From Bilabrum cf. latius (Eukaryota): DNA of 64,000 nt. The notes beneath the pieces were generated by a model. That model ran no database searches, had not been told where the DNA came from, and saw only the letters and a program-made list of their open reading frames with translations. Below are positions 1 through 64,000 of this stretch, piece by piece; the first letter of the stretch is position 1; every line of letters begins with the position of its first letter. The position numbers and the translations under genes are program-made. The DNA lies in assembly GCA_965178125.1 (NCBI GenBank), contig OZ237773.1, positions 62,001 through 126,000 of the forward strand. Reading direction: 5' to 3'.

Positions 1-2209
1 GCGCAGGCCAAATCACCACGCCGGCGGCATGGTCAGAGCTTCCCGACGCCGCCGAGCGGCAGGACCGCGCCAGGATCTCAGGATGGTTCGCGGACATTTC
101 CAGGAAAGCCGCCGCGCAGTCGAAGGCCTCTGCCGCCGCGTTCCCGCTGAGGCCCCTCCCTTGCCTGCACAGGCTGCCCACCAGCGCGAGCCCCAGGCAG
201 CGGAGCGGCCGGGGGCTGCCCTGGTCCCTTGACGCGCTGTTCGAGCCCAGGGGAGGTAACTGGCCAATCGCTGCGTCCAGGGAGGGTGCCGCAGGGTCCT
301 CGGATGGGATCGCCCGCAGCAGCAGGTCTGCAGGCACTGCATCCACCACCGCTCTGACGATGAGGTCGGTTGCAACCGAGGCCCGGCCCACGAGTGGGAG
401 GCCCGAGGGCAGCGAGAGCCACGGCGACTCCTACCTTCCATCGCTGCTGCCACCCTCAGTCTGAATCTCTCGCACTTCTCCTCCTCGTTGGCTACCTGCA
501 AGCGCCCCGTGGCATGCCGTGGACAGGAGAGACGAGGCGGCCGATGCCAGGGACCGGGTGGCAAACCCAGAGCCCTCCGCTGCATCGCGATCCATCGCTG
601 CCTGTGCCTGTTCCCTGGCAGCCTGCAGGAGAGCAGCAGCGGCAAAGCCAGCCGACTGTGTGCTACAGGCCCCCCTGCACCCCTGCTACACCACCAGCCC
701 GCACGCGATGGAAACGAGGGAAGGAAGGATGCTGCCGCTTGCATCATCATGCAATGCACCCACAGAATCGCCGCTGCTCGAATCAGCCGCAGAACTGCCA
801 GTATGGGCCCCTTCGCCCGCGAATGCCGCCTCCACCTGCGCAGCCAACGAGTCGAGGAGAGACGCGTCTCCTGCGTTGCCACCCGGCACACTGCCCAGCG
901 CCAGAACCATTGCAATCGTCACACCTGGCAGCGCAAGTATCTCCTGCAGGCACCTGAGCGCCTGGCCGGCCTCCTTGGCGGCTGCATCAGCGTCCCTCGC
1001 GCCCACTGGCGCATCCGTGGCGCCCTCAGTGTTGGTATCAGTGACGGAGGGCAGCTCGCCTGCCTCACCCGGGGTCATGCCCAGAGTGCGGCAGCATTCG
1101 CTGATTTTCTTCCACACTCGGCCCACGACAGCTCTCAGGGACCCCTAGATGCCACACCCAGCACTTCTTGCCGCATCTCTCTGCCTCTGTCTCGCTTTAC
1201 CGCGATCGGCCGATCCTGCGGCCCCGAGCCCGGGCCCAGACCCAGCTCTCGGCCCAGCAGCCGACCCATCCACGCTGAGTCCGAGCGACTCCGAATCCTT
1301 CCCGCCTTGTTCCTCGGCGTCCTGGTCCTCCTCCAGCAGGACCAGCGCAAAGGCGGCCCGAACCACCCCGTTGCTGCAGTGCAGTGCATCCGCGATGTCC
1401 CCCAGGCCGGGAGGCAGGGCCAGCAGCGCCGCCTCGCTCCCTGCGGCGGCCGCCCCCTGCAGCAGGCCACGTTCCGTTTCATCGGTCTCTTCAGGCTGAT
1501 TTGCCTGCAAAATGCCGGACCTGGCGCCCATCTCAGTCGCCGCACCGATTGGCGCGTCGAATGTGAGGTCACTCGCGTCATCGTGGCCAAAGTCACTGCC
1601 CCCGTCATGGCCAGCCCCACTGGTCGGGCTCAAACCACCCAGCGCGCCGGCCCGTGGCTGTATGATTGTAGCAACCACATCAGCGCATGCCCGCACCACC
1701 ACGCAAGTCCGTTCCTCCCTCGAAAGCGGAACCAAGGATTGCGCGGCGCCGCTTCGCCTGCCCTCGAGCGATTGCGCGCCGACCCTGGCTGCCCTGACGA
1801 TCGCGTCGCAGGAACCCTCCGTGTCGTTTGTTCCCTGGGGAACAGAGGCCTCCCGGGTCCCGTCTCCGCGCAGCACAGCGGCCCCGGCAGCCGCCGCCGC
1901 CTCTGGCTCCGGCCCGCACAGATCCGCCAGGAGAGCGGAGGCGGCTGGCCGAAGGGCTTGAGCGCCAGCGCGCGTGGCAAGCCAGCCCGCGTATCGCGCC
2001 ACCAGGTACAGGGCGGCGGCATCGGGCTGCGCAGGAGCAGTCTGCTGCAAGTTTGTGCTGGAAGGCGAAGGGAGCGAGCGGAGGCCAACCGAGGCGGCGC
2101 TGGGGGCGGCTGGATCAGCGCCTGCCCCGCTCGATGCTGCGCCACTTGGAGCGTTCGTCTTTGCTTTCCGTGCGAGGATTTCCTCCACGCTGACTGCCAC
2201 CTGAGACAT
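1..2209 (-). CDS. Large Ala-rich alpha-helical protein of unknown function, 5' part (continues beyond the window start)
   Basis: ATG at 2209 (MSQVAVSVEEILARK). Track ORFs 1145..2254 and 686..1126 are in one frame. That frame stays open to base 1 if TAGs at 1145, 686 and 431 are read as sense, and it contains no TAA or TGA. Confidence 0.7.
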
Positions 2210-3054
2210 GGATGTCGCAGAGGTTAGTGATGCTGATCCACGAGAATCTTGCACCCGCCCGCTTTGAACCTGAACCGTAGGGAACGCAGCTTCTGCATGC
2301 CGGGTGTCGCTACTGCCAGCAAGATAAGCGTCTCTGTTCGCTGAAGCACCAAGAGTTTGCTATTTTGGGTTTGTTGCGTTGAGGCAGCCCATCGTAGTTC
2401 GAGTACGTTCTCGTGTCAGCGCGCTTGCCAGCTGCTTGGCTGAAGAACAATTCTAAAGGGTACTGTGCATATCTATGATGAGCCTAGTTGCGCCAATTTC
2501 GTTCGTTCTCGCTGTCTCTGAGTTGCTGTCTCGTGGCAACCAGCCAGGGAATCTAGACGGCATGGGGGCAACCAGCCCTTCCAGCATAAGTGATGAGCTG
2601 GCCTTGCCTTCTAAACTCTAGTGAGCTGGCTGCATCTTCCCATTTCGGGATGGAGCAACCTATGCTCTCCTTGATTTCAACGACATGGTGCAGCAAAGCG
2701 TCTCCCCCGGAGAGTGTGTCCTAGTTTGGGATGTTTTCGGGGCCAATAGGAATGAAGCTGACTGATTGACTTGTTTGGATCAAGTAAGTATCAGATACAG
2801 CGAACCGAAGCAAAGAGGTTCGAAGCACCCTCTTTCTACTCCAATAATCTCTGCTGGCAAGCCGTCGAACCTTGCGATACCGATTCCGAAAGTTCGTTAT
2901 GTGGTGGAGCTAGCCGCGGTCATGAGCCTCATTGAGAGGTCAACAACTTACCCGACCTGTGAAACAATCTAGGTGCACTAACGGTAACCAACCAGCAGCA
3001 AATGGCGTGGCAGAATATATGCACGTCAGAATCTCAAACCAATCAGATAGACAA

Positions 3055-5678
3055 TCAGTACAAGCCACTGCTGCCCTCGCTCGTACCGGGAGCTTCATTC
3101 TGGTCCCCATACCCCTGGCCCATCCTGCGGTACTGTTGCAGCGTGCTCACTCTCCCCTCGAGGCTCCTGGCTCCTGCCGAGCTGATTTCCATGGCTTCCT
3201 CCGTGGTGTGGCCTGTCCCGTGCCCCGAGCTGCGGGCACCTCCGCCCATGTTCGAGATCGAGCTCCCTGTCCCATCCGTGATCAGCACGCCAATGTCCTC
3301 CAGCCCCTGGGCCTCGGCCTCCTCGGCCATGGCCGCCGCCCGCCGCATGATTGCCGCCCCCATCGCACCGCCGAGGGCGCGCGCGATTTCACTTGAGTCA
3401 CCATCGCCGTCACTGGTTTCCTTGAAATCATCCACGCCGATACTAGCCCCAGCCAGAGGCCGTTGCTGCTGCTGCTGCTCCTGGTTCCGGCGAGGAGGGG
3501 GGTTAAGTGCCGCCTGTCCATACAACCTGCTGGCTGCCTCGCCCCCCCCTGCCAGCACGCTGCGAGCGAACCTGCCCCGCTTCAGTGGATGCTGCGCCTC
3601 GCCTCGGGCAGCCGTAGCAGCTGCGTTGCCTGCACTTGTGCCTCCCTCGGCCTTGGCCTGCGCTGGACCAGAGCCGTTGCTGCTGCCCTGCAGGAACGTG
3701 ACAGGCTGAGAACCCCTAGCACCTGCAGGAGCAACGCCCCCACCTGCGGGGTCATCCGGTGCATCGTGCCCCCCCACGTCGGGGTCAGACCCCTCCGATC
3801 CCTCGGGGAGATGCAGCACCCTGCTCCTCCAGCTCCGAGTCGTGCCGATGGCCTCCCCGCTCTGTTCCCTGCCGCGCCGGGGGGGCTGCTGCTTGGAACG
3901 GGTCTGCCCCTTCCTGAGCGCCCGCGCAGCTCCACTGCTCGCAGTACCAGGTTCCTCGATGGCAGGCCCCTCATCGATGGCAGCCCCCTAGTCGGACCTC
4001 GTGGTTTTGCCTGAGGCCGCGGTGCTCTTTCCGGTTGTGGTAGGCGGCTCTACCCTCTGGCGACCTAGCCACGATGCCGCCCGTGAGAGCGTGTCGCTGG
4101 ACGAAGAGGACCTCCCCGTAGATCCACCGGTGGATTGCTTCCTGCTGCCCTTCTCAGAGCCCAGGTGCCTGCCTGCGCCCGTGCCCATCCAGCCCATCCC
4201 TCCCCCAAGGTCGCTGGTGGACTGCGACTGGCTAGAAGATCTCCACTCACTGCCGCTGGCCCTGTATCGGCTCATGGGCTCCTGGGAGCCGATCGTGTCA
4301 CCGACCAGCACAGACCTGCCGGATGCGCTTGCTGTGCCCGCGGCAGCAGCAGCAGCTTGGTCCCCTGACCCCCGCAGTGCCCTGCCTCCATCCCCTTGTG
4401 TCCTTCCCATCTCTGGGCTGAACACCGCAGGCAAATGCTGCTGGTTGCTGCCGTGAGCAGCCTAGCTGTCTTCTTCCAGCGAGGAAGCTGCTCCTAGATG
4501 CACTAGCTACACCCCTGGGCTCTGGCTACTGTGTGTGCTTCCCGGTCGCTGGTTCGGTCGTCCGTCTCCTGGGCCAGTTGCTGCACGACTAGGCCGCCCC
4601 AACTGCTCCTCGCTCTCCTCCTCCGGCACAACTCCAAGAGGCTTCCCGCCCATGGCACCACCGACGCCTGATCCGAAGCTCTTGCCGCGTCGATGCCCGC
4701 CGCGCCTGGGCATGCTCGGGTGTGGCGCCGACGACGTCCCCCACTTGGAGACATCGCCCGCAGCATCGGCCTCGCTGCCAGTGGTTCTCATGGTCCTCAT
4801 CCTCGCGAGGCGGGCCAACCTGAGGATCCGTCGGGCGCTGGAGCCGGGTGGTAGCACAGGGGGTCCCCTGGGGCGCGGTCTGTTCGGGCCGCTGGAGGAG
4901 CTCCACTTGTTGTTCCCGTGCTTGTTCCCGTGCTTGGTGCCCTTGGCCGATGCCCGCCTGGAGTGCCGCACCGGTTCCTCGCTTTCGTCCTAGGAGAAAT
5001 CATCCGACCATAGCAGTTCTGACGAAATAGAGTTCCTGCCCCCTCCCCCGCCCCCTTCCTCCTCTTCCAGACTGGTCCTGGACGCGTACAGGATTGCATT
5101 CACGAGCTCCGCTGCTCGCTCCCTGGCCTCATCGGCGGATTCTGGCGAGAGTGGCGAGCGGTCCCACTGGTCTCCGGACCACGACCTGGATCGTGGGCGT
5201 GATTTGCGCTTGGTAGCGGCGGGCTCGTGGTCATCTACCGCTGCTTCACGCCCCGTGATGTCCCTCGGCAGGTAGCCGGGTGGAAGGAATCGCCCGAGCT
5301 CAGTCAACACCAGCGGTTGGGAGTCTAACTCTCGGAGCTGCCGCACGAGGATTTTAATTCGAGCTAGGCGGGCATTGAATGGGACGGATGGGTCGGACTT
5401 GGACCGCAGCCGGGTGCCTTTGATCCCTCTCGTGTGCCCGTCCGGGCCGATCGTCGACTGCGCTCCTCTCGCCCCTAGCACTCCAATGGAAGCTGAGGTG
5501 CTCTTTACATGTCCATGCATAGTTTTTGGGGAGGTGTCGCGAGCACTGCTTGAAGAAAGCCCCCGCTTTCCTTGCTTGCTGCTCTCCGGCACGATCTTCC
5601 CAGCGGCTGCCCTCTCATCGGTCGCCTTCTCCCCACCAACATGCTGCGTGTCGTCAATCTCTCTATCAGTACCAGTTT
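3055..5678 (-). CDS. Low-complexity (Gly/Ser/Arg-rich) hypothetical protein; 5' end uncertain, probably spliced
   Basis: Track ORFs 4990..5592, 4507..4971, 3988..4434 and 3055..3819 are in one frame, separated only by TAGs (4990, 4507, 4462, 3988). It ends at TGA 3055-3057. An upstream in-frame TAA at 5686 and a candidate acceptor (gcgcag, AG at 5679-5680) imply a further 5' exon that I could not place. Confidence 0.65.
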
Positions 5679-6543
5679 CTGCGCGTTACAGGTGGAGAAT
5701 GGAGCCAAAAGTAACGAAACGGATGCATCGCAAGAGCTTTTGTCAGCACGAACAGCAAGGAGAGGTCTATGCCAAGAACGCTGAAGAGCAATAATGCCTT
5801 AGAATTGGAAGTCCTAGGGTCCCATTCTATCACATTTGTTGATAACTGGACTGCAAGTAGATGCATACGGCCACCCACGTAGGGGAAGCCTTCGGCCCGT
5901 ATGTGCGAAGTTCCGAAGTTAGCCTTCATCGAATCGATACCGTTAATAGTACTAGTCAATGTGCCCGTGCTATACACCACTAATGCTACGCCAACTGCAC
6001 GATCTCTATCGATACGATGCACTCACGCGCGTTGCTTTGCAGTGAGTGTGCTTGCGTAATCCAGCATCTGCTTGCGCACGCACCCATCAATTGAATCAAA
6101 CAAATCAAATACTGGTGTGGTCTACTGGGCCCTGTTTAGGACAAACTGCCCTCTGGCGCTTTTAATAACCCCTTCAATGAACTGTGCTTCGTTGAATATT
6201 TCATACTGCCGGCACTGGTGCTGTCGATCCAGGTGCCGACAACTTGAAGGTGCAAGAACACTCGCCGTGCCGAAGAGCTTCTCATCTCGAATCGAGTCAC
6301 AGATAAAGAATTATTGCTTAATCATGCACATAGATAATACATGTGGCGCATCCGTTCGGTTTTGGCCGCGGATTATCATGATATAGTAGTATCGCACCAT
6401 TGGAGAACGCGCGACCTCCGCTGCTAGTTGCCCGCAAACGATTTGGAAGAATGTTAACATACCAACATGGCAATAAACTAGCAGATACTTGCTTGTACAT
6501 GGCCTGCCTCCAACTTGCACGCGTAGCCGCTCGCATAATCTTG

Positions 6544-8671
6544 TCATCGGTCGTCCTTCTTGGCTTTGCTCTTCTTCTCCTTCTTGGCCTTCTTCGTCTT
6601 GCCATCCTTCTTCTCTGACTTCTCCTTCTTATCTTTCTTACCTTTCTTGGCCTTCCCTTTCCCCCCTTCGAACCTTTTCAGCACGTCCATCACGGTCGGC
6701 CGCCTCTCGTTCGTCGCGTGCCCAGAGCCCGCCCCCCCATCATCATCACCCTCGCCCTCGCCATCCTTGTTCCCTGCGCCAGTCTTGGCACCATCATCGC
6801 CCTCCTTCGCACCCCCCTAGCCTGCAGACCCCTCCGGTGGAACCCCTGACTCGCCACCTGCCACCACAGGCACCTCACCCCCACCTGCGCCTACAGCTGC
6901 CGCTGCAGCCATCGCCGCTGCCACTGCCGCCGCACTAGCCTCCCCCTGCTCCTCCTTGCCCACATCATCCTCATCAGCTGCCAAATCTCCTGTTTCCATC
7001 TCGTCCTGCTGCTCCGCACCCTCCGGCGCACTGCCGGCCTGTCCACTACCCGCATGCCCACACTCTTGCTCGCCTTTAGCTGCATCTGAGCCCGTGCCCG
7101 CAATGGTAGGCCCGCTTGAAAAGACGCCTGCAGCAGTGGGTGGAGCCAACCCTTCATCAGTAGCATCACCGTCCTCATCAGCAACGACCGCCTCAACCAT
7201 CGCTCTCTCGCTCGCCTCGTCGGCTGCCACTGCCCCCGGCCCAATACCACCTTTGCCTACACGTGCTCCCGCTTCTGCCACTGCCTCAGCTTGTGCCTCT
7301 GTCTCAGCGTCCTCAAGGACGTCTCGGTCACTATCAGCTGCACCCGCCGCCTCCAGCCCACCAGGTGCAGCCTGCGTATCGCTCGTCACACTTGGTGCAG
7401 CCGCCTTCTGCTGCTACTGCTGTTCCCTGGATCTGACCCTCTCCAGCTGTATCTCAGAGTCCACCAGCACTCGCTGCTGCCTCGCCTCCCTGGCCTCTTG
7501 TTCCCTGGCCATCGCCCCCTCCTCGTGCCTGAGCCTAAGGTCGGTTGCTCGCGCTTGCAGCTCGTTCAGTCTTCGGACCGACCTCCGGACCCGCCCGTCC
7601 AGCCCGGTTGCAACCTCTAGCATTCGTCTTACCTCTGCCCCGAGGGCGGGCAGCCGCTGCTGCAGGCACCCGTCGAGCAGGTCGAATTCCCGCTGCTGGG
7701 CCACCACCTCTCGCCTGGCCTGCTGGGCCCTCGTATCCAGAGCGGTGGCACTGCGGGATGGGAAGCAGGGGGGGCAGGGGAAGGGCCAGGGACAGCTGCA
7801 GATACCATGCAGCAGGTGGATTCAACGCAAGACATGGTGCACCCATGCATATGTGGCATGCTGCATCGAACAAGCGCGGACACGCCTGGCACTCGTAGCA
7901 GCGCGCTGCACGGACGCGACCCCTCCAGGCACATGCTCGCTGATCGGGCGCAACTGCCGGCATGTCCGTAAGGCAGTGAACTCACGATTCCTGTATTCTT
8001 GCAGCGTCAATGTCTGCATCGTTTCCAATGGCAACCCACTCCGCACGCAGAGCCTGCATCGACTCGTGGTCGGGGTCCCGATCCGGCCCAAGCCGCTATC
8101 CGGCGACTTGCTCCGAGATTCGCTCCTGCAGCTTCCCAAAACCTTCTCGCGTCTTACGAGCCATTTCAGTCGCACCCTACGCCATTCTAGAGCTTGCCGT
8201 TCGCATGGATGTCACGAGAGAGGCAGCCGCAGACAGGAACGGGTTTGCACCGCTGGCTAGCTGCGGCTGACTCGATGCCGAGCTCCCAACCCCACTAGTG
8301 CTTGACGATAGTGGTCGATGCAAGAGAATCTGCATGGGTCGACTGGCTGCCTTGATATGAGCAAGCGCTTCGTCGTGAGGCAAGCCTACAAGGACGTGCT
8401 TGCCTGCGGAATCCGAGGCCACCTGTGCCAGTTGGTCCCCCTCCCGCACACCCAGTGACTTTGCAGCCCCTTGCTCCATTACTACGCGCACAACTAGGCC
8501 ATTGTCCACCTGCATCCCAAGCGGACCCGGTCCAAATTCAACTGCAACATCTGTGAATTTGCGATCTGTCGGAGGTCCAGGTCGGACGGCGGATGCCACC
8601 GCCGCACGGTCGTCATCAGAGGCGCGGGTACTAGTAGCCTCATGTGCGGCATTTGGGCCAGTACTTGACAT
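6544..8671 (-). CDS. PDZ-domain protein with a coiled coil and a Lys-rich C-terminus (2 exons, about 630 aa)
   Basis: N-terminal PDZ signature (VEFGPGPLGMQV...GAAKSLGVREGDQL...PHDEALAHIKAASRPMQILL). A phase-2 intron 7751..7985 (gtgagt...cccgcag) restores the frame. In-frame TAGs at 8177, 8096, 7414 (inside EQQ*QQK) and 6817. Stop TGA 6544-6546. Confidence 0.8.
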
Positions 8672-8924
8672 CACCCGCGCTGTACACAGCGAATCCGCCG
8701 ACGAAGCGATTTATCGATTCGTAATTTATTGCGTGTACGGTAACTTCACCCAACAATGCAAGTGTATTTCTGTATTTCTGTATTTCTGTTCCATCCTGGA
8801 TTTCCGTCGCCGCCTAGCACCAGCATGTGCGCGGCGAACAGCGTATGTACCACACTATGTACTCACAGGTCATGCAGGACCACTCAAGGATCCTCAATTT
8901 TGTCTCGAAGGGCTCGAGGAGGGC

Positions 8925-9260
8925 TGCAGCAAAGGCCAAACGGGCGCTCGTCAGGGCAGTCCGGGAGGACTGGCTGTAGGGGCAGCCGTAAACAACAATC
9001 TCGCCGTGGCGATCGCCAACGTCAAGGCAGGGTTGGCTCAGAACGGGCGGCAGGACGGGGTGCCGGCAGCGGGCGCCGGAGGGAACGTGAATGCTGACGC
9101 TCCCCAGGGGGATATGGGTCCTCAAGGTGGAGCTTAGGTGGTTTAGGCCATTGCAGCTGAAGCGTGAAGTCTGGTAGGTCCCTGGCTCTCGTTCCAGATG
9201 TTTCTTCGTGATAGCGTGCGCTTTTGAGTTGAGGCCACAGAATATCAGAACTCCCCAAGT
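8925..9260 (+). repeat. Diverged dispersed repeat, copy 1 (inverted partner at about 32890-33210); decayed coding fragment
   Basis: Colinear shared blocks: aaggccaaac, ctggctgtaggggcagccg, gcagggttgg, tgccggcagcgg, atgggtcctca, atagcgtgcgcttttgagttga. Both copies translate to LAVGAA.NN.LA.A.A..KAGL.Q...MGPQG. Confidence 0.8.
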
Positions 9261-9770
9261 TCCATTTCTCTATTTCTCCGCAACACAGACATCAGGCTCC
9301 GTCGACCTCATCCGTGGTGGTATGGCTACAGCTGTAGCCCCCAGCGCCTACGCCTTTGGATACAGACCTAATAAGAAAAATATGAGGGCCACACGCGGCT
9401 CGCCTGCGTCTCCAGGGGCACGCAAGTCCAGCGAGAATCACATGGCTGCGATGGGTGAGACGCTGGCCTGGGAGGAAACCCTCTTATCTCGACGTGACGG
9501 GACCCGCGCGTCCTGCAGGATGCCGATACCTTCGCATTGTGCTCGAACAAATCTAGTATGAGCCAGCCCTTCCTGCTCCTAGGCCTGCATGGGACAAACG
9601 CCAGGAAGCAGTTTCCACCCAAGCACCCACCCGCATGCCATGCCTGTCGTGGCAACAGCCCTAACCCGTCGTGCGTGCATCCCACCTTCCTCATGGCATA
9701 TTCTCCCTACGCAGATACTGGCAGAGACCAAGTACTTCCTGCCCGCATGCAGCTCGAGGGGGGCGCTTGC

Positions 9771-12700
9771 ATGCCCCTCCTGATCATCCCACTGGCCTGC
9801 CTCTTGATACTCTCGCGGACTGTATCGGCCAACGGATGGTGCGAAAACCATCGGATTGACTTCTCGCCCTGGGACTCTACGCACTGCGGCATTGAGAATA
9901 GCACCAACGCCGCCAGATGCTGGAAGCCGAGTAACCGTTCACCCAACTCGTCCGTGACCGAGTGGCTCACTATAACAAACTACTGCGGGATCGAGATGGG
10001 CACTTTCGGTCTGCACTGCGACCTAAATCCTCTAGAGCGTGAATCCGTGTCCCCCGACGACCCTTTTAGTAACCCTTACTTAAGGCGTTGGAAGTCCGTC
10101 TCTTCCAGCGTTGATCTAGAACGCCTTGCTTGCGCTATTGACTGGGACGATGAAATTTACTGCTCTTAGTTTGATGCTCCCAGTGGTCAAAAATGGATGA
10201 TGGTCGATGTCACTCCCAATGGGGGGGGCGCATGCGGTATCGACCGTGACACGTACCAGATACACTGCTGGGGGCGCTCAAAGCTCTCAAACTTGGAACC
10301 TGCAGGGAAGCAATGGGTGTACGTTTCTACTCAACCATAGTACGCATGCGGGATCGAGAAGGGCAGCGGCGCAGTGCATTGCTGGAGCTCGAGCAGAGAT
10401 ATAAGGGATGCGCTTACAGCAGTACCATCAAACGTGACATCCTGGGACGATGTGCAGGCATTTAAAAGAATAGCTTGCGGAATCGCGAGCGACACCAAGG
10501 CCATACATTGCTGGGGGGCAGATTATGGACTTAACGAATTTGGTGATGTACCTTAGGCTGATGGTGGATTTGCAAAGATCTCCACGCGCGATGCAACTGT
10601 GTGTGCTCTCGAGATCCAGGGAGGCATGTAGTGCACCGGTCGCGGTTTCGATGACGATGATTGGTACTTATAGCCAAACGACCTGGCGCCTGGCTATATC
10701 TCCAGACACTCCTTCTGCTAGCCAACAGCCATAGACTGGGACTCAGTCACAGCGGATCAGTACGCAACTATCCTCGACATGACCGAATCCTCCATCAGTG
10801 ACTGGCCCGACAGGTCTTACTCCGAAGTACCAGTGCTGAATGGATGGTCATCCCTCAAACAAATCCAGCTACCATCATCGCTTTAGTTCATCGGAAGCAG
10901 AATGGCTGCGGGCTCCAAGAGTATGCAGAGGATCGACATGTCCTCCTGCGACCAGCTGACCACCATCCCGTCCCACGCTCTGGGCACGGACAAAGGCACC
11001 CTCACGGAGATCCAGCTGCCATCCAGCCTCACCACCATCGAGGCGGAGGCATTCACCACGACGGACGGCGTGCAGCAGGCGGGCGTTGAGGTGCTGGACC
11101 TGTCAGGGACCCAGCTTGCATCGGTGGTGGATGGGTCCTTCAGAGGACTGCATGGAGTGACCAGGCTGTCCATGCCATCCACCCTGGCCACCATCCCCGC
11201 ATCGACCTTCGGCGGCATGGACGGCCTGCGGGGGATCGACATGTCATCCTGCGACCAGCTGACCACCATCCCGTCCCACGCTCTGGGCACGGACAAAGGC
11301 ACCCTCACGGAGATCCAGCTGCCATCCAGCCTCACCACCATCGAGGTGGAGGCATTCACCACGACGGACGGCGTGCAGCAGTCGGGCGTTGAGGTGCTGG
11401 ACCTGTCAGGGACCCAGCTTGCATCGGTGGTGGATGGGTCCTTCAGAGGACTGCATGGAGTGACCAGGCTGTCCATGCCATCCACCCTCGCCACCATCCC
11501 CGCATCGACATTCGGCGGCATGGACGGCCTGCGGGGGATTGACATGTCATCCTGCGACCAGCTGACCACCATCCCGTCCCACGCTCTGGGCACGGACAAA
11601 GGCACCCTCACGGAGATCCAGCTGCCATCCAGCCTCACCACCATCGAGGTGGAGGCATTCACCACGACGGACGGCGTGCAGCAGTCGGGCGTTGAGGTGC
11701 TGGACCTGTCCGGGACCCAGCTTGCATCGGTGGTGGATGGGTCCTTCAGAGGACTGCATGGAGTGACCAGGCTGTCCATGCCATCCACCCTGGCCACCAT
11801 CCCCGCATCGACCTTCGGCGGCATGGACGGCCTGCGGGGGATCGACATGTCCTCCTGCGACCAGCTGACCACCATCCCGTCCCACGCTCTGGGCACGGAC
11901 AAAGGCACCCTCACGGAGATCCAGCTGCCATCCAGCCTCACCACCATCGAGGTGGAGGCATTCACCACGACGGACGGCGTGCAGCAGTCGGGCGTTGAGG
12001 TGCTGGACCTGTCAGGGACCCAGCTTGCATCGGTGGTGGATGGGTCCTTCAGAGGACTGCATGGAGTGACCAGGCTGTCCATGCCATCCACCCTGGCCAC
12101 TTTCCCCGCATCGACCTTCGGCGGCATGGATGGCCTGCTGGGGATCGACATGTCCCCCTGCGACCAGCTGACCACCATCCCGTCCCACGCTCTGGGCACG
12201 GACAAAGGCACCCTCACGGAGATCCAGCTGCCATCCAGTCTCACCACCATCGAGGCGGAGGCATTCACCACGACGGACGGCGTGCAGCAGGCGGGCGTTG
12301 AGGTGCTGGACCTGTCAGGGACCCAGCTTGCATCGGTGGTGGATGGGTCCTTCAGAGGACTGCATGGAGTGACCAGGCTGTCCATACCATCCACCCTCGC
12401 CACCATCCCCGCATCGACCTTCGGCGGCATGGACGGCCTGCGGGGGATTGACATGTCATCCTGCGACCAGCTGACCACCATCCCGTCCCACGCTCTGGGC
12501 ACGGACAAAGGCACCCTCACGGAGATCCAGCTGCCATCCAGCCTCACCACCATCGAGGTGGAGGCATTCACCACGACGGACGGCGTGCAGCAGTCGGGCG
12601 TTGAGGTGCTGGACCTGTCCGGGACCCAGCTTGCATCGGTGGTGGATGGGTCCTTCAGAGGACTGCATGGAGTGACCAGGCTGTCCATGCCATCCACCCT

Positions 12701-15700
12701 CGCCACCATCCCCGCATCGACATTCGGCGGCATGGACGGCCTGCGGGGGATCGACATGTCCTCCTGCGACCAGCTGACCACCATCCCGTCCCACGCTCTG
12801 GTCACGGACAAAGGCACCCTCACGGAGATCCAGCTGCCATCCAGCCTCACCACCATCGAGGTGGAGGCATTCACCACGACGGACGGCGTGCAGCAGGCGG
12901 GCGTTGAGGTGCTGGACCTGTCAGGGACCCAGCTTGCATCGGTGGTGGATGGCTCCTTCAGAGGACTGCATGGAGTGACCAGGCTGTCCATGCCATCCAC
13001 CCTGGCCACTTTCCCCGCATCGACCTTCGGCGGCATGGACGGCCTGCGGGGGATCGACATGTCATCCTGCGACCAGCTGACCACCATCCCGTCCCACGCT
13101 CTGGGCACGGACAAAGGCACCCTCACGGAGATCCAGCTGCCATCCAGCCTCACCACCATCGAGGCGGAGGCATTCACCACGACGGACGGCGTGCAGCAGT
13201 CGGGCGTTGAGGTGCTGGACCTGTCCGGGACCCAGCTTGCATCGGTGGTGGATGGGTCCTTCAGAGGACTGCATGGAGTGACCAGGCTGTCCATGCCATC
13301 CACCCTGGCCACCATCCCCGCATCGACCTTCGGCGGCATGGACGGCCTGCGGGGGATTGACATGTCCTCCTGCGACCAGCTGACCACCATCCCGTCCCAC
13401 GCTCTGGGCACGGACAAAGGCACCCTCACGGAGATCCAGCTGCCATCCAGTCTCACCACCATCGAGGCGGAGGCATTCACCACGACGGACGGCGTGCAGC
13501 AGGCGGGCGTTGAGGTGCTGGACCTGTCAGGGACCCAGCTTGCATCGGTGGTGGATGGCTCCTTCAGAGGACTGCATGGAGTGACCAGGCTGTCCATGCC
13601 ATCCACCCTGGCCACCATCCCCGCATCGACCTTCAGTGGCGCCTTCGGAGCTGCCGGTGCGTTGACCATCGATGCTCGTGGCGTGCGATCCCTGCACGCG
13701 GATAGCTTCCAGGGCATCGCCGGGGCACCTAGTGCCCTGACGATCAATGTGCCAGCTTTGGAGACTGGGGAGACTGGAACATTTAGGTCCCTATCAGATC
13801 TGCAGCGCCTGGAGCTCACGGTATCCTCGTCCTTCGCTGCCAGCAGCGACACATCCTGCGGGTTCTTCCGGGGACTGACCGCGCTGTAGTCGCTGGTCAT
13901 CCACGGCAACGGGGCCGCCAATGTCTTTGGGCAGTTGCAGGACTTGGCGAACGACGGATTCGCAGGCTGCGACTTCAAGTCCAGCATCCGGGAGCTACAT
14001 CTCCATGGGCTGGACCTTCGTCAGCTTGCGCTGACCCAAGACACATTCTCTTCCCTGACGGGGCTGGAGAAGCTGACCGTCAGTGGTTCATCCGGTGACA
14101 TGGGCTTCAGCATCGAAGATGATGTGCTGACCCCGCTGGTTAGCCTTTAGCAGCTGGATCTATCGGGCAATGGGATTGAAGAACTGCCGCCCCTGACCTC
14201 AACCCCATCCAGCATCTTGGTCAGGATCAATCTCGAGAGCAACTCACTGACCTACGTGCACGAAGGCGCATTTGACAAGCTGCTCGGACTCGTCCAGGTG
14301 GACGTGGACACGGTTGGTGTGTGCACCCAGGGCGCCTCCCGTGGAGTGGTGCAGCTGTCGGGAGGGCCTGGGCCTGCCATGTGCATCGAGTGTCAGCTGG
14401 GGTAGTACTGCGAGGATGGATTGCTGCAAGCCCCCTGTCCTAGAGGCACCTACAACCCCTAGTACAGAGCCACCTCCCTTGATGCCTGCAGGTAGTGTCC
14501 AGAGGGCACCACCACTAGCGTCCCAGGATCCAGCGGGCCTGAAGACTGCATCACCATCACCGTGTCATGTCCTGCCGGTACTGCGGGTCAAGAGTGTGAC
14601 AAGTGCCAACCCGGAACCGCCTCAATGGGAGGCAACATATTGCAATGCATCACGTGCAAAGAGGGCACGGTGTCTCGATCCAATACGGGATCGTAGGTCT
14701 GTGTCGACTGTCCTGCTGGCACTCACATGCCCCTGCAGGGCCGGTCGCTTGTGTCCAGCTGCATTGCCTGTCCTGAGGGCCTCAGGAGCGACGGTGGGTC
14801 CAGTATGTGCTCCGGTTGTCCTGGGGGCACCTTCCTGGACTCTGACACTGGGACATGCGTAGATCCACCGGTGGAGTGCGATGCCGACGGGGCTGTATGC
14901 CTGCCAGGCGTGCCCGAGCCCGTGCCTGCTCCCACGATCGTGGTAGCCCAGGTGCTGCAGCTGCCGCTGCCTTCGGGAGTGGATGATGCTCCAATACCCA
15001 CTGCAGGTGCACCTACCGAGACATCTGTGACTGAAACCCGTCGACTGCGGGTGGGGGGAGTAGATTTGTCGCTGGAGGAAGCCGTGGTATCAGCGAGGAT
15101 GGGTGGTAGTGTCGGGAGGAGACTACAAGAGGCCGAAGGCGGTAGTGGAAATTAGGAGGACGAGGAGGACGAGGAAGGTAACAGCATCCTGGAGACGATG
15201 GCCTGGGTCGTAGCTTCATTCATCATCGCGCTCGTGCTGGTGCTGCTGCTCGTGCCATCCACCCGGCCCATCCTGCACTCGGGGCTGCGTATCGTTGACA
15301 ATATGGCTTCGGCCCATTCTCCAACCGAGTACTCGGCCATTCGCAAAGTAACCACGGCTTCGGGGGGCTGGTTCACGGTGGCAGCCTTCCTGGTGGCTCT
15401 GGCCTCATCGTCTTCGCTCCTTGTACAGTTTGCCTTTCGCAACTCGGTCACCACGGACGGCCTGAGGGTGGCCACACAAGGCGTCCCGGGGGCTAGTCGG
15501 GCCGCTGCTGCTCGCACTGATGTGGTGCTGGACGTGGCCGTGCCCAAGACGTCGCTCGTGGGATGTCCTGACGCCCTTCAACTGTCCGTGTCCCAGGGCC
15601 GGCTGTTCGTCGCATCCGGGGAGGGGCAGACGGCCCCTCCTCATTCCTTGTCTGGCCTTGCTGTCGATGTGCAGGTAGAGGAGCTGGAGATTGCAGTGGA

Positions 15701-15723
15701 AGTGTCATCATCATCTTCTTCCG

Positions 15724-15757
<34 letters not shown>

Positions 15758-16589
15758 TCAGCAGTAGTCGCTGTGCTGGATGCGGGCCACGTGCGCCGAC
15801 TGCGGGCTGTAGCAAGCCACGTCGCTGCAGGTGGACGCGCATTGGGCGGCTCAGGTGATCGGCTGGCGACTGGCCACGATGGACGCTGAGGGTGCATGGT
15901 CGCTGGAGAGCGGGGTGGCCGTGCCTCCTGCTGGTGACCCCGACGTGACGAATGTCACGCTACACGTGAACGAGATGCTGGGCCTGCGCACCGAGGCCAT
16001 CGCGCTCGTGGGGCATCTGCTGGACGACTCCACCGTGCGAGGATCGGATCCTCTGCAGGCCGACGGGTACCGCACGCAGGACACGCAGACTGGTGCAACT
16101 GAGACCCGGCCCGTGGGCAGCATCAACCCGGCCACATCGCTGACGCAGCTGCGGATCGAGCTGCAGCGATCGGGGGTCTTCGCTACGACGCAAGTGGTGC
16201 CTGCGCTGAGCCCTGCGCAACTCGCGTCGGCTATCTCTGGCCTGGTGGTTGGTATCCTGGGCGGGTTCACGTCTGCGTTCGCGCTGTTCGAGAAGTTCGC
16301 GGGCGAGAGGATGGTGTGGCTGTGCGGGCCTACGGGGCTAGTGGCCACGCAGGAGGAGGAGGAGTTGAGGAGGCAGAGGGAGGGGGAGTTGAGTGCCCCT
16401 GTGGCTAACACCACAAGACCAAAGGGCATACCAGGCAAGGTCGGTGCCCAGAGCACGAAGGGGGCTGCTCCTACTGGTGAGATTATGCCCATGCAATCAC
16501 CGATGTGGTCCGAGGATGAACGTCACTGTGCGAAGCAGAAGGAGGGCACGGAGGAGGGCACGAAGGCGGGCAAGAGGGAGGGCCAGTGA
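9771..16589 (+). CDS. Cell-surface receptor-like protein, about 2272 aa: signal peptide, RCC1/CRINKLY4-like repeats, BspA-like LRR tandem array, further LRRs, Cys-rich GCC2/GCC3-like repeats, about 3 TM segments
   Basis: One frame runs from MPLLIIPLACLLILSRTVSA to TGA 16587-16589 with no TAA or TGA. It has 16 in-frame TAGs (10167, 10338, 10554, 10629, 10671, 10719, 10884, 13887, 14148, 14403, 14460, 14493, 14694, 15153, 15765, 15810). Motifs include repeated ACGI...IHCWG, IQLPSSLTTIE.EAF, LDLSGN and C..CP.GT. Confidence 0.85.
10932..13633 (+). repeat. Coding tandem array of about 9 near-identical 303-bp (101-aa) LRR units
   Basis: The unit start IDMSSCDQ recurs at 10932, 11235, 11538, 11841, 12144, 12447, 12750, 13053 and 13356. 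The last unit is slightly truncated. Confidence 0.97.
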
Positions 16590-16903
16590 GAGATGTGAAG
16601 GGAAGGGTGTGTAGCTACCGTAGGACAGGCTAGCGGGGGGATCAAGATTGATTAATCCTTTGGGATGGTTAAAGTGCGAGGGGTAAGGAATCGACGGCAG
16701 GGAGGAGGGGGCCCAGCTGCTGCTTGACCACCATGCCCAGCAAGCAAGTCATCGGGGATCTGAACGCGGCCTGGGATTAGGCAACCTGCTACTGCTAGAG
16801 GGGAGCAGCTGGACGGGCATGCAAAGCTGGACGCAGCCGGATGGCTCCGGCAACCCTCCAAACTTATAGGTGTTCACCCGAGCTTTTCAATCCCTTGCCC
16901 AGC

Positions 16904-19900
16904 TCACCGCTTGCGCCTCCTCCTCCTCCGATCTTTCCGCGCTGAGCTAGCCCCATCACCGGCCTCAGCCCCAGCCCCAGCCCTGGCACTCCCATCCTCT
17001 AGTCCAGTAGGTCCAGGATTGCTAGCATCCTCACCTTCTGTAGACGCAGCACCCAGTCCTTCAGCTGCCTCATCGTGCAGTGTAACATCCCCACCGGCAC
17101 CAGTGACCTGGAATGCACCCCCCTTCCCCTCTGTCTCTGTCACTGCCTCTGGCTCCCCTGCACCTTCCCCACCCCCAGTCCCTGCTTCCACACCCTGTGC
17201 TCCACCACTGGCCCGCAGCTCAGCGATCCGAGCCTCCACGCGGCGCCTCGTCTGCAGCGACCGCACGGCCTGTCCCCCCGCGGGCTTTCTCCCCTTGCCC
17301 TTCCCCTTGCCACCGCCGGCACCGGCACCGGCCGACGAGCCCCCTCCCATCCGACTGCGCCCGCCAAGGACCACCGCAGCGCCCATCCCCGGTCCCATCC
17401 CACCGCCTGTACCACCGTGCGATGCGCCCTGCCCGGCCTCTGCCAGCAGCCTGGACTGCACCTCCAAGTTGAGCATCAGCTCCCTCAGCTGCTCCTCCAT
17501 CTCGGCTACCTTTTTGCGCTCCGAATCCAATGCCTGCCTCCCCTCCCTCCTTGCTCTGGCCAGCCGCACCTCCCACTGCTCCTGCCCGGCCTGCATGGAC
17601 CCGAGAAGGCCCTCGGCCTCGTGGGCCCGCCGGGCGGATTCATCCGCGCGTTCCTCCGCTTTCTCCGCACGTTTCTCCGCCGCTGCCCGGTCTCTCTCGG
17701 CGCCCCCTGCCCGGGTCTCCGCCGCATCGGCCCGCTCCTCCGCGGCACGTGCCCGTTCTTCTGCCTCCATCGCCCGCTCCTCCAGAGCCGCGCGGCTGTC
17801 GGCGTGCCTGGCAGCCGCCGCCGCCGCCTGCCCCTCGAAGTACTCCCTCTGTGCCTCCAGTTGGCTGGTCAGCAGGACATTGTACTCGTGGAAAATCGCA
17901 TCGGCCTTAGCGTACAGCGCGCCCTCGTCCACCAGTCCACCCGTGGACTGCGCCTGGCCCTGCCCTGCAACCGCCGTGGAAGCCGCAGCGACAGCGGCAG
18001 AAGCGGAAGCCCCGCTGCCGGCCGCACCCCCGACATGTGACGAGTGCGCCTCGGTAGTACCCCCGTACGCCCCGCTGTCGCTCCTGCCCACGACCCTCCC
18101 ACTGTTCCCCCGCACTACCTCGGGGTCGGGCAGCTCGATCATCTTGCCATCGGTCCGGTTGAGGATGAGCCGGTGGACGTACCCGTCTCCCGAGTAATCC
18201 CACACGCGCTGCGTGTCGAGCTCGACGGCGTACGTGTGTCCCGTAGACCGGAAGTGGTCGAGGGCGTGCTTCCTGTCGTACCGCCCGCACCCTACGGCCC
18301 CGCACACGAGGCACATCCACAGGTTACGCCTGGCCTGGCAGGTCTCGCACTTGGGCGCTTCGTCCTCGTCGGCCTCGCCCATGAAATGCCGGCACACGGG
18401 ACACGTGGCATCGTACCAGTTCCTGATGCAGTCCGTGTGAAACGTGTGGTTGCACACAGTCGTCATGAGACCGGAGGCGGCACCCTCCAGTCGCTCCAGG
18501 CACACGGGGCACGTGGGCAGCTCGGTGAGGCCCGCCGCGGCGCCGGTTCCGCTGGACCGACCCGAGGCACTGCTGCTGCTGGCAGCCCCCGGTGAGGTGC
18601 ATCGCTCTGCAGCATCATCATCACCAGGCAGCCGGCCGCGGGCCCGCTAGGCAGGGGCTGCTGCAGCCGTAGATGGCGTACGAGATGCCGATCCATGCGC
18701 CGCTGCCGCAGCCGAAGCAGCGCTGTTGACTAGCCGAGGAGGGGCCTCGTGGCCTGTTCCCCCGCTGCTGTGCTCGTGGTTGCAACCCTTTCCATGCTGG
18801 CGCCCACCATCCCGGTACCCTGACTCCGCCAGCAGAGCGTGCTACCGCTGCCTCTGCAGACTGAGGCGGGCAGCCTCCAGGTGATCTGCAGAGATTGCGC
18901 GGCGCCACATGAACGCCGGTGCAGGTTCCGCATCCGTGGTGTTCCCACCTGAGCTGTGACGAGCGAGCCATTCCGGGTCGAGCAGCCTGTGCCTGTGACG
19001 AGTGAACCTCTGCAGGTGCTCCGGCGCCGATGCCGTCGAGCTAGCCTCCGATGCGACGGAGCCGCACTCGGGGGCATTGCTCGAGACGTCTGCCTCATCT
19101 CCACAGTCGCTGTCACTCTGAAGTGCCGAATGACTTGCACTACCATGCGCTGCACTCGCACCCTAGCTGGCTTCTCCTCGCAATGCGGACCCCAGCAAGC
19201 CCCCATCACCTGCGTACCCAAGGGAACCGCTAGTTCCGGTTTGAAGCCCATGCTCTGATTTGGGGCCCCGCAGTCCTCTCTCAGCGGATGTGCCGCTGCT
19301 ACTGCCCATGCTGCTGCCTTTGCCAACACCATACCGAGTGGTGGCGACAGCTCCCGGCAGCGAGGGCGGCTGCACTGCACTATGGTGCGTTCCTGCTGCT
19401 TTACTTCGTTGCACTTCTCTATTTGCCCTTCCCCTGCCGGTGTGGGTTCCTGTTTCTGCCCCTGCTGCGGCCGCTGCGGCTGTGCTGGTGCTGGACCCGG
19501 CCAGCTGCGGGATGCCGAACGACATGTCGATGGTCGGGTCTGTTGGGTGCAGCGCATTGCCGCGCGGGTCGCTTGTCGTGGGGTCCGTGCTTCTGCACCG
19601 GCGTACCTCATTGCTCCGATCGAATGCGTCGATGCCTCCCTCCGAGGACGAGGGCGAAGGGCACGGCAGGCGCTCTGTGTCTTTGCCCCGCGGGTCCTTG
19701 CCGGCTGCTGGTGCTTCTGCTGGTGCTGGTGCCGATGACAACGACGGCGGGCGTGAATTCGTGGGCTCGTGCTTCGAAGGCGATGGGTCTCTCTCCTCGC
19801 CCTGCTTGCTCTCGAGCGCGGCGCCGGTTCCGCCCGAAGGAGCAGTCGCACCTGTGGCGAAAGGTCCCGAGGGCCTGTCCCCGGTTTCGGACGGACGTTC

Positions 19901-20458
19901 GAAATGCAACTCCTTCACGTACACAATGCGGCACTACTAGGTCTCAAGTGAGTTGAAAGGCGCCCCGTTTTTGTCCCGGAATGCAGCATCAGCGGCAGCC
20001 TGCGAATCCATCTCGATTGCGGCCATGAATCGGCCCGGCCGCTCGTCCCGCAGAAGCCGCATATGGACCACGTGGGGAAGGTGATCTCCAAGAAAATTGC
20101 AAAGCTCAGCTGGCAGCAAATGGGACGGCACTGCGAGCAGGCACAGGACTCTAGACGGGCCACCAGTCGCTGCAGCACTGCTTGAGCCAGGTGTGGCCAC
20201 CGACACTCCTGCTGTCCGACGTGAAGACTTGTGGTTCCTATCAGCGGATATAAACTCCTACTCGTTTTCGCGAAACAGTCGAATAATGCCTCGAATGCGA
20301 GTAACGTGGACCGTTCCCGTCGAAAAGCGCAGAATCTCTGGCACCACGTCTACGTGGGCTCCTGACTGTCTGCCCGCATTCGCTTCGGACGAAGGACTCG
20401 AGGATCTTAAATTAGGATCTGAAGATATCTGCAAGCGATATGTTGGGGCGGAGTTCAT
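16904..20458 (-). CDS. BRAP: BRCA1-associated protein BRAP2/IMP/Etp1-like E3 ligase (BRAP2 domain, RING-H2, ZnF-UBP, coiled coil), about 1184 aa
   Basis: Motifs FSTGTVHVTRIRGIIRLFR; NGAPFNSLET**CRIVYVK; ELPTCPVCLERL...CNHTFH..C...W....CPVCR; LWMCLVCGAVGCGRYDRKHALDHF..TGH.YA.ELDTQRVWDY.GDGYVHRL; EYNVLLTSQLEAQREYFE. In-frame TAGs at 20258, 19937, 19934, 19163, 18842 and 18647. Stop TGA 16904. Confidence 0.93.
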
Positions 20459-21497
20459 GTTTGAAGTGTCAAGAACGAACAAAAGCAAGCAGCGGAGCAG
20501 TGCGCTGCACCCTTGGCAGCACCAAACATCCGACTGCAACACAATCACTAGTACACCAGTGGACGAGAGCTAAGATCGTGTCATACAAAATGTACACGGT
20601 ACGAGACCACTGGCACTGCCACCCAGCATACCCGCTCGCATCTGCGCACTGGCCGAGGAGGGAACTGCCGTGCCAGTGGCGCTGCCGCATCCCGTTTTGT
20701 ATCACCACCAGCGCATTCACACTCACGCCCCGCGGCTCTTCCTCAGTACCAGCGCATCCTCTGGAAGCAAGAATCCTACATCACTGTATGTTATAGTTAG
20801 TAATTCTTCTTGGATTTTGTTGTTGTTCCCACTGCATCTTCTTCAGGAAGGCAGCCTCGAGGTGCAGGACAGTGGCGGCCTTGCACTGCCAAGTGTTGGT
20901 GGCGTGCGTGGGTGGCATGGTCCGGGCATTGACCCGGAGGAGGAGGGAGGCTGAGACTCGCCGCGACCCAACATACCAACCCACTGCCAAGAGCCGCTGG
21001 CAGGCCGTGATGGTTGCTAGCTAGGGGCCGTCATCGGAGTCTACTTAGGGGTGCCGCCATCACGCTCGCATTCTGATTCGGATATGACACGATACATCAG
21101 CTAAATCTAAGTCTGAAAACAAACACTGGAATCAAATCACCGACAGCTGGCCGTCTCCCACAAGCCGTCAGTTGCAAGGCGCCCCATGCCGGCACGTCAC
21201 TTGCCGAGTGCTCGTGCAAGCTTCTCGTCCTCTGCGATCCCCCTGGCATGCCATGAGGTCCTCCGTGGCATCACTTCGTTCACATTGTACGTGTCCCAGA
21301 TCTCACTGCGCGACGTGTTGGACGGGAAGGGGAGGGGAAGCGAGACGAGTACTACAGGGTGTTGCAACATCATGTGCAGGCGGGCACACAGGCACGGCTT
21401 TCGGTTGCCGACCCACGCACACGTCCCCCGGAAATGTGCAATGCTACATCGAAGTTCCAACAGCTACGCACACTGCTAGAATGCGATGGCAACTCTC

Positions 21498-21965
21498 TCA
21501 CTTTCCATTCGGCTGCAGCAAGGCCGCTCTGTGGCTAGGAAGCAGCGTCAGTTCAGACGGGATAGGGCTGATGACCCCGGATGGAATGTGCCAACGAACA
21601 TGGCCTCGGTCGTTGAGAATCACAAGGTCTCCCTTCCGGCCGCATCCATTCCCAGGGGCGAAAAATAGAACGCAATTTCTTCCTCTTCCATGTGTGTCAG
21701 ATGCCCACACGTGCTTCCCACCCTTCCTGTAGATAACTAGATTACAGTCAGACTGCATTATCATGTGGGTGTCCCCGGCAACTAGTTTCTTATTGGTTCG
21801 AAGGATCTATCCGAATCGCATGATGTTGGATTCGGCTGCCTCCTGCTTCTTGGCTGCCTCAAGCCAGCACGAGCCGCCGTGCTCAGAGCTAGCACCATGG
21901 CGATTCCTTCGCAATGCCCCAGTGACCTGCCATATTATGAATTTATAAAAAAAACAATGAATCAT
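21498..21965 (-). CDS. Bulb-type (GNA/B-) lectin domain protein; boundaries uncertain
   Basis: MRFG*ILRTNKKLVAGDTHMIMQSDCNLVIYRKGGKHVWASDTHG contains the QxDxNxVxY mannose-binding motif and WAS.T. The TAG at 21807 falls at the usual GQxL position. Introns at either end are possible. Confidence 0.7.
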
Positions 21966-22316
21966 GATGTTCTTGTGTAAGTACGGCAAACAAAAAAATA
22001 ATCATCGAGGGCTTACACTGGTTCTATCAGTCGCTAAGCTTGTTTGCACAAGTGCTAAGCACGTTATAGACACTGCAACTATGAATCGTAGCATTGCAAT
22101 CGCCGCTGGCGGCTAATTGATGCAGTGGCTGAGCCGATACTGGCCGGGCGCGCTGTCTCTTTGGTGGTTGTAACCGATATAGGCCCAGAATGATTGGCGA
22201 TTATTCTCTTCTTGTTTTTCTGTAGCGAGCTTGTTCCTCTAGTGAAGCCTTCTGTCACCCAAACAATATTTGGTAACACAATGCAGCTCTCAACCACCAA
22301 CCAGCCCACCGACTCC

Positions 22317-25300
22317 TCATACCCCAAGCACCCCAGCCTCCGCTTCCTCTCCCAGCGCATCTCGCCCCTCGTTCGCGGCCTCCTCCAGCGCACGAATCAC
22401 CCGCTGCTGCCTCTCGGACTGCACCGCCGCCAGTGCCCGCAGCGACCGCCGGGCCGCCCGAAGCGCCCTGGCAGGCACCATCCACCAGTGGAACCGCGAG
22501 GCGGCCTGCGCCGCTGGCCGGGCGGGGACAACCAGCGACGTCACCTGCACTCCACCGAGGGCGATAGCGTCAGCACCTGAGACCGCGGGACCCCGGGATC
22601 GAGCCCCGCGGTGGCGCCCACTGCGCTTCCTGCGTTTCTTTTTATGCTTTTTCTTCTTCTAGGATGTCTGCCCTCCATCCTCACGCTCTGGGCTCAAAGG
22701 TGACTTGGCTGGAGCTGGAGCGGGATTCGCCACTCTGCTGCTGCTGTTGGCCGAGGCGAAGGGGCGCGCTTCCTCCTCCTCTGACGAGTCGGTGCCATCC
22801 ACGGATCCATCGGTGGACGATCCCGAGCTGGATATACCCGCATCGAGTGGTGGAGCGTGCGGGTCATTCCTCTGCATCACGTGCACGTGGTACTTGCGCG
22901 CCCGCTGCACCAGCCCCCGCCTCTCCCCCTGTCCCCCACCCCCCCTCTGCCCCACCTCCGCATGAGCCAAGACCTCAACGGCGCGCTAGTACAGAGACGT
23001 GCCGCGGTCTTGCGAGTGCGATTGCGCGGCGCCTGCGGAACCGGAGTTGCCCCCGCCGATTTGACTGCCCTCCTTCCTTGCCTGCTCCACCGATTCTTGT
23101 TTCTGTTCTCCCTGCTCAACTTCCTTCTCATTTTCCTCGTCCTCTTCCTCGTCCTCGCTGCTGCTGGTGTCGGCCTCTCCCTTGTCGAAACGATCTGCCA
23201 GTCGTCTGCCCTCTCGCCGCAGTGCCGCCTCCGATATCCCTGCGGCACGTAGAGCTGAACCTTCCTTGGACGTGAGGGGGAGGCCCAGTCTGGCACGCAG
23301 TGGGGCGGGCAGCCGACGGACGGCGTCGTCGGGGGCCGAGGCCAGGAGCTCGTCCGCGTCTCGGCTTGCAACGGGTCTCGATCCTCCGCGCCCAGCATCC
23401 GAATCCGACCGGATCAGCAGACGCCCGCCCGCGCCCTTGCCCGGCCCAGTGGCACGCAGCAGTGCGTTTGCGATCGCCTCCGCATCGCTGGCGGGCGGCT
23501 GTGGTGCTGACGCAGAGAGTGCCCCCCTCTCTCTCGCGTGGATGGAGGCAGCCAGCTCGCAGGCCGCGCACCGCAGGGGGGGCGGCGGGATGAGGTCGTC
23601 GGGCGGTCTGCAGGCCAGTAGAGCCGCTCTCCTGAGCGCTTTTGCCTCCCTCCTCATGCGATCGTTGTCCTCCAACGCCTCCTGCTCGGCGTCCTTTGAA
23701 ATGTGCGACACCTCATCACCCTCATCCACATCCACAAGCGGATCCGTTGGAGCATCATCGGCCTGTCGTCCTCCTGATTGGCTCTAGCTGGTGATGCCGA
23801 CGTCTACCTGCCCTGGCGCCCTCATCTGCTTCTCCTTCTCCTCCTGTTCCCTGACTTTCTTCCTTCTCTCGATCTCATCGACCCTCTTCTGTCTCTCCTG
23901 CTCCTCCTCGTGCATCCGCACCTGCTCCTCCTGTGCATCCGCCAGCCGCTGCAGCTCGAACCCATGGCCCGTAGTCTCCCAGTCGAGGGAGTGCTGCGCC
24001 TCCCATAGCCTCTCCTGGGCCCGGCCCACCCACTTTACCCAGGCCTCCAGAGCCCCCCTGGGCAAACCCGCAGACACCTCCGCGCAGCGTCTGCACACCG
24101 CGTGCCCGCACGCCAGCTGCACGGGTTCGCGCAGCAGAGACACGCAGTGCAGGCAGGTCGAGTCTGTCCTCAGAGCCCTGTCGATGCTGGCTGCCTGACC
24201 CACGGCCTGTGCCGCAAGCTCCGACGCTTTCACCGTCTGCGTCATTGCGGCTCCGAGTTGCACGGTCATGGCCCGGATGGCGTCTGCCTGCGCCCGCATC
24301 CTCCTCCTCACCGCCATGGCTTGCCGCTTGGAAAGCTTCACGCCGCCCTTGCTGGAGCTAGATCCACCGGTGGAGCGCCTAGGCACGGTGTCGCCCCCCG
24401 GGTCACGATGCTCAATTCCTGAAGATGAAGATCTGTACGGGCCGGGGGGCGGCGAGCCGAGACCGCGGGCTCCCAGCGCCCCAGTGGCCTCGTGCACCTC
24501 GGCCCCCAGCGGGCCCGTGAGCAAATCCCTGACGATGGCTTCCTTCGAGTTGGAGTCTACCCCTTGCCTGCCCTTGCCTCTGCCCTCGCTGTCCATGGAT
24601 CCAGCACTCGTCACACCGTCGTGCGCGGCACCGTCCGCGCCCTGTGACGCGTGCGCCGTGTCACCATCCAGCGCGGGGAGGCCGTCCGCGATCTTCCGCG
24701 CCGCCAGCTCAGCGGCGGCGTTCTGTTTCTACCCTATTCTGGAGGAGGCACCCAGCGTGTCGATTGCGTGGCTGCTGCCTATCTTGCCCCCCAGGTGGTA
24801 CATGCCCCCTGTGAGCTGCCGCAGGTCCGTCTTGAGCACGAACTCGCGCTTCTTGGCGGCATCCAGAGCCTCCTCCTGCTCTTTCACATGCCCGCTCAGC
24901 GCCTGCACGGTGCCTCGCAATGCCTCTATCCTCTTCGTCATCATCTGCGTGCTCTGGACCGCACCGGGCGACATGCCTCCGCCACGGCCCCGTGGACTTC
25001 CGGATCCGCTGCCGTTGCCCCCTCGGCGCGGACTTCTTCGCGACGAGGACCGCGCGCGGCGTGGGCTGCCTGCCCGTGCACTTGTCACGCGCCTGCCACT
25101 GGCCCTCCTGGGACTCTGCCGCGGAGTAGCAGGCGATCCAGCATCGTCCGCCTGGCCTCCGCCTCCTCCTCCTCCTCCTCCTCCTCCTCCGCCTTGAGAA
25201 GCAAGTCTATCCCTCCTTGCCCCGCTCGGGGCGGTTGCAACCCGTTGTTCCCTACCGGGGGATGAGTCCTACCGGGGAGGCGTGCTGAGGACGCGCCTTG

Positions 25301-28300
25301 CGGAACCAGCGCCGCGCGGTAGGTCCTCGAGCTCGCTGCCCACCGAGGTGTGCGCCAGGTACATCTGGTTCTCCTTGTCTCTCTTCTTCCTGCCGCTGTC
25401 AGAGGCAATGATCTTGTTGCTGCTGCTGCTGCTCTCGTCACCACCCCTCGGCACGCGCCTGACATCCCTGAAGAGGTCCTCGTCATCATCATCGTCCTGC
25501 TGCATGGGATTCCGCGCCTGCCACGCCTCGGGCCTGTCGCTTTGCCCACCCTCCGACCCGAACCCGCTGCCGGACCGCCGCACCGGTGTCGTTGGTCTTA
25601 CATCTTCATCTTCTGTTGCGGCACCGGCCCCTGGCTGCGCCTTCTTTCGCGACACCGACGCGGACGAGGCGGCGCTGCCCCGGCGCCCACGCTAGGACGA
25701 AGAATCTGCGGAGCCCCGTCGCCTGCTGGAACGGCTGTGGCGACCCCCGCTGGTTCTGCTCGCGTCTTGTCTGCTCCCCGAGCCGCTACCGTGAAGCAGC
25801 CACTCCTCGGCGGCTGCTATCGCTGCCTGCAGGTCGTCTTTGAGCTGCGTCAGGTGCTTCTTCTTGGCCTTCGGGTACGAGGGATCCGCCGGTTTGCCCA
25901 GGTTCTGCAGCCAGACTCGCTTGTACGAAGCGGCCTTGCCATGGGATGAAGACGATCCGTCCGGAGCCGCAATGGGGGCTGAGTACGTCCGCTCAACGGA
26001 CAATTCCAGCGCCGTCCCGGTCCAGCTGGACGACCATCCGTCTGGATCCGTCCCTCCCGACGAGCGCCTCCTTTGGCCATCTTTGGATCCTGGCCGACGC
26101 CGGGGTGTCGTACTGCGGCCGTGAATCGCCCCATCACTCGTCACACCTTCCTTTGGGGAGGCGGCTCCTCCGTTTGCGGCCCCTCCTGCCTCTGTCCGGG
26201 CGGCGAGTGCCTGCGCCAGCATGGACAGCCGCTCGCATACCACGGCGACTGCCTTCCTCGCCTTGACTTCCTGCTTGCTCATGCCGCTGTTACGGTCTCC
26301 CCCAAGCAATCGCTGGGTGAGAGCCAGGGCGCTGGACCCCGCCTGGTGTTTGGCAGCCTCTGCGGCTGCGATGGAGTGCACGAGCTGCCTTCCCTGGCTG
26401 GGCCCAGCCACCTAATAACGGGGAGCCTGCGCCCCGAGAGCAGCGTGATCATCATGTGCTTGTGATGGCAGCGCCAGCTGCGTCTGCGCTTTCTTTTCGT
26501 CACCTGACAATTCGCGCGATTTGTTATCGGTGGCTGGCACTGCTCCACCTCCCATCCCGCCTGCCTAGTAGGGCGCAAGTGGCTGCACCTCTCCTTCAAT
26601 GGGTCCCCTTGCTCTTGAGTCTTCACCAGATGCGGGGCTTCTCACTGCAAGATCCGCGGATGGGCGCCTTTGACCACCCGCCATCGGGCCAGGCTGGGTG
26701 TCCAACGCGGACGATCGAGATTCCCTCCCGCCGGACCGGTGGCTGCCTTGGTCTTGGTTGCCGGGCAAAGCATCAGAGCAGGGGTTACCACCGGGGTTAC
26801 TTGCCGTAGCACCCGCTCCACTACCAGCCTGCTCTGATGCCGCACGCAGACCCTTGACTCCACCCATGCCGCTGAAATGGTCGTGCTCCTCGCTGTCAGT
26901 GACCGGCTCCATCTCCATCGCTCGGAGCAGCGCGGCCGCCACCGCAGAGCTACCGCTAGTTTGACCACCGCTAGTTTGACCACCGTAATGCAGGCCGCCG
27001 CCCTCACCAGCAGTCATGTCTCCACCGGTGGGCCAGCCACCCTCGATCCCTCCCGCCTCCGATCCACCGGTGGCCTTCCGTCGTCCTGGCAACGCGCTTC
27101 CCCGACCTGACTGCGCACCAGCCGATGCGCGTCCTTGGTCGGGATGGTGGTCAGAGTGGGCCTCTGTACCGGCCCCGGTCGATTGCTGCTGATGTTGTAG
27201 CTACTGGGTTTCCTGCTGCCCTTGCTACGAGTAGTATTCTCCGGCGCGGCTGAGTGCCCCAAAGGGCCGGGCAAGTGCCACCGCTGGAGCGGACATGCGC
27301 CGACCCCGGATCCGCGTCGGGGGACCGCCGCCTCCGTGTGCGGATCCATCCGGAATCGAAAGCCTTGCGTGCGTGCCCGGGTCCATCAGCGGTCCGCCGC
27401 CCGACATGTGACGAGCGCGCGACTCCCCGGCCTCTAGTAGCACGGCCACGGCTTTGGCTGCCCGCCAGCGCGCCTGCAGCTTGCGAAAGTGCTGACGGGC
27501 AGAGCGGCCATCGTCGTTGTCAGGCGTGCCAGCGCTGCTGGTGCTGTGCCTGCGGTACGGCGGCAGCAGTGCGTGCGCGGCGCCCAGCATGCCGGTTCCG
27601 TCGGCGTGCCTGGAGGCGGACAGCGAGCTGCCCCCCCGGGACACAGTGGCGTCTCGGCGCAGGTCGGCCGCGAGTCGGTCAAACGGACCAACGCTCTCTG
27701 CGGGTTGATCCGATCCCGCAGACCCACGTCCTAGCAGACCAGTGTACCCTGTGGGGGTCGGTTGTCCCCAAGAGGACCTGACTGACGTAGCCGCTGCGCT
27801 GTGAGGCTCCAATGCGGAGCGAGGGTCAGCGTGCGTCTGGCTGTGCTGCCCGTCCTCAGTGACGTCAGCCTGCCAGTGGGCGTGGCTGTGCTCTCCATCT
27901 TCCGTCCAGTCCCCCTGCCAGTGCACGTGAGTCGCGAGCTGCTCGCCCGCTTGCGTCGCATCCGGCGTCGCCCGCTCGCTTCCCTTTGTTGCGCTGTCCC
28001 TGCCCCACCCAGCCGGCGCCGTGCCTGGCCTGGTAGCCTCCTCCATCGCAACCTGCTGTTGCTAGTGCTGCTGGCTCGAGGTGCCCTATGGATAACCCCT
28101 TGTTCGTTGGACCGTTGTTCCCTTGGAGTCCAGCACCCGCCTCTGCCCGATCCTGAGCTGGCCTCCAGCGCGCGCGCGGAACCCGCCCCCGCGGCTGCCA
28201 GCCACTGTGCGAGCGCGCACCGCAGCCGCCCCTGGGGATCGCGACCGGTCCAGCACCTCCCTTTCGCTCCCAGTCGTCACACTTCCGGCGCCTCTGCCAC

Positions 28301-29945
28301 CGCCGAATATGGAGACGGAATCAGCGGCCGGCATGCCTTGACCAAGTCCTTCATCGTGCCCATTTGCGGCTGCATGCTCGGGAACGGCAGCGGCAGCAGT
28401 GGACCTTTGGCTTGCGTGGATGGCCAGCTCTGTGGCGCTCTCCTGCAGCGAGGCAGCCGCGGCTGTTAGACCCCCCCTCATGGGATCAAGGCTCACGGGG
28501 GTTGCAACCGGGCGGCCCCTCACGTCCACCGCTCGTGGCTGCGCCAACCTCCGCTGTGCCGCTGCCTGCGCCTCCTGAGCCGCTGCCCTGTGGGCCACCT
28601 CGGCGGCTGCGTCTGCAAGTGCCTGTGCCCTGGCGGCCCACTGCTTCTCCTTCTCCTCAATCACGGCGCGGGCCTGGGCCTGCGACCGAGCCACTGCAGA
28701 GCGCACCGCAGATGCGACCATGTCGGTGACTAGGCCTGCCGCCAGCGGAGGCATACCCTGCAGCTGCTTCTTCTGGTGCTGGTGCAGCTTTTTGTTGATC
28801 GCTTGTGCCATCGCACCGCCGTGCAATGCACCATCCAAGGGGATCCCCCGCACGCTCCCAAACCCGGTGGGGCTACCATGCGGCGATGCCTCGGACCATG
28901 CCCCTGCCCCTGCTCCGGATGGCTGTCGCTGGTGCCGGCTGCGACGTGACCCAACCCCATGGGAGGATTCCGCCCGACCGCCGGATTGACCACCCTCCCT
29001 ACGATCTTCCGCCCGGGCGGCCCTTCCGGCAGCCGACATCATGTCTGCGGTGAGCCCCTGCGCCATCTCTGCTGCTGTTACCTGCGGCGATGGTGGCGCT
29101 AATGATCCGATCGCCCGCTCCTGTTTGCCTTCCCACGCGCCCGACTCGCCGGTGCCTGGCGTTCCACCATCGTGCAGTGCATCCTCGGGCGCAACGATCC
29201 GTCTGCCGCCCCATCTGGGCGCTGTGCCTCCGTTCCCGGTAGCCTCCATCTTTCGACTCCGAATCCCTCCGATCGACGCTGACATGCCTCGCCCCACCCT
29301 GGAGCCGCTCGCGGGGGCGGTGGGTGGCCTGCCCGCGGAGAAGCCATGCGCACCACCGTGTGATGCACCTCTTGCCTCCCTGGCACTGAGCGGTGCCTCT
29401 GCAAGCAAACCCCGTGTAGGATTGACCGGGTGCATCGCACTGCCCGCGGCTCCGTACCGCGTCCACGCCGGCCGCCGGGCTTTCGGAATCCGGTCCGAGC
29501 CCCCCACAGCTGATCCTGCTCGTTCTGCGAAGCTGCTTCTCGCACTGCTCGCCTCAGCCGTCCAGGCAGATTGTGCGTAATACCCACTAGCGTTTGCAAT
29601 CTCGATCGGTAGCGATGGGCTGCCGTGATCGATTTGGCGACCGTGCATTGCGACGCTGTCGACCGCCAAGACTCGTTGAGGCTGATCATCCGGGAAACCC
29701 GCTGTAGTAGCGCCCTGCCACGCCAATTGAACGGGAGCTTGCTCGTTCGTTACGTATTTCCTGGTGTGCTTGCCGCGATGGTCTAACCCTGACACGGACA
29801 CACTTGGCTCGGCCTCAACTGGTGGATTCCCAACCGCTGCTCTGCGTGCTGCTGCCACACCTCTTGCAAGAGCTGACTTGGGGGGAACAGCGCTTCGGCT
29901 TACTGAGTGTGAGTCATCTCCTTCCAAATGCTGCGATTCAGACAT
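22317..29945 (-). CDS. Very large low-complexity protein with a RING-type zinc finger, about 2542 aa
   Basis: Ten track ORFs are in one frame, joined through 12 TAGs (28086, 28062, 27225, 27201, 26565, 26412, 25692, 25269, 24729, 23784, 22986, 22659). Start MSESQHLEG at 29945, stop TGA 22317. RING motif CLHC..LLREPVQLACGHAVCRRC at about 24084-24155. Confidence 0.8.
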
Positions 29946-30293
29946 CGTAGAAACCCAAGCGACCGCTGCCCTTTTGCAACACAATGCGACCACGCCAAGC
30001 GACCAAAGGAACCCGACTAATATGCACAATCGGCCACAAAGTGATGTATGTACAGTGCTTCGTAGCGAACAATTTGAGCTCTTCTCGTGGCACTGTGGTG
30101 AGAGCATTCATGTTTCCTTTCCGTTGGAGCGGTCGTCGTCACACACACGCACCAGTGGATCCAGGCAGCCCAGCCGAAATCCAGGGTTTATCTAGATCTA
30201 GTGCAACCATCCAGCTGAGTACTACATTAAACATACACGCCGGGACGCGTTGCAATCGCCCTGCTTCCCCTCGTGACGGCCTCCTCGTGCACG

Positions 30294-30720
30294 TCAGTCG
30301 ATTCCCAGCACGGCCCGCTGCACCTTGTCTCTGGGCACGGCCTCCCTCGGCAAGGTTCTCCTGAGCAATCTCTTCCCCTTCTCCAACACTTTGGATGGGA
30401 AGATGCTCCTAGGGAAATAGCTGACGAACTGCACTGCCCTCATTCCGGATGACCCCCTATTGGGGACATCCCCGTGGGGCCAAGCAAACGTCCCACAGGA
30501 TCAGCGAGCCCGCGGGGCAGGGAACCCGTCGGCCCATGGGAGCGAACATTCGATCCACCTTCCTCTTCTGGTCGAAGATGTACCGGTACATCTCAGACGT
30601 TACTCTCTTTTCCAAAAACCTCTCCTTGTACCATTCCTCGTAGTGCAGGCGGAACCCTGGCACGTTGACGTGTCCCCCATCGTCCTCGCCCGGCTCCATT
30701 GGGCGGTCGTAACCATCCAT
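30294..30720 (-). pseudogene. Phytanoyl-CoA dioxygenase (PhyH)-like 2OG-Fe(II) oxygenase, C-terminal fragment with a frameshift
   Basis: DDGGHVNVPGF...VPCPAGSLILWDVCL. Removing one base near 30480 continues the sequence as PHGDVPNRGSSGMRAVQFVSYFPR to TGA 30294. No N-terminal HxD half is visible. Confidence 0.65.
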
Positions 30721-31241
30721 GCTCGTCGCATCGATACCCGTTGGGCTTGACTTGCTTGGCTCGCCTGAGGCGCTAGGCTTGGTGGCAGCGGGGGTCGATC
30801 GTGACATCGTCTTCGATTCTGGTGTGGTTGAGTCTAGCAAGCGGAATGAAACAACGGCTATAGCGGCAGAGGCAGGTGGAGATGGACGAGATGATCGGCA
30901 AGGGCGCACAGAGGCGGAGACAGAGGCGAAGGTTGAGGCGGGCTGCCGCGTGCAGGCAGGCCTAGAGCAGGCGAGGACGCGTGTGAGAGAGGCAAAGCTG
31001 CGGCTAGAGAACGTGTATCACGAAAGTGAGCTTGAGCCGGGAAAGACTTCAGCTAAGCCACCACAGTGAATCACTTTCCTCAAGGTCCCGGCTATAGAAT
31101 TCTAGCCAGTGCAGCTCCAATCCGCCGTCTAAGCATGCATAGTACCGTTGGGTTTTGGCCTGCAGCTGACGATCCACAAAATCTGACCGAGCACCAGCCA
31201 TACATCGTAACTCTATATCTTTCCCCACAATGGCGCCTCGC

Positions 31242-32846
31242 TCACTGGTGGAATCGCCTGTTTCCCCTGCCCATTTGCCTGCGGTTCCCCCTGCCTCCTC
31301 CTCCGCGAGACCCTCCCATGCGTCTGCTCTGCCTCTGCTCGCGCCTCATGCTCCGGGCCATATTTGTAGCATGTGCCTGCCTCGCCCGGCGAGATGCCGC
31401 CTGCTCGACCGCGCTGCTCTGCAGCTCGTCACTCTACTCCTCGTGGGTCTCTTGACTAGGCGTCTACACCAGTGGGCTTCGTTCGTAGAGCGGCCACACA
31501 ACTCGTTGCGTGGGGAATAATAAAGAGCCGTCATCGCGAAAGTACCAGTGTATCGCAAAAATACGGCCATCATCACCATCATCCTCATCCTCAGACGCAT
31601 CGTCAGCATCCTCTACATTCAGCGCCTAGCGACCATCGTCAACAATTGCTCGATCTTCTATGAAGTCATTGAAAGGGTACACCCCGGCTCGCAGCAACAG
31701 TTGGAAAGCGACACGATCAACAGCCTCTGCAGCTTCCCTTGCATGCACGCTCGCCTCCTGCTCGGCCTCCTCTCTAGCCCGCTGACGCCTGATGCTTAAT
31801 TCCTCGAGGTGTGCATGTAGCAGATTCATGCAGGTTTCCAGTATCTAAGTCGAAAGCCCAGATTCAAGTTGCGCCCCGTGGGTCACGGCCCTCAGCACGG
31901 CTCTGGAGGCGCACCTGAGGGCGCCTGCATCGATGGCCGCCATTCGGACACCGTGTGATCCACGCGACACATTTTGAAGAATAACGGCCGCTCTGCGTCT
32001 CAGGCGATTATTGTCACCCTGCAAGGGTGGACCCAGTGCCCGGCAATTCTCGCCGGCAGCCTGCTGAGCGCCCTCAGCATACTCCTAGAAGACCAGTTGC
32101 ACAAGAATGGGAAGCACGCCGCAATCGGCAATAGCCATCCTTGCTACCTCGCTCTCGCCTACCGATAGATTACCCAATGATGCAAGTGCTGCATGAATCG
32201 TAGCTGCATGCACCGCATGAACTGGGTGCGTATCATTGCCTGCCTTGACGATTCTGCAAAGCCCACCGACTATGCCAGAGCTGGCAATCACCTCCCTTAC
32301 CTCGGCATTTCCCTGAGATAGAAAGAGAGCAATATCCACGGCACTATTCCATGCCTAGCCAGTGCTGTCTTCTGTCAGCAGCCTATTCACCGCTGGGACA
32401 ATGCCGGTCACTAGTGCTACCAGCCTGCTTGCATCGTTGTTCAGCGCGGTCAATATCGCACACAGGGCTTGTGCAGCAACAGCAACAATGCAACAATTTG
32501 GAAGCCATAAGAGCTACACAAGCCATGGAATTGACCCGGATTCCATGGCCAGCTAAGCTGATTGTCGGTCACTTTCGCAAGCCTTTCCTAATCCGAACGC
32601 AGCCTCGCATGCATTCCAACTGCTTGACGCGCCTCGAAGTAACTCAGTAATCGCTTTCATCTTCGTTTCAATGCATGCCATGTCATTCGCTGTGTCGATA
32701 GATTCGTCTTTGGAATCAGACTGCCCACGGTCGCAATGCTGGTACCAAAGCTTCTCGATTACTCCACAAGCTTCAAGCCGGTGCGGTTTACTCCCTGCAG
32801 CGGCCTTACTTGTGTCAATATATCTGGTGAACCAATTCGCCTCCAT
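31242..32846 (-). CDS. Armadillo/HEAT-like repeat protein, paralog A (about 534 aa; start tentative)
   Basis: ARM-like segments (EVIASSGIVGGLCRIV, AALASLGNLS...AIADCGVLPILVQL, AAIDAGAL). The frame is open through about 8 TAGs and ends at TGA 31242. Confidence 0.7.
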
Positions 32847-32889
32847 CGCTGACTTCTGGGAATCTTTGAAGTCCGGTACAGCCACGGGA

Positions 32890-33210
32890 CCATGGGGGGG
32901 AAATGATATTCAACTCAAAAGCGCACGCTATTGCGAAACTACATCTAGCACCGAACGTAGGTCCAGGGACCACCTAACCTCACGCTTTAGCTGTAATGGC
33001 GTATGCTGCCTCAGGTCAACCCTGAGGACCCATTTCCTCCTGGTGGGTGTCCGCTGCCGGCAACTCGTACTGGCGCCTGCCCTGGTCCAACCCTGCTTTT
33101 GCGATGGCAACAGCTGTAGCGAGGATGTTGTTTTCGGCTGCCCCTACAGCCAGGCTGGCAAGGTCCTCCAAAACCTCCCTGGCGAGCGCCAGTTTGGCCT
33201 TCGTGTCCTT
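32890..33210 (-). repeat. Diverged dispersed repeat, copy 2 (partner of 8925-9260)
   Basis: The reverse complement shares the colinear blocks listed for copy 1. It translates KAKLALAREVLEDLASLAVGAAENNILATAVAIAKAGLDQG...EMGPQG followed by TGA. Confidence 0.8.
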
Positions 33211-33746
33211 CGGTACAGTGCAGATTCGCTCTAAGCCGCACATGCACTATCGAGCATTGCATCCAAATCCAGAATTCATTTCTCTATGCCTTCATGACCG
33301 GGACCGGGACCGGCGCCCGGCCAGGGACTAGGACGAGTGCAAAGAGGGCACCATGGCTACTTACCTACCACACGGCGCATGTCGCGGACTCGGTCTGGTG
33401 CGCGAAGTCCGACGGTGGACCTGGCAACGGGCACTCACATTGATGCTCATCCCAAAAGGACGTAGGGTCTGATGCCACTAGGGCTACTCCCAAGAGCTAA
33501 TTTTTGACATAATCCACTTCGTATACTGCCGGGGCTACAGCCTTCAGTCCGTAGCCGCTAGAGGTTGCGCTCCTCCGGCAGGAAGGGGAGCGTTTGGAGC
33601 GAACGGGAGGAGATTTGAAGTGGTGGATAATATGATCAGTTGAATTATTGCCCCATGACAAGTGTGCAATATGCTGGACAGTGGCACCAGCAAGCTCACA
33701 TTACGCTGTCAGCTTAGTTGGCCACCCATCACGAGAGTAACCGACA

Positions 33747-35375
33747 TCATTGCATGCATCGACCCCGGCCTCTGTCCCTGCCCCGGGCCCTTTGTACTCC
33801 TCTCTGTGACCGCATTGGCTCGTCTCGCGTCATTCGTGCGCTCATCATGCACGTCCGTGCCCTCCTCTCGAGACGAGCAATGACTTCTTCCCTGTGCTCG
33901 GCTTCTCGCTCCTCTCGGTGCTAATCGCGCTCTAGCATCGTCAAAAAATACTCCCGCCTCTGATTTACATCATGCTCTGATATTCTAGTCTATCGTGCTA
34001 GCAAATAACCAAAAAAATGCATGTGGCGGCGGTCATCATGTGCCGTCATCCCTCCAGGTCCCTGCCACTGCCAGTGACCAAACCTTGCCCAAACCGGAAC
34101 AGAAGATTGCAGGCCGGCCCACGGGTCTGCACTGACGTAACTATCGACCACGCCATCGACCACGCCATCGACCACGCCATCGACCACGCCATCGACCAGG
34201 CCAGCCATGTCGCTGCCCTTTTCAACCTCCTCGTCGGCCAGCTTTGCCTCGAGGAGATTCCTAGACGTTTCCAACGCAATGTTGCAAAGCATGACCCCTT
34301 GACTCGCATCATGCGATGGCCCTTTCTGTAGGAATATGTTTTCTTCCACGATGTCATCGGACCACTCCAAGGCGCCAGCCATAATGGCCGCGAGTCGAAT
34401 ACTGTGGGATCCGCTGGAAACTTGGCGCAGCACTGAGGCGGCCATGAATTGCACCCTGTATGGCTCTGCAGCACTAAGATCGCCCGCTGAATTGGTTTCT
34501 GCCTCGACTGCGTCATTGTGCTATACACAGGCAACAGTCACAGCGGTACCGTGCTTGTGCTGGTGCCGGTGCCTGTGCCTGTGCCTGTGCCGGTGCCTGT
34601 GCCTGTGCCTGTCGCCGGCAAGGAGCTTCACGATGGATGGGAGCACCTCATTGTCGACGATGGCCATGTTTGACAACTCGCTTTCCCGTGCCGTAAGCTC
34701 GTTTAATGCTGCAAGTGCTGCAAATACCGCACTTTCAGGCAGCGCAGGAAGACGAGGATCCCGATCGCAGCCTGCCTTGACGATTCGGCAGAGGCCGCTG
34801 ACAATGCCAGGGCTTGCCATCAGCTGTTTCGCACCAGCCTCTCCCCTTGACAATACAAGGGCTAAACAAGCGGCACTATTGCATGAAATTCCGATGCTGT
34901 CTCCTGTGAGCAGCCTATCCACCGCTGGGACAATGCCGCTCTGTAGTGCTACCAGCCTGCTTGCATCATTGTCCAGCGCGGTCAATATCGCACACAGGGC
35001 TACTGCTGGCATATTTCCAGCTGTCTTACGTTCTTGATACATCATATGAATTAGCAATGGGATTGCGCCAGATTCTATAGCAGTTTGAGCTGAGGTAATG
35101 TCCTACAAGCAAACCAAGTAGAGGCCGAAGGCAGCCAATCGCGTCACCCTCTCATCTGGTGCGCTCGACAAAATCAGTATGCTATTCATTATCATATCCT
35201 CTAGCTGCAGTGGGTCCTACTTTTGGGGCATTGATGAATCCATGAGGCCAAACCGTCTCCAATATTGCTTGAGAAGCTAACCAATCACCCCTAATACCCC
35301 AGTGTAGTCTACTTGGGCACCATCACTACACGTATGGTTACTTAATATCTGGTACCTTACTCCGTGTGCTCCCAT
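33747..35375 (-). CDS. Armadillo/HEAT-like repeat protein, paralog B (about 542 aa; start tentative)
   Basis: Clear homology to paralog A (ALCAILTAL.NDASRLVAL..GIVPAV.RLL; GIV.GLCRIVKAG). The frame is open through about 6 TAGs and ends at TGA 33747. It carries in-frame microsatellites (HR)n at about 34560-34612 and (GVVD)4 at about 34143-34198. Confidence 0.7.
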
Positions 35376-35640
35376 CGCTATTGACCGTGATTTGTGGTGC
35401 CGAATCTGGGTATTGGCTATTTCGCTTCATCTTCGTTGGGACGGGCTTTAGCCAGTAAAATACTTGGTTGGTCTGCTTGGAGGAATCTCTCGTTTCGAAC
35501 TTGCATACAACGCAGCAATTACGAATTGAGGTTCAGCTGTAGGCTGGACAAGCTAGGCCCACCTCTGGCCAAACACATAGCCCCGGGTCTGCGTCGATAC
35601 AGTGCGACTGCTATCCTAAAAGACTGAGCCAAGCACAGTG

Positions 35641-38600
35641 TCATGCTTCCTGTGCGAACCCGGTAACTGAAGTCGCAGCGGCTGGCTTGCTTCCCGCAGA
35701 TCGGGATCCACTGGCAGGGGAATACGGTGCCGACCTTTCCGCAGCAGCTTTGCTGACACTTGCCACAGCCTTACTCTGGCCACCACACCGCCCGCAGCAT
35801 CCGCACCACGCCAGGCAAGCCCAGGTGAGCGCAACAAGAGCTACAAAGCCGACGGCAATGCCAATCCAAGCCACGGTATCGTCAGTGGGGAACAGCCCGT
35901 CGTCCTCGCCACCCTCGGCTCCATCGCTGTATGGATTGCTCACGAGAGCAACCCCGCTGCCGCTGCTGGATGCGCCTGTACCCGCCGACACGGTTGCGCC
36001 TGCGGGGGCCCCTCCCTCGAACAGCAGCCCACCGACGGCGCTTGCGTCGCTGAGTGCGGCCTGTACCTGCGCCTGCATCAACACACCCTGGGTCGATGAC
36101 TCCACCGGGAACTGCATGTAGACCAGCACCGCAGTGGACTGCATCCGACGAGACGTGCCTTGCGTCGTATCGTCGGTCCCGTCCAGCGACATCCACGCAG
36201 CGGCGTCGTCTGCGTCAACGCTAGTGCCATCGACCGCGTTCTGGATAAGTTGTTGCAGCCCAGTGCACGACACGTGCTCCAGCCCAAGAGAATCGGATCC
36301 GGCAGACAGGGAAATGACTGCCTCCACCACCATATCTGCCGATCGCAGCGTGTCACTGATATCTTGACACGTCTGGGAGTTGTTGTTTGACTCGTCTTCA
36401 TCGTCATTCGCTGGGGGTGCGACAGTGCCCATGCCGCTGGCTGGAGCTGCGAGAGATGGTAGAGAACCGCTGGTAAATATGGGCGTTGCAATGTGTCAGG
36501 AGGGCGGGCGATCTATTTGTCGAGCAAATTGGTCGAGCGTGTGGCGCATCCACTGGCTGCCTCACGAGATGGTGATGGGCTAGACGAGGCCGATGTGGAT
36601 GCACCGGGGCTAGCACTAGCACTAGCACTAACATCAGCACTGGCACCGGCACCGGCACCGGCACCGGCACCGGCACCGGCACCGGCACTGGCACTGGCAC
36701 TGGCACCGGCACTGGCACCGGCACCGGCACCGGCACCGGCACTGGCACTGGCACTGGCACTGGCACTGGCACTGGCACTGGCACTGGCACTGGCACTGGC
36801 ACTGGCACTCGGCGACTGCGAAGCTGTCTCACTCGGGCTGGGGCTGCTGCTCGGACTCGGCGTGGAGCTGGGCTCGGGATTGCCACTGGGGCTCGGGCTC
36901 GGGCTCGCGCTAGCAAACACGTAGTCAAAGAGATCATCGTCACCCCCATCGTTAAGCGCGCTCCCGTCGCAGTTGCTGACCATGAAGGCGCTGATCATGC
37001 CCAGGTCCTCATGCTGGAGCACATGGCAATGCAGCACGTACACGGAGGCGTAGTCGAAGGTGGGCAGCAGAACCGTGGCACCAAACGCAGGCACAACGTC
37101 TCTCCATTCACCGACTCGGAGCACGTTCACGTCTTCGGTCGTGCCAGCAGGCATCGATTCCACCTTCTAGTGGTTAATATGGATGTGGAGAGGGTGGGTA
37201 AACCCGCCGCCTGCACCTCTAGCACCGCCTCCAGCACCGCCTCCACCGGGACCACCACCGGGCGGACCGCCCTGCAGCTGCCGATCAGATCCCGAGCCGC
37301 GGAGCCTTCGGTTCGCTGCACGTCCACCCGCCTGAATCCTGTAGATCTTGTTCACGCACAGCTCGTCGATGTAGCTCTCAGGGTGCTCCCAACCGCCGAA
37401 GGTGGCTCCGTTGATGGCTTCGCGCCCGTCAGAACCGTCTTGTGCGGCCCCAAACGTGAGCTGCGTGACTCCATTCTCACCACCTGCCGTCTCGATTGAG
37501 TCAGATGCGCCGATCTGCAGGTAGTCCGGGAATGGGGCGCCATCAGAGGACCCTGGGACGGCAGGCGCGGGCTGCGTGGTGGCCGTTTGGGCCACGGCAA
37601 CCGACATGACGATGTCCTGCTCGTGCCGTAGGTCCCCTCCCCCAAGGTAGTCGTCGCGGGAGTCGTCCGGCCGAGCTGCGAGCGTCACAGTGCTACCCGC
37701 TGCATTCGCACTGCACTGCAGCAGCACGTCAGCGCGGCCTCCATGGGGCAGCACCACGGCCGTGATGGTGGGGTAGGGCGTGGGCTGGAACACGCCGTCC
37801 CTGGCCAGCAGAGTCATGCTGCATGCGTCTGCGCTTGCGCCCTCTATCTCGAGCTCGATGTACGTGAGGCCCGCAGCGTGCACGAAGCGCAAGAGCTTCG
37901 GAACACCTGGTTCCACTGTGAGCGTGGGCTGGTACTGCCCGTTGACGGTGTAGAAGTTTTGCACCGTCCCCTGCCCCGCGTACACCACGTTCGGGTCCAC
38001 TGGCTCGTCGTCGTGGTCCGCCGACAAAGCGACGTAGTCCACAGTGGCGACTGCGTTGGCGTGGTTGAGGGCGTAGTGCTGCAGGACGAGGACATCCTGG
38101 TGCGTGTCCGTCTCGTAGTAGGTGCGCAGGGCTGCCGGATAGGCGGTCCAGCTGGCGGGTTCCATGATGATGGCCCCCACTGCGGTGCCCTGCACCTGGA
38201 GCGCGGTGCTTCCGTGATTGTGAGGATGCATCCAGTGGGTTCCTGCGAGGTGGGAATCCGCGATGTGGTAGGTCCAGGTGCGGCTCTCCCCTGGTCCAAC
38301 CTGAGTCCACACGTTGTCATCTTCCGGGGCCACGTGTAACCCGTGGGTGTGCAAGTTTGCCCGCTCGGAGCACTTGAATCGGTTTCGGCCGCCGCTCTCG
38401 TCGTCGCAGTCCGGGTTGTTTCCCGGCGGCATGGCGTTCGTGAAGTTGATGGCGCAGGTGGTGCCTGCCTTCATGAGGATTGTTGGGATGACTGAACTCT
38501 GCGATGGTTTGTACCAGTGCAAGCGAAGAGGAGCGACCATGCCGGCTCGAGATAGCTACATTGGTTTCGGGCTCGAGCAATCGGTTTCGTCAATGCCACT

Positions 38601-38808
38601 CGAAACGGCCCATTTGCACCAGGCTCACCTGGCTACCTTCCACGCGCATCAAGCGAGTATCAAAGGATGCAGCATTGTCGATTGATACCGTGCCATGGAC
38701 CATCGACATGCTGATCGTTTGGCCTCTGCAGTCCACCGAGGGGACAGTCGCCAGGGGCGCGCCAGCAACCAGCGAAACCGCGGTGACCCATGTCAGCTAC
38801 TGAAACAT
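35641..38808 (-). CDS. Secreted or membrane-anchored multicopper oxidase with a Ser/Ala stalk and C-terminal TM helix (3 exons, about 972 aa)
   Basis: All four Cu motifs are present: [27 protein letters not shown] and [12 protein letters not shown]. Introns 38499..38628 and 36447..36565 (both gtgag...cgcag) restore the frame. The start resembles a signal peptide ([16 protein letters not shown]). In-frame TAGs at 38797 and 37167. Stop TGA 35641. Confidence 0.9.
36608..36810 (-). repeat. Coding hexanucleotide microsatellite (ggcact/ggcacc)n encoding an (SA)n/(GA)n linker
   Basis: Directly visible run of more than 30 hexamers inside the oxidase gene. Confidence 0.95.
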
Positions 38809-38932
38809 AATTATGGCTGCGTTGAAAGTGTTGTCTCGTAAAATGATACAATGTCTTTATAGCTAACCCATATCTGGTCTCAGGTTGCTCTGGAACCGCA
38901 AACTTAAGCATAATGTGGACCAAGCTGCTAGC

Positions 38933-40537
38933 ATGTCGTTTATCACCGGATAGCATTCCGGTCGTGCCGTATGCGCACTTAAGCAGGATCTAGGCCAAGA
39001 CAACTTATGCATCATCTCACATAAGGGGCTGTAGCTCGTCGAGAAGTTTGATTTGACGAGACTACCCTTGGATTGTAGTCAATTGGAAGTGAAATGTTTC
39101 GACAACTTCGCCGTCACGGTCGGACGGAACCTTCGCCGAAATAGAGGAACGTTCCCGGTTGTGCTTCGCTGCGACACACGCTTCCCGAAGACCCTGGTCA
39201 GGCTTCGTTGCACACTGATTGCAGGCGCACTGAGAGGCCGCGGTGGTTTTGGTGATGCCTCGGAGATCGATGCCACCCTGGAGGCACGCAGGCAGCTTGG
39301 ACGGGCCATGGGAGGTGCTACATATCAAGGTGATAAGCGCAACGAGGAGACATTTCTCATATGCGCCGAGGGTGCCTCTAACCAGGCCATAAGAGCCATG
39401 TACGATGTGTATGGGATCCAGCATGGAGATGATGGGTATACTACAGAGCGCATAGTCACACGCGTTGACGAAGAAGTACGCGAAAACAAGGGTGGTAAAA
39501 AGCGCAAAGGCAAGAAGAAGAAACCGCCTGAGCCTGCCACAGATGCGCACCCTGTTGTATTCTTTCACCACTGGATGAAAACCACGCCCAAACCGGCCCG
39601 TGCTGCCGCACTCTTTCGCCAGATCCGGTATGGGAGGCCGGTTGAGCTGCGCATGGCTTGCTAGTACGGCGCCCGGGCGCTTCGCATATGCTGCAGATCA
39701 CCCTGGGATAGCCTGCGAATCATCGAAGCGGCGGCGGATGCGACCTGTGACGTGTCCGCCATGGTCGGACAGCGGCAGTGGAGCGGCCGTCCGGAGTGGT
39801 GCAGGCACGGTGACCCTGGCCACCACGTTTCCGCCGACAGTCTGAATGGGTCAGAGCAAGCAGATCCATTCACGGGGGAGAGCAAGGATCCGGTCGTGCC
39901 AGTTGGGAGGTGCAAGATCCCGTATCGCATGATTGCTCTCGAGACGCATTTCACGGAGGAAGTGAAACGTTACCGTGTATTGCATGGGATAGGTAACGTG
40001 GAACCGTAGAACGGACGGCCAGCGATTGGAGGTGCATCCAGTGGGCCCGGCACAAGCGGTGCTGCTGCCGGGCCCGCGCCTGCTGCAAGGTCATCAAAGC
40101 TTGTTGCACCTGCGGCTGAGACGGAATTACCATCGACTGCAGGGTGCGAGGAAAGCGTGGAGTCGATTCAGAAGGCTATGGAGGAGCGACAAAGACTGGG
40201 AGCATCCTGTGGATGCAGAGAGCTGGACATGCAGGCGGCCAGGCTTGAGGAGATGTCAGTGTGGGAGAAATTCGACAGGCTAGTGGCGTGGAAAACTGCC
40301 AGAAATGCGCACAGGGACGCTCAGCTGATGTTCCAAGCGGCCAAAGAAGGGAGGCCCATGGAGCTGGTCAAGCGGCTCAGGCTCGGTGTACTCGCTGGAG
40401 GTCACACGCGCCGGTTCGCTGTCACAGGGGCAGCGGGTGAAGTTACTCAAATATCCGCGCTGGAGGCAGCTCGGCTTGGGGGACATGATGAGTGTATTAA
40501 CCTTAAGGTGCTGGATCTTCATTCGGGGCAGTCCTGA
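38933..40537 (+). CDS. Hypothetical protein with degenerate ankyrin-like motifs (about 534 aa; start tentative)
   Basis: Track ORFs 39053..39664, 39752..40009 and 40157..40537 are in one frame, with TAGs at 38951, 39032, 39662 and 40007 and stop TGA 40535. LMFQAAKEGR.MELVKRL and SALEAARLGGHDECINL resemble ankyrin repeats. Confidence 0.6.
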
Positions 40538-40698
40538 CTGTGTCCAGCGGAACCGACCAGATCCTAAGTTAGCCCTAATTTGGATAGGGGTTGTAGGTCG
40601 AATTAAACGTGTTGAGTTAGGCCTAGAATCATCCGGATTTCCACAATCCCAGTTCGATCATGGTATCCCGGCATTCAATTGGCTGCACGGTCTTCCTA

Positions 40699-43380
40699 TC
40701 ACACCGCCGTTGCTCTCATCTGCCCCCCAGAACCCGAAGATCCCCTTCCTCCCCTCCTACCAGGACTCGCAGCGGGCGCACCAGCACCCCCACGCCCATG
40801 GCCCCTAGTGCCCTCTGGGCTCCTGCTCTCCTCCAGCCCGATGAACCCTGCATCCATCCCCATGTCCATGTCATCGCTTGCCGTCCGTGACCCAACCCGG
40901 AGCCTCCTCTGCTGCTCCCGGAGCACCGCCTCGTCCAGGCGGCGCTGCATGTCGCCGCCACTCGCCCCGCCGAGGTCGTCATCGTCCGAGTTCAACCGAG
41001 CGGAGGAATCGCCGCCCATGCTCTTGTGCCGGTCAGCGCCGCTTTGACCACGCCCTTTGGGGGCAAATGTCATCTCCACGTCCTAGTCGTTGGACGGCCG
41101 CAGCGCCGACTGCCCGAAGAACCCCTGGTCCCCAAACCCGATGGATTCCATGACTCCCCTCGCCCCATTCTCCCCGTCATCCTCCTTTACCCCGTCCGCT
41201 CGAGCCCGGACGCCCGTTTCCACACCAGCAGCGTTGTCATCGTCAGCCAGCCCAGCCGTGAGGAAGATGCTCGGTTTAGGGTTGACGAGGTCCTCGGTCT
41301 GAAACCGGGCCAGCACAGCCTCGCTAATCCCCTGGACGTCGTACAGGTCGGGGCTCGTTGCAGTGATGTACTGCTGGTAAATGTACCTCAGCGGGCACGC
41401 GTTCAGCGCCAGTGCCTGCACAATGGTGGTGCTGACTGCAAGCAGCGCCATGGACGTGACGAGCTGAATGAGGAGTGCCTGCGCGTCCGCCTGCCCGATG
41501 ATGCCAGTTTGCAGCACCTGCACCCGGATCCCTCTCCTATCTATGGTTGTTCTCTCGGTCAGGTCCGTGCTCTCCACGGTTTCTCCGTCCTTGGCCTCCA
41601 CACCGATGGCCCAATAGGGGCTGATCCGGTACCGGATGTCGTTGTCGTTGAAGGTGGCGTCGCTGCGAGGGCAGGATCAGGATGGAAAAGAGGCAAGGGC
41701 GGTGTGGTGGCGCGGGCCCAAACGGAGCACACGTGACGTCACAGTGCAATGCATGCTGTAGGGTCAGGCACACATAGCGATGGGAACAGGTGAGCCGTTG
41801 CACACGTTGACTACATGACTACGTGCCGATGCCGATGTCTCTCACTTCCGGTACTCTATCTCCACGACGAGGAGCATGCCGGCTTCCCGCAGCGTCTGAA
41901 GGTTGCCGCTGTCGATGTCTTCCTGGCTAGGGGCACCCTTCTCACGAATCGTGCCGTCCTCGTTGACCCTGTTCCACAAGTCTAGCGAGGGCACGCCTGC
42001 CAGGCTCATGAGCACCTGCATGGGGATGCGGTCGACCTCGCCCTCCAGCCCCACGACGACTCCTTCCGCCTCGCACTGTTCCCTGGAGACGTAGTGGCCA
42101 AACTAGGGGTCGCACGGGTCCACATCGTTTAGCGACTCGCAGTCGTCTTTGTCCTCGCACTGCCTCACCAGCTGCCCGATCATGGTACGGCCGGGGATGT
42201 ACCGGTTGAACTCAGACACGGACAGCAGGTGGTTTATCTCCAGCGTGAACATCTCTGCGCCCCAGACGTAGTGCGGCATCTCTTCCGTATTGGTGGTCTC
42301 GTTGTTGGCTGGCTCGTACTGGCACTGCCTCTCGAGCAAAAACGGGCAGTCGTCCCTCTTGTTCTCGAAGGTGTTGGTGACCACAGTAGAGAGGAAAATG
42401 CTGTTGGGCTCCTCCCGGGATGCGTCCCGCGCGTCTACAAACTGGCAGAAGCGCCTGCGGGAACGGGGGAAATTGGGAAATAATTCGAATATTGGAATTC
42501 ATCGAGAGCGTGCGACGAAGCCGAATAGGCATTAGCTGCCCAAGTCACGCAGTTGCATGCCTCCCTGTCTGCATGCATGCAGCCGGTCCGGTCCGCGATG
42601 CATCCTATACTCACTGCGGGGCTTGGAACTCCGGCCACCGGCGGCCGTTGCGGTTCCAGTCGATACTACCGCTCGTGCTGGCGTAGGTGCGGCCAGTGTA
42701 CGCGGAGGGATTCGGGTAGGCGGTCTCGTTCGCGAACTCGATCGGGAGGCAGTACTGGGAGCCCTCCGCGGTCGGGAAAAACGTGTCAAAGACGCCGGTG
42801 CTCGGCTCGCGGACGGTCATGCGGGCAAACCCACTAACTGGAACGTTGACACGGTAGCCGCGATTGTAAATCACCACAAATCCAATCTGTGGGCGCGGTA
42901 AAGGTCGAACGAGCGGCCCTCTAGACGATGGATGTGGACCACAGAGCAAAAAAAGCAACCTACAGGAAACTATGTGCAACGGCTTCGCGTTGTATCAGTA
43001 CTCTCACGATGTACCCAAAGATTACAAAGCTAAGACAGCAATTAAGCCCCCCCAGTCGCCTGCAATAAACGTACAGGCAAGCCATCGTGCGGATCGGGAT
43101 AGTAAGGTCGAAGGATAACTCAAGATGCGCACAGGTCAAGTTATGCATTGCAAGCACGATTTAAGAGACATGCATAACAACTAGCCACCCATTGGCATAC
43201 TCCTCGTATCCACATTTGTATGAGGTTAGGTGCGGCAGTCGGGATCTGATGCCTGCTGTAGGGCTACCATTCTCACCGATCCTTGATTCGAACAGTGCGC
43301 TGTAGATTCACACTGAATATATCGTCTAGATCGTATGAGCCCAACGGGAGCGCGCAGCACTGAGGCTCATCTTTCGGCAT
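40699..43380 (-). CDS. P2X purinoceptor-like ion channel (5 exons, about 666 aa)
   Basis: Exons 43277-43380, 43008-43059, 42615-42886, 41846-42454 and 40699-41662, all joined by gtgag...cag introns in phase. Motifs DLDDIF...VRIKDRRLG, TM1 (FVIFGYIIGFVVIYNRGY), LREAGMLLVVEIEYRN and DRRGIRVQVLQTGIIGQ...LLIQLVTSMALLAVSTTIV (TM2) resemble Dictyostelium-type P2X. TAGs at 42103 and 41083. Stop TGA 40699. Confidence 0.88.
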
Positions 43381-43675
43381 CGCGAATACTAAACTTGAAT
43401 TTTCCGCTAGAGAGCAAGACTGGCTCGAAACTACAGTCTGTTCGTATCAGCCTTCCGTGGTGCTACTAGCAATTTCAGCTAGTTGTCGTTTCAGTCGCTC
43501 ACGGCCGAAGACAGCGCCAAATTTGATGTCAATACTGCGAAATATCGAAACTGACCGCTTGCGACCACCCGCCGGCGGTCGCAACAAGCACAGAACCTTC
43601 GTGAAGAATGAAAGGACCGAGGTGCAGTATCACTGGCTTCCAGCTGACCAACTCACAACATTCCGAGCAATCGGT

Positions 43676-45811
43676 TCACGCAAGGTACCACTCGGAAGCC
43701 TCTCGCTGCCCGAACACGCCGGAGCACACGCACGCCAAGGAGTTGAGGTGCTGCACCTCAGACTTGCACCGAGCGGCAATGCTCGCAATCTCTTGTTCCC
43801 GCGCAGCTGCCCCCGCTCCGCTCAAAGCTGCGGCGCTGTCTCCGTGCGAGCGCGCAGACTGCAGCAGCGGACCCGCTCGCCGGAGCCACGAGACAAGTTC
43901 CGCGCGGCGCCGCGCAATCGCGAGTAGCAGCTCGCGGCACCGGGAGGCAACCGAGCAATCCACCGGCGGAGTGCACGCCGCCAGGATCCCAAACAGCCAC
44001 GAGCCCGTCGTGTCTGACAAACCCGCGCGCGGGGCGGACCCCAATATCGACTCCGAGTCGCCCGCGGCCCCGGCCCCTCCCCCCGGGCTGGTGCCCAGTG
44101 CCCGCCTCAGATCCGTTCCCGCCGAGACCCGCTTGGCCCGCTCTGCCGCCATGGAACGGGCCGCTGCCACTAGCGATTTCGAGCGGCGGTGTGCGCTCAC
44201 CCTGCTCAGAATGCCCCGGCGCTGCCTCGATGTATCCGTTGAGCTGGCCGGGGGCACTGGGGGTGCCTGAGGTGTTTGGGCGGTGGCACCGGAGACTGCA
44301 GGGCCACCGGCCGGACGAACCCTCAGCGAACCTTCGCTCCTCACGGCCTTGGGGGCTGCCTCGCCGGAATCGATATTGGCGCGCATCGCTTGCTGGACTG
44401 CTGGCCCAGTCCTGCTGCTGTAGCACACAGGCAGCCCAGTGCCATCCGTTTCCCTGCCCCTCTTGCGACCAGTTGCGGCCGCAGCCCCAGTTTGACCCCC
44501 CTTCGCGCTCTTGTGCGTGAGACTAGAGTCTGTGGCGCTGCGTCGCAGTGCAATGCAGGCCTGATCAAGGGCGAAGGCGGACAGCGCCTGTGCCTCGTGG
44601 TGCCCCAGCCGCCCAAGAAAATGCGAGTCCGGTTTGGAGATATCCACTACTTCCGGTTTTGAAGATCGTTCAGTGTTGGGTGCACCAGAGGCTGCCCCTG
44701 TGATGGCACCCAGACCATCCTGCTCGTCTTCGTCCTCGTCCTCGTCACCCGCATCCATGCCCAGCTGCTGCGCCGACGCCCCTTCCGCCTTCGAGGCTAT
44801 GTTTCCACCCGCCCCCTCCGATGCACAATTGCCTGACGCCCCACTTCCAGCAGCAGCGCCATCAGCAGCGCCATCAGCAGCAGGAGCAGCAGGCACTGCG
44901 ACGGCACCGGCACCGGCACCGGCACCGGCACCCATCCCAAGCCTCCGGCCCCAGAGCGCCCTGTCTATTCGCACGCTACTTTTACGGGCCCCCTTTGCAC
45001 TGCTTGATGCGTGTGACACCCACACCCCCAGGTTCTTACTCGTCACACCGGCGTCGGCCTGGGACCAGCCGCTGCGCACAGCCTGAATGCGAGCACGAAG
45101 GCCCCTAAACCCCCCGAGCACCTGCTCGGTCCATGCCGGCGGCGGTAATCCAAGAGACGCTCGGTCGCTGGCCGTTGCATCGCTCTAGCTGGCACTGTAG
45201 CGTGTTCCGGATCGGTCAAAAACCTGCTCGGCATGCTCTGGCGGCCCCGCGCCGCCACCAGGGCTGCCGGTCGGGATGCGAGGGCCAACAACGAATGCAT
45301 CTTCGGAGCCGCCAGCGTGCGTGATCTTCCATTTGGATCCATTCGATTGGTATTCTTCTTCCATCGGCGCGCTTGGCTGCATGGCGTTCCAAGAGGGCGC
45401 ACCTGCTTCTGTTCCAGTGCCGCTCGCTGACGCGATGCCCGGGCCTGCGTGAATAGCACCAGACCCTTCTGACTGACTACTCCCTACGTTATCTCCCGTA
45501 TCGCAAACTTGGGCTTTTCGTGGACACCTGCCAAGACTCTCTTGGTGCGATCGCCACATGAACTCTTCTGCTGAACTTGGTGCTTCCCCAGCGGCCCAAC
45601 GCTAATTGGCCGCGGCTAATTCTAGGGGCGATAGTTGTGGCACAGGGAGTATCCCCATTGGCTTTGGGGGCCGCCTGTGACGCCGAGCCTGCCTTTGCTC
45701 TCGAGGGCGTGAGCCAGCAGTCGGTTCTGCAGGCCCCGGCGGTCTCAACGCCGGTCCAGCAGCACCAGCACCACCGCCAGTGCCTGCGCCTCCATCCATT
45801 GGCACACTCAT
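43676..45811 (-). CDS. GEMIN2: Gemin2/SIP1-like SMN-complex protein, about 711 aa
   Basis: Motifs APSSAEEFMWRSHQES..CP, PPPAWTEQVLGGFRGLR, SWLFGILAACTPPVDCSVASRCRELL and HLNSLACVCSGVFGQRE match the Gemin2 pattern. These motifs only join through TAGs at 45602 and 45185. Stop TGA 43676. Confidence 0.75.
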
Positions 45812-46088
45812 ACTGCAAGCAAGAACCTACTATGTGTGTCGCAGCAAGCGCTGAGTGGACTGATTCTGGAGTGATTTGTGGAACCCAGCCAGGCAGTGCT
45901 CCGAATCCAGGTCGGCTGGTGGTGCTGTGGGCGGTATGTGCATGAAAGGGAACGCTTCAATGCTGCGCGCAATGCAAACAATGATACACAATGCCCGCTG
46001 CCATCCTTCCCCTCCAACCCCACGCCGTCACGGCCCATTCCTGCCGCACGGCCTAGCCATCCAACACTACTTCCTAGGTCAACCATGC

Positions 46089-46834
46089 TCAAAGGATGCT
46101 CTTCTCCTCGCCCGTGGCGCCCTTCTCGCTGACGTACATACCATCAAGGAACTTACGGATATCCTTCTTGCGCACGAGGCACGCCTGGTGCAGGCGGGCG
46201 GCGGCCTGGGACACATCCTCGATCGCGTTGCCAGTCACGTTGTACTGGTCCTTCACGGAGGTGTCCTTCGCCACGGTCACTCCCTTGGGGATGCTGACAT
46301 ACCTAGGGCGGCGCTGGCCGATGAAGTTGCGGATCTCTACGGTCTGGTCCACTCCCTTGGTGCCCTCTAGGGTGATGGTCACGGGGAAATGGGCGTACGC
46401 GCAGCGCAGCCTGTAGGTGTATCCCTGCGTTCAAAATGACCCACACGATGATACAAAACAGTATGTGTGCAGTAAAGGCATGCAAATCGAAACTCTAATT
46501 CATGTCAGGCTACAGACAAACGACTAGTTCCAGCGCGTAGCAGCAGCAACTGTGTCGGAAGAGCCTCCAAACCCTATCTTACCTTGGTCACGCCAACCAT
46601 CATGTTCTTGATGTGCGTGCACACAGTTCGCAAGAAAGCGTTCTCCTTTCGGAGGCCGCCCCACACATCAATCTTGATGGAGGTGGCCGAGAGCTGGTCA
46701 ACGGAGCACTTGATGTGCTTGAACTCCCGGGTGAGCTCTCCATTGGGGCCAACCACGGTGATCTTGCGGCCCTTGCACTTGAAAGTAACACCCTCCAGGG
46801 CACGAACAATCTGGGTAGCCAGGATGGTCTTCAT
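46089..46834 (-). CDS. RPL9: 60S ribosomal protein L9 (uL6), 2 exons, 195 aa
   Basis: MKTILATQ...LTREFKH...LRTVCTHIKNMMVGVTK|GYTYRLRCAYAHFPV...EIRNFIG...GNAIEDVSQAAA...KDIRKFLDGMYVSEKG. Intron 46425..46582 (gtaaga...gcag). Stop TGA. No in-frame TAG. Confidence 0.97.
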
Positions 46835-47233
46835 TCCGACCGAATCTCTTCTGTGCTTGTTTGGTGGTCGGTGATCGGACTGAATCTGGTTTGGAAAAAT
46901 ATTTGTACAGTGTTGTTGTGTGTCCCAAAATTGAAGTATCTGTCCATCTGGCTTGAGGCCAATTACTTTAGTTGTGAGCATTGTATATCTAGTTTTCGTT
47001 TATAATTGTTATTAGTACGCTGATCCGCTTGCGATTCTGTTCGAATGTAGTTCCAAAAGGACCTGCAGCAGTACCCGTAGCATTGATGCTAGGCTTGCAC
47101 CGATTCTCCTTCAAATGTTTGGATAGCCTGATTTGTACCGGCTGGCACGCGTGTATAATTATGCTGCATACCGTAGTTGGCCCCCGTTGTTTGCCATGGA
47201 ATTGCGTCAAATGGTAGGATATGCAGGGCGGGC

Positions 47234-49224
47234 ATGGTCGCGAATGAGCAAGTTACGGAATCGCTGCATGCTGTCGATCTTGTTGTGCTACATGAGTGCT
47301 TAGCACCCCCAAACAGTTTCGAAGATATGTTGCTACGCATTCATTGGGCTGATTTCGACTTGCACCTTCTCCCGGCTACCATCACGCAGCTTGGCAAAAC
47401 GAATCGACCACTGGGTCTGATCCGAACACGGCCGCGGTACTGAACCAGGGTCCACACAGCTGGGAATCCCGGGTACAGACGGCGATAATAGCCCCTAAAT
47501 TTATTTGAATACCAGCAGTCAGCTGCTGCACCTCTTCTGCGCAGTCCGACCTGTGAGTGGCGAACCACAGCTCCCAACTCTCCAGGAGTGATGCACCGGC
47601 ACGGGCGCAGGGCGAGCGCGGGCGATGGAAGCGGTCAGGGGTCGCACTAGAGCGGACAGGCGCCCATGGACGGAGCAGGACCCCAGGGTTCGTTGCAGGT
47701 CACCATGCCCTCGCCATCGCCATCACCGTCACCATCGCCCCCGCCCCCTGTTGGAGTCGTAGGTGATCCCAGCGGCGTAAGGGGAATGGAAGGAGAGTCT
47801 CCCGTGGCCATGCAGCCAATGCAATCGTCCTTCAAGCTGCAGGACAGCTCTACCGCCAGCAGCGGTGCCGCGGCTCCGACGGCGTCCTAGTCATCGGACG
47901 TGCCCGCAGCAGCCCGCTCGTCACACCGAACCGGCCCAGCACGGATTTCCGTAGACACAGGTGCTCTCTTTCTGGACTCGAGCGGCGATCCTAGTTCCGG
48001 TTTACCGTCTCCGGTGGCCCGGGCGCGCGAAGCCTCGCTCAGGCGCCCGCCCTCCCCGGAGGCTGCAGCCAGCATGAGGCAGAGGCTGGAAAAAATCGCG
48101 GATGACGCGTGCGCGCTCCTGCGTGCCATTGGCTGCCACGACCTGGCAGCCAGAGAGGAGGCCCGACCGAAGAAAGAGTGGGCTGCGCTGCTACCCAAGC
48201 ACGCGGCCAGGGGCCCCGCCGCTGCGCTGCCTGGCGGTCGCAACCTCCTGAGATCCCTGGGCGGGAGCGCCCCATAGGGTGCACTGCATGGTGGTGCTGC
48301 CCCGAGCGGGCAGGTAAGGCTTCGGTCAACGCTGGACGGGTGGCAGACAGGCCAGGCGGGATCGGAGTCTTCGAGTGCGCCCAGCGGAGCCTCAAGCGGG
48401 ACTCGATCCGGGGATGTCGGCGGTGCTAGTCAGCCGGGCAGTGGTCGACATGAACGATCGAACCATGGATCAGCTGCGATGCAGAGCGAGGAATCTGGTG
48501 ACAATGCTGGTGGGGGCAGCAGCATCGTGGGTGGAGAGTCCTCGTCTTCTGCTCGAAGCAGCGTGCTGGGAGCCGCTTCTGCCATGGGTTGCGGGGATGT
48601 GGGTGTGCCCCACTACGCCGGCGACTGGCCCGGGTATGGTGTTGCGCCCGGAGACGGCTGTGCGCGTGCCCTTCCGTGGCTCGGGGAAGCCGAGGCGCTG
48701 CACGGCCTGGAGAACACGCGAGGTCTGCACCCCTAGTGCTACCACGACCCCACCTACTGGTACAGATAGCTCGGCCTGCCCCTGGGGGAGGGCCTAAAAG
48801 GTGCTCGGCTGCGGCTAGAGGAGGATAGGGAGCTTGCTAGGCTGCAGGAAGAGGCAAAGAACAGGCAGAGGAAGGAGGCAGCCAGGAGGGGGAGGGCCAG
48901 GGGGAGGGGGAGAGGCAGAGGACGAGGGAGGGGCAGAGGCAGGGGTAGGGGCAGGGGTAAGGCCTCTCCGGCCGCGAAAGGAGAGGACACGGCACAGGGG
49001 CTGCCTGCTGGCGCGGACCTGACGTCACCCTCCAGCCAGCTTGGATCGCAGGCGGGTGGGACCAGCAACCCTGGCACGCCCTCCACGCTGGAAGCAGCTC
49101 TGGCGCTCGCTGCCTCGTCAATCGATGCATCGCAAGGTGATGTGGTTCGTGCAGCATCTTCGATCACCGAACCAGAGGTGGGCGCCGTCTCAAGCACCGC
49201 AGACGGGACCGCGACCGGTGCTGC

Positions 49225-49263
<39 letters not shown>

Positions 49264-52200
49264 TGCCGCCGCGGTAGCAAGCGGTGTGACGAGTGGGCTG
49301 CTCCCCCCGGTGGAGCGCGCGCTCACGGAAGACGTCGTCAAGGTCGCTAGTAATCTGTACAAGGATGCCCAGACGCTCGGATTTCCCCGCGGTGCCGACC
49401 GCATGGCCGACATGCCTGCCGGGCTCGACGCTGCCCTGCCAAAGTACCTCCTAGATCGAATGCCTGACAGGCTTCCAGATCCCAAAGGGTTGGCGTTGTC
49501 AGATCCGCAGCCAGCCACGCAGAGCAACCAGAGGGACGTGGAACCGGTGCTTGACCCTTCGAGCGCAGGTTCGAGACCCGCTGGGGCGGGACCGCTCGAG
49601 GACGCCGTGGGTCTGATCGAAGGTGCTTCTGCTGCTGGTGTGACGAGTACGGGGCGGCCGGGTCGCTCGGGATCCAGCTCTGCCTCTTCGAACGGGGAGC
49701 GGCGCAACAGGGAGGCGCAGGCGCTTCTGATGGACCAGGCGCAGGATAGGCTCCGGGAGCGGGAGAGGAAAGCCAAGCAGGAGCTGCAGGACTGGCGCGA
49801 AGCCGCCGTGAAGCCAACCGCAGTCAGTCGTTTCGGCAACCTGTGCTACGGGAACGCTGCCGCGCAGAGCGGCTTCGTGGACATGCAGTGCGACGAGCCC
49901 CCGCCCCTGCCGAACGGAGACATGGGCCAGATCGCGCTGCAGGAGTGGAAGGAGAAGCGAGAGCACGCTCTCAGCGTGCTCCGAGGTGACGAGAGAGAGT
50001 CGTGGGCCGCTGCATCCCTGGCTGCGGCGGCTGCCGAGCTTGCGAGCATGGCGCAAGACGAGGCGGAGGAGGCGTATGCCGCGGCATGCAGGGCGCACGC
50101 GATTCAGATGCGACTTGCGGATCGGCTGCGTGCGACAGCTGGCTCTGCACGAGGTCAGCAACCCATGGATACGGGGGAGGGCGCGGAGACCCCCAGCACG
50201 AGCAATGCACCTGCACGAGCGCTCAGCGCGCCACGGGTGCAGCCGCTGAATGGCTGCTTGACCGGTCTCGTCGACCTGCAGGAAGCGAGGACGCAGATCG
50301 ATGAGAAAGTGCGGCTGGACTCGAGTTTCGATGGGTACCCCTCCACGAACCTGTGCGCCACGGTCCCGATCGACAAGGCCACTGCCCGGGCGTATCAAGC
50401 CAACCACATGGTGACTCCTTGCGCGTCCAAGCCGGAAAAGCCGGTGCATCCTGCTGCGGTGCAGGGCCCTGGTGGGCAGGCCATGGCTGCCTCGAGCGCA
50501 AGCGGTCCTTCATCGTCCTCTTCACTGGACCATTCAGCGCCTCGCCCCAGCGGCGGCACTAGTGGAGACGGTGGCCAGGCGCATGCACCCAACGGAGCGA
50601 GTGCTGTGGATGCTGTCTAGGGTAATGAGCAGGGCAATGGACCTTCGGCCGCTGGTACCACTGGTGCCGATGCAACCAGGCAGGGGGGAAATGACTGTAG
50701 CACCGGGAGCAACAAGAGCGTGGAGGGTGCGGCAAACGGGGCTGACGAGGCGGAGGATATCCTCAAACAGTTCGTAGGCGAGGTGCAGCGCACGGTAGTG
50801 CGAGGCCCGCTGGTGCTGCACGGCCGGATGAACCCCTGGACATGGGCCGCCGCGCCTGCCCGCAAGCGGAGGCGAACCAGCGCGTTTGGCACCGCGAGGG
50901 CGATGGGGCAGCGCAAGGTGGAGGTGCAGCAGCGGGCAAGGACGGGCCATGGGTCTGCTGGCCAGCCTCATGGTTCGAGCGACCTGAAGCTGGAGGCGAC
51001 CTTTCGTGGATGGGAGCTGGACGGCAACGAGCCGTCCTTTGACCAGACCAGGATGGGGCCCGGGCACGTGCCTGAAGGCGCCAAATGCCCAGCTCCTGCC
51101 AAGGCATCATCGTGTGCCGCTCCCTCTCCGGCCATACGAGCGACTGAAAGTGGCCAAAGTCGCCCTGATGGCGGCACAGGCGACGGACAAAGCGCCTAGA
51201 CCGGTACCGGCGCCTGCAGCGGCTCCACCAGCAAGGCTCAAGAGGGAGTCGCTATGACAGCAGCCGACGCTGCCTCTAGCAATACAAGCGAGTAGGAAGG
51301 CAAAGGCAGTGATCACGCGGGTGCGGGTGCGGGTACTGCGCCTGCCAACCATGTGAGTGCATCGAACGGCAGTGCAGCAGCCCATCGTGCATCTGCCAAC
51401 GTTACCCTGGGCAACGACGACGAAGAGTACGTCGACATCATGGGCGGGTCTGAGTGCGCCGATCTGTCTGCGTGCTCGCACGGTGATGATCCCACGGACG
51501 TGCTCGGGCACTGGACGGGCCCTGGACTGTGCGTGGGGCCGCCTACATTCAACAAGATGGGGCCGACGGCAGAGGCGAGCAGCCTGATCGAGCTGCAGAA
51601 GCTGGCGCACTCACACAATCAGGTCGCGAGCGCCTGGAGAAGGAGCTCCAGGCAGGAACAGGCCGACGTGCTGCGGCGAGTCAGGAAGATCGGAGAGATT
51701 TCCAACCACCTGCCAGCCAGTAGCCTGCCGCAGCCAGCCCCTATAAAGTACATCAAGCAGGAACAAGACGCTCTGGAAGCCAAGGAAAGGGTGGTCAAAG
51801 AGGTGCAGCAGGCTCTGGCGCAGGAGCCTGCTTCTGCTTCGGGCAACGACGACGGGCAGGACGTGAGCGGAGCCGTGCGGGCCAAGGCACTCAGCGAGGT
51901 GGCAAAGGGCATGAAGCCGGTCCCGATCTTCCGGCCAGGGTGGGTGGAGTCACTCGAGCGCGTCTCCCTAGCGATGGAAAGTGACCCCGAGGGCCTTCTG
52001 GCGAGAGCCGCAAGGTCCAGCCCGAACGGCATCAAGATCCAAGAATCGCTGCTGCAGCAGCAGAGGAAGCTGGCCCGCAGGGAGGCCGAGCAGGCAATCT
52101 ACACGGCAAGGGCGATGGCCCAGTCAGCAGCCGAGGCCATTGGCACCGCCGCCGCCACCTCCCACAGGGGGCCATGGATGCCAGCCACGAGGGCCTTGAT

Positions 52201-55200
52201 CGACGTTGACTCGGCCTCGCTGTGGCTGCCTGTGACAGACCCAGAGGAATACGCGGCGCGCCGCAGGGCATCGGCACGCCAGGACATGGATGGCGGCGTG
52301 CAGGCAAAGCCTGGCGGGGGCACGCTGCTCAAGCCCGAGTTCGAATCGACGGGCGAGTCCTTCATGGCCGACATGCTGGCTATCGGAATGGACGAGCAAG
52401 CAGAGATCGAGCAGATGGCAACCAAGCCGTGGAGCCTTCAGTCCGGCAAGCCGGCGTGGAGGCAGGCCCAGATGCTGGGTCAAAAGGAGCTGCCAGACCC
52501 GCCCGTGAAGCGAGCTATTCGAGCTGGGAGACCGGCGTGGCTGAGGCTCCAGACGCAGAAGCGCGTGCTGCTTGCTGCCAGCCAGGGCAGCGGTGAGGTC
52601 GGTCGCAAGCTGAGGGCCATGGGCGTGGAGTCCTCGACAGAGAACGCTTGGCTGGCGGAGGAGAAGCTGGACCAGGAGAAGGAGGCCCAGGGCAGGCTAT
52701 CTAGGCGGGAAGGGGGCTACGAGGCACCGGGGACACCGGCAGAGGAAGGCGCAGGTGCATCGGGCGCTGACGTGACCTCGTCGCGCTTGGAGATGCTGTC
52801 AAGCGTGTGCCCGGTGCCACCCGCCCAGCTGCACGCGAGATCGAGACCCGAGACGCGCGAGGCAGGCGCATTCGCCACTGCTGGCCTTCTGGGGCTCTGC
52901 AGGCGACTTTGGTCGACCATCGGTGGCAGTGACACGTGGCTGGGTAGAGAGATCGGGCTCTCTGGCTGGGACTTGCCGGCGGACTCGTACAGCACGATGC
53001 ACGACCCATCGCTCGGAGACGCATCGCGCGGTAGTGCGGGCTTGGGTGGCGCTAAGCGCAAGAAGGCGAGTCCAAAGTGGTGGCTTCCTCGGCTGGCCAG
53101 AGAAGAGGGCCTATGGAGCACGCTTGAGAGCACGAGGCCGACCAGGCGGCGGCACGCGCTCTTCCCAGGCAGCCGGCTCGCAGCGGTGCCTGACACGGCA
53201 GTGCAGCTCGCAATCCCCACGGCGCAGCCCAAGCCAGCCACGCTCTGCTCGCGGGAGCACATCCGGGCTCTCTTTCAGCAGTATCAGGACAATATCAGGA
53301 AGACCATGGAGGCGGAGCGGGCGGCCAAACAGGCTCGGCTCAGTGCGGAGCTGCAGCGGCAGTCGAGGGAGCGGATCCAGATCATGAGCCAGGCGGCCCG
53401 TCTGCCGGTTGGTGCTGGCCTGCCTGTCCTCGGGGGGGCAGGAAGCGACGCAGTGGCAGCGGCAGCAGCCGCAATGGAAGGGGTGCGTGCTGCATCGGAC
53501 CAGGCGCCGATGCTCGGGGATGACACTGCGGGAAGCTCGACGCCGGGTACTCCTGCCGGGGCAGCGGCTTCCAGCGGGGCGAGCAAGGTGGCAGCCAAGG
53601 GCCGCGGCAGGGGCAGAGGGAGGGGCAGAGGGGGGGGCAGAGCTGCCTCCTCAAGCGACAGGGCAGCGGGTGCCACGCCAGCTGGTGGTACTACGTTAGG
53701 CAAGAAGCGTGGCAGGTCAAAATCGACAGGCAAGGCAAACGACAGCCGCTTGCATGCAGGATCAGAGGACAGTCAGGCGGCGGCCTCTGGCGGCGCGGGT
53801 ACGGCTGCAAGCGCCGATTCGGGCAAGGGCAAAGCAGCCAATCCCAAGGGGAGCAAGCGTCGCAGGAAAGGCAGCACCGGTGCGGCGACATCCACAACTG
53901 ATGGCAGCACTGCTGCTTCATCTGGCAGGCCGCAGCCCCTCAAGCTCAAGCTACCGGGCACGCAAGGGGGAGCAGTGCCCGCCGCCTTGACATCTGCAAG
54001 CGCGACCGCAGCAACGCCTGCGTTTGGCGGGGCTGGAAACGAGACGCCGTCGGGCATGACTCCGCGTCCAGGGAACGCTTCGATCTCCGGGCTGCTTACC
54101 ATGGTGCGGGCCTTTCAGTTCAGGCGGCAGCCTTTGCGGCTTCCAGTCCCGCCCTTCCCGCTGCCAGGCGTGCTACGTGTACTCGGTACTGCTGCAGGCG
54201 GGTCCATGTCAACGCTGGCGGGGTACCCATGGTTCGCGGCACCCGATTCTTCCCTGGTTGGGATGGGCAAGGGCAAGAAGAAGACGAGCAAGAAGGTCAA
54301 GGACGGTCACGCGTTCGCAGGACCGCTGCAGCTGGATCGGTTCGGCAGGGTGATCGTGAGGGCGGGGGCACTCGCGAAGATGGCCAAACAGGCCGAGTTC
54401 TCCGGGAGCTACCCCTTGTCATCCACCGGTGGGGCGGGTGCATTGGCTGAGGAACAGGCGGCGGCTGATGCAAGGCTGGATGCGAGAGGCATGCTGGCCC
54501 TGGATCCGTTCAACCCCTGCCTCCACGTGTATCCTCTGTACGTGCATTTGCTGGACTTAAATGCGGTCGCTAGCCAGCTGGGCAACATGGCGGTCAAGCC
54601 GGTGCAGACTGCTACCGAATCCACAGAGGGAGGCAATGAGGTAATCGCGTGGGTTAATGCGGGCGCGGCCAGCTCGAGGCCAACTTAGCCAATGGGTAAA
54701 CCTGTCATGATACCATACGGGCAGATCACTGCGCCCACGCTTGAGGCGGCGCAGCAGGTCTCTCAGGGCGGTAAGCGCGGGCACGGTGCAAGCGCGCACG
54801 ACACTGTGGCCAAGCTGCTGCACGTTGGCGACGACTCGAGGTCGATGCGGCGGCTCCTCGGTTCGGGCACGACTGCATCGGGTGGGAAGGGGAAGGGAAA
54901 AGGGAAAGGCAAAGGCAAAGGGAAAGGCACAGGGAAGGGCACTGCAGCGAGCAGCACGGCCTTGGACGTTCTTCACGACAGGCGCAGGCGGCAGCTGCAC
55001 CCTGTGCTTCGGGCGCACACGGAAGCATTCGGAGACCTCGTGCAATACCGACTGCCCTGTGTGATTGGCCACGCCGGGTGCGGCATGGAAGTAGCGTGTC
55101 TGGAGCACGCACCTGAGGAAGTCACGGCTGCAGTGAAGCAGGAAGGCCGGCACTCCGTATCTCACTGGGCCGTGCACATTGATCCCGAGACCTAGGGCGC

Positions 55201-56941
55201 CAAATGGGTCAAGTAGCCACTGGGCGATGCAGCCGACAGGCCCGGGCACCCCCAGCACCCTGCCGCGCATGCATCTGCGGGGACATCTACTTCTTCTTCT
55301 TCTTCCTATGGACACGGTGGCCCCTCTGTGGCCCATTCGAGCACAGAGGAGGATGCAGGCCAGAGTACCCCGAAACCAGGTGCTGGGGCCTCTACGCCAT
55401 ACACTCCGTCTTCCTCGAGGCATTCCGCGCTGCGGCGAGCCATGCAATCCCCGATGCCGCCGCCTCCCATGCCCGACAAAAATGTCAAGATCACGCTGCT
55501 GCGAAGGGTGGTGCAGCCCATGCCGGCCGCCTCGACTGCAGTGGAGGCAGGCGGCGACGCGGAGTTGTGGTCCCACTGCGAGACGTTGCCCAAGCGGTGG
55601 GCCAGCGTGAAAGGGCCGAAGAATGTGACGAGTGCTGCGAAGAGTACCGCTGGGCCGAGCAGCTCCAGTCAGAGCAACGGAGCAGCTGCCGCAGGAAATG
55701 CGGCTGGTGGGGCGGCGGGGCAACTGGTAGCTGCGGGTGGGGCCTTGGTCGGACCGGCAGTCGCAGGGACGGGCCCGGGAGGGTGCGACGGTCCCGGCGC
55801 TCCACGCGACTGGTCCTGGGGCCCGATCATTCGGATCTAGGGACTGGGCCATGCTCTTCTGAGCCGGCACGTGGGGGTGGTCAAACAGGCTCGCGATGTG
55901 GCCCAGGATGAAGCCAAGAGGCTCGCTGGGTACAACCCAAGCGCGCAGGTTGTGGGTTCCGATTCCGCGCCTGGAGGCAGCGGTAGCAAGTCGAAGGCCA
56001 AGGGGGGGAGAGGCAAGTAGACAGGGCGTGGAAGATCCAAGAGCGTCTCGAAGGGACGAAAGGGGTCGGACTCTGCCGTACAACCGGCTGAGACTCCCCT
56101 CGTGCAGACGCCCGCCGGTGCTTTGTCTGTTCCCGGCACGCCGGCAACGCCACAGCAGGGTCAGGCGGGCAAAGGCGGCAAGTCAGGTGGCAAAGGTGGA
56201 GGTGGTAAAAGAGGCGCGAGCAAGTCAGGGGGCAGTAGCAGCAAGGGCAGTGGTGGCAAAACTGGTGCTGCTGCGGCGAAAGGCGGAAAGGGCAAGGGTA
56301 GAAAGACCCCCGCAGCGAAGAGCAACGCAGGAGGCGCAAGGAGCCGACGTGGATCCGGCCAGTTTACAGCAAGCTCGGGCAAGCCACCGGCTGGGATCAT
56401 TGCTACGGGCGTCCCGACCTTACCGGCGCAGCAGGCATCGGTCCCTGGCCCGCCCGCTGCCCGTGCACCGGCGGACCGGCCAGCCACGACACCCGCTGCA
56501 AGCGATTTCATCAACCTCGCAATCCAGTCCCTGCAGCCGCAATAGCAGCTACAGCAGCAGCTGCGGCCACAACAACAGCAGTAGCAGCAGCAACAGCAGT
56601 AGTAGCGGGCCGTTGCTCATGCCCAGCCGATGGCCGTGCCAGCTTAGCACGGCCATTTGCCCTCTGCCTACGGCGCAGGGCCTGGTGTACCAATGACTGC
56701 TGCAATGCAAGCGGGTGCACCGCAGGGAAGGGTGTTGGGATAGAGTACCGGAGCAGCTGGCGCGCCCATCTCTTCCGCAGCTTTCATGGGGCTTGCCCAG
56801 CCCCAAGGATTGATGCATCCAACGGGGAGGATGGGCGTGGGACATGCGCCTTACCAGCAGGCTGGTCACTCGGCGCAGCAGCAGCAGCGGTCGCACGGAT
56901 AGTCGTGGGGCCAGTAGCACCGCAATGACGGACATCAATAA
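47234..56941 (+). CDS. Giant low-complexity, probably nuclear protein (RG repeats, Lys/Gly tracts, polyQ tail), about 3199 aa; first exon tentative
   Basis: One frame from 47545 to TAA 56939-56941 is interrupted only by about 21 TAGs. A candidate first exon 47234-47436 joins through a phase-2 intron 47437..47544; ATG 47591 is an alternative start. I recognise no globular domain. Confidence 0.75.
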
Positions 56942-56964
56942 TTTAGGGACATCCTTTACTTTAC

Positions 56965-57198
56965 CATCCTTTTTAGTACTAAAGAGACATGCAAGGTCCT
57001 GCGCGGGTCAGTGTAGCCGTCCTTGAAGAAGAATGCGTCTGCCGCCGGACCCGCAGCGGTGTTCGTCCCGAATGCCTTCACGAACGCCCGGGGAACAGCA
57101 GTTCCGGTCTCTCGATCGCGCACCGTCAGCCGGCCGAATTGCTCAGCCACAGACACCCGCAAGCCAGACCGAAGCACAGTCGCCTCCCCCTCCCCCAC
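56965..57198 (-). pseudogene. Isolated gene fragment with a KDGYTD motif
   Basis: VAEQFGRLTVRDRETGTAVPRAFVKAF...FFFKDGYTDPR resembles, from memory, the C-terminal G.L.V...YVKV...FYKDGYTDLRG motif of large uncharacterised bacterial and protist proteins. It has no start and no flanking coding context. Confidence 0.45.
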
Positions 57199-57549
57199 CC
57201 CACCCCACCCCTTTACGAAGGTGCCGAAATTTAGATCTTGAGGAGCTGAAGCAGCCGAAAACGACGCCAGCTACGATAGGTTCGCTGAACGGAGAGAAAG
57301 TTCGGCTAAAGGCAATCTAGACTCTAGAATCATTGACGGCTACGATCCACTTTTAGCAAACCTAGTATCCTTGATCGGACTGTCAGTACCTTATTTATCC
57401 AGCTGCTTGTGTTAGGTAAATTAGGGCTTGTTCGCATCGGAAGAGCTCGTTGTTGACATTATGCAGCCGTTCGTTCATTTGTTTCGCTGAATGTTTGTCG
57501 CAATTGTTTGCATTTTGGAGATGATTCCCCTGCGTTTGTTCTTCACCGT

Positions 57550-59533
57550 ATGATGTGCGCCTTGGGTGTGGTCACACGGTTGCGGACTAAGCACTTGGCG
57601 GGTCTTTGGGCTCGCCACCTGTCATCCTGTGTGTCTACGTTTGTCTGGCGGCCTAGCCGACTGAGCTCTGCCAGCCAATGCAACGATATACATTCAATTG
57701 TGAGGCCTACTCAACTGATATCTACTGGGTCAACTGGCTTTGTCAGATTCAGAAGCAGCAAAAAGGAGCAGAACGTTCTCGACGACAAGGTGAACAGCCT
57801 TGAGCATGAGAAGCTCCGAAAGCAGGAGGTAGATGTGGCAAGACTATCCGAACGAGTGGTTGAAGTTGAGCACTAGTTTACGAGTGCCACAACGGATAAG
57901 GAGATGCAGAGGCAGGAACGGATGATGCAAGTCATGGAGCAAAGACTTGAGAAGGCGCAGAGGCTTGCAGAAGAGGCTAGAGCGCGGCTTACACGCATCG
58001 AAGCTGCCAAGCGATTAATCAATGATTTCGATCATCATAGACTGTCCGAAGAGTCCGCTCGATCTGTAGCTGAGGTGGTTGCGTTGATCCAGGGGACGGA
58101 AAGGATCGGGATGAATCTCGATGTGCAGCGGAAGATGGTGCCGATGCTAGTCAAGCCATTTCCTCGGGTGCTATCTACCCCATCGAGCGAGGAATCGTCC
58201 GCTGGGAGTGCGTCCACAAGTGCGCTAGCAGAATAGAAGCGACGTGTCGGCCCACAGTTGATCTCTTCCATGCAGATGATCAACAGGATTGGGTCCGGTG
58301 CAAAGGAGTTTGCCGAGAAAATCCGTGATACCCTTGGCGATGATAACCTACAGAATAAAAGTGTAGTCGTGGTCGCATAGGCTAGTGGATCGGGGAAATC
58401 GAAACTATCCATCGATGCTTCATTGGTTGAGGGTATTCCTGCTATCGTTCTCACGACCATATCTGAGGGCGACAACTTGTCTGACCCTTTTGCTACCCTC
58501 CATGCCGCATACAACGATTATCTACGGGACGAAGAGGCTGCAGCTTCGAGGTATTCGGCCAATGACAGTCAGTATTTGGATTCCTTGCGAGGGTGCTACT
58601 TCGAGGTTTTGATTGGGGCTCACATCGAGTGGACAGCTGCAGTCCTCGAGCAACTCGCTACCGACGGGAAGACTCGGTCATACAACGAGACCATGTTTGC
58701 ACTGCACCGGTGCAGAATGAATGGTTTGGCGCCGCAGGGTGTGGCTTCGATCGTAAAACAACGACTGCTCGGACTACAAGCAATCCATAGCTCATCCGGC
58801 CTTCAAGACCTGAAGCTAAAAGTGCGTCAGTACAACTTATACGCTCTCAAACGCCTGAGAGCATCTATCAGGGGCTGCTGTGGTATTGCACCCGATGCAG
58901 ACAAGCCCATCATCACAGTCGACGAAGTGCCGAAGCTGATTACGTAGTTCTTTGGGACGAGAACACGCCCCGAGGACTCGTGGATCAGGTTCTTGTCATT
59001 CGCGGCTTAGTCCTGTCTGAATCAGAATATCCCCGTCGCTTTCGTTGGGACCTTTATGGAGGTGCAGGTATTGCTGTAGAAGAACTTTTCACCGTTGCGC
59101 GGTTGCGTGACGATGTTCGCGAACGCAGACTTCATCAGTACAGAGCAGTTCTGGTCATCCTATGTGCCAACGTTGCCAGACACTCCACCTGAATGCTTGG
59201 CAGGTTTGCGCGAGCTCGAGGGAAGACCAATTTTCTTCTTTGACCTGCTGTTAGCACCAGCAGTGCGACGAGTGCTCCGCTCGGAACACCTGGAGTTAGT
59301 GTCGTCGGATGTAGCAGGTACAAATTGCGAGACAGCCCGTCGCATGGTTACAGCGCTGCTTTTGGTCCTTCCCAATGCTCGAAGAGAAGGTATCAAAAGG
59401 ATGGTAAAGAGAACCCTGCATTTCGTGAACCGAAACGACACCCGTCTCGGAGTCGCCGGAGTGTCAACATCTGAAGAGAATCCGAACTTGAAGAGCATGC
59501 TGAGCAGCGTGTTCCTTGACGGACGACATTTGC
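57550..59533 (+). CDS. Crinkler-type (CR-NTPase-like) P-loop NTPase, N-terminal part of an interrupted gene
   Basis: A coiled coil is followed by Walker A VVVVA*ASGSGKSK (TAG 58378), Walker B IITVDE and a sensor-like strand PVAFVGT. The frame is open through TAGs 57874, 58234, 58378, 58945, 59008 and 59077, and runs on to TAA 59608 inside the inferred insertion. Start uncertain. Confidence 0.65.
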
Positions 59534-62500
59534 AACCGATCAGGACGCGGGTAAAGGGGACAAAGGGCGGTCCGTCCAAGCTAGTCGTGGATAGGCAAGC
59601 ATGGTATTAAGGAGACAGAGTCTGATTCGTTGTTGACGTCAAATGAGATGATAAGCGTCTGTGCGATGAGGATGGCTCTGCGAAGAAGGAGAACGCCGCA
59701 ACACCTTGTCCGTAGGTGGGAAGAGGAATTGTAGCGTTAGACATCGTAATCTGATTAACGGAAGAGGCAGGCCACGAAGAGTGGAGGTTGGCATTTCTCC
59801 AGTCAATCGCCTCCATTCGGGGTGGAAGAGCTCAGGACTGACAGATCGTCTTGAATTCTTTTTGTTGTGGTCTCATGTCTTCGGGTGCGGGTGCAGATAC
59901 AGTTCAGCCGGAGCGCTAGGGCGTGATGGCGCGGCTTCAGCAGTTTTGGCGTGGCATTTTCACGACGTTGGCCTTGAAAGAACCCGGTTTTCAACGTGCT
60001 ATTTTCCTTTTTGAGGCATGCTTTGGGGCCTTGTCTGATCCAATGCAATGGGCATCGGTGACCGGAGTGTGTGGGTTTACCGCAGAGCGGCTCCTCGCGC
60101 TAGAGGCGCAGTGGAACGAGGCCATCAAAGGCGTACGGCGTGGGTCTCCGAAGCGCGCACAGATAATTGAATCAATGATTCGATACTTGTTGACAGCGGT
60201 GGTCACCATGAAGGGCGTGCATGGACAACCCTATTCCACGGTTCTGCCTGACTCCTTCCCGTCCTTCGCATCCTGGCTTGAACTTCCTGAGCCGACCGCA
60301 ACGGCGCAGGACTCGGACACCTTCGTACTGTCTCGCAAGGCGGAGGATGCCTACGCACATGCGCACGCCGGGAGCGCGGTGTCGACCTCAAGCGCCCTGG
60401 CAGCAGGGGCTGCGGGTGGAGCTGTGGGTGGAGCTCCAGCAGGTGCCGGGCCTCGTGCCGGCAGCCGGCCGCGGCAGGCAGGCCGAGCACCGGCCCGGCA
60501 GCCGCTGGGGTCAATTCCCCGCGATCAATCCCTTGCACACGCTCCAGGCAGTGGCCCCGGGCCTGCAGCGAGCCTTGGCGGCCTGGCGGCGGTGCCCAGC
60601 GAGTGGAGCGCTGCGGTGCGAGCGTGGCTGCATCCCTGGACGGCTGAGCGGCAGTAGGCCCTGAAGGAGACCGAGGACGAACAGATGCGTCTGTCGATGG
60701 CCGTAGAGGCTGCGTTGTTGGCAGCGGGCGGATGGCCGGAGGCGGACTCCACTCTCCGCGCCCTCGATGGGGCCATGACGAAGCAGCTGCGGGCGCTGGG
60801 ACGGCGCATGCAGCATGCACCACAGAGCCAAGAGCACGCCATTATATTGGCGATCGCGTTCCTCGAACGGGTGACGCATGAGCAGCAGCGAGCAGCTGAA
60901 ACAGGCTTGGAGATGCCGGCTCTCCACCAGGTGGTCGCACTCGTCAGGCGCCATGCCAAGGAGCGGAAGCTACCGGCGGCCACGGGTGCGGGTGCAGCTG
61001 ACCCGGGTGAGTCCTTGGTGCGTGGTGTGGTGTAGTCTGATGTGGTGTAGTCTGCGTTTGTCCCCGCTTCGTTACTCCGTGATCACGGGCCAGGCCAAAT
61101 CAAAGCCACCGAGTTCCGGGGGATGTTCGTTCAGATCGCGAAGGCGGAGCTGATTGCAGCACTGCAGGCGAGCAGCGACTGCCCCCCGCGGATGTCGTTG
61201 GCAGCTACCTCCAAGTACCTTACGAAGGCGGCAGGCATCTTGGCCTCGGCAATCACCGGGGATGACGAGCGCATCAAGAAGAGCTGGGCAGACCTGCTCC
61301 AGCTCAAGAGCGATGATCCGCTATTTCCTGATCTCGCGGTGCCCAGACATGAGGACTTGGTGCACCCTCGGCCGTTCGCGCTGTTCACCTACGCACTGGT
61401 GCGGGCATATGCACGGGCGGTTACAGCAGTGGTGGAAACGTACGCCACGTCAGGACCTGCCTGGCCGACCCCACCGGCCCAGTCGATGTCGCCGTACAGG
61501 CCTGAGGCGGATGTGGAGGAGTTTCATGCCGGTGCGACAGCAATCACGCAGTCCCTGGCGTCCTGGGGCAGGCAGCTGTGGAAGCTGCAGCTTCTGGCGC
61601 GCACTGCAGGCGGCAGCTTCGGCACAGGGCTCCAGACGTCTCGTGCAGCAGCGAAGGACGTGTTCACTGCCATCGTGCTGACCGCGCAGGGCAAGATGGG
61701 AATCGCAGTGCCAGCGATTCGCACCAACAGTCAGGCCGATATGATGGCGGCGAGGGACCAGGTGCACACGCTGATCACGGCGTACCTCAAGGGCGATGAC
61801 CTTGAGGACTCTGACCCGCTCGAAGGCGTGGAGCCTGGCCGCGTAGTGCAGGTCATCCGTGCGTGCTTGTGCCCAGAGGGCCCGCACGGCATCGGACCAG
61901 CACTGCTGAGCAGCACGCCACAGGGCCAAGCACTCGGAACGGCGGCGGCAGTGGCCCAACTGGAGAAGACCATCGAGCTCGCCCAGGGCTCCTCATGAAG
62001 GCCAGCACGCCCGTGCCGCCACAGCAGGTGGCGGCCGGGCAGGCCTTCAAGGAGACGGCGGCGCCTCTACACGCAGGAGAGGCGCCGCCTCCGGCGACTA
62101 CATGCACGGCGCCTGGAGCAGGGGCTCAAACGCTGTGTTCGGGAATGGAGGCGGGGCCGTGCCAGAGGACTTCTCTCACCTCTGGTACAACAGGACCTGT
62201 CCTTCCGTGGGTAGGATTGTGCGCCGGTCGCTTCGGTGGCCGGCTTCTCGGGATGGCTTCAGCAACGGACAGTTGGGTCGGGGAACACTCAACAGCTGAA
62301 TGAGGAGCGGAACGTATACGACGGCAGTTTCGGACGGCAGGACGTGGTCACTAATGCAATTGGGCAGCGGTGGTTACAGTAGCCACGACGTCATCGTCAA
62401 GTCAGCGGGGAAGTACCAGCGGAGGGTGCAGCAGCAGTGCATGCGGCCCAGGAGATCCGTGTCAGCTACCCTGCAGCATCGACTACGTCAGCAGCGTTAC

Positions 62501-63273
62501 CGAGGCTTCGGCCACGCACCCCTACGCCACGGGTGCGCGACCAGGGCCAAGGTGACCCTGACTGGCAGCTCTGCAAGCCAGTAGTGGACCGTAAGCGGCC
62601 CCTGCTGTCCTTCGCAGCGTGTCAGGTGCTACATCGAGGCATCGGGAACAATCAATCCCACGCCTTGGTGGATCCCACTGCCGGGGGCAGTGGTTGGGTC
62701 CTCCGAGCCTGGAGCTCGGAGAGGTAGGGCGTGAGTTCAGATCTGAGCAGTTCTCCATCGGAAGAGGACGAGCTGCTGGGCTCAAGCCAAGGAAATACGT
62801 GGGGCACTTCTGACTGGGCCGAATGGCTATCCGCCTCGTCTGTCGTGCCAGTGGAACCGTGGGTTCCTAGCAGTTGGGATGACTCAGCTGCGCCATCGCA
62901 AACGTGGGCAGCCTGGATGCGATCCCTGCAGGATGCGGAGGGGCGCAGTCGTGCCAAAGAGGCACCGCCAGCGCTTGGTAGACAGCACCAGCGACTGGTG
63001 GCCCACCTGACAGCGGACCCCATGGTGCTCACGGGCGACCCCGAAGCAGCACGCGCCACCAGAGCGAAGCAGGTGCAGTGGGCTACGTACCTGCGTGCAG
63101 CGTGCCCGCCTCGTACCTTCCGAGCCAAGGACTGGAAGGCCATGTCACCGGCTGAGCGGACGCTGTGTGGATTTGCCCACGGTTTCCCGATGGGCCGCAC
63201 AGCAGCTGTCCAGCAGCAGGTCAAGCTGCCGACAAACTCCATCCCGACTGAGGCTGCGGCTGCAGTGCACTGC
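59534..63273 (+). mobile_element. Putative 3'-truncated DIRS/Ngaro-like retrotransposon fragment (gag-like ORF1 plus the start of pol)
   Basis: It lies between two halves of the NTPase-nuclease gene. It holds a 707-aa ORF1 and a second ORF ending WKAMSPAERTLCGFAHGFPMG...PTNSIP...AVHCEL, which resembles the region just before RT in DIRS-order elements. No RT core, RNase H, tyrosine recombinase or terminal repeats are seen. Boundaries are approximate. Confidence 0.5.
59875..61998 (+). CDS. ORF1 (putative Gag-like) of the inserted element, 707 aa
   Basis: ATG 59875 to TGA 61996. Track ORFs 59923..60657, 60685..61035 and 61123..61998 join through TAGs 59917, 60655, 61033 and 61048. Confidence 0.6.
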
Positions 63274-64000
63274 GAGCTGGGAGCCAGATGTCAATGAGAG
63301 ATGCAGTAAAGAATGGTGTGTTCGTCTGGGACCCAGAGAGGGACCCGAACAACGTCTTGCAAGAGCCACTGGCGATCTAGGCTGTGGAACAGGTTGGCTT
63401 GGAAGAGGTTCTTAACAAGGAAGCTAGCGATGACTTCATGCTGCACAGCTGGGCTGTAGACGTGGTGCACAATGATTACCAGAAAGGCAAACTGCTGGAG
63501 TAGGCAGTGGCCTGGGTGCTGCTGCGGGCGTGTTCGGGCGGCCCAGTGCCGTTGCAAGATGCCCTGAAGGGCCTTGTCGTTAGCAAGGTGGTGAACGACC
63601 GCACCGCAAATTATCTCAGCAGCACCAAGATCGATATCTAGCACGCGGCGCCAGTATGTAGGAAGTCTTTGGGGACATTGGAGCTTGACGACTGGAGCTG
63701 CACGGCAGATCCTCATACGGTATGGCACTCGTTCGACTAGTATTCAGGGATGGGCCTCTTCATGCGCACAGAGACTGGCAGCCCAATCGGGATCCAGGTG
63801 AAGTCGGGCAATGGTTCTTTTGCTGACGCTGTAGCCAGCTGCACCATGGGCTGGCAAGGTCTGTCGAGGGAGGAGGGAAAAAGTTACTAGCAGCACGCCG
63901 CTCGTGCTGCAGTCCTCAACTCTGACATTGCGTGCAGCGACCAGCCCCACGTGCGTTTGGTGGTGTCAGCGAATGGCTTCTCGACCCATGCGATTAAGGC
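63274..64000 (+). CDS. C-terminal part of the Crinkler-type gene: helical region plus restriction-endonuclease-fold domain (runs off the window end)
   Basis: This frame is absent from the ORF track because of TAGs at 63378, 63501, 63639, 63738 and 63888. It reads MSMRDAVKNGVFVWD...LQEPLAI*AVE...KGKLLE*AVAWVLL...SGMGLFMRTETGSPIGIQVKSG...HVRLVVS with no TAA or TGA for more than 700 nt. Confidence 0.6.

What the first reader, a model, noticed from the sequence alone, without database searches (positions are those of the whole stretch)
1..64000. Non-canonical nuclear genetic code: UAG is a sense codon throughout the window
Seen: about 100 in-frame TAG codons (hand count) interrupt nearly every gene on both strands. 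The same frames contain no internal TAA or TGA over stretches up to 9.4 kb. TAGs sit inside conserved domains: two in tandem in the BRAP2 domain, one directly after a copper motif of the oxidase, and others in P2X, Gemin2 and a Walker A motif. One is codon 4 of the oxidase. Random decay would also produce TGA, TAA and frameshifts, and leaky readthrough could not get past 12-21 stops per gene. Established: reassigning UAG without UAA is rare in nuclear genomes; known cases include the fornicate Iotanema, a rhizarian and some ciliates. Inference: this GC-rich genome does not look like those lineages, so it may be an independent reassignment.
Basis: partly seen in the sequence, partly recalled or inferred. 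Interest (0 to 1): 0.97.

Follow-up and report, generated by a model that had tools for sequence, protein, structure and literature searches.

The report
Protist genome reads TAG as glutamine
This stretch of a GC-rich protist genome uses the stop codon TAG as an ordinary amino-acid codon, most likely glutamine, while TGA and TAA still end genes; this is a rare code change, and I could not match the organism to any published case.

Summary
If TAG is read through, the window (61% GC) resolves into 19 long coding frames covering 82% of it. They hold 113 in-frame TAG, no in-frame TAA and no in-frame TGA, whereas the two off frames hold 44/60 TAA and 254/337 TGA. All 15 gene ends are TGA (13) or TAA (2).

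Spliced, poly-A-tailed transcript contigs from three public runs match the DNA letter for letter across 20 of 24 TAGs examined. This excludes editing, micro-introns and base-calling error.

Glutamine is the best reading:
- All four well-aligned TAG positions compared with two close relatives pair with Gln, and the three whose codon could be read pair with CAG.
- TAG sits in poly-Q runs as often as Q does.

One conserved oxidase site, Phe in 101 of 112 homologues, argues against it.

A relative on a metagenome contig uses TAG in frame too and ends RPL9 with TAA.

The organism is unplaced, with no named RPL9 above 59% identity. Its GC content and stop usage fit neither Amoeboaphelidium, Iotanema nor the phyllopharyngean ciliates.

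The decoding tRNA and eRF1 could not be examined, because no genome is held.

Verdict: a real UAG-to-Gln code, and probably a new occurrence of a known variant.

The parts
47489..56941 (+). Longest frame: 3150 codons, 22 in-frame TAG, ends at TAA. No Pfam family. The C-terminal poly-Q runs are interrupted by TAG.
   Evidence: After the TAA the sequence turns AT-rich.
48275..48277 (+). TAG codon that the 85%-identical relative P0376 reads as Gln.
48734..48736 (+). TAG codon aligned to CAG in the relative L001. The ORF of relative P0376 ends exactly before this position.
48767..48769 (+). TAG codon aligned to CAG in the relative L001, inside a conserved block.
22317..30107 (-). Frame of 2596 codons with 12 TAG and a partial RING finger; ends at TGA.
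9498..16589 (+). Frame of 2363 codons with 16 TAG: BspA-type and other leucine-rich repeats plus ephrin-receptor-like Cys repeats and a membrane anchor; ends at TGA.
16904..20701 (-). BRAP2 / RING / zf-UBP ubiquitin ligase gene with 7 TAG; ends at TGA.
   Evidence: BRAP2 82 bits, zf-UBP 84 bits.
19934..19939 (-). Tandem TAG TAG inside the BRAP2 domain.
   Evidence: The homologue columns are E77/A25/D4/Q2 and V44/T19/I17/R10 and others.
36078..38624 (-). Multicopper oxidase frame with 3 TAG. Only the TAG at 37167-37169 is in a conserved motif.
37167..37169 (-). TAG directly after the HPxHxH copper motif. RNA contigs of X7 cover it unchanged.
31242..32909 (-). Armadillo-like gene with 8 TAG. All 8 lie under RNA contigs with no differences.
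33747..35426 (-). Paralogue of the armadillo-like gene (38% identity) with 6 TAG.
40699..43320 (-). P2X-like gene. It has four GT..AG introns, at about 41663-41845, 42455-42614, 42887-43007 and 43060-43276, with 2 TAG in its exons; ends at TGA.
   Evidence: The upper bound 43320 is approximate.
43676..46027 (-). Gemin2 (SIP1) gene frame with 4 TAG; ends at TGA.
45941..46999 (-). RPL9 (uL6) gene: two exons, intron at about 46425-46582, no TAG in the mRNA, stop TGA, poly-A site near 45941.
57457..59610 (+). Frame of 717 codons with 6 TAG, one of them in a GxxGxGKS-like motif at 58378-58380; ends at TAA.
59842..61998 (+). Frame of 718 codons with 4 TAG; ends at TGA. No family.
2..2779 (-). Frame of 926 codons with 7 TAG; runs off the window.
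3055..5685 (-). Frame of 876 codons with 4 TAG; ends at TGA.
38867..40537 (+). Frame of 556 codons with 4 TAG; ends at TGA. No family.
63252..63998 (+). Frame of 249 codons with 5 TAG; runs off the window.

Best explanation
The window is nuclear DNA of a GC-rich, intron-poor eukaryote in which UAG has been reassigned from stop to sense. UAG is translated most probably as glutamine, while UGA (dominant) and UAA still terminate translation.

Shown here:
- TAG is as common in the coding frame as out of frame, while TAA and TGA are absent from it.
- Mature transcripts keep UAG.
- Close relatives have CAG/Gln where the window has TAG, and the reverse also occurs.
- A related organism shares the trait.

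Inferred from the published cases, not shown: a tRNA-Gln with anticodon CUA, which pairs with UAG but not with UAA, together with an eRF1 that no longer recognises UAG.
For: 1. Frames. With TAG read as sense the longest frames are 3150, 2596 and 2363 codons, against a maximum of 1130 under the standard code; reading TAA as sense adds nothing. Over 17,406 codons, counts for the coding frame and the two off frames are TAG 113/107/113, TAA 0/44/60 and TGA 0/254/337.

2. The frames are real genes. Pfam finds BRAP2 plus RING plus zf-UBP, leucine-rich repeats, Cu-oxidase, SIP1 and Ribosomal_L6.

3. Gene ends. The 15 gene ends are 13 TGA and 2 TAA.

4. Transcripts.
   - Contigs of runs X5, X7 and X8 skip five GT..AG introns that X1 (the run holding the whole stretch) does not skip.
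   - One ends in a poly-T/A tail at 45941.
   - Depth differs by more than 1000-fold between neighbouring genes.
   - The table of differing letters is empty.
   - The listed pieces cover 20 of 24 in-frame TAGs in 31001-47500.

5. Amino acid.
   - Against the syntenic metagenome contig L001, TAG at 48734 and 48767 aligns to CAG inside a conserved block, and one L001 TAG aligns to a window CAG.
   - The 85%-identical protein P0376 has Q at the window's TAG 48275 and ends exactly before TAG 48734.
   - TAG has at least 2 Gln among its 4 nearest neighbours in 7 of 112 cases (6.3%). The figure is 38 of 769 (4.9%) for Gln and 200 of 16,361 (1.2%) for other residues; binomial p = 5e-4.
   - One of 8 TAG positions in the paralogue alignment pairs with Q.

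6. The clade. L001 carries 4 in-frame TAG in a 480-codon ORF, and its RPL9 ends at TAA.
Against: - In the oxidase, the TAG aligns in register with a residue that is Phe in 101 of 112 homologues (M 6, Y 2, V, I and L 1 each). The neighbouring, nearly invariant Gln (99 of 112) is Lys in the window.
- One TAG sits at the first Gly/Ala position of a GxxGxGKS-like motif.
- The BRAP2 columns under the tandem TAGs favour Glu/Ala (Q in 2 of 108) and Val/Thr/Ile (Q in 1 of 108).
- In the paralogue alignment, 7 of 8 TAG positions pair with H, I, G, N, K, T or S.
- In the L001 alignments, 4 of 7 TAG positions pair with A, D, T or P. All four lie in poorly aligned or variable stretches.
- A crude neighbour-composition likelihood ranked W, H, Y, L and N above Q.
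- Tyr is also enriched in Q-rich context, at 3.8%.
- No tRNA was found in the window or in L001. No genome is held, so the decoder and eRF1 are unseen.
- Contigs drop rare variants, so partial RNA editing is not excluded.
- Whether UAG also terminates some genes is untested.
Confidence: 0.8

Rival explanations
1. UAG is sense but is not cleanly glutamine. Either it encodes another residue (Tyr, Glu or a hydrophobic one), or it is read ambiguously by near-cognate tRNAs because eRF1 lost UAG recognition without a dedicated tRNA.
For: - The oxidase site is Phe, Met or Tyr in homologues.
- The first BRAP2 column favours Glu.
- The neighbour-composition test ranks W, H and Y above Q.
- Tyr is also enriched near Gln runs.
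- No tRNA was seen.
Against: All four well-aligned TAG positions in close relatives pair with Gln, and the three whose codon could be read pair with CAG, which differs from TAG by one transition. None pairs with a Tyr, Glu or Leu codon. TAG's frequency in poly-Q context equals that of Gln.
Confidence: 0.1
2. UAG has a dual, context-dependent meaning: sense inside genes and stop near mRNA ends, as in Condylostoma, the karyorelicts or UAA in Blastocrithidia.
For: - Gene ends here were defined by TGA or TAA, so a terminal TAG would have been read through unnoticed.
- The oxidase frame after TAG 36513-36515 looks non-coding.
- TGA is followed directly by TAG at the end of the P2X-like gene.
Against: None of the 15 gene ends needs TAG. 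RPL9, whose C-terminus is conserved, ends at TGA here and at TAA in L001. The oxidase tail is better explained by an unrecognised intron or frame change into ORF 35641-36495.
Confidence: 0.07
3. Both UAA and UAG encode glutamine (the common code 6, as reported for Amoeboaphelidium, hexamitids, some ulvophytes and many ciliates), and TAA is merely rare because the genome is GC-rich.
For: TAA is the rarest stop triplet in the window, at 198 copies on the + strand.
Against: - CAA makes up 22% of CAR codons (172 against 606). About 30 in-frame TAA would therefore be expected beside 113 TAG, and none is seen.
- Two long frames end at TAA, followed by AT-rich sequence.
- The relative's RPL9 ends at TAA.
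Confidence: 0.02
4. The TAGs are not translated. They would then be decayed pseudogenes, C-to-T base-calling errors, sites edited back to CAG in RNA, or codons removed by tiny introns.
For: None found.
Against: - Decay would also create TGA, TAA and frameshifts, and none occurs in frames of up to 9.4 kb.
- Independent contigs from three other runs in two other studies match with no differences and are colinear across 20 of 24 TAGs.
- Relatives from other samples break their standard-code ORFs at the same places.
Confidence: 0.01

Closest known systems
Iotanema spirale (Fornicata): UAG = Gln, UAA and UGA = stop (Panek et al. 2017, PMC5304391; passages read)
   Same: The codon table is the same: only UAG is reassigned, it goes to Gln, and it is a minor Gln codon (about 8% there, 12.7% here). 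The predicted mechanism is a tRNA-Gln(CUA) plus an altered eRF1.
   Different: Iotanema ends 104 of 119 genes with UAA. Here 13 of 15 end with UGA, in a 61% GC genome.
Protocruzia tuzeti and two phyllopharyngean ciliate lineages: UAG = Gln only (McGowan et al. 2024, PMC11687900; passages read)
   Same: UAG alone is reassigned to Gln, and UAA is kept as a stop.
   Different: Those ciliates have 27-54% GC and prefer UAA as stop. The window has 61% GC, introns of 121-217 bases and prefers UGA, and a source-run contig reaches 212 kb. Nothing in the hit lists points to ciliates.
Amoeboaphelidium protococcarum (Aphelida): non-canonical code, cited as UAR = Gln (Karpov et al. 2013, not seen; cited in PMC5304391 and PMC6299283)
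   Same: It is a non-ciliate protist that reads UAG as Gln.
   Different: TAA is reported as sense there and is a stop here. Genome GC is 40.5% and 39.9% there (Table 1 of PMC10608142) against 61% here. The BRAP2 tree does not put the window with Fungi plus Metazoa.
Rhizarian exLh and TARA phyllopharyngean MAGs (UAG = Leu); Scotinosphaera (UAG = Ser)
   Same: UAG is decoupled from UAA.
   Different: The amino acid differs. Here, well-aligned relatives show Gln/CAG, and never Leu or Ser.
TAG-to-Gln recoded gut phages (layout of NCBI table 15), noted earlier in this scan on other DNA
   Same: The same codon takes the same new meaning.
   Different: Those are phage genomes carrying their own suppressor tRNA and using the recoding for late genes. 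Here spliced nuclear genes of a eukaryote are affected throughout.

Membership tests
Nuclear code UAG = Gln with UAA/UGA = stop (Iotanema-type, table 15 layout) | In-frame UAG throughout bona fide protein-coding genes | tested here: met
   113 TAG in 17,406 codons of 19 frames, against 107 and 113 in the off frames. Pfam domains are present in these frames.
Nuclear code UAG = Gln with UAA/UGA = stop (Iotanema-type, table 15 layout) | UAG is present in the mature mRNA (not edited, not spliced out) | tested here: met
   Spliced contigs of X5, X7 and X8 cover 20 of 24 TAGs with no differing letters. The run kinds are the tool's guesses, and contigs can hide minor variants.
Nuclear code UAG = Gln with UAA/UGA = stop (Iotanema-type, table 15 layout) | UAG aligns with Gln in close relatives | tested here: met
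   All 4 well-aligned positions pair with Gln: 48275 to Q in P0376, 48734 and 48767 to CAG in L001, and one L001 TAG to a window CAG. Four further positions in poorly aligned stretches pair with A, D, T or P.
Nuclear code UAG = Gln with UAA/UGA = stop (Iotanema-type, table 15 layout) | UAG falls on Gln-compatible columns of deeply conserved domains | tested here: inconclusive
   Only 4 such columns are available: BRAP2 E77/A25/D4/Q2; BRAP2 V44/T19/I17/R10 and others; BRAP2 M30/E16 and others; oxidase F101/M6/Y2.
Nuclear code UAG = Gln with UAA/UGA = stop (Iotanema-type, table 15 layout) | UAA and UGA stay terminators | tested here: met
   No in-frame TAA or TGA, against 44/60 and 254/337 off frame. 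Gene ends are 13 TGA and 2 TAA. The relative's RPL9 ends at TAA.
Nuclear code UAG = Gln with UAA/UGA = stop (Iotanema-type, table 15 layout) | A tRNA-Gln with anticodon CUA | not testable with these tools
   No tRNA in the window or in L001, and no genome is held.
Nuclear code UAG = Gln with UAA/UGA = stop (Iotanema-type, table 15 layout) | eRF1 altered in its stop-recognition motifs | not testable with these tools
   eRF1 is not in the window, and no genome is held.
Code 6 (UAA and UAG = Gln) | In-frame UAA at sense positions | tested here: not met
   0 in-frame TAA where about 30 would be expected from the CAA:CAG ratio.
UAG = Leu codes (rhizarian exLh, TARA ciliate MAGs) | UAG aligns with Leu | tested here: not met
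   0 of 4 well-aligned positions in relatives and 0 of 8 paralogue positions pair with Leu. Leu appears in 5 of 108 and 1 of 112 sequences in the conserved columns.
Ambiguous stop/sense codes (Condylostoma, karyorelicts) | The same codon also terminates genes | tested here: inconclusive
   No gene end needs TAG (15 of 15 are TGA or TAA), but the ends were defined by TGA or TAA.
Genus Amoeboaphelidium (organism identity) | Genome GC near 40% and TAA used as sense | tested here: not met
   The window is 61% GC, against 40.5% and 39.9%. TAA is a stop here.

The most novel reading that the evidence does not exclude
This would be an independent, so far unreported origin of the UAG-to-Gln code (UAA and UGA kept as stops). 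It would sit in a deep-branching, GC-rich protist clade that terminates mostly with UGA, with at least three genotypes in public data. It would be the first such reassignment known from a GC-rich genome, where AT-pressure 'codon capture' cannot have made UAG rare.
Probability: 0.4. Interest if true: 0.8.

Novelty: new member of a known kind. Interest (0 to 1): 0.66.

Why it matters
Nuclear codes in which UAG and UAA have different meanings are few; the papers I read list Iotanema, Protocruzia, some phyllopharyngean ciliates, a rhizarian and Scotinosphaera. The two cases whose stop usage I read about (Iotanema and the phyllopharyngean ciliates) prefer UAA as the stop, and the ciliates have 27-54% GC. 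A case with 61% GC and UGA as the main stop would test how far mutational bias explains which stop codon gets captured.

On the practical side, any gene prediction on this assembly or on its relatives in metagenomes made with the standard code will cut most proteins into pieces. The database entries P0376, P0377 and P0127 appear to be such pieces.

Tried and rejected
- **Whole genome.** None is held, so no tRNA scan, no eRF1 check and no genome-wide codon inference were possible.
- **RNA genes.** ARAGORN and Rfam found nothing in the window, and ARAGORN found nothing in L001.
- **Earlier scan notes.** There was nothing on this genome or on look-alikes. A word search returned only recoded phages.
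- **Sequencing runs.** No RNA holder is listed on record. Parts of 31001-47500 without RNA cover say nothing.
- **ESM Atlas.** I did not send that sequence anywhere else and made no further Atlas call.
- **Paralogue alignment and neighbour-composition likelihood.** Neither decides the amino acid, and the second ranks Q only 11th.
- **MAFFT of 121 oxidases.** It timed out and was replaced by a motif count.
- **Lineage: unresolved.**
  - The RPL9 exon has relatives at 97% and 91% identity from unnamed sources. The best named hit is the diatom Astrosyne at 59%.
  - The BRAP2 tree (58 rows picked by hand from the 120 listed hits; quick search, SH-aLRT support only) places the window on a long branch. 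Its neighbours there are oomycetes, an unidentified EukProt entry and unnamed sequences, with support 90-94, and it falls outside Fungi plus Metazoa.
  - The oxidase's nearest named relatives are Rhodelphis, diplonemids, Balamuthia and a chytrid, which gives no lineage signal.
  - I could not trace the accession prefix of the EukProt entry.
- **Aphelid hypothesis.** Rejected on GC content and on TAA use.
- **Loose RNA end at 38527.** It has no match elsewhere in the window.
- **Literature.** Eight searches found no paper describing a GC-rich non-ciliate with UAG-only reassignment to Gln. The library lacks most subscription journals and supplements were closed, so this is not proof that none exists.

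Full report
**What the window is.** The window is 61.4% G+C (39,304 of 64,000 bases; 55-67% per 4-kb bin). It holds no tRNA or Rfam family. It is eukaryotic nuclear DNA. Transcript contigs skip five introns with GT..AG ends on the minus strand. RPL9 carries a poly-A site. The genes found include RPL9, a BRAP2/RING/zf-UBP ligase, Gemin2, a P2X-like channel, a multicopper oxidase and leucine-rich-repeat and armadillo-like proteins.

**The observation.** I listed stop-to-stop frames under four schemes.

| Scheme | Longest frames (codons) | Frames of 500 codons or more |
|---|---|---|
| Standard code | 1130, 1045, 1000 | 9 |
| TAA read as sense | 1130, 1087, 1000 | 10 |
| TGA read as sense | 1375, 1130, 1087 | 35 |
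| TAG read as sense | 3150, 2596, 2363, 1265 | 18 |

Reading TGA as sense gives many medium-sized frames because TGA is the commonest stop triplet, but none exceeds 1375 codons.

Nineteen TAG-permissive frames cover 52,269 of 64,000 bases. Over their 17,406 codons, TAG occurs 113 times in frame and 107 and 113 times in the two off frames. TAA occurs 0, 44 and 60 times and TGA 0, 254 and 337 times. The zeros follow from how the frames were chosen. What does not follow is that such frames exist, that they carry Pfam domains, and that TAG is not depleted in them at all.

The 15 gene ends inside the window are 13 TGA and 2 TAA, and after the TAA at 56939-56941 the sequence turns AT-rich.

The count of 113 is an upper bound. 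One TAG (46574-46576) lies in the RPL9 intron. A few near frame starts or ends may be untranslated.

- The oxidase TAG called 'codon 4' directly follows an ATG whose role as start is unverified.
- The P2X match is below Pfam's cut-off, at 18.5 against 27 bits.
- The 'Walker A' protein matches no P-loop family in Pfam; its only hit, GAUT_1, is weak and below the cut-off.

**Are the TAGs in the RNA?** One search found runs holding window 37001-47000. X1-X4 hold all of it. X5, X7 and X8, from two other studies, hold 40-48% of its words, and their kind is the tool's guess ('RNA?'; it marks X5 'probably DNA').

I laid them on 31001-47500. The contigs of X5, X7 and X8 behave as cDNA:
- They skip 41663-41845, about 42455-42614, 42887-43007, about 43060-43276 and about 46425-46582, each with GT..AG ends. 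X1 shows none of these joints and runs contiguously across them.
- One contig ends in a poly-T run at 45941.
- Word depth is several thousand over RPL9 and zero over 38701-40350.

The table of differing letters is empty for all four runs. The pieces listed (32 of 607) cover 20 of 24 in-frame TAG codons of the frames in that stretch, three of them in all three runs.

So the major transcript form keeps UAG and is colinear across it. This disposes of editing, micro-introns and base-calling error as explanations. Because contigs drop rare variants, partial editing is not excluded.

**Relatives.** The RPL9 exon finds unnamed proteins at 97% and 91% identity and nothing named above 59%.

The 91% relative lies on a 4064-base metagenome contig, L001 (56% GC). 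L001 has the same gene order as the window: large ORF, RPL9, Gemin2. It has 4 in-frame TAG in a 480-codon ORF, and its RPL9 ends at TAA. The trait therefore belongs to a small clade, and TAA is a stop in it.

The next RPL9 relatives (L002 and L003; 57% identity, 67% GC) show long ORFs without TAG.

**Which amino acid?** The evidence for glutamine is as follows.
- In the window-L001 alignment, TAG 48734 and TAG 48767 both face CAG inside a strongly conserved block. One L001 TAG faces a window CAG. Four other TAG positions, in poorly aligned or variable stretches, face A, D, T and P.
- A HMMER search of all 1.84 billion representatives with 47966-48898 found only two proteins. P0377 is the L001 ORF. 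P0376, at 85% identity, has Q where the window has TAG 48275, and it ends exactly before TAG 48734, as an ORF called under the standard code would if it carried the same TAG.
- TAG lies in poly-Q context (at least 2 Gln among the 4 nearest residues) in 7 of 112 cases. The figures are 38 of 769 for Gln and 200 of 16,361 for all other residues; p = 5e-4.

The evidence against is as follows.
- The oxidase TAG aligns in register with a site that is Phe in 101 of 112 homologues, next to a Gln (99 of 112) that is Lys here.
- One TAG occupies the first Gly/Ala position of a P-loop-like motif.
- The BRAP2 columns under the tandem TAGs are mainly Glu/Ala and Val/Thr/Ile.
- Paralogue pairs give Q only once in 8.
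- A crude neighbour-composition likelihood does not favour Q.

I weigh the close-relative codon pairs most. TAG and CAG differ by one transition and would be synonymous under this code. Distant conserved columns number only four.

TAG would then be 113 of 891 Gln codons, or 12.7%.

**Why UAA is not reassigned.** CAA makes up 22% of CAR codons, so about 30 in-frame TAA would be expected beside 113 TAG. None is seen.

**Mechanism.** By analogy with the published cases, a tRNA-Gln with anticodon CUA would read UAG but not UAA, and eRF1 would have lost UAG recognition (Panek et al. 2017, passages read; McGowan et al. 2024, passages read). Neither component could be examined here, so this part is inference.

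**Who is it, and is it known?** I compared the window with the published cases.
- The literature I could read lists UAG-only-to-Gln for Iotanema spirale, Protocruzia tuzeti and two phyllopharyngean lineages. It lists UAG-to-Leu for a rhizarian and some TARA ciliates, UAG-to-Ser for Scotinosphaera, and UAR-to-Gln for Amoeboaphelidium among others.
- Amoeboaphelidium genomes are 40% GC (Table 1 of PMC10608142).
- Iotanema ends 104 of 119 genes with UAA.
- Phyllopharyngeans are 27-54% GC and prefer UAA.
- The window is 61% GC and ends 13 of 15 genes with UGA.

Placement failed. A quick BRAP2 tree puts the window outside Fungi plus Metazoa, on a long branch near oomycetes and unnamed sequences, with support 90-94 and no bootstrap. 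The RPL9 and oxidase hit lists give no consistent signal.

Eight literature searches found no matching report. The library lacks most subscription journals and supplements were closed. Karpov et al. 2013 and the Amoeboaphelidium genome paper were not seen.

**Verdict.** The reassignment is real (about 0.97). Glutamine is the best-supported meaning (about 0.8). It is a known kind of code, and this is probably a new occurrence of it. Whether it is an independent origin in an undescribed lineage (about 0.4) needs the whole assembly.

Noticed in passing
window 10883-14020: The leucine-rich-repeat gene holds about ten nearly identical tandem protein repeats with no TAG at all. The opposite strand is open for 1045 codons across them, a mirror ORF that is probably not a gene.
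   Followed up: no
window 35641-36515: After TAG 36513-36515 the oxidase frame looks non-coding. A TAG-free ORF in another frame (35641-36495, minus strand) encodes a plausible C-terminal part with a membrane anchor. An unrecognised intron or a frame change in the Ser/Ala/Gly repeat region is likely.
   Followed up: partly
window 40754-44930: One X5 transcript contig runs from inside Gemin2 through its stop (43676) into the spliced P2X-like gene. The two same-strand genes therefore have overlapping or read-through transcripts, and the first P2X intron (about 43060-43276) lies downstream of the Gemin2 stop (43676), between the two coding regions.
   Followed up: no
window 40696-40701: The TGA stop of the P2X-like gene is followed at once by an in-frame TAG.
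   Followed up: no
window 34301-34850 and 36501-37050: Summed contig depth jumps by 10-100-fold in all four runs over a His-Arg dipeptide repeat and over the Ser/Ala/Gly-Ala repeats. This is simple-repeat cross-matching, not expression.
   Followed up: no
window 36930-38537: The multicopper oxidase is of the bacterial CueO/Thermus-laccase type. Its nearest named eukaryotic relatives are scattered: Rhodelphis, diplonemids, Balamuthia and a chytrid. That suggests a patchy, possibly transferred family.
   Followed up: partly
L002 1-13684 and L003 1-4426: These are metagenome contigs of 67% GC whose RPL9 is 57% identical to the window's. Their ORFs reach 1304 codons without TAG, and their RPL9 ends at TAA, so they appear to be standard-code organisms. 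Their kinship to the window is unknown.
   Followed up: partly
window 45827-45832: A second tandem TAG TAG lies in the Gemin2 frame upstream of the first plausible Met run, so it may be in the 5' UTR. X5 RNA covers it.
   Followed up: no
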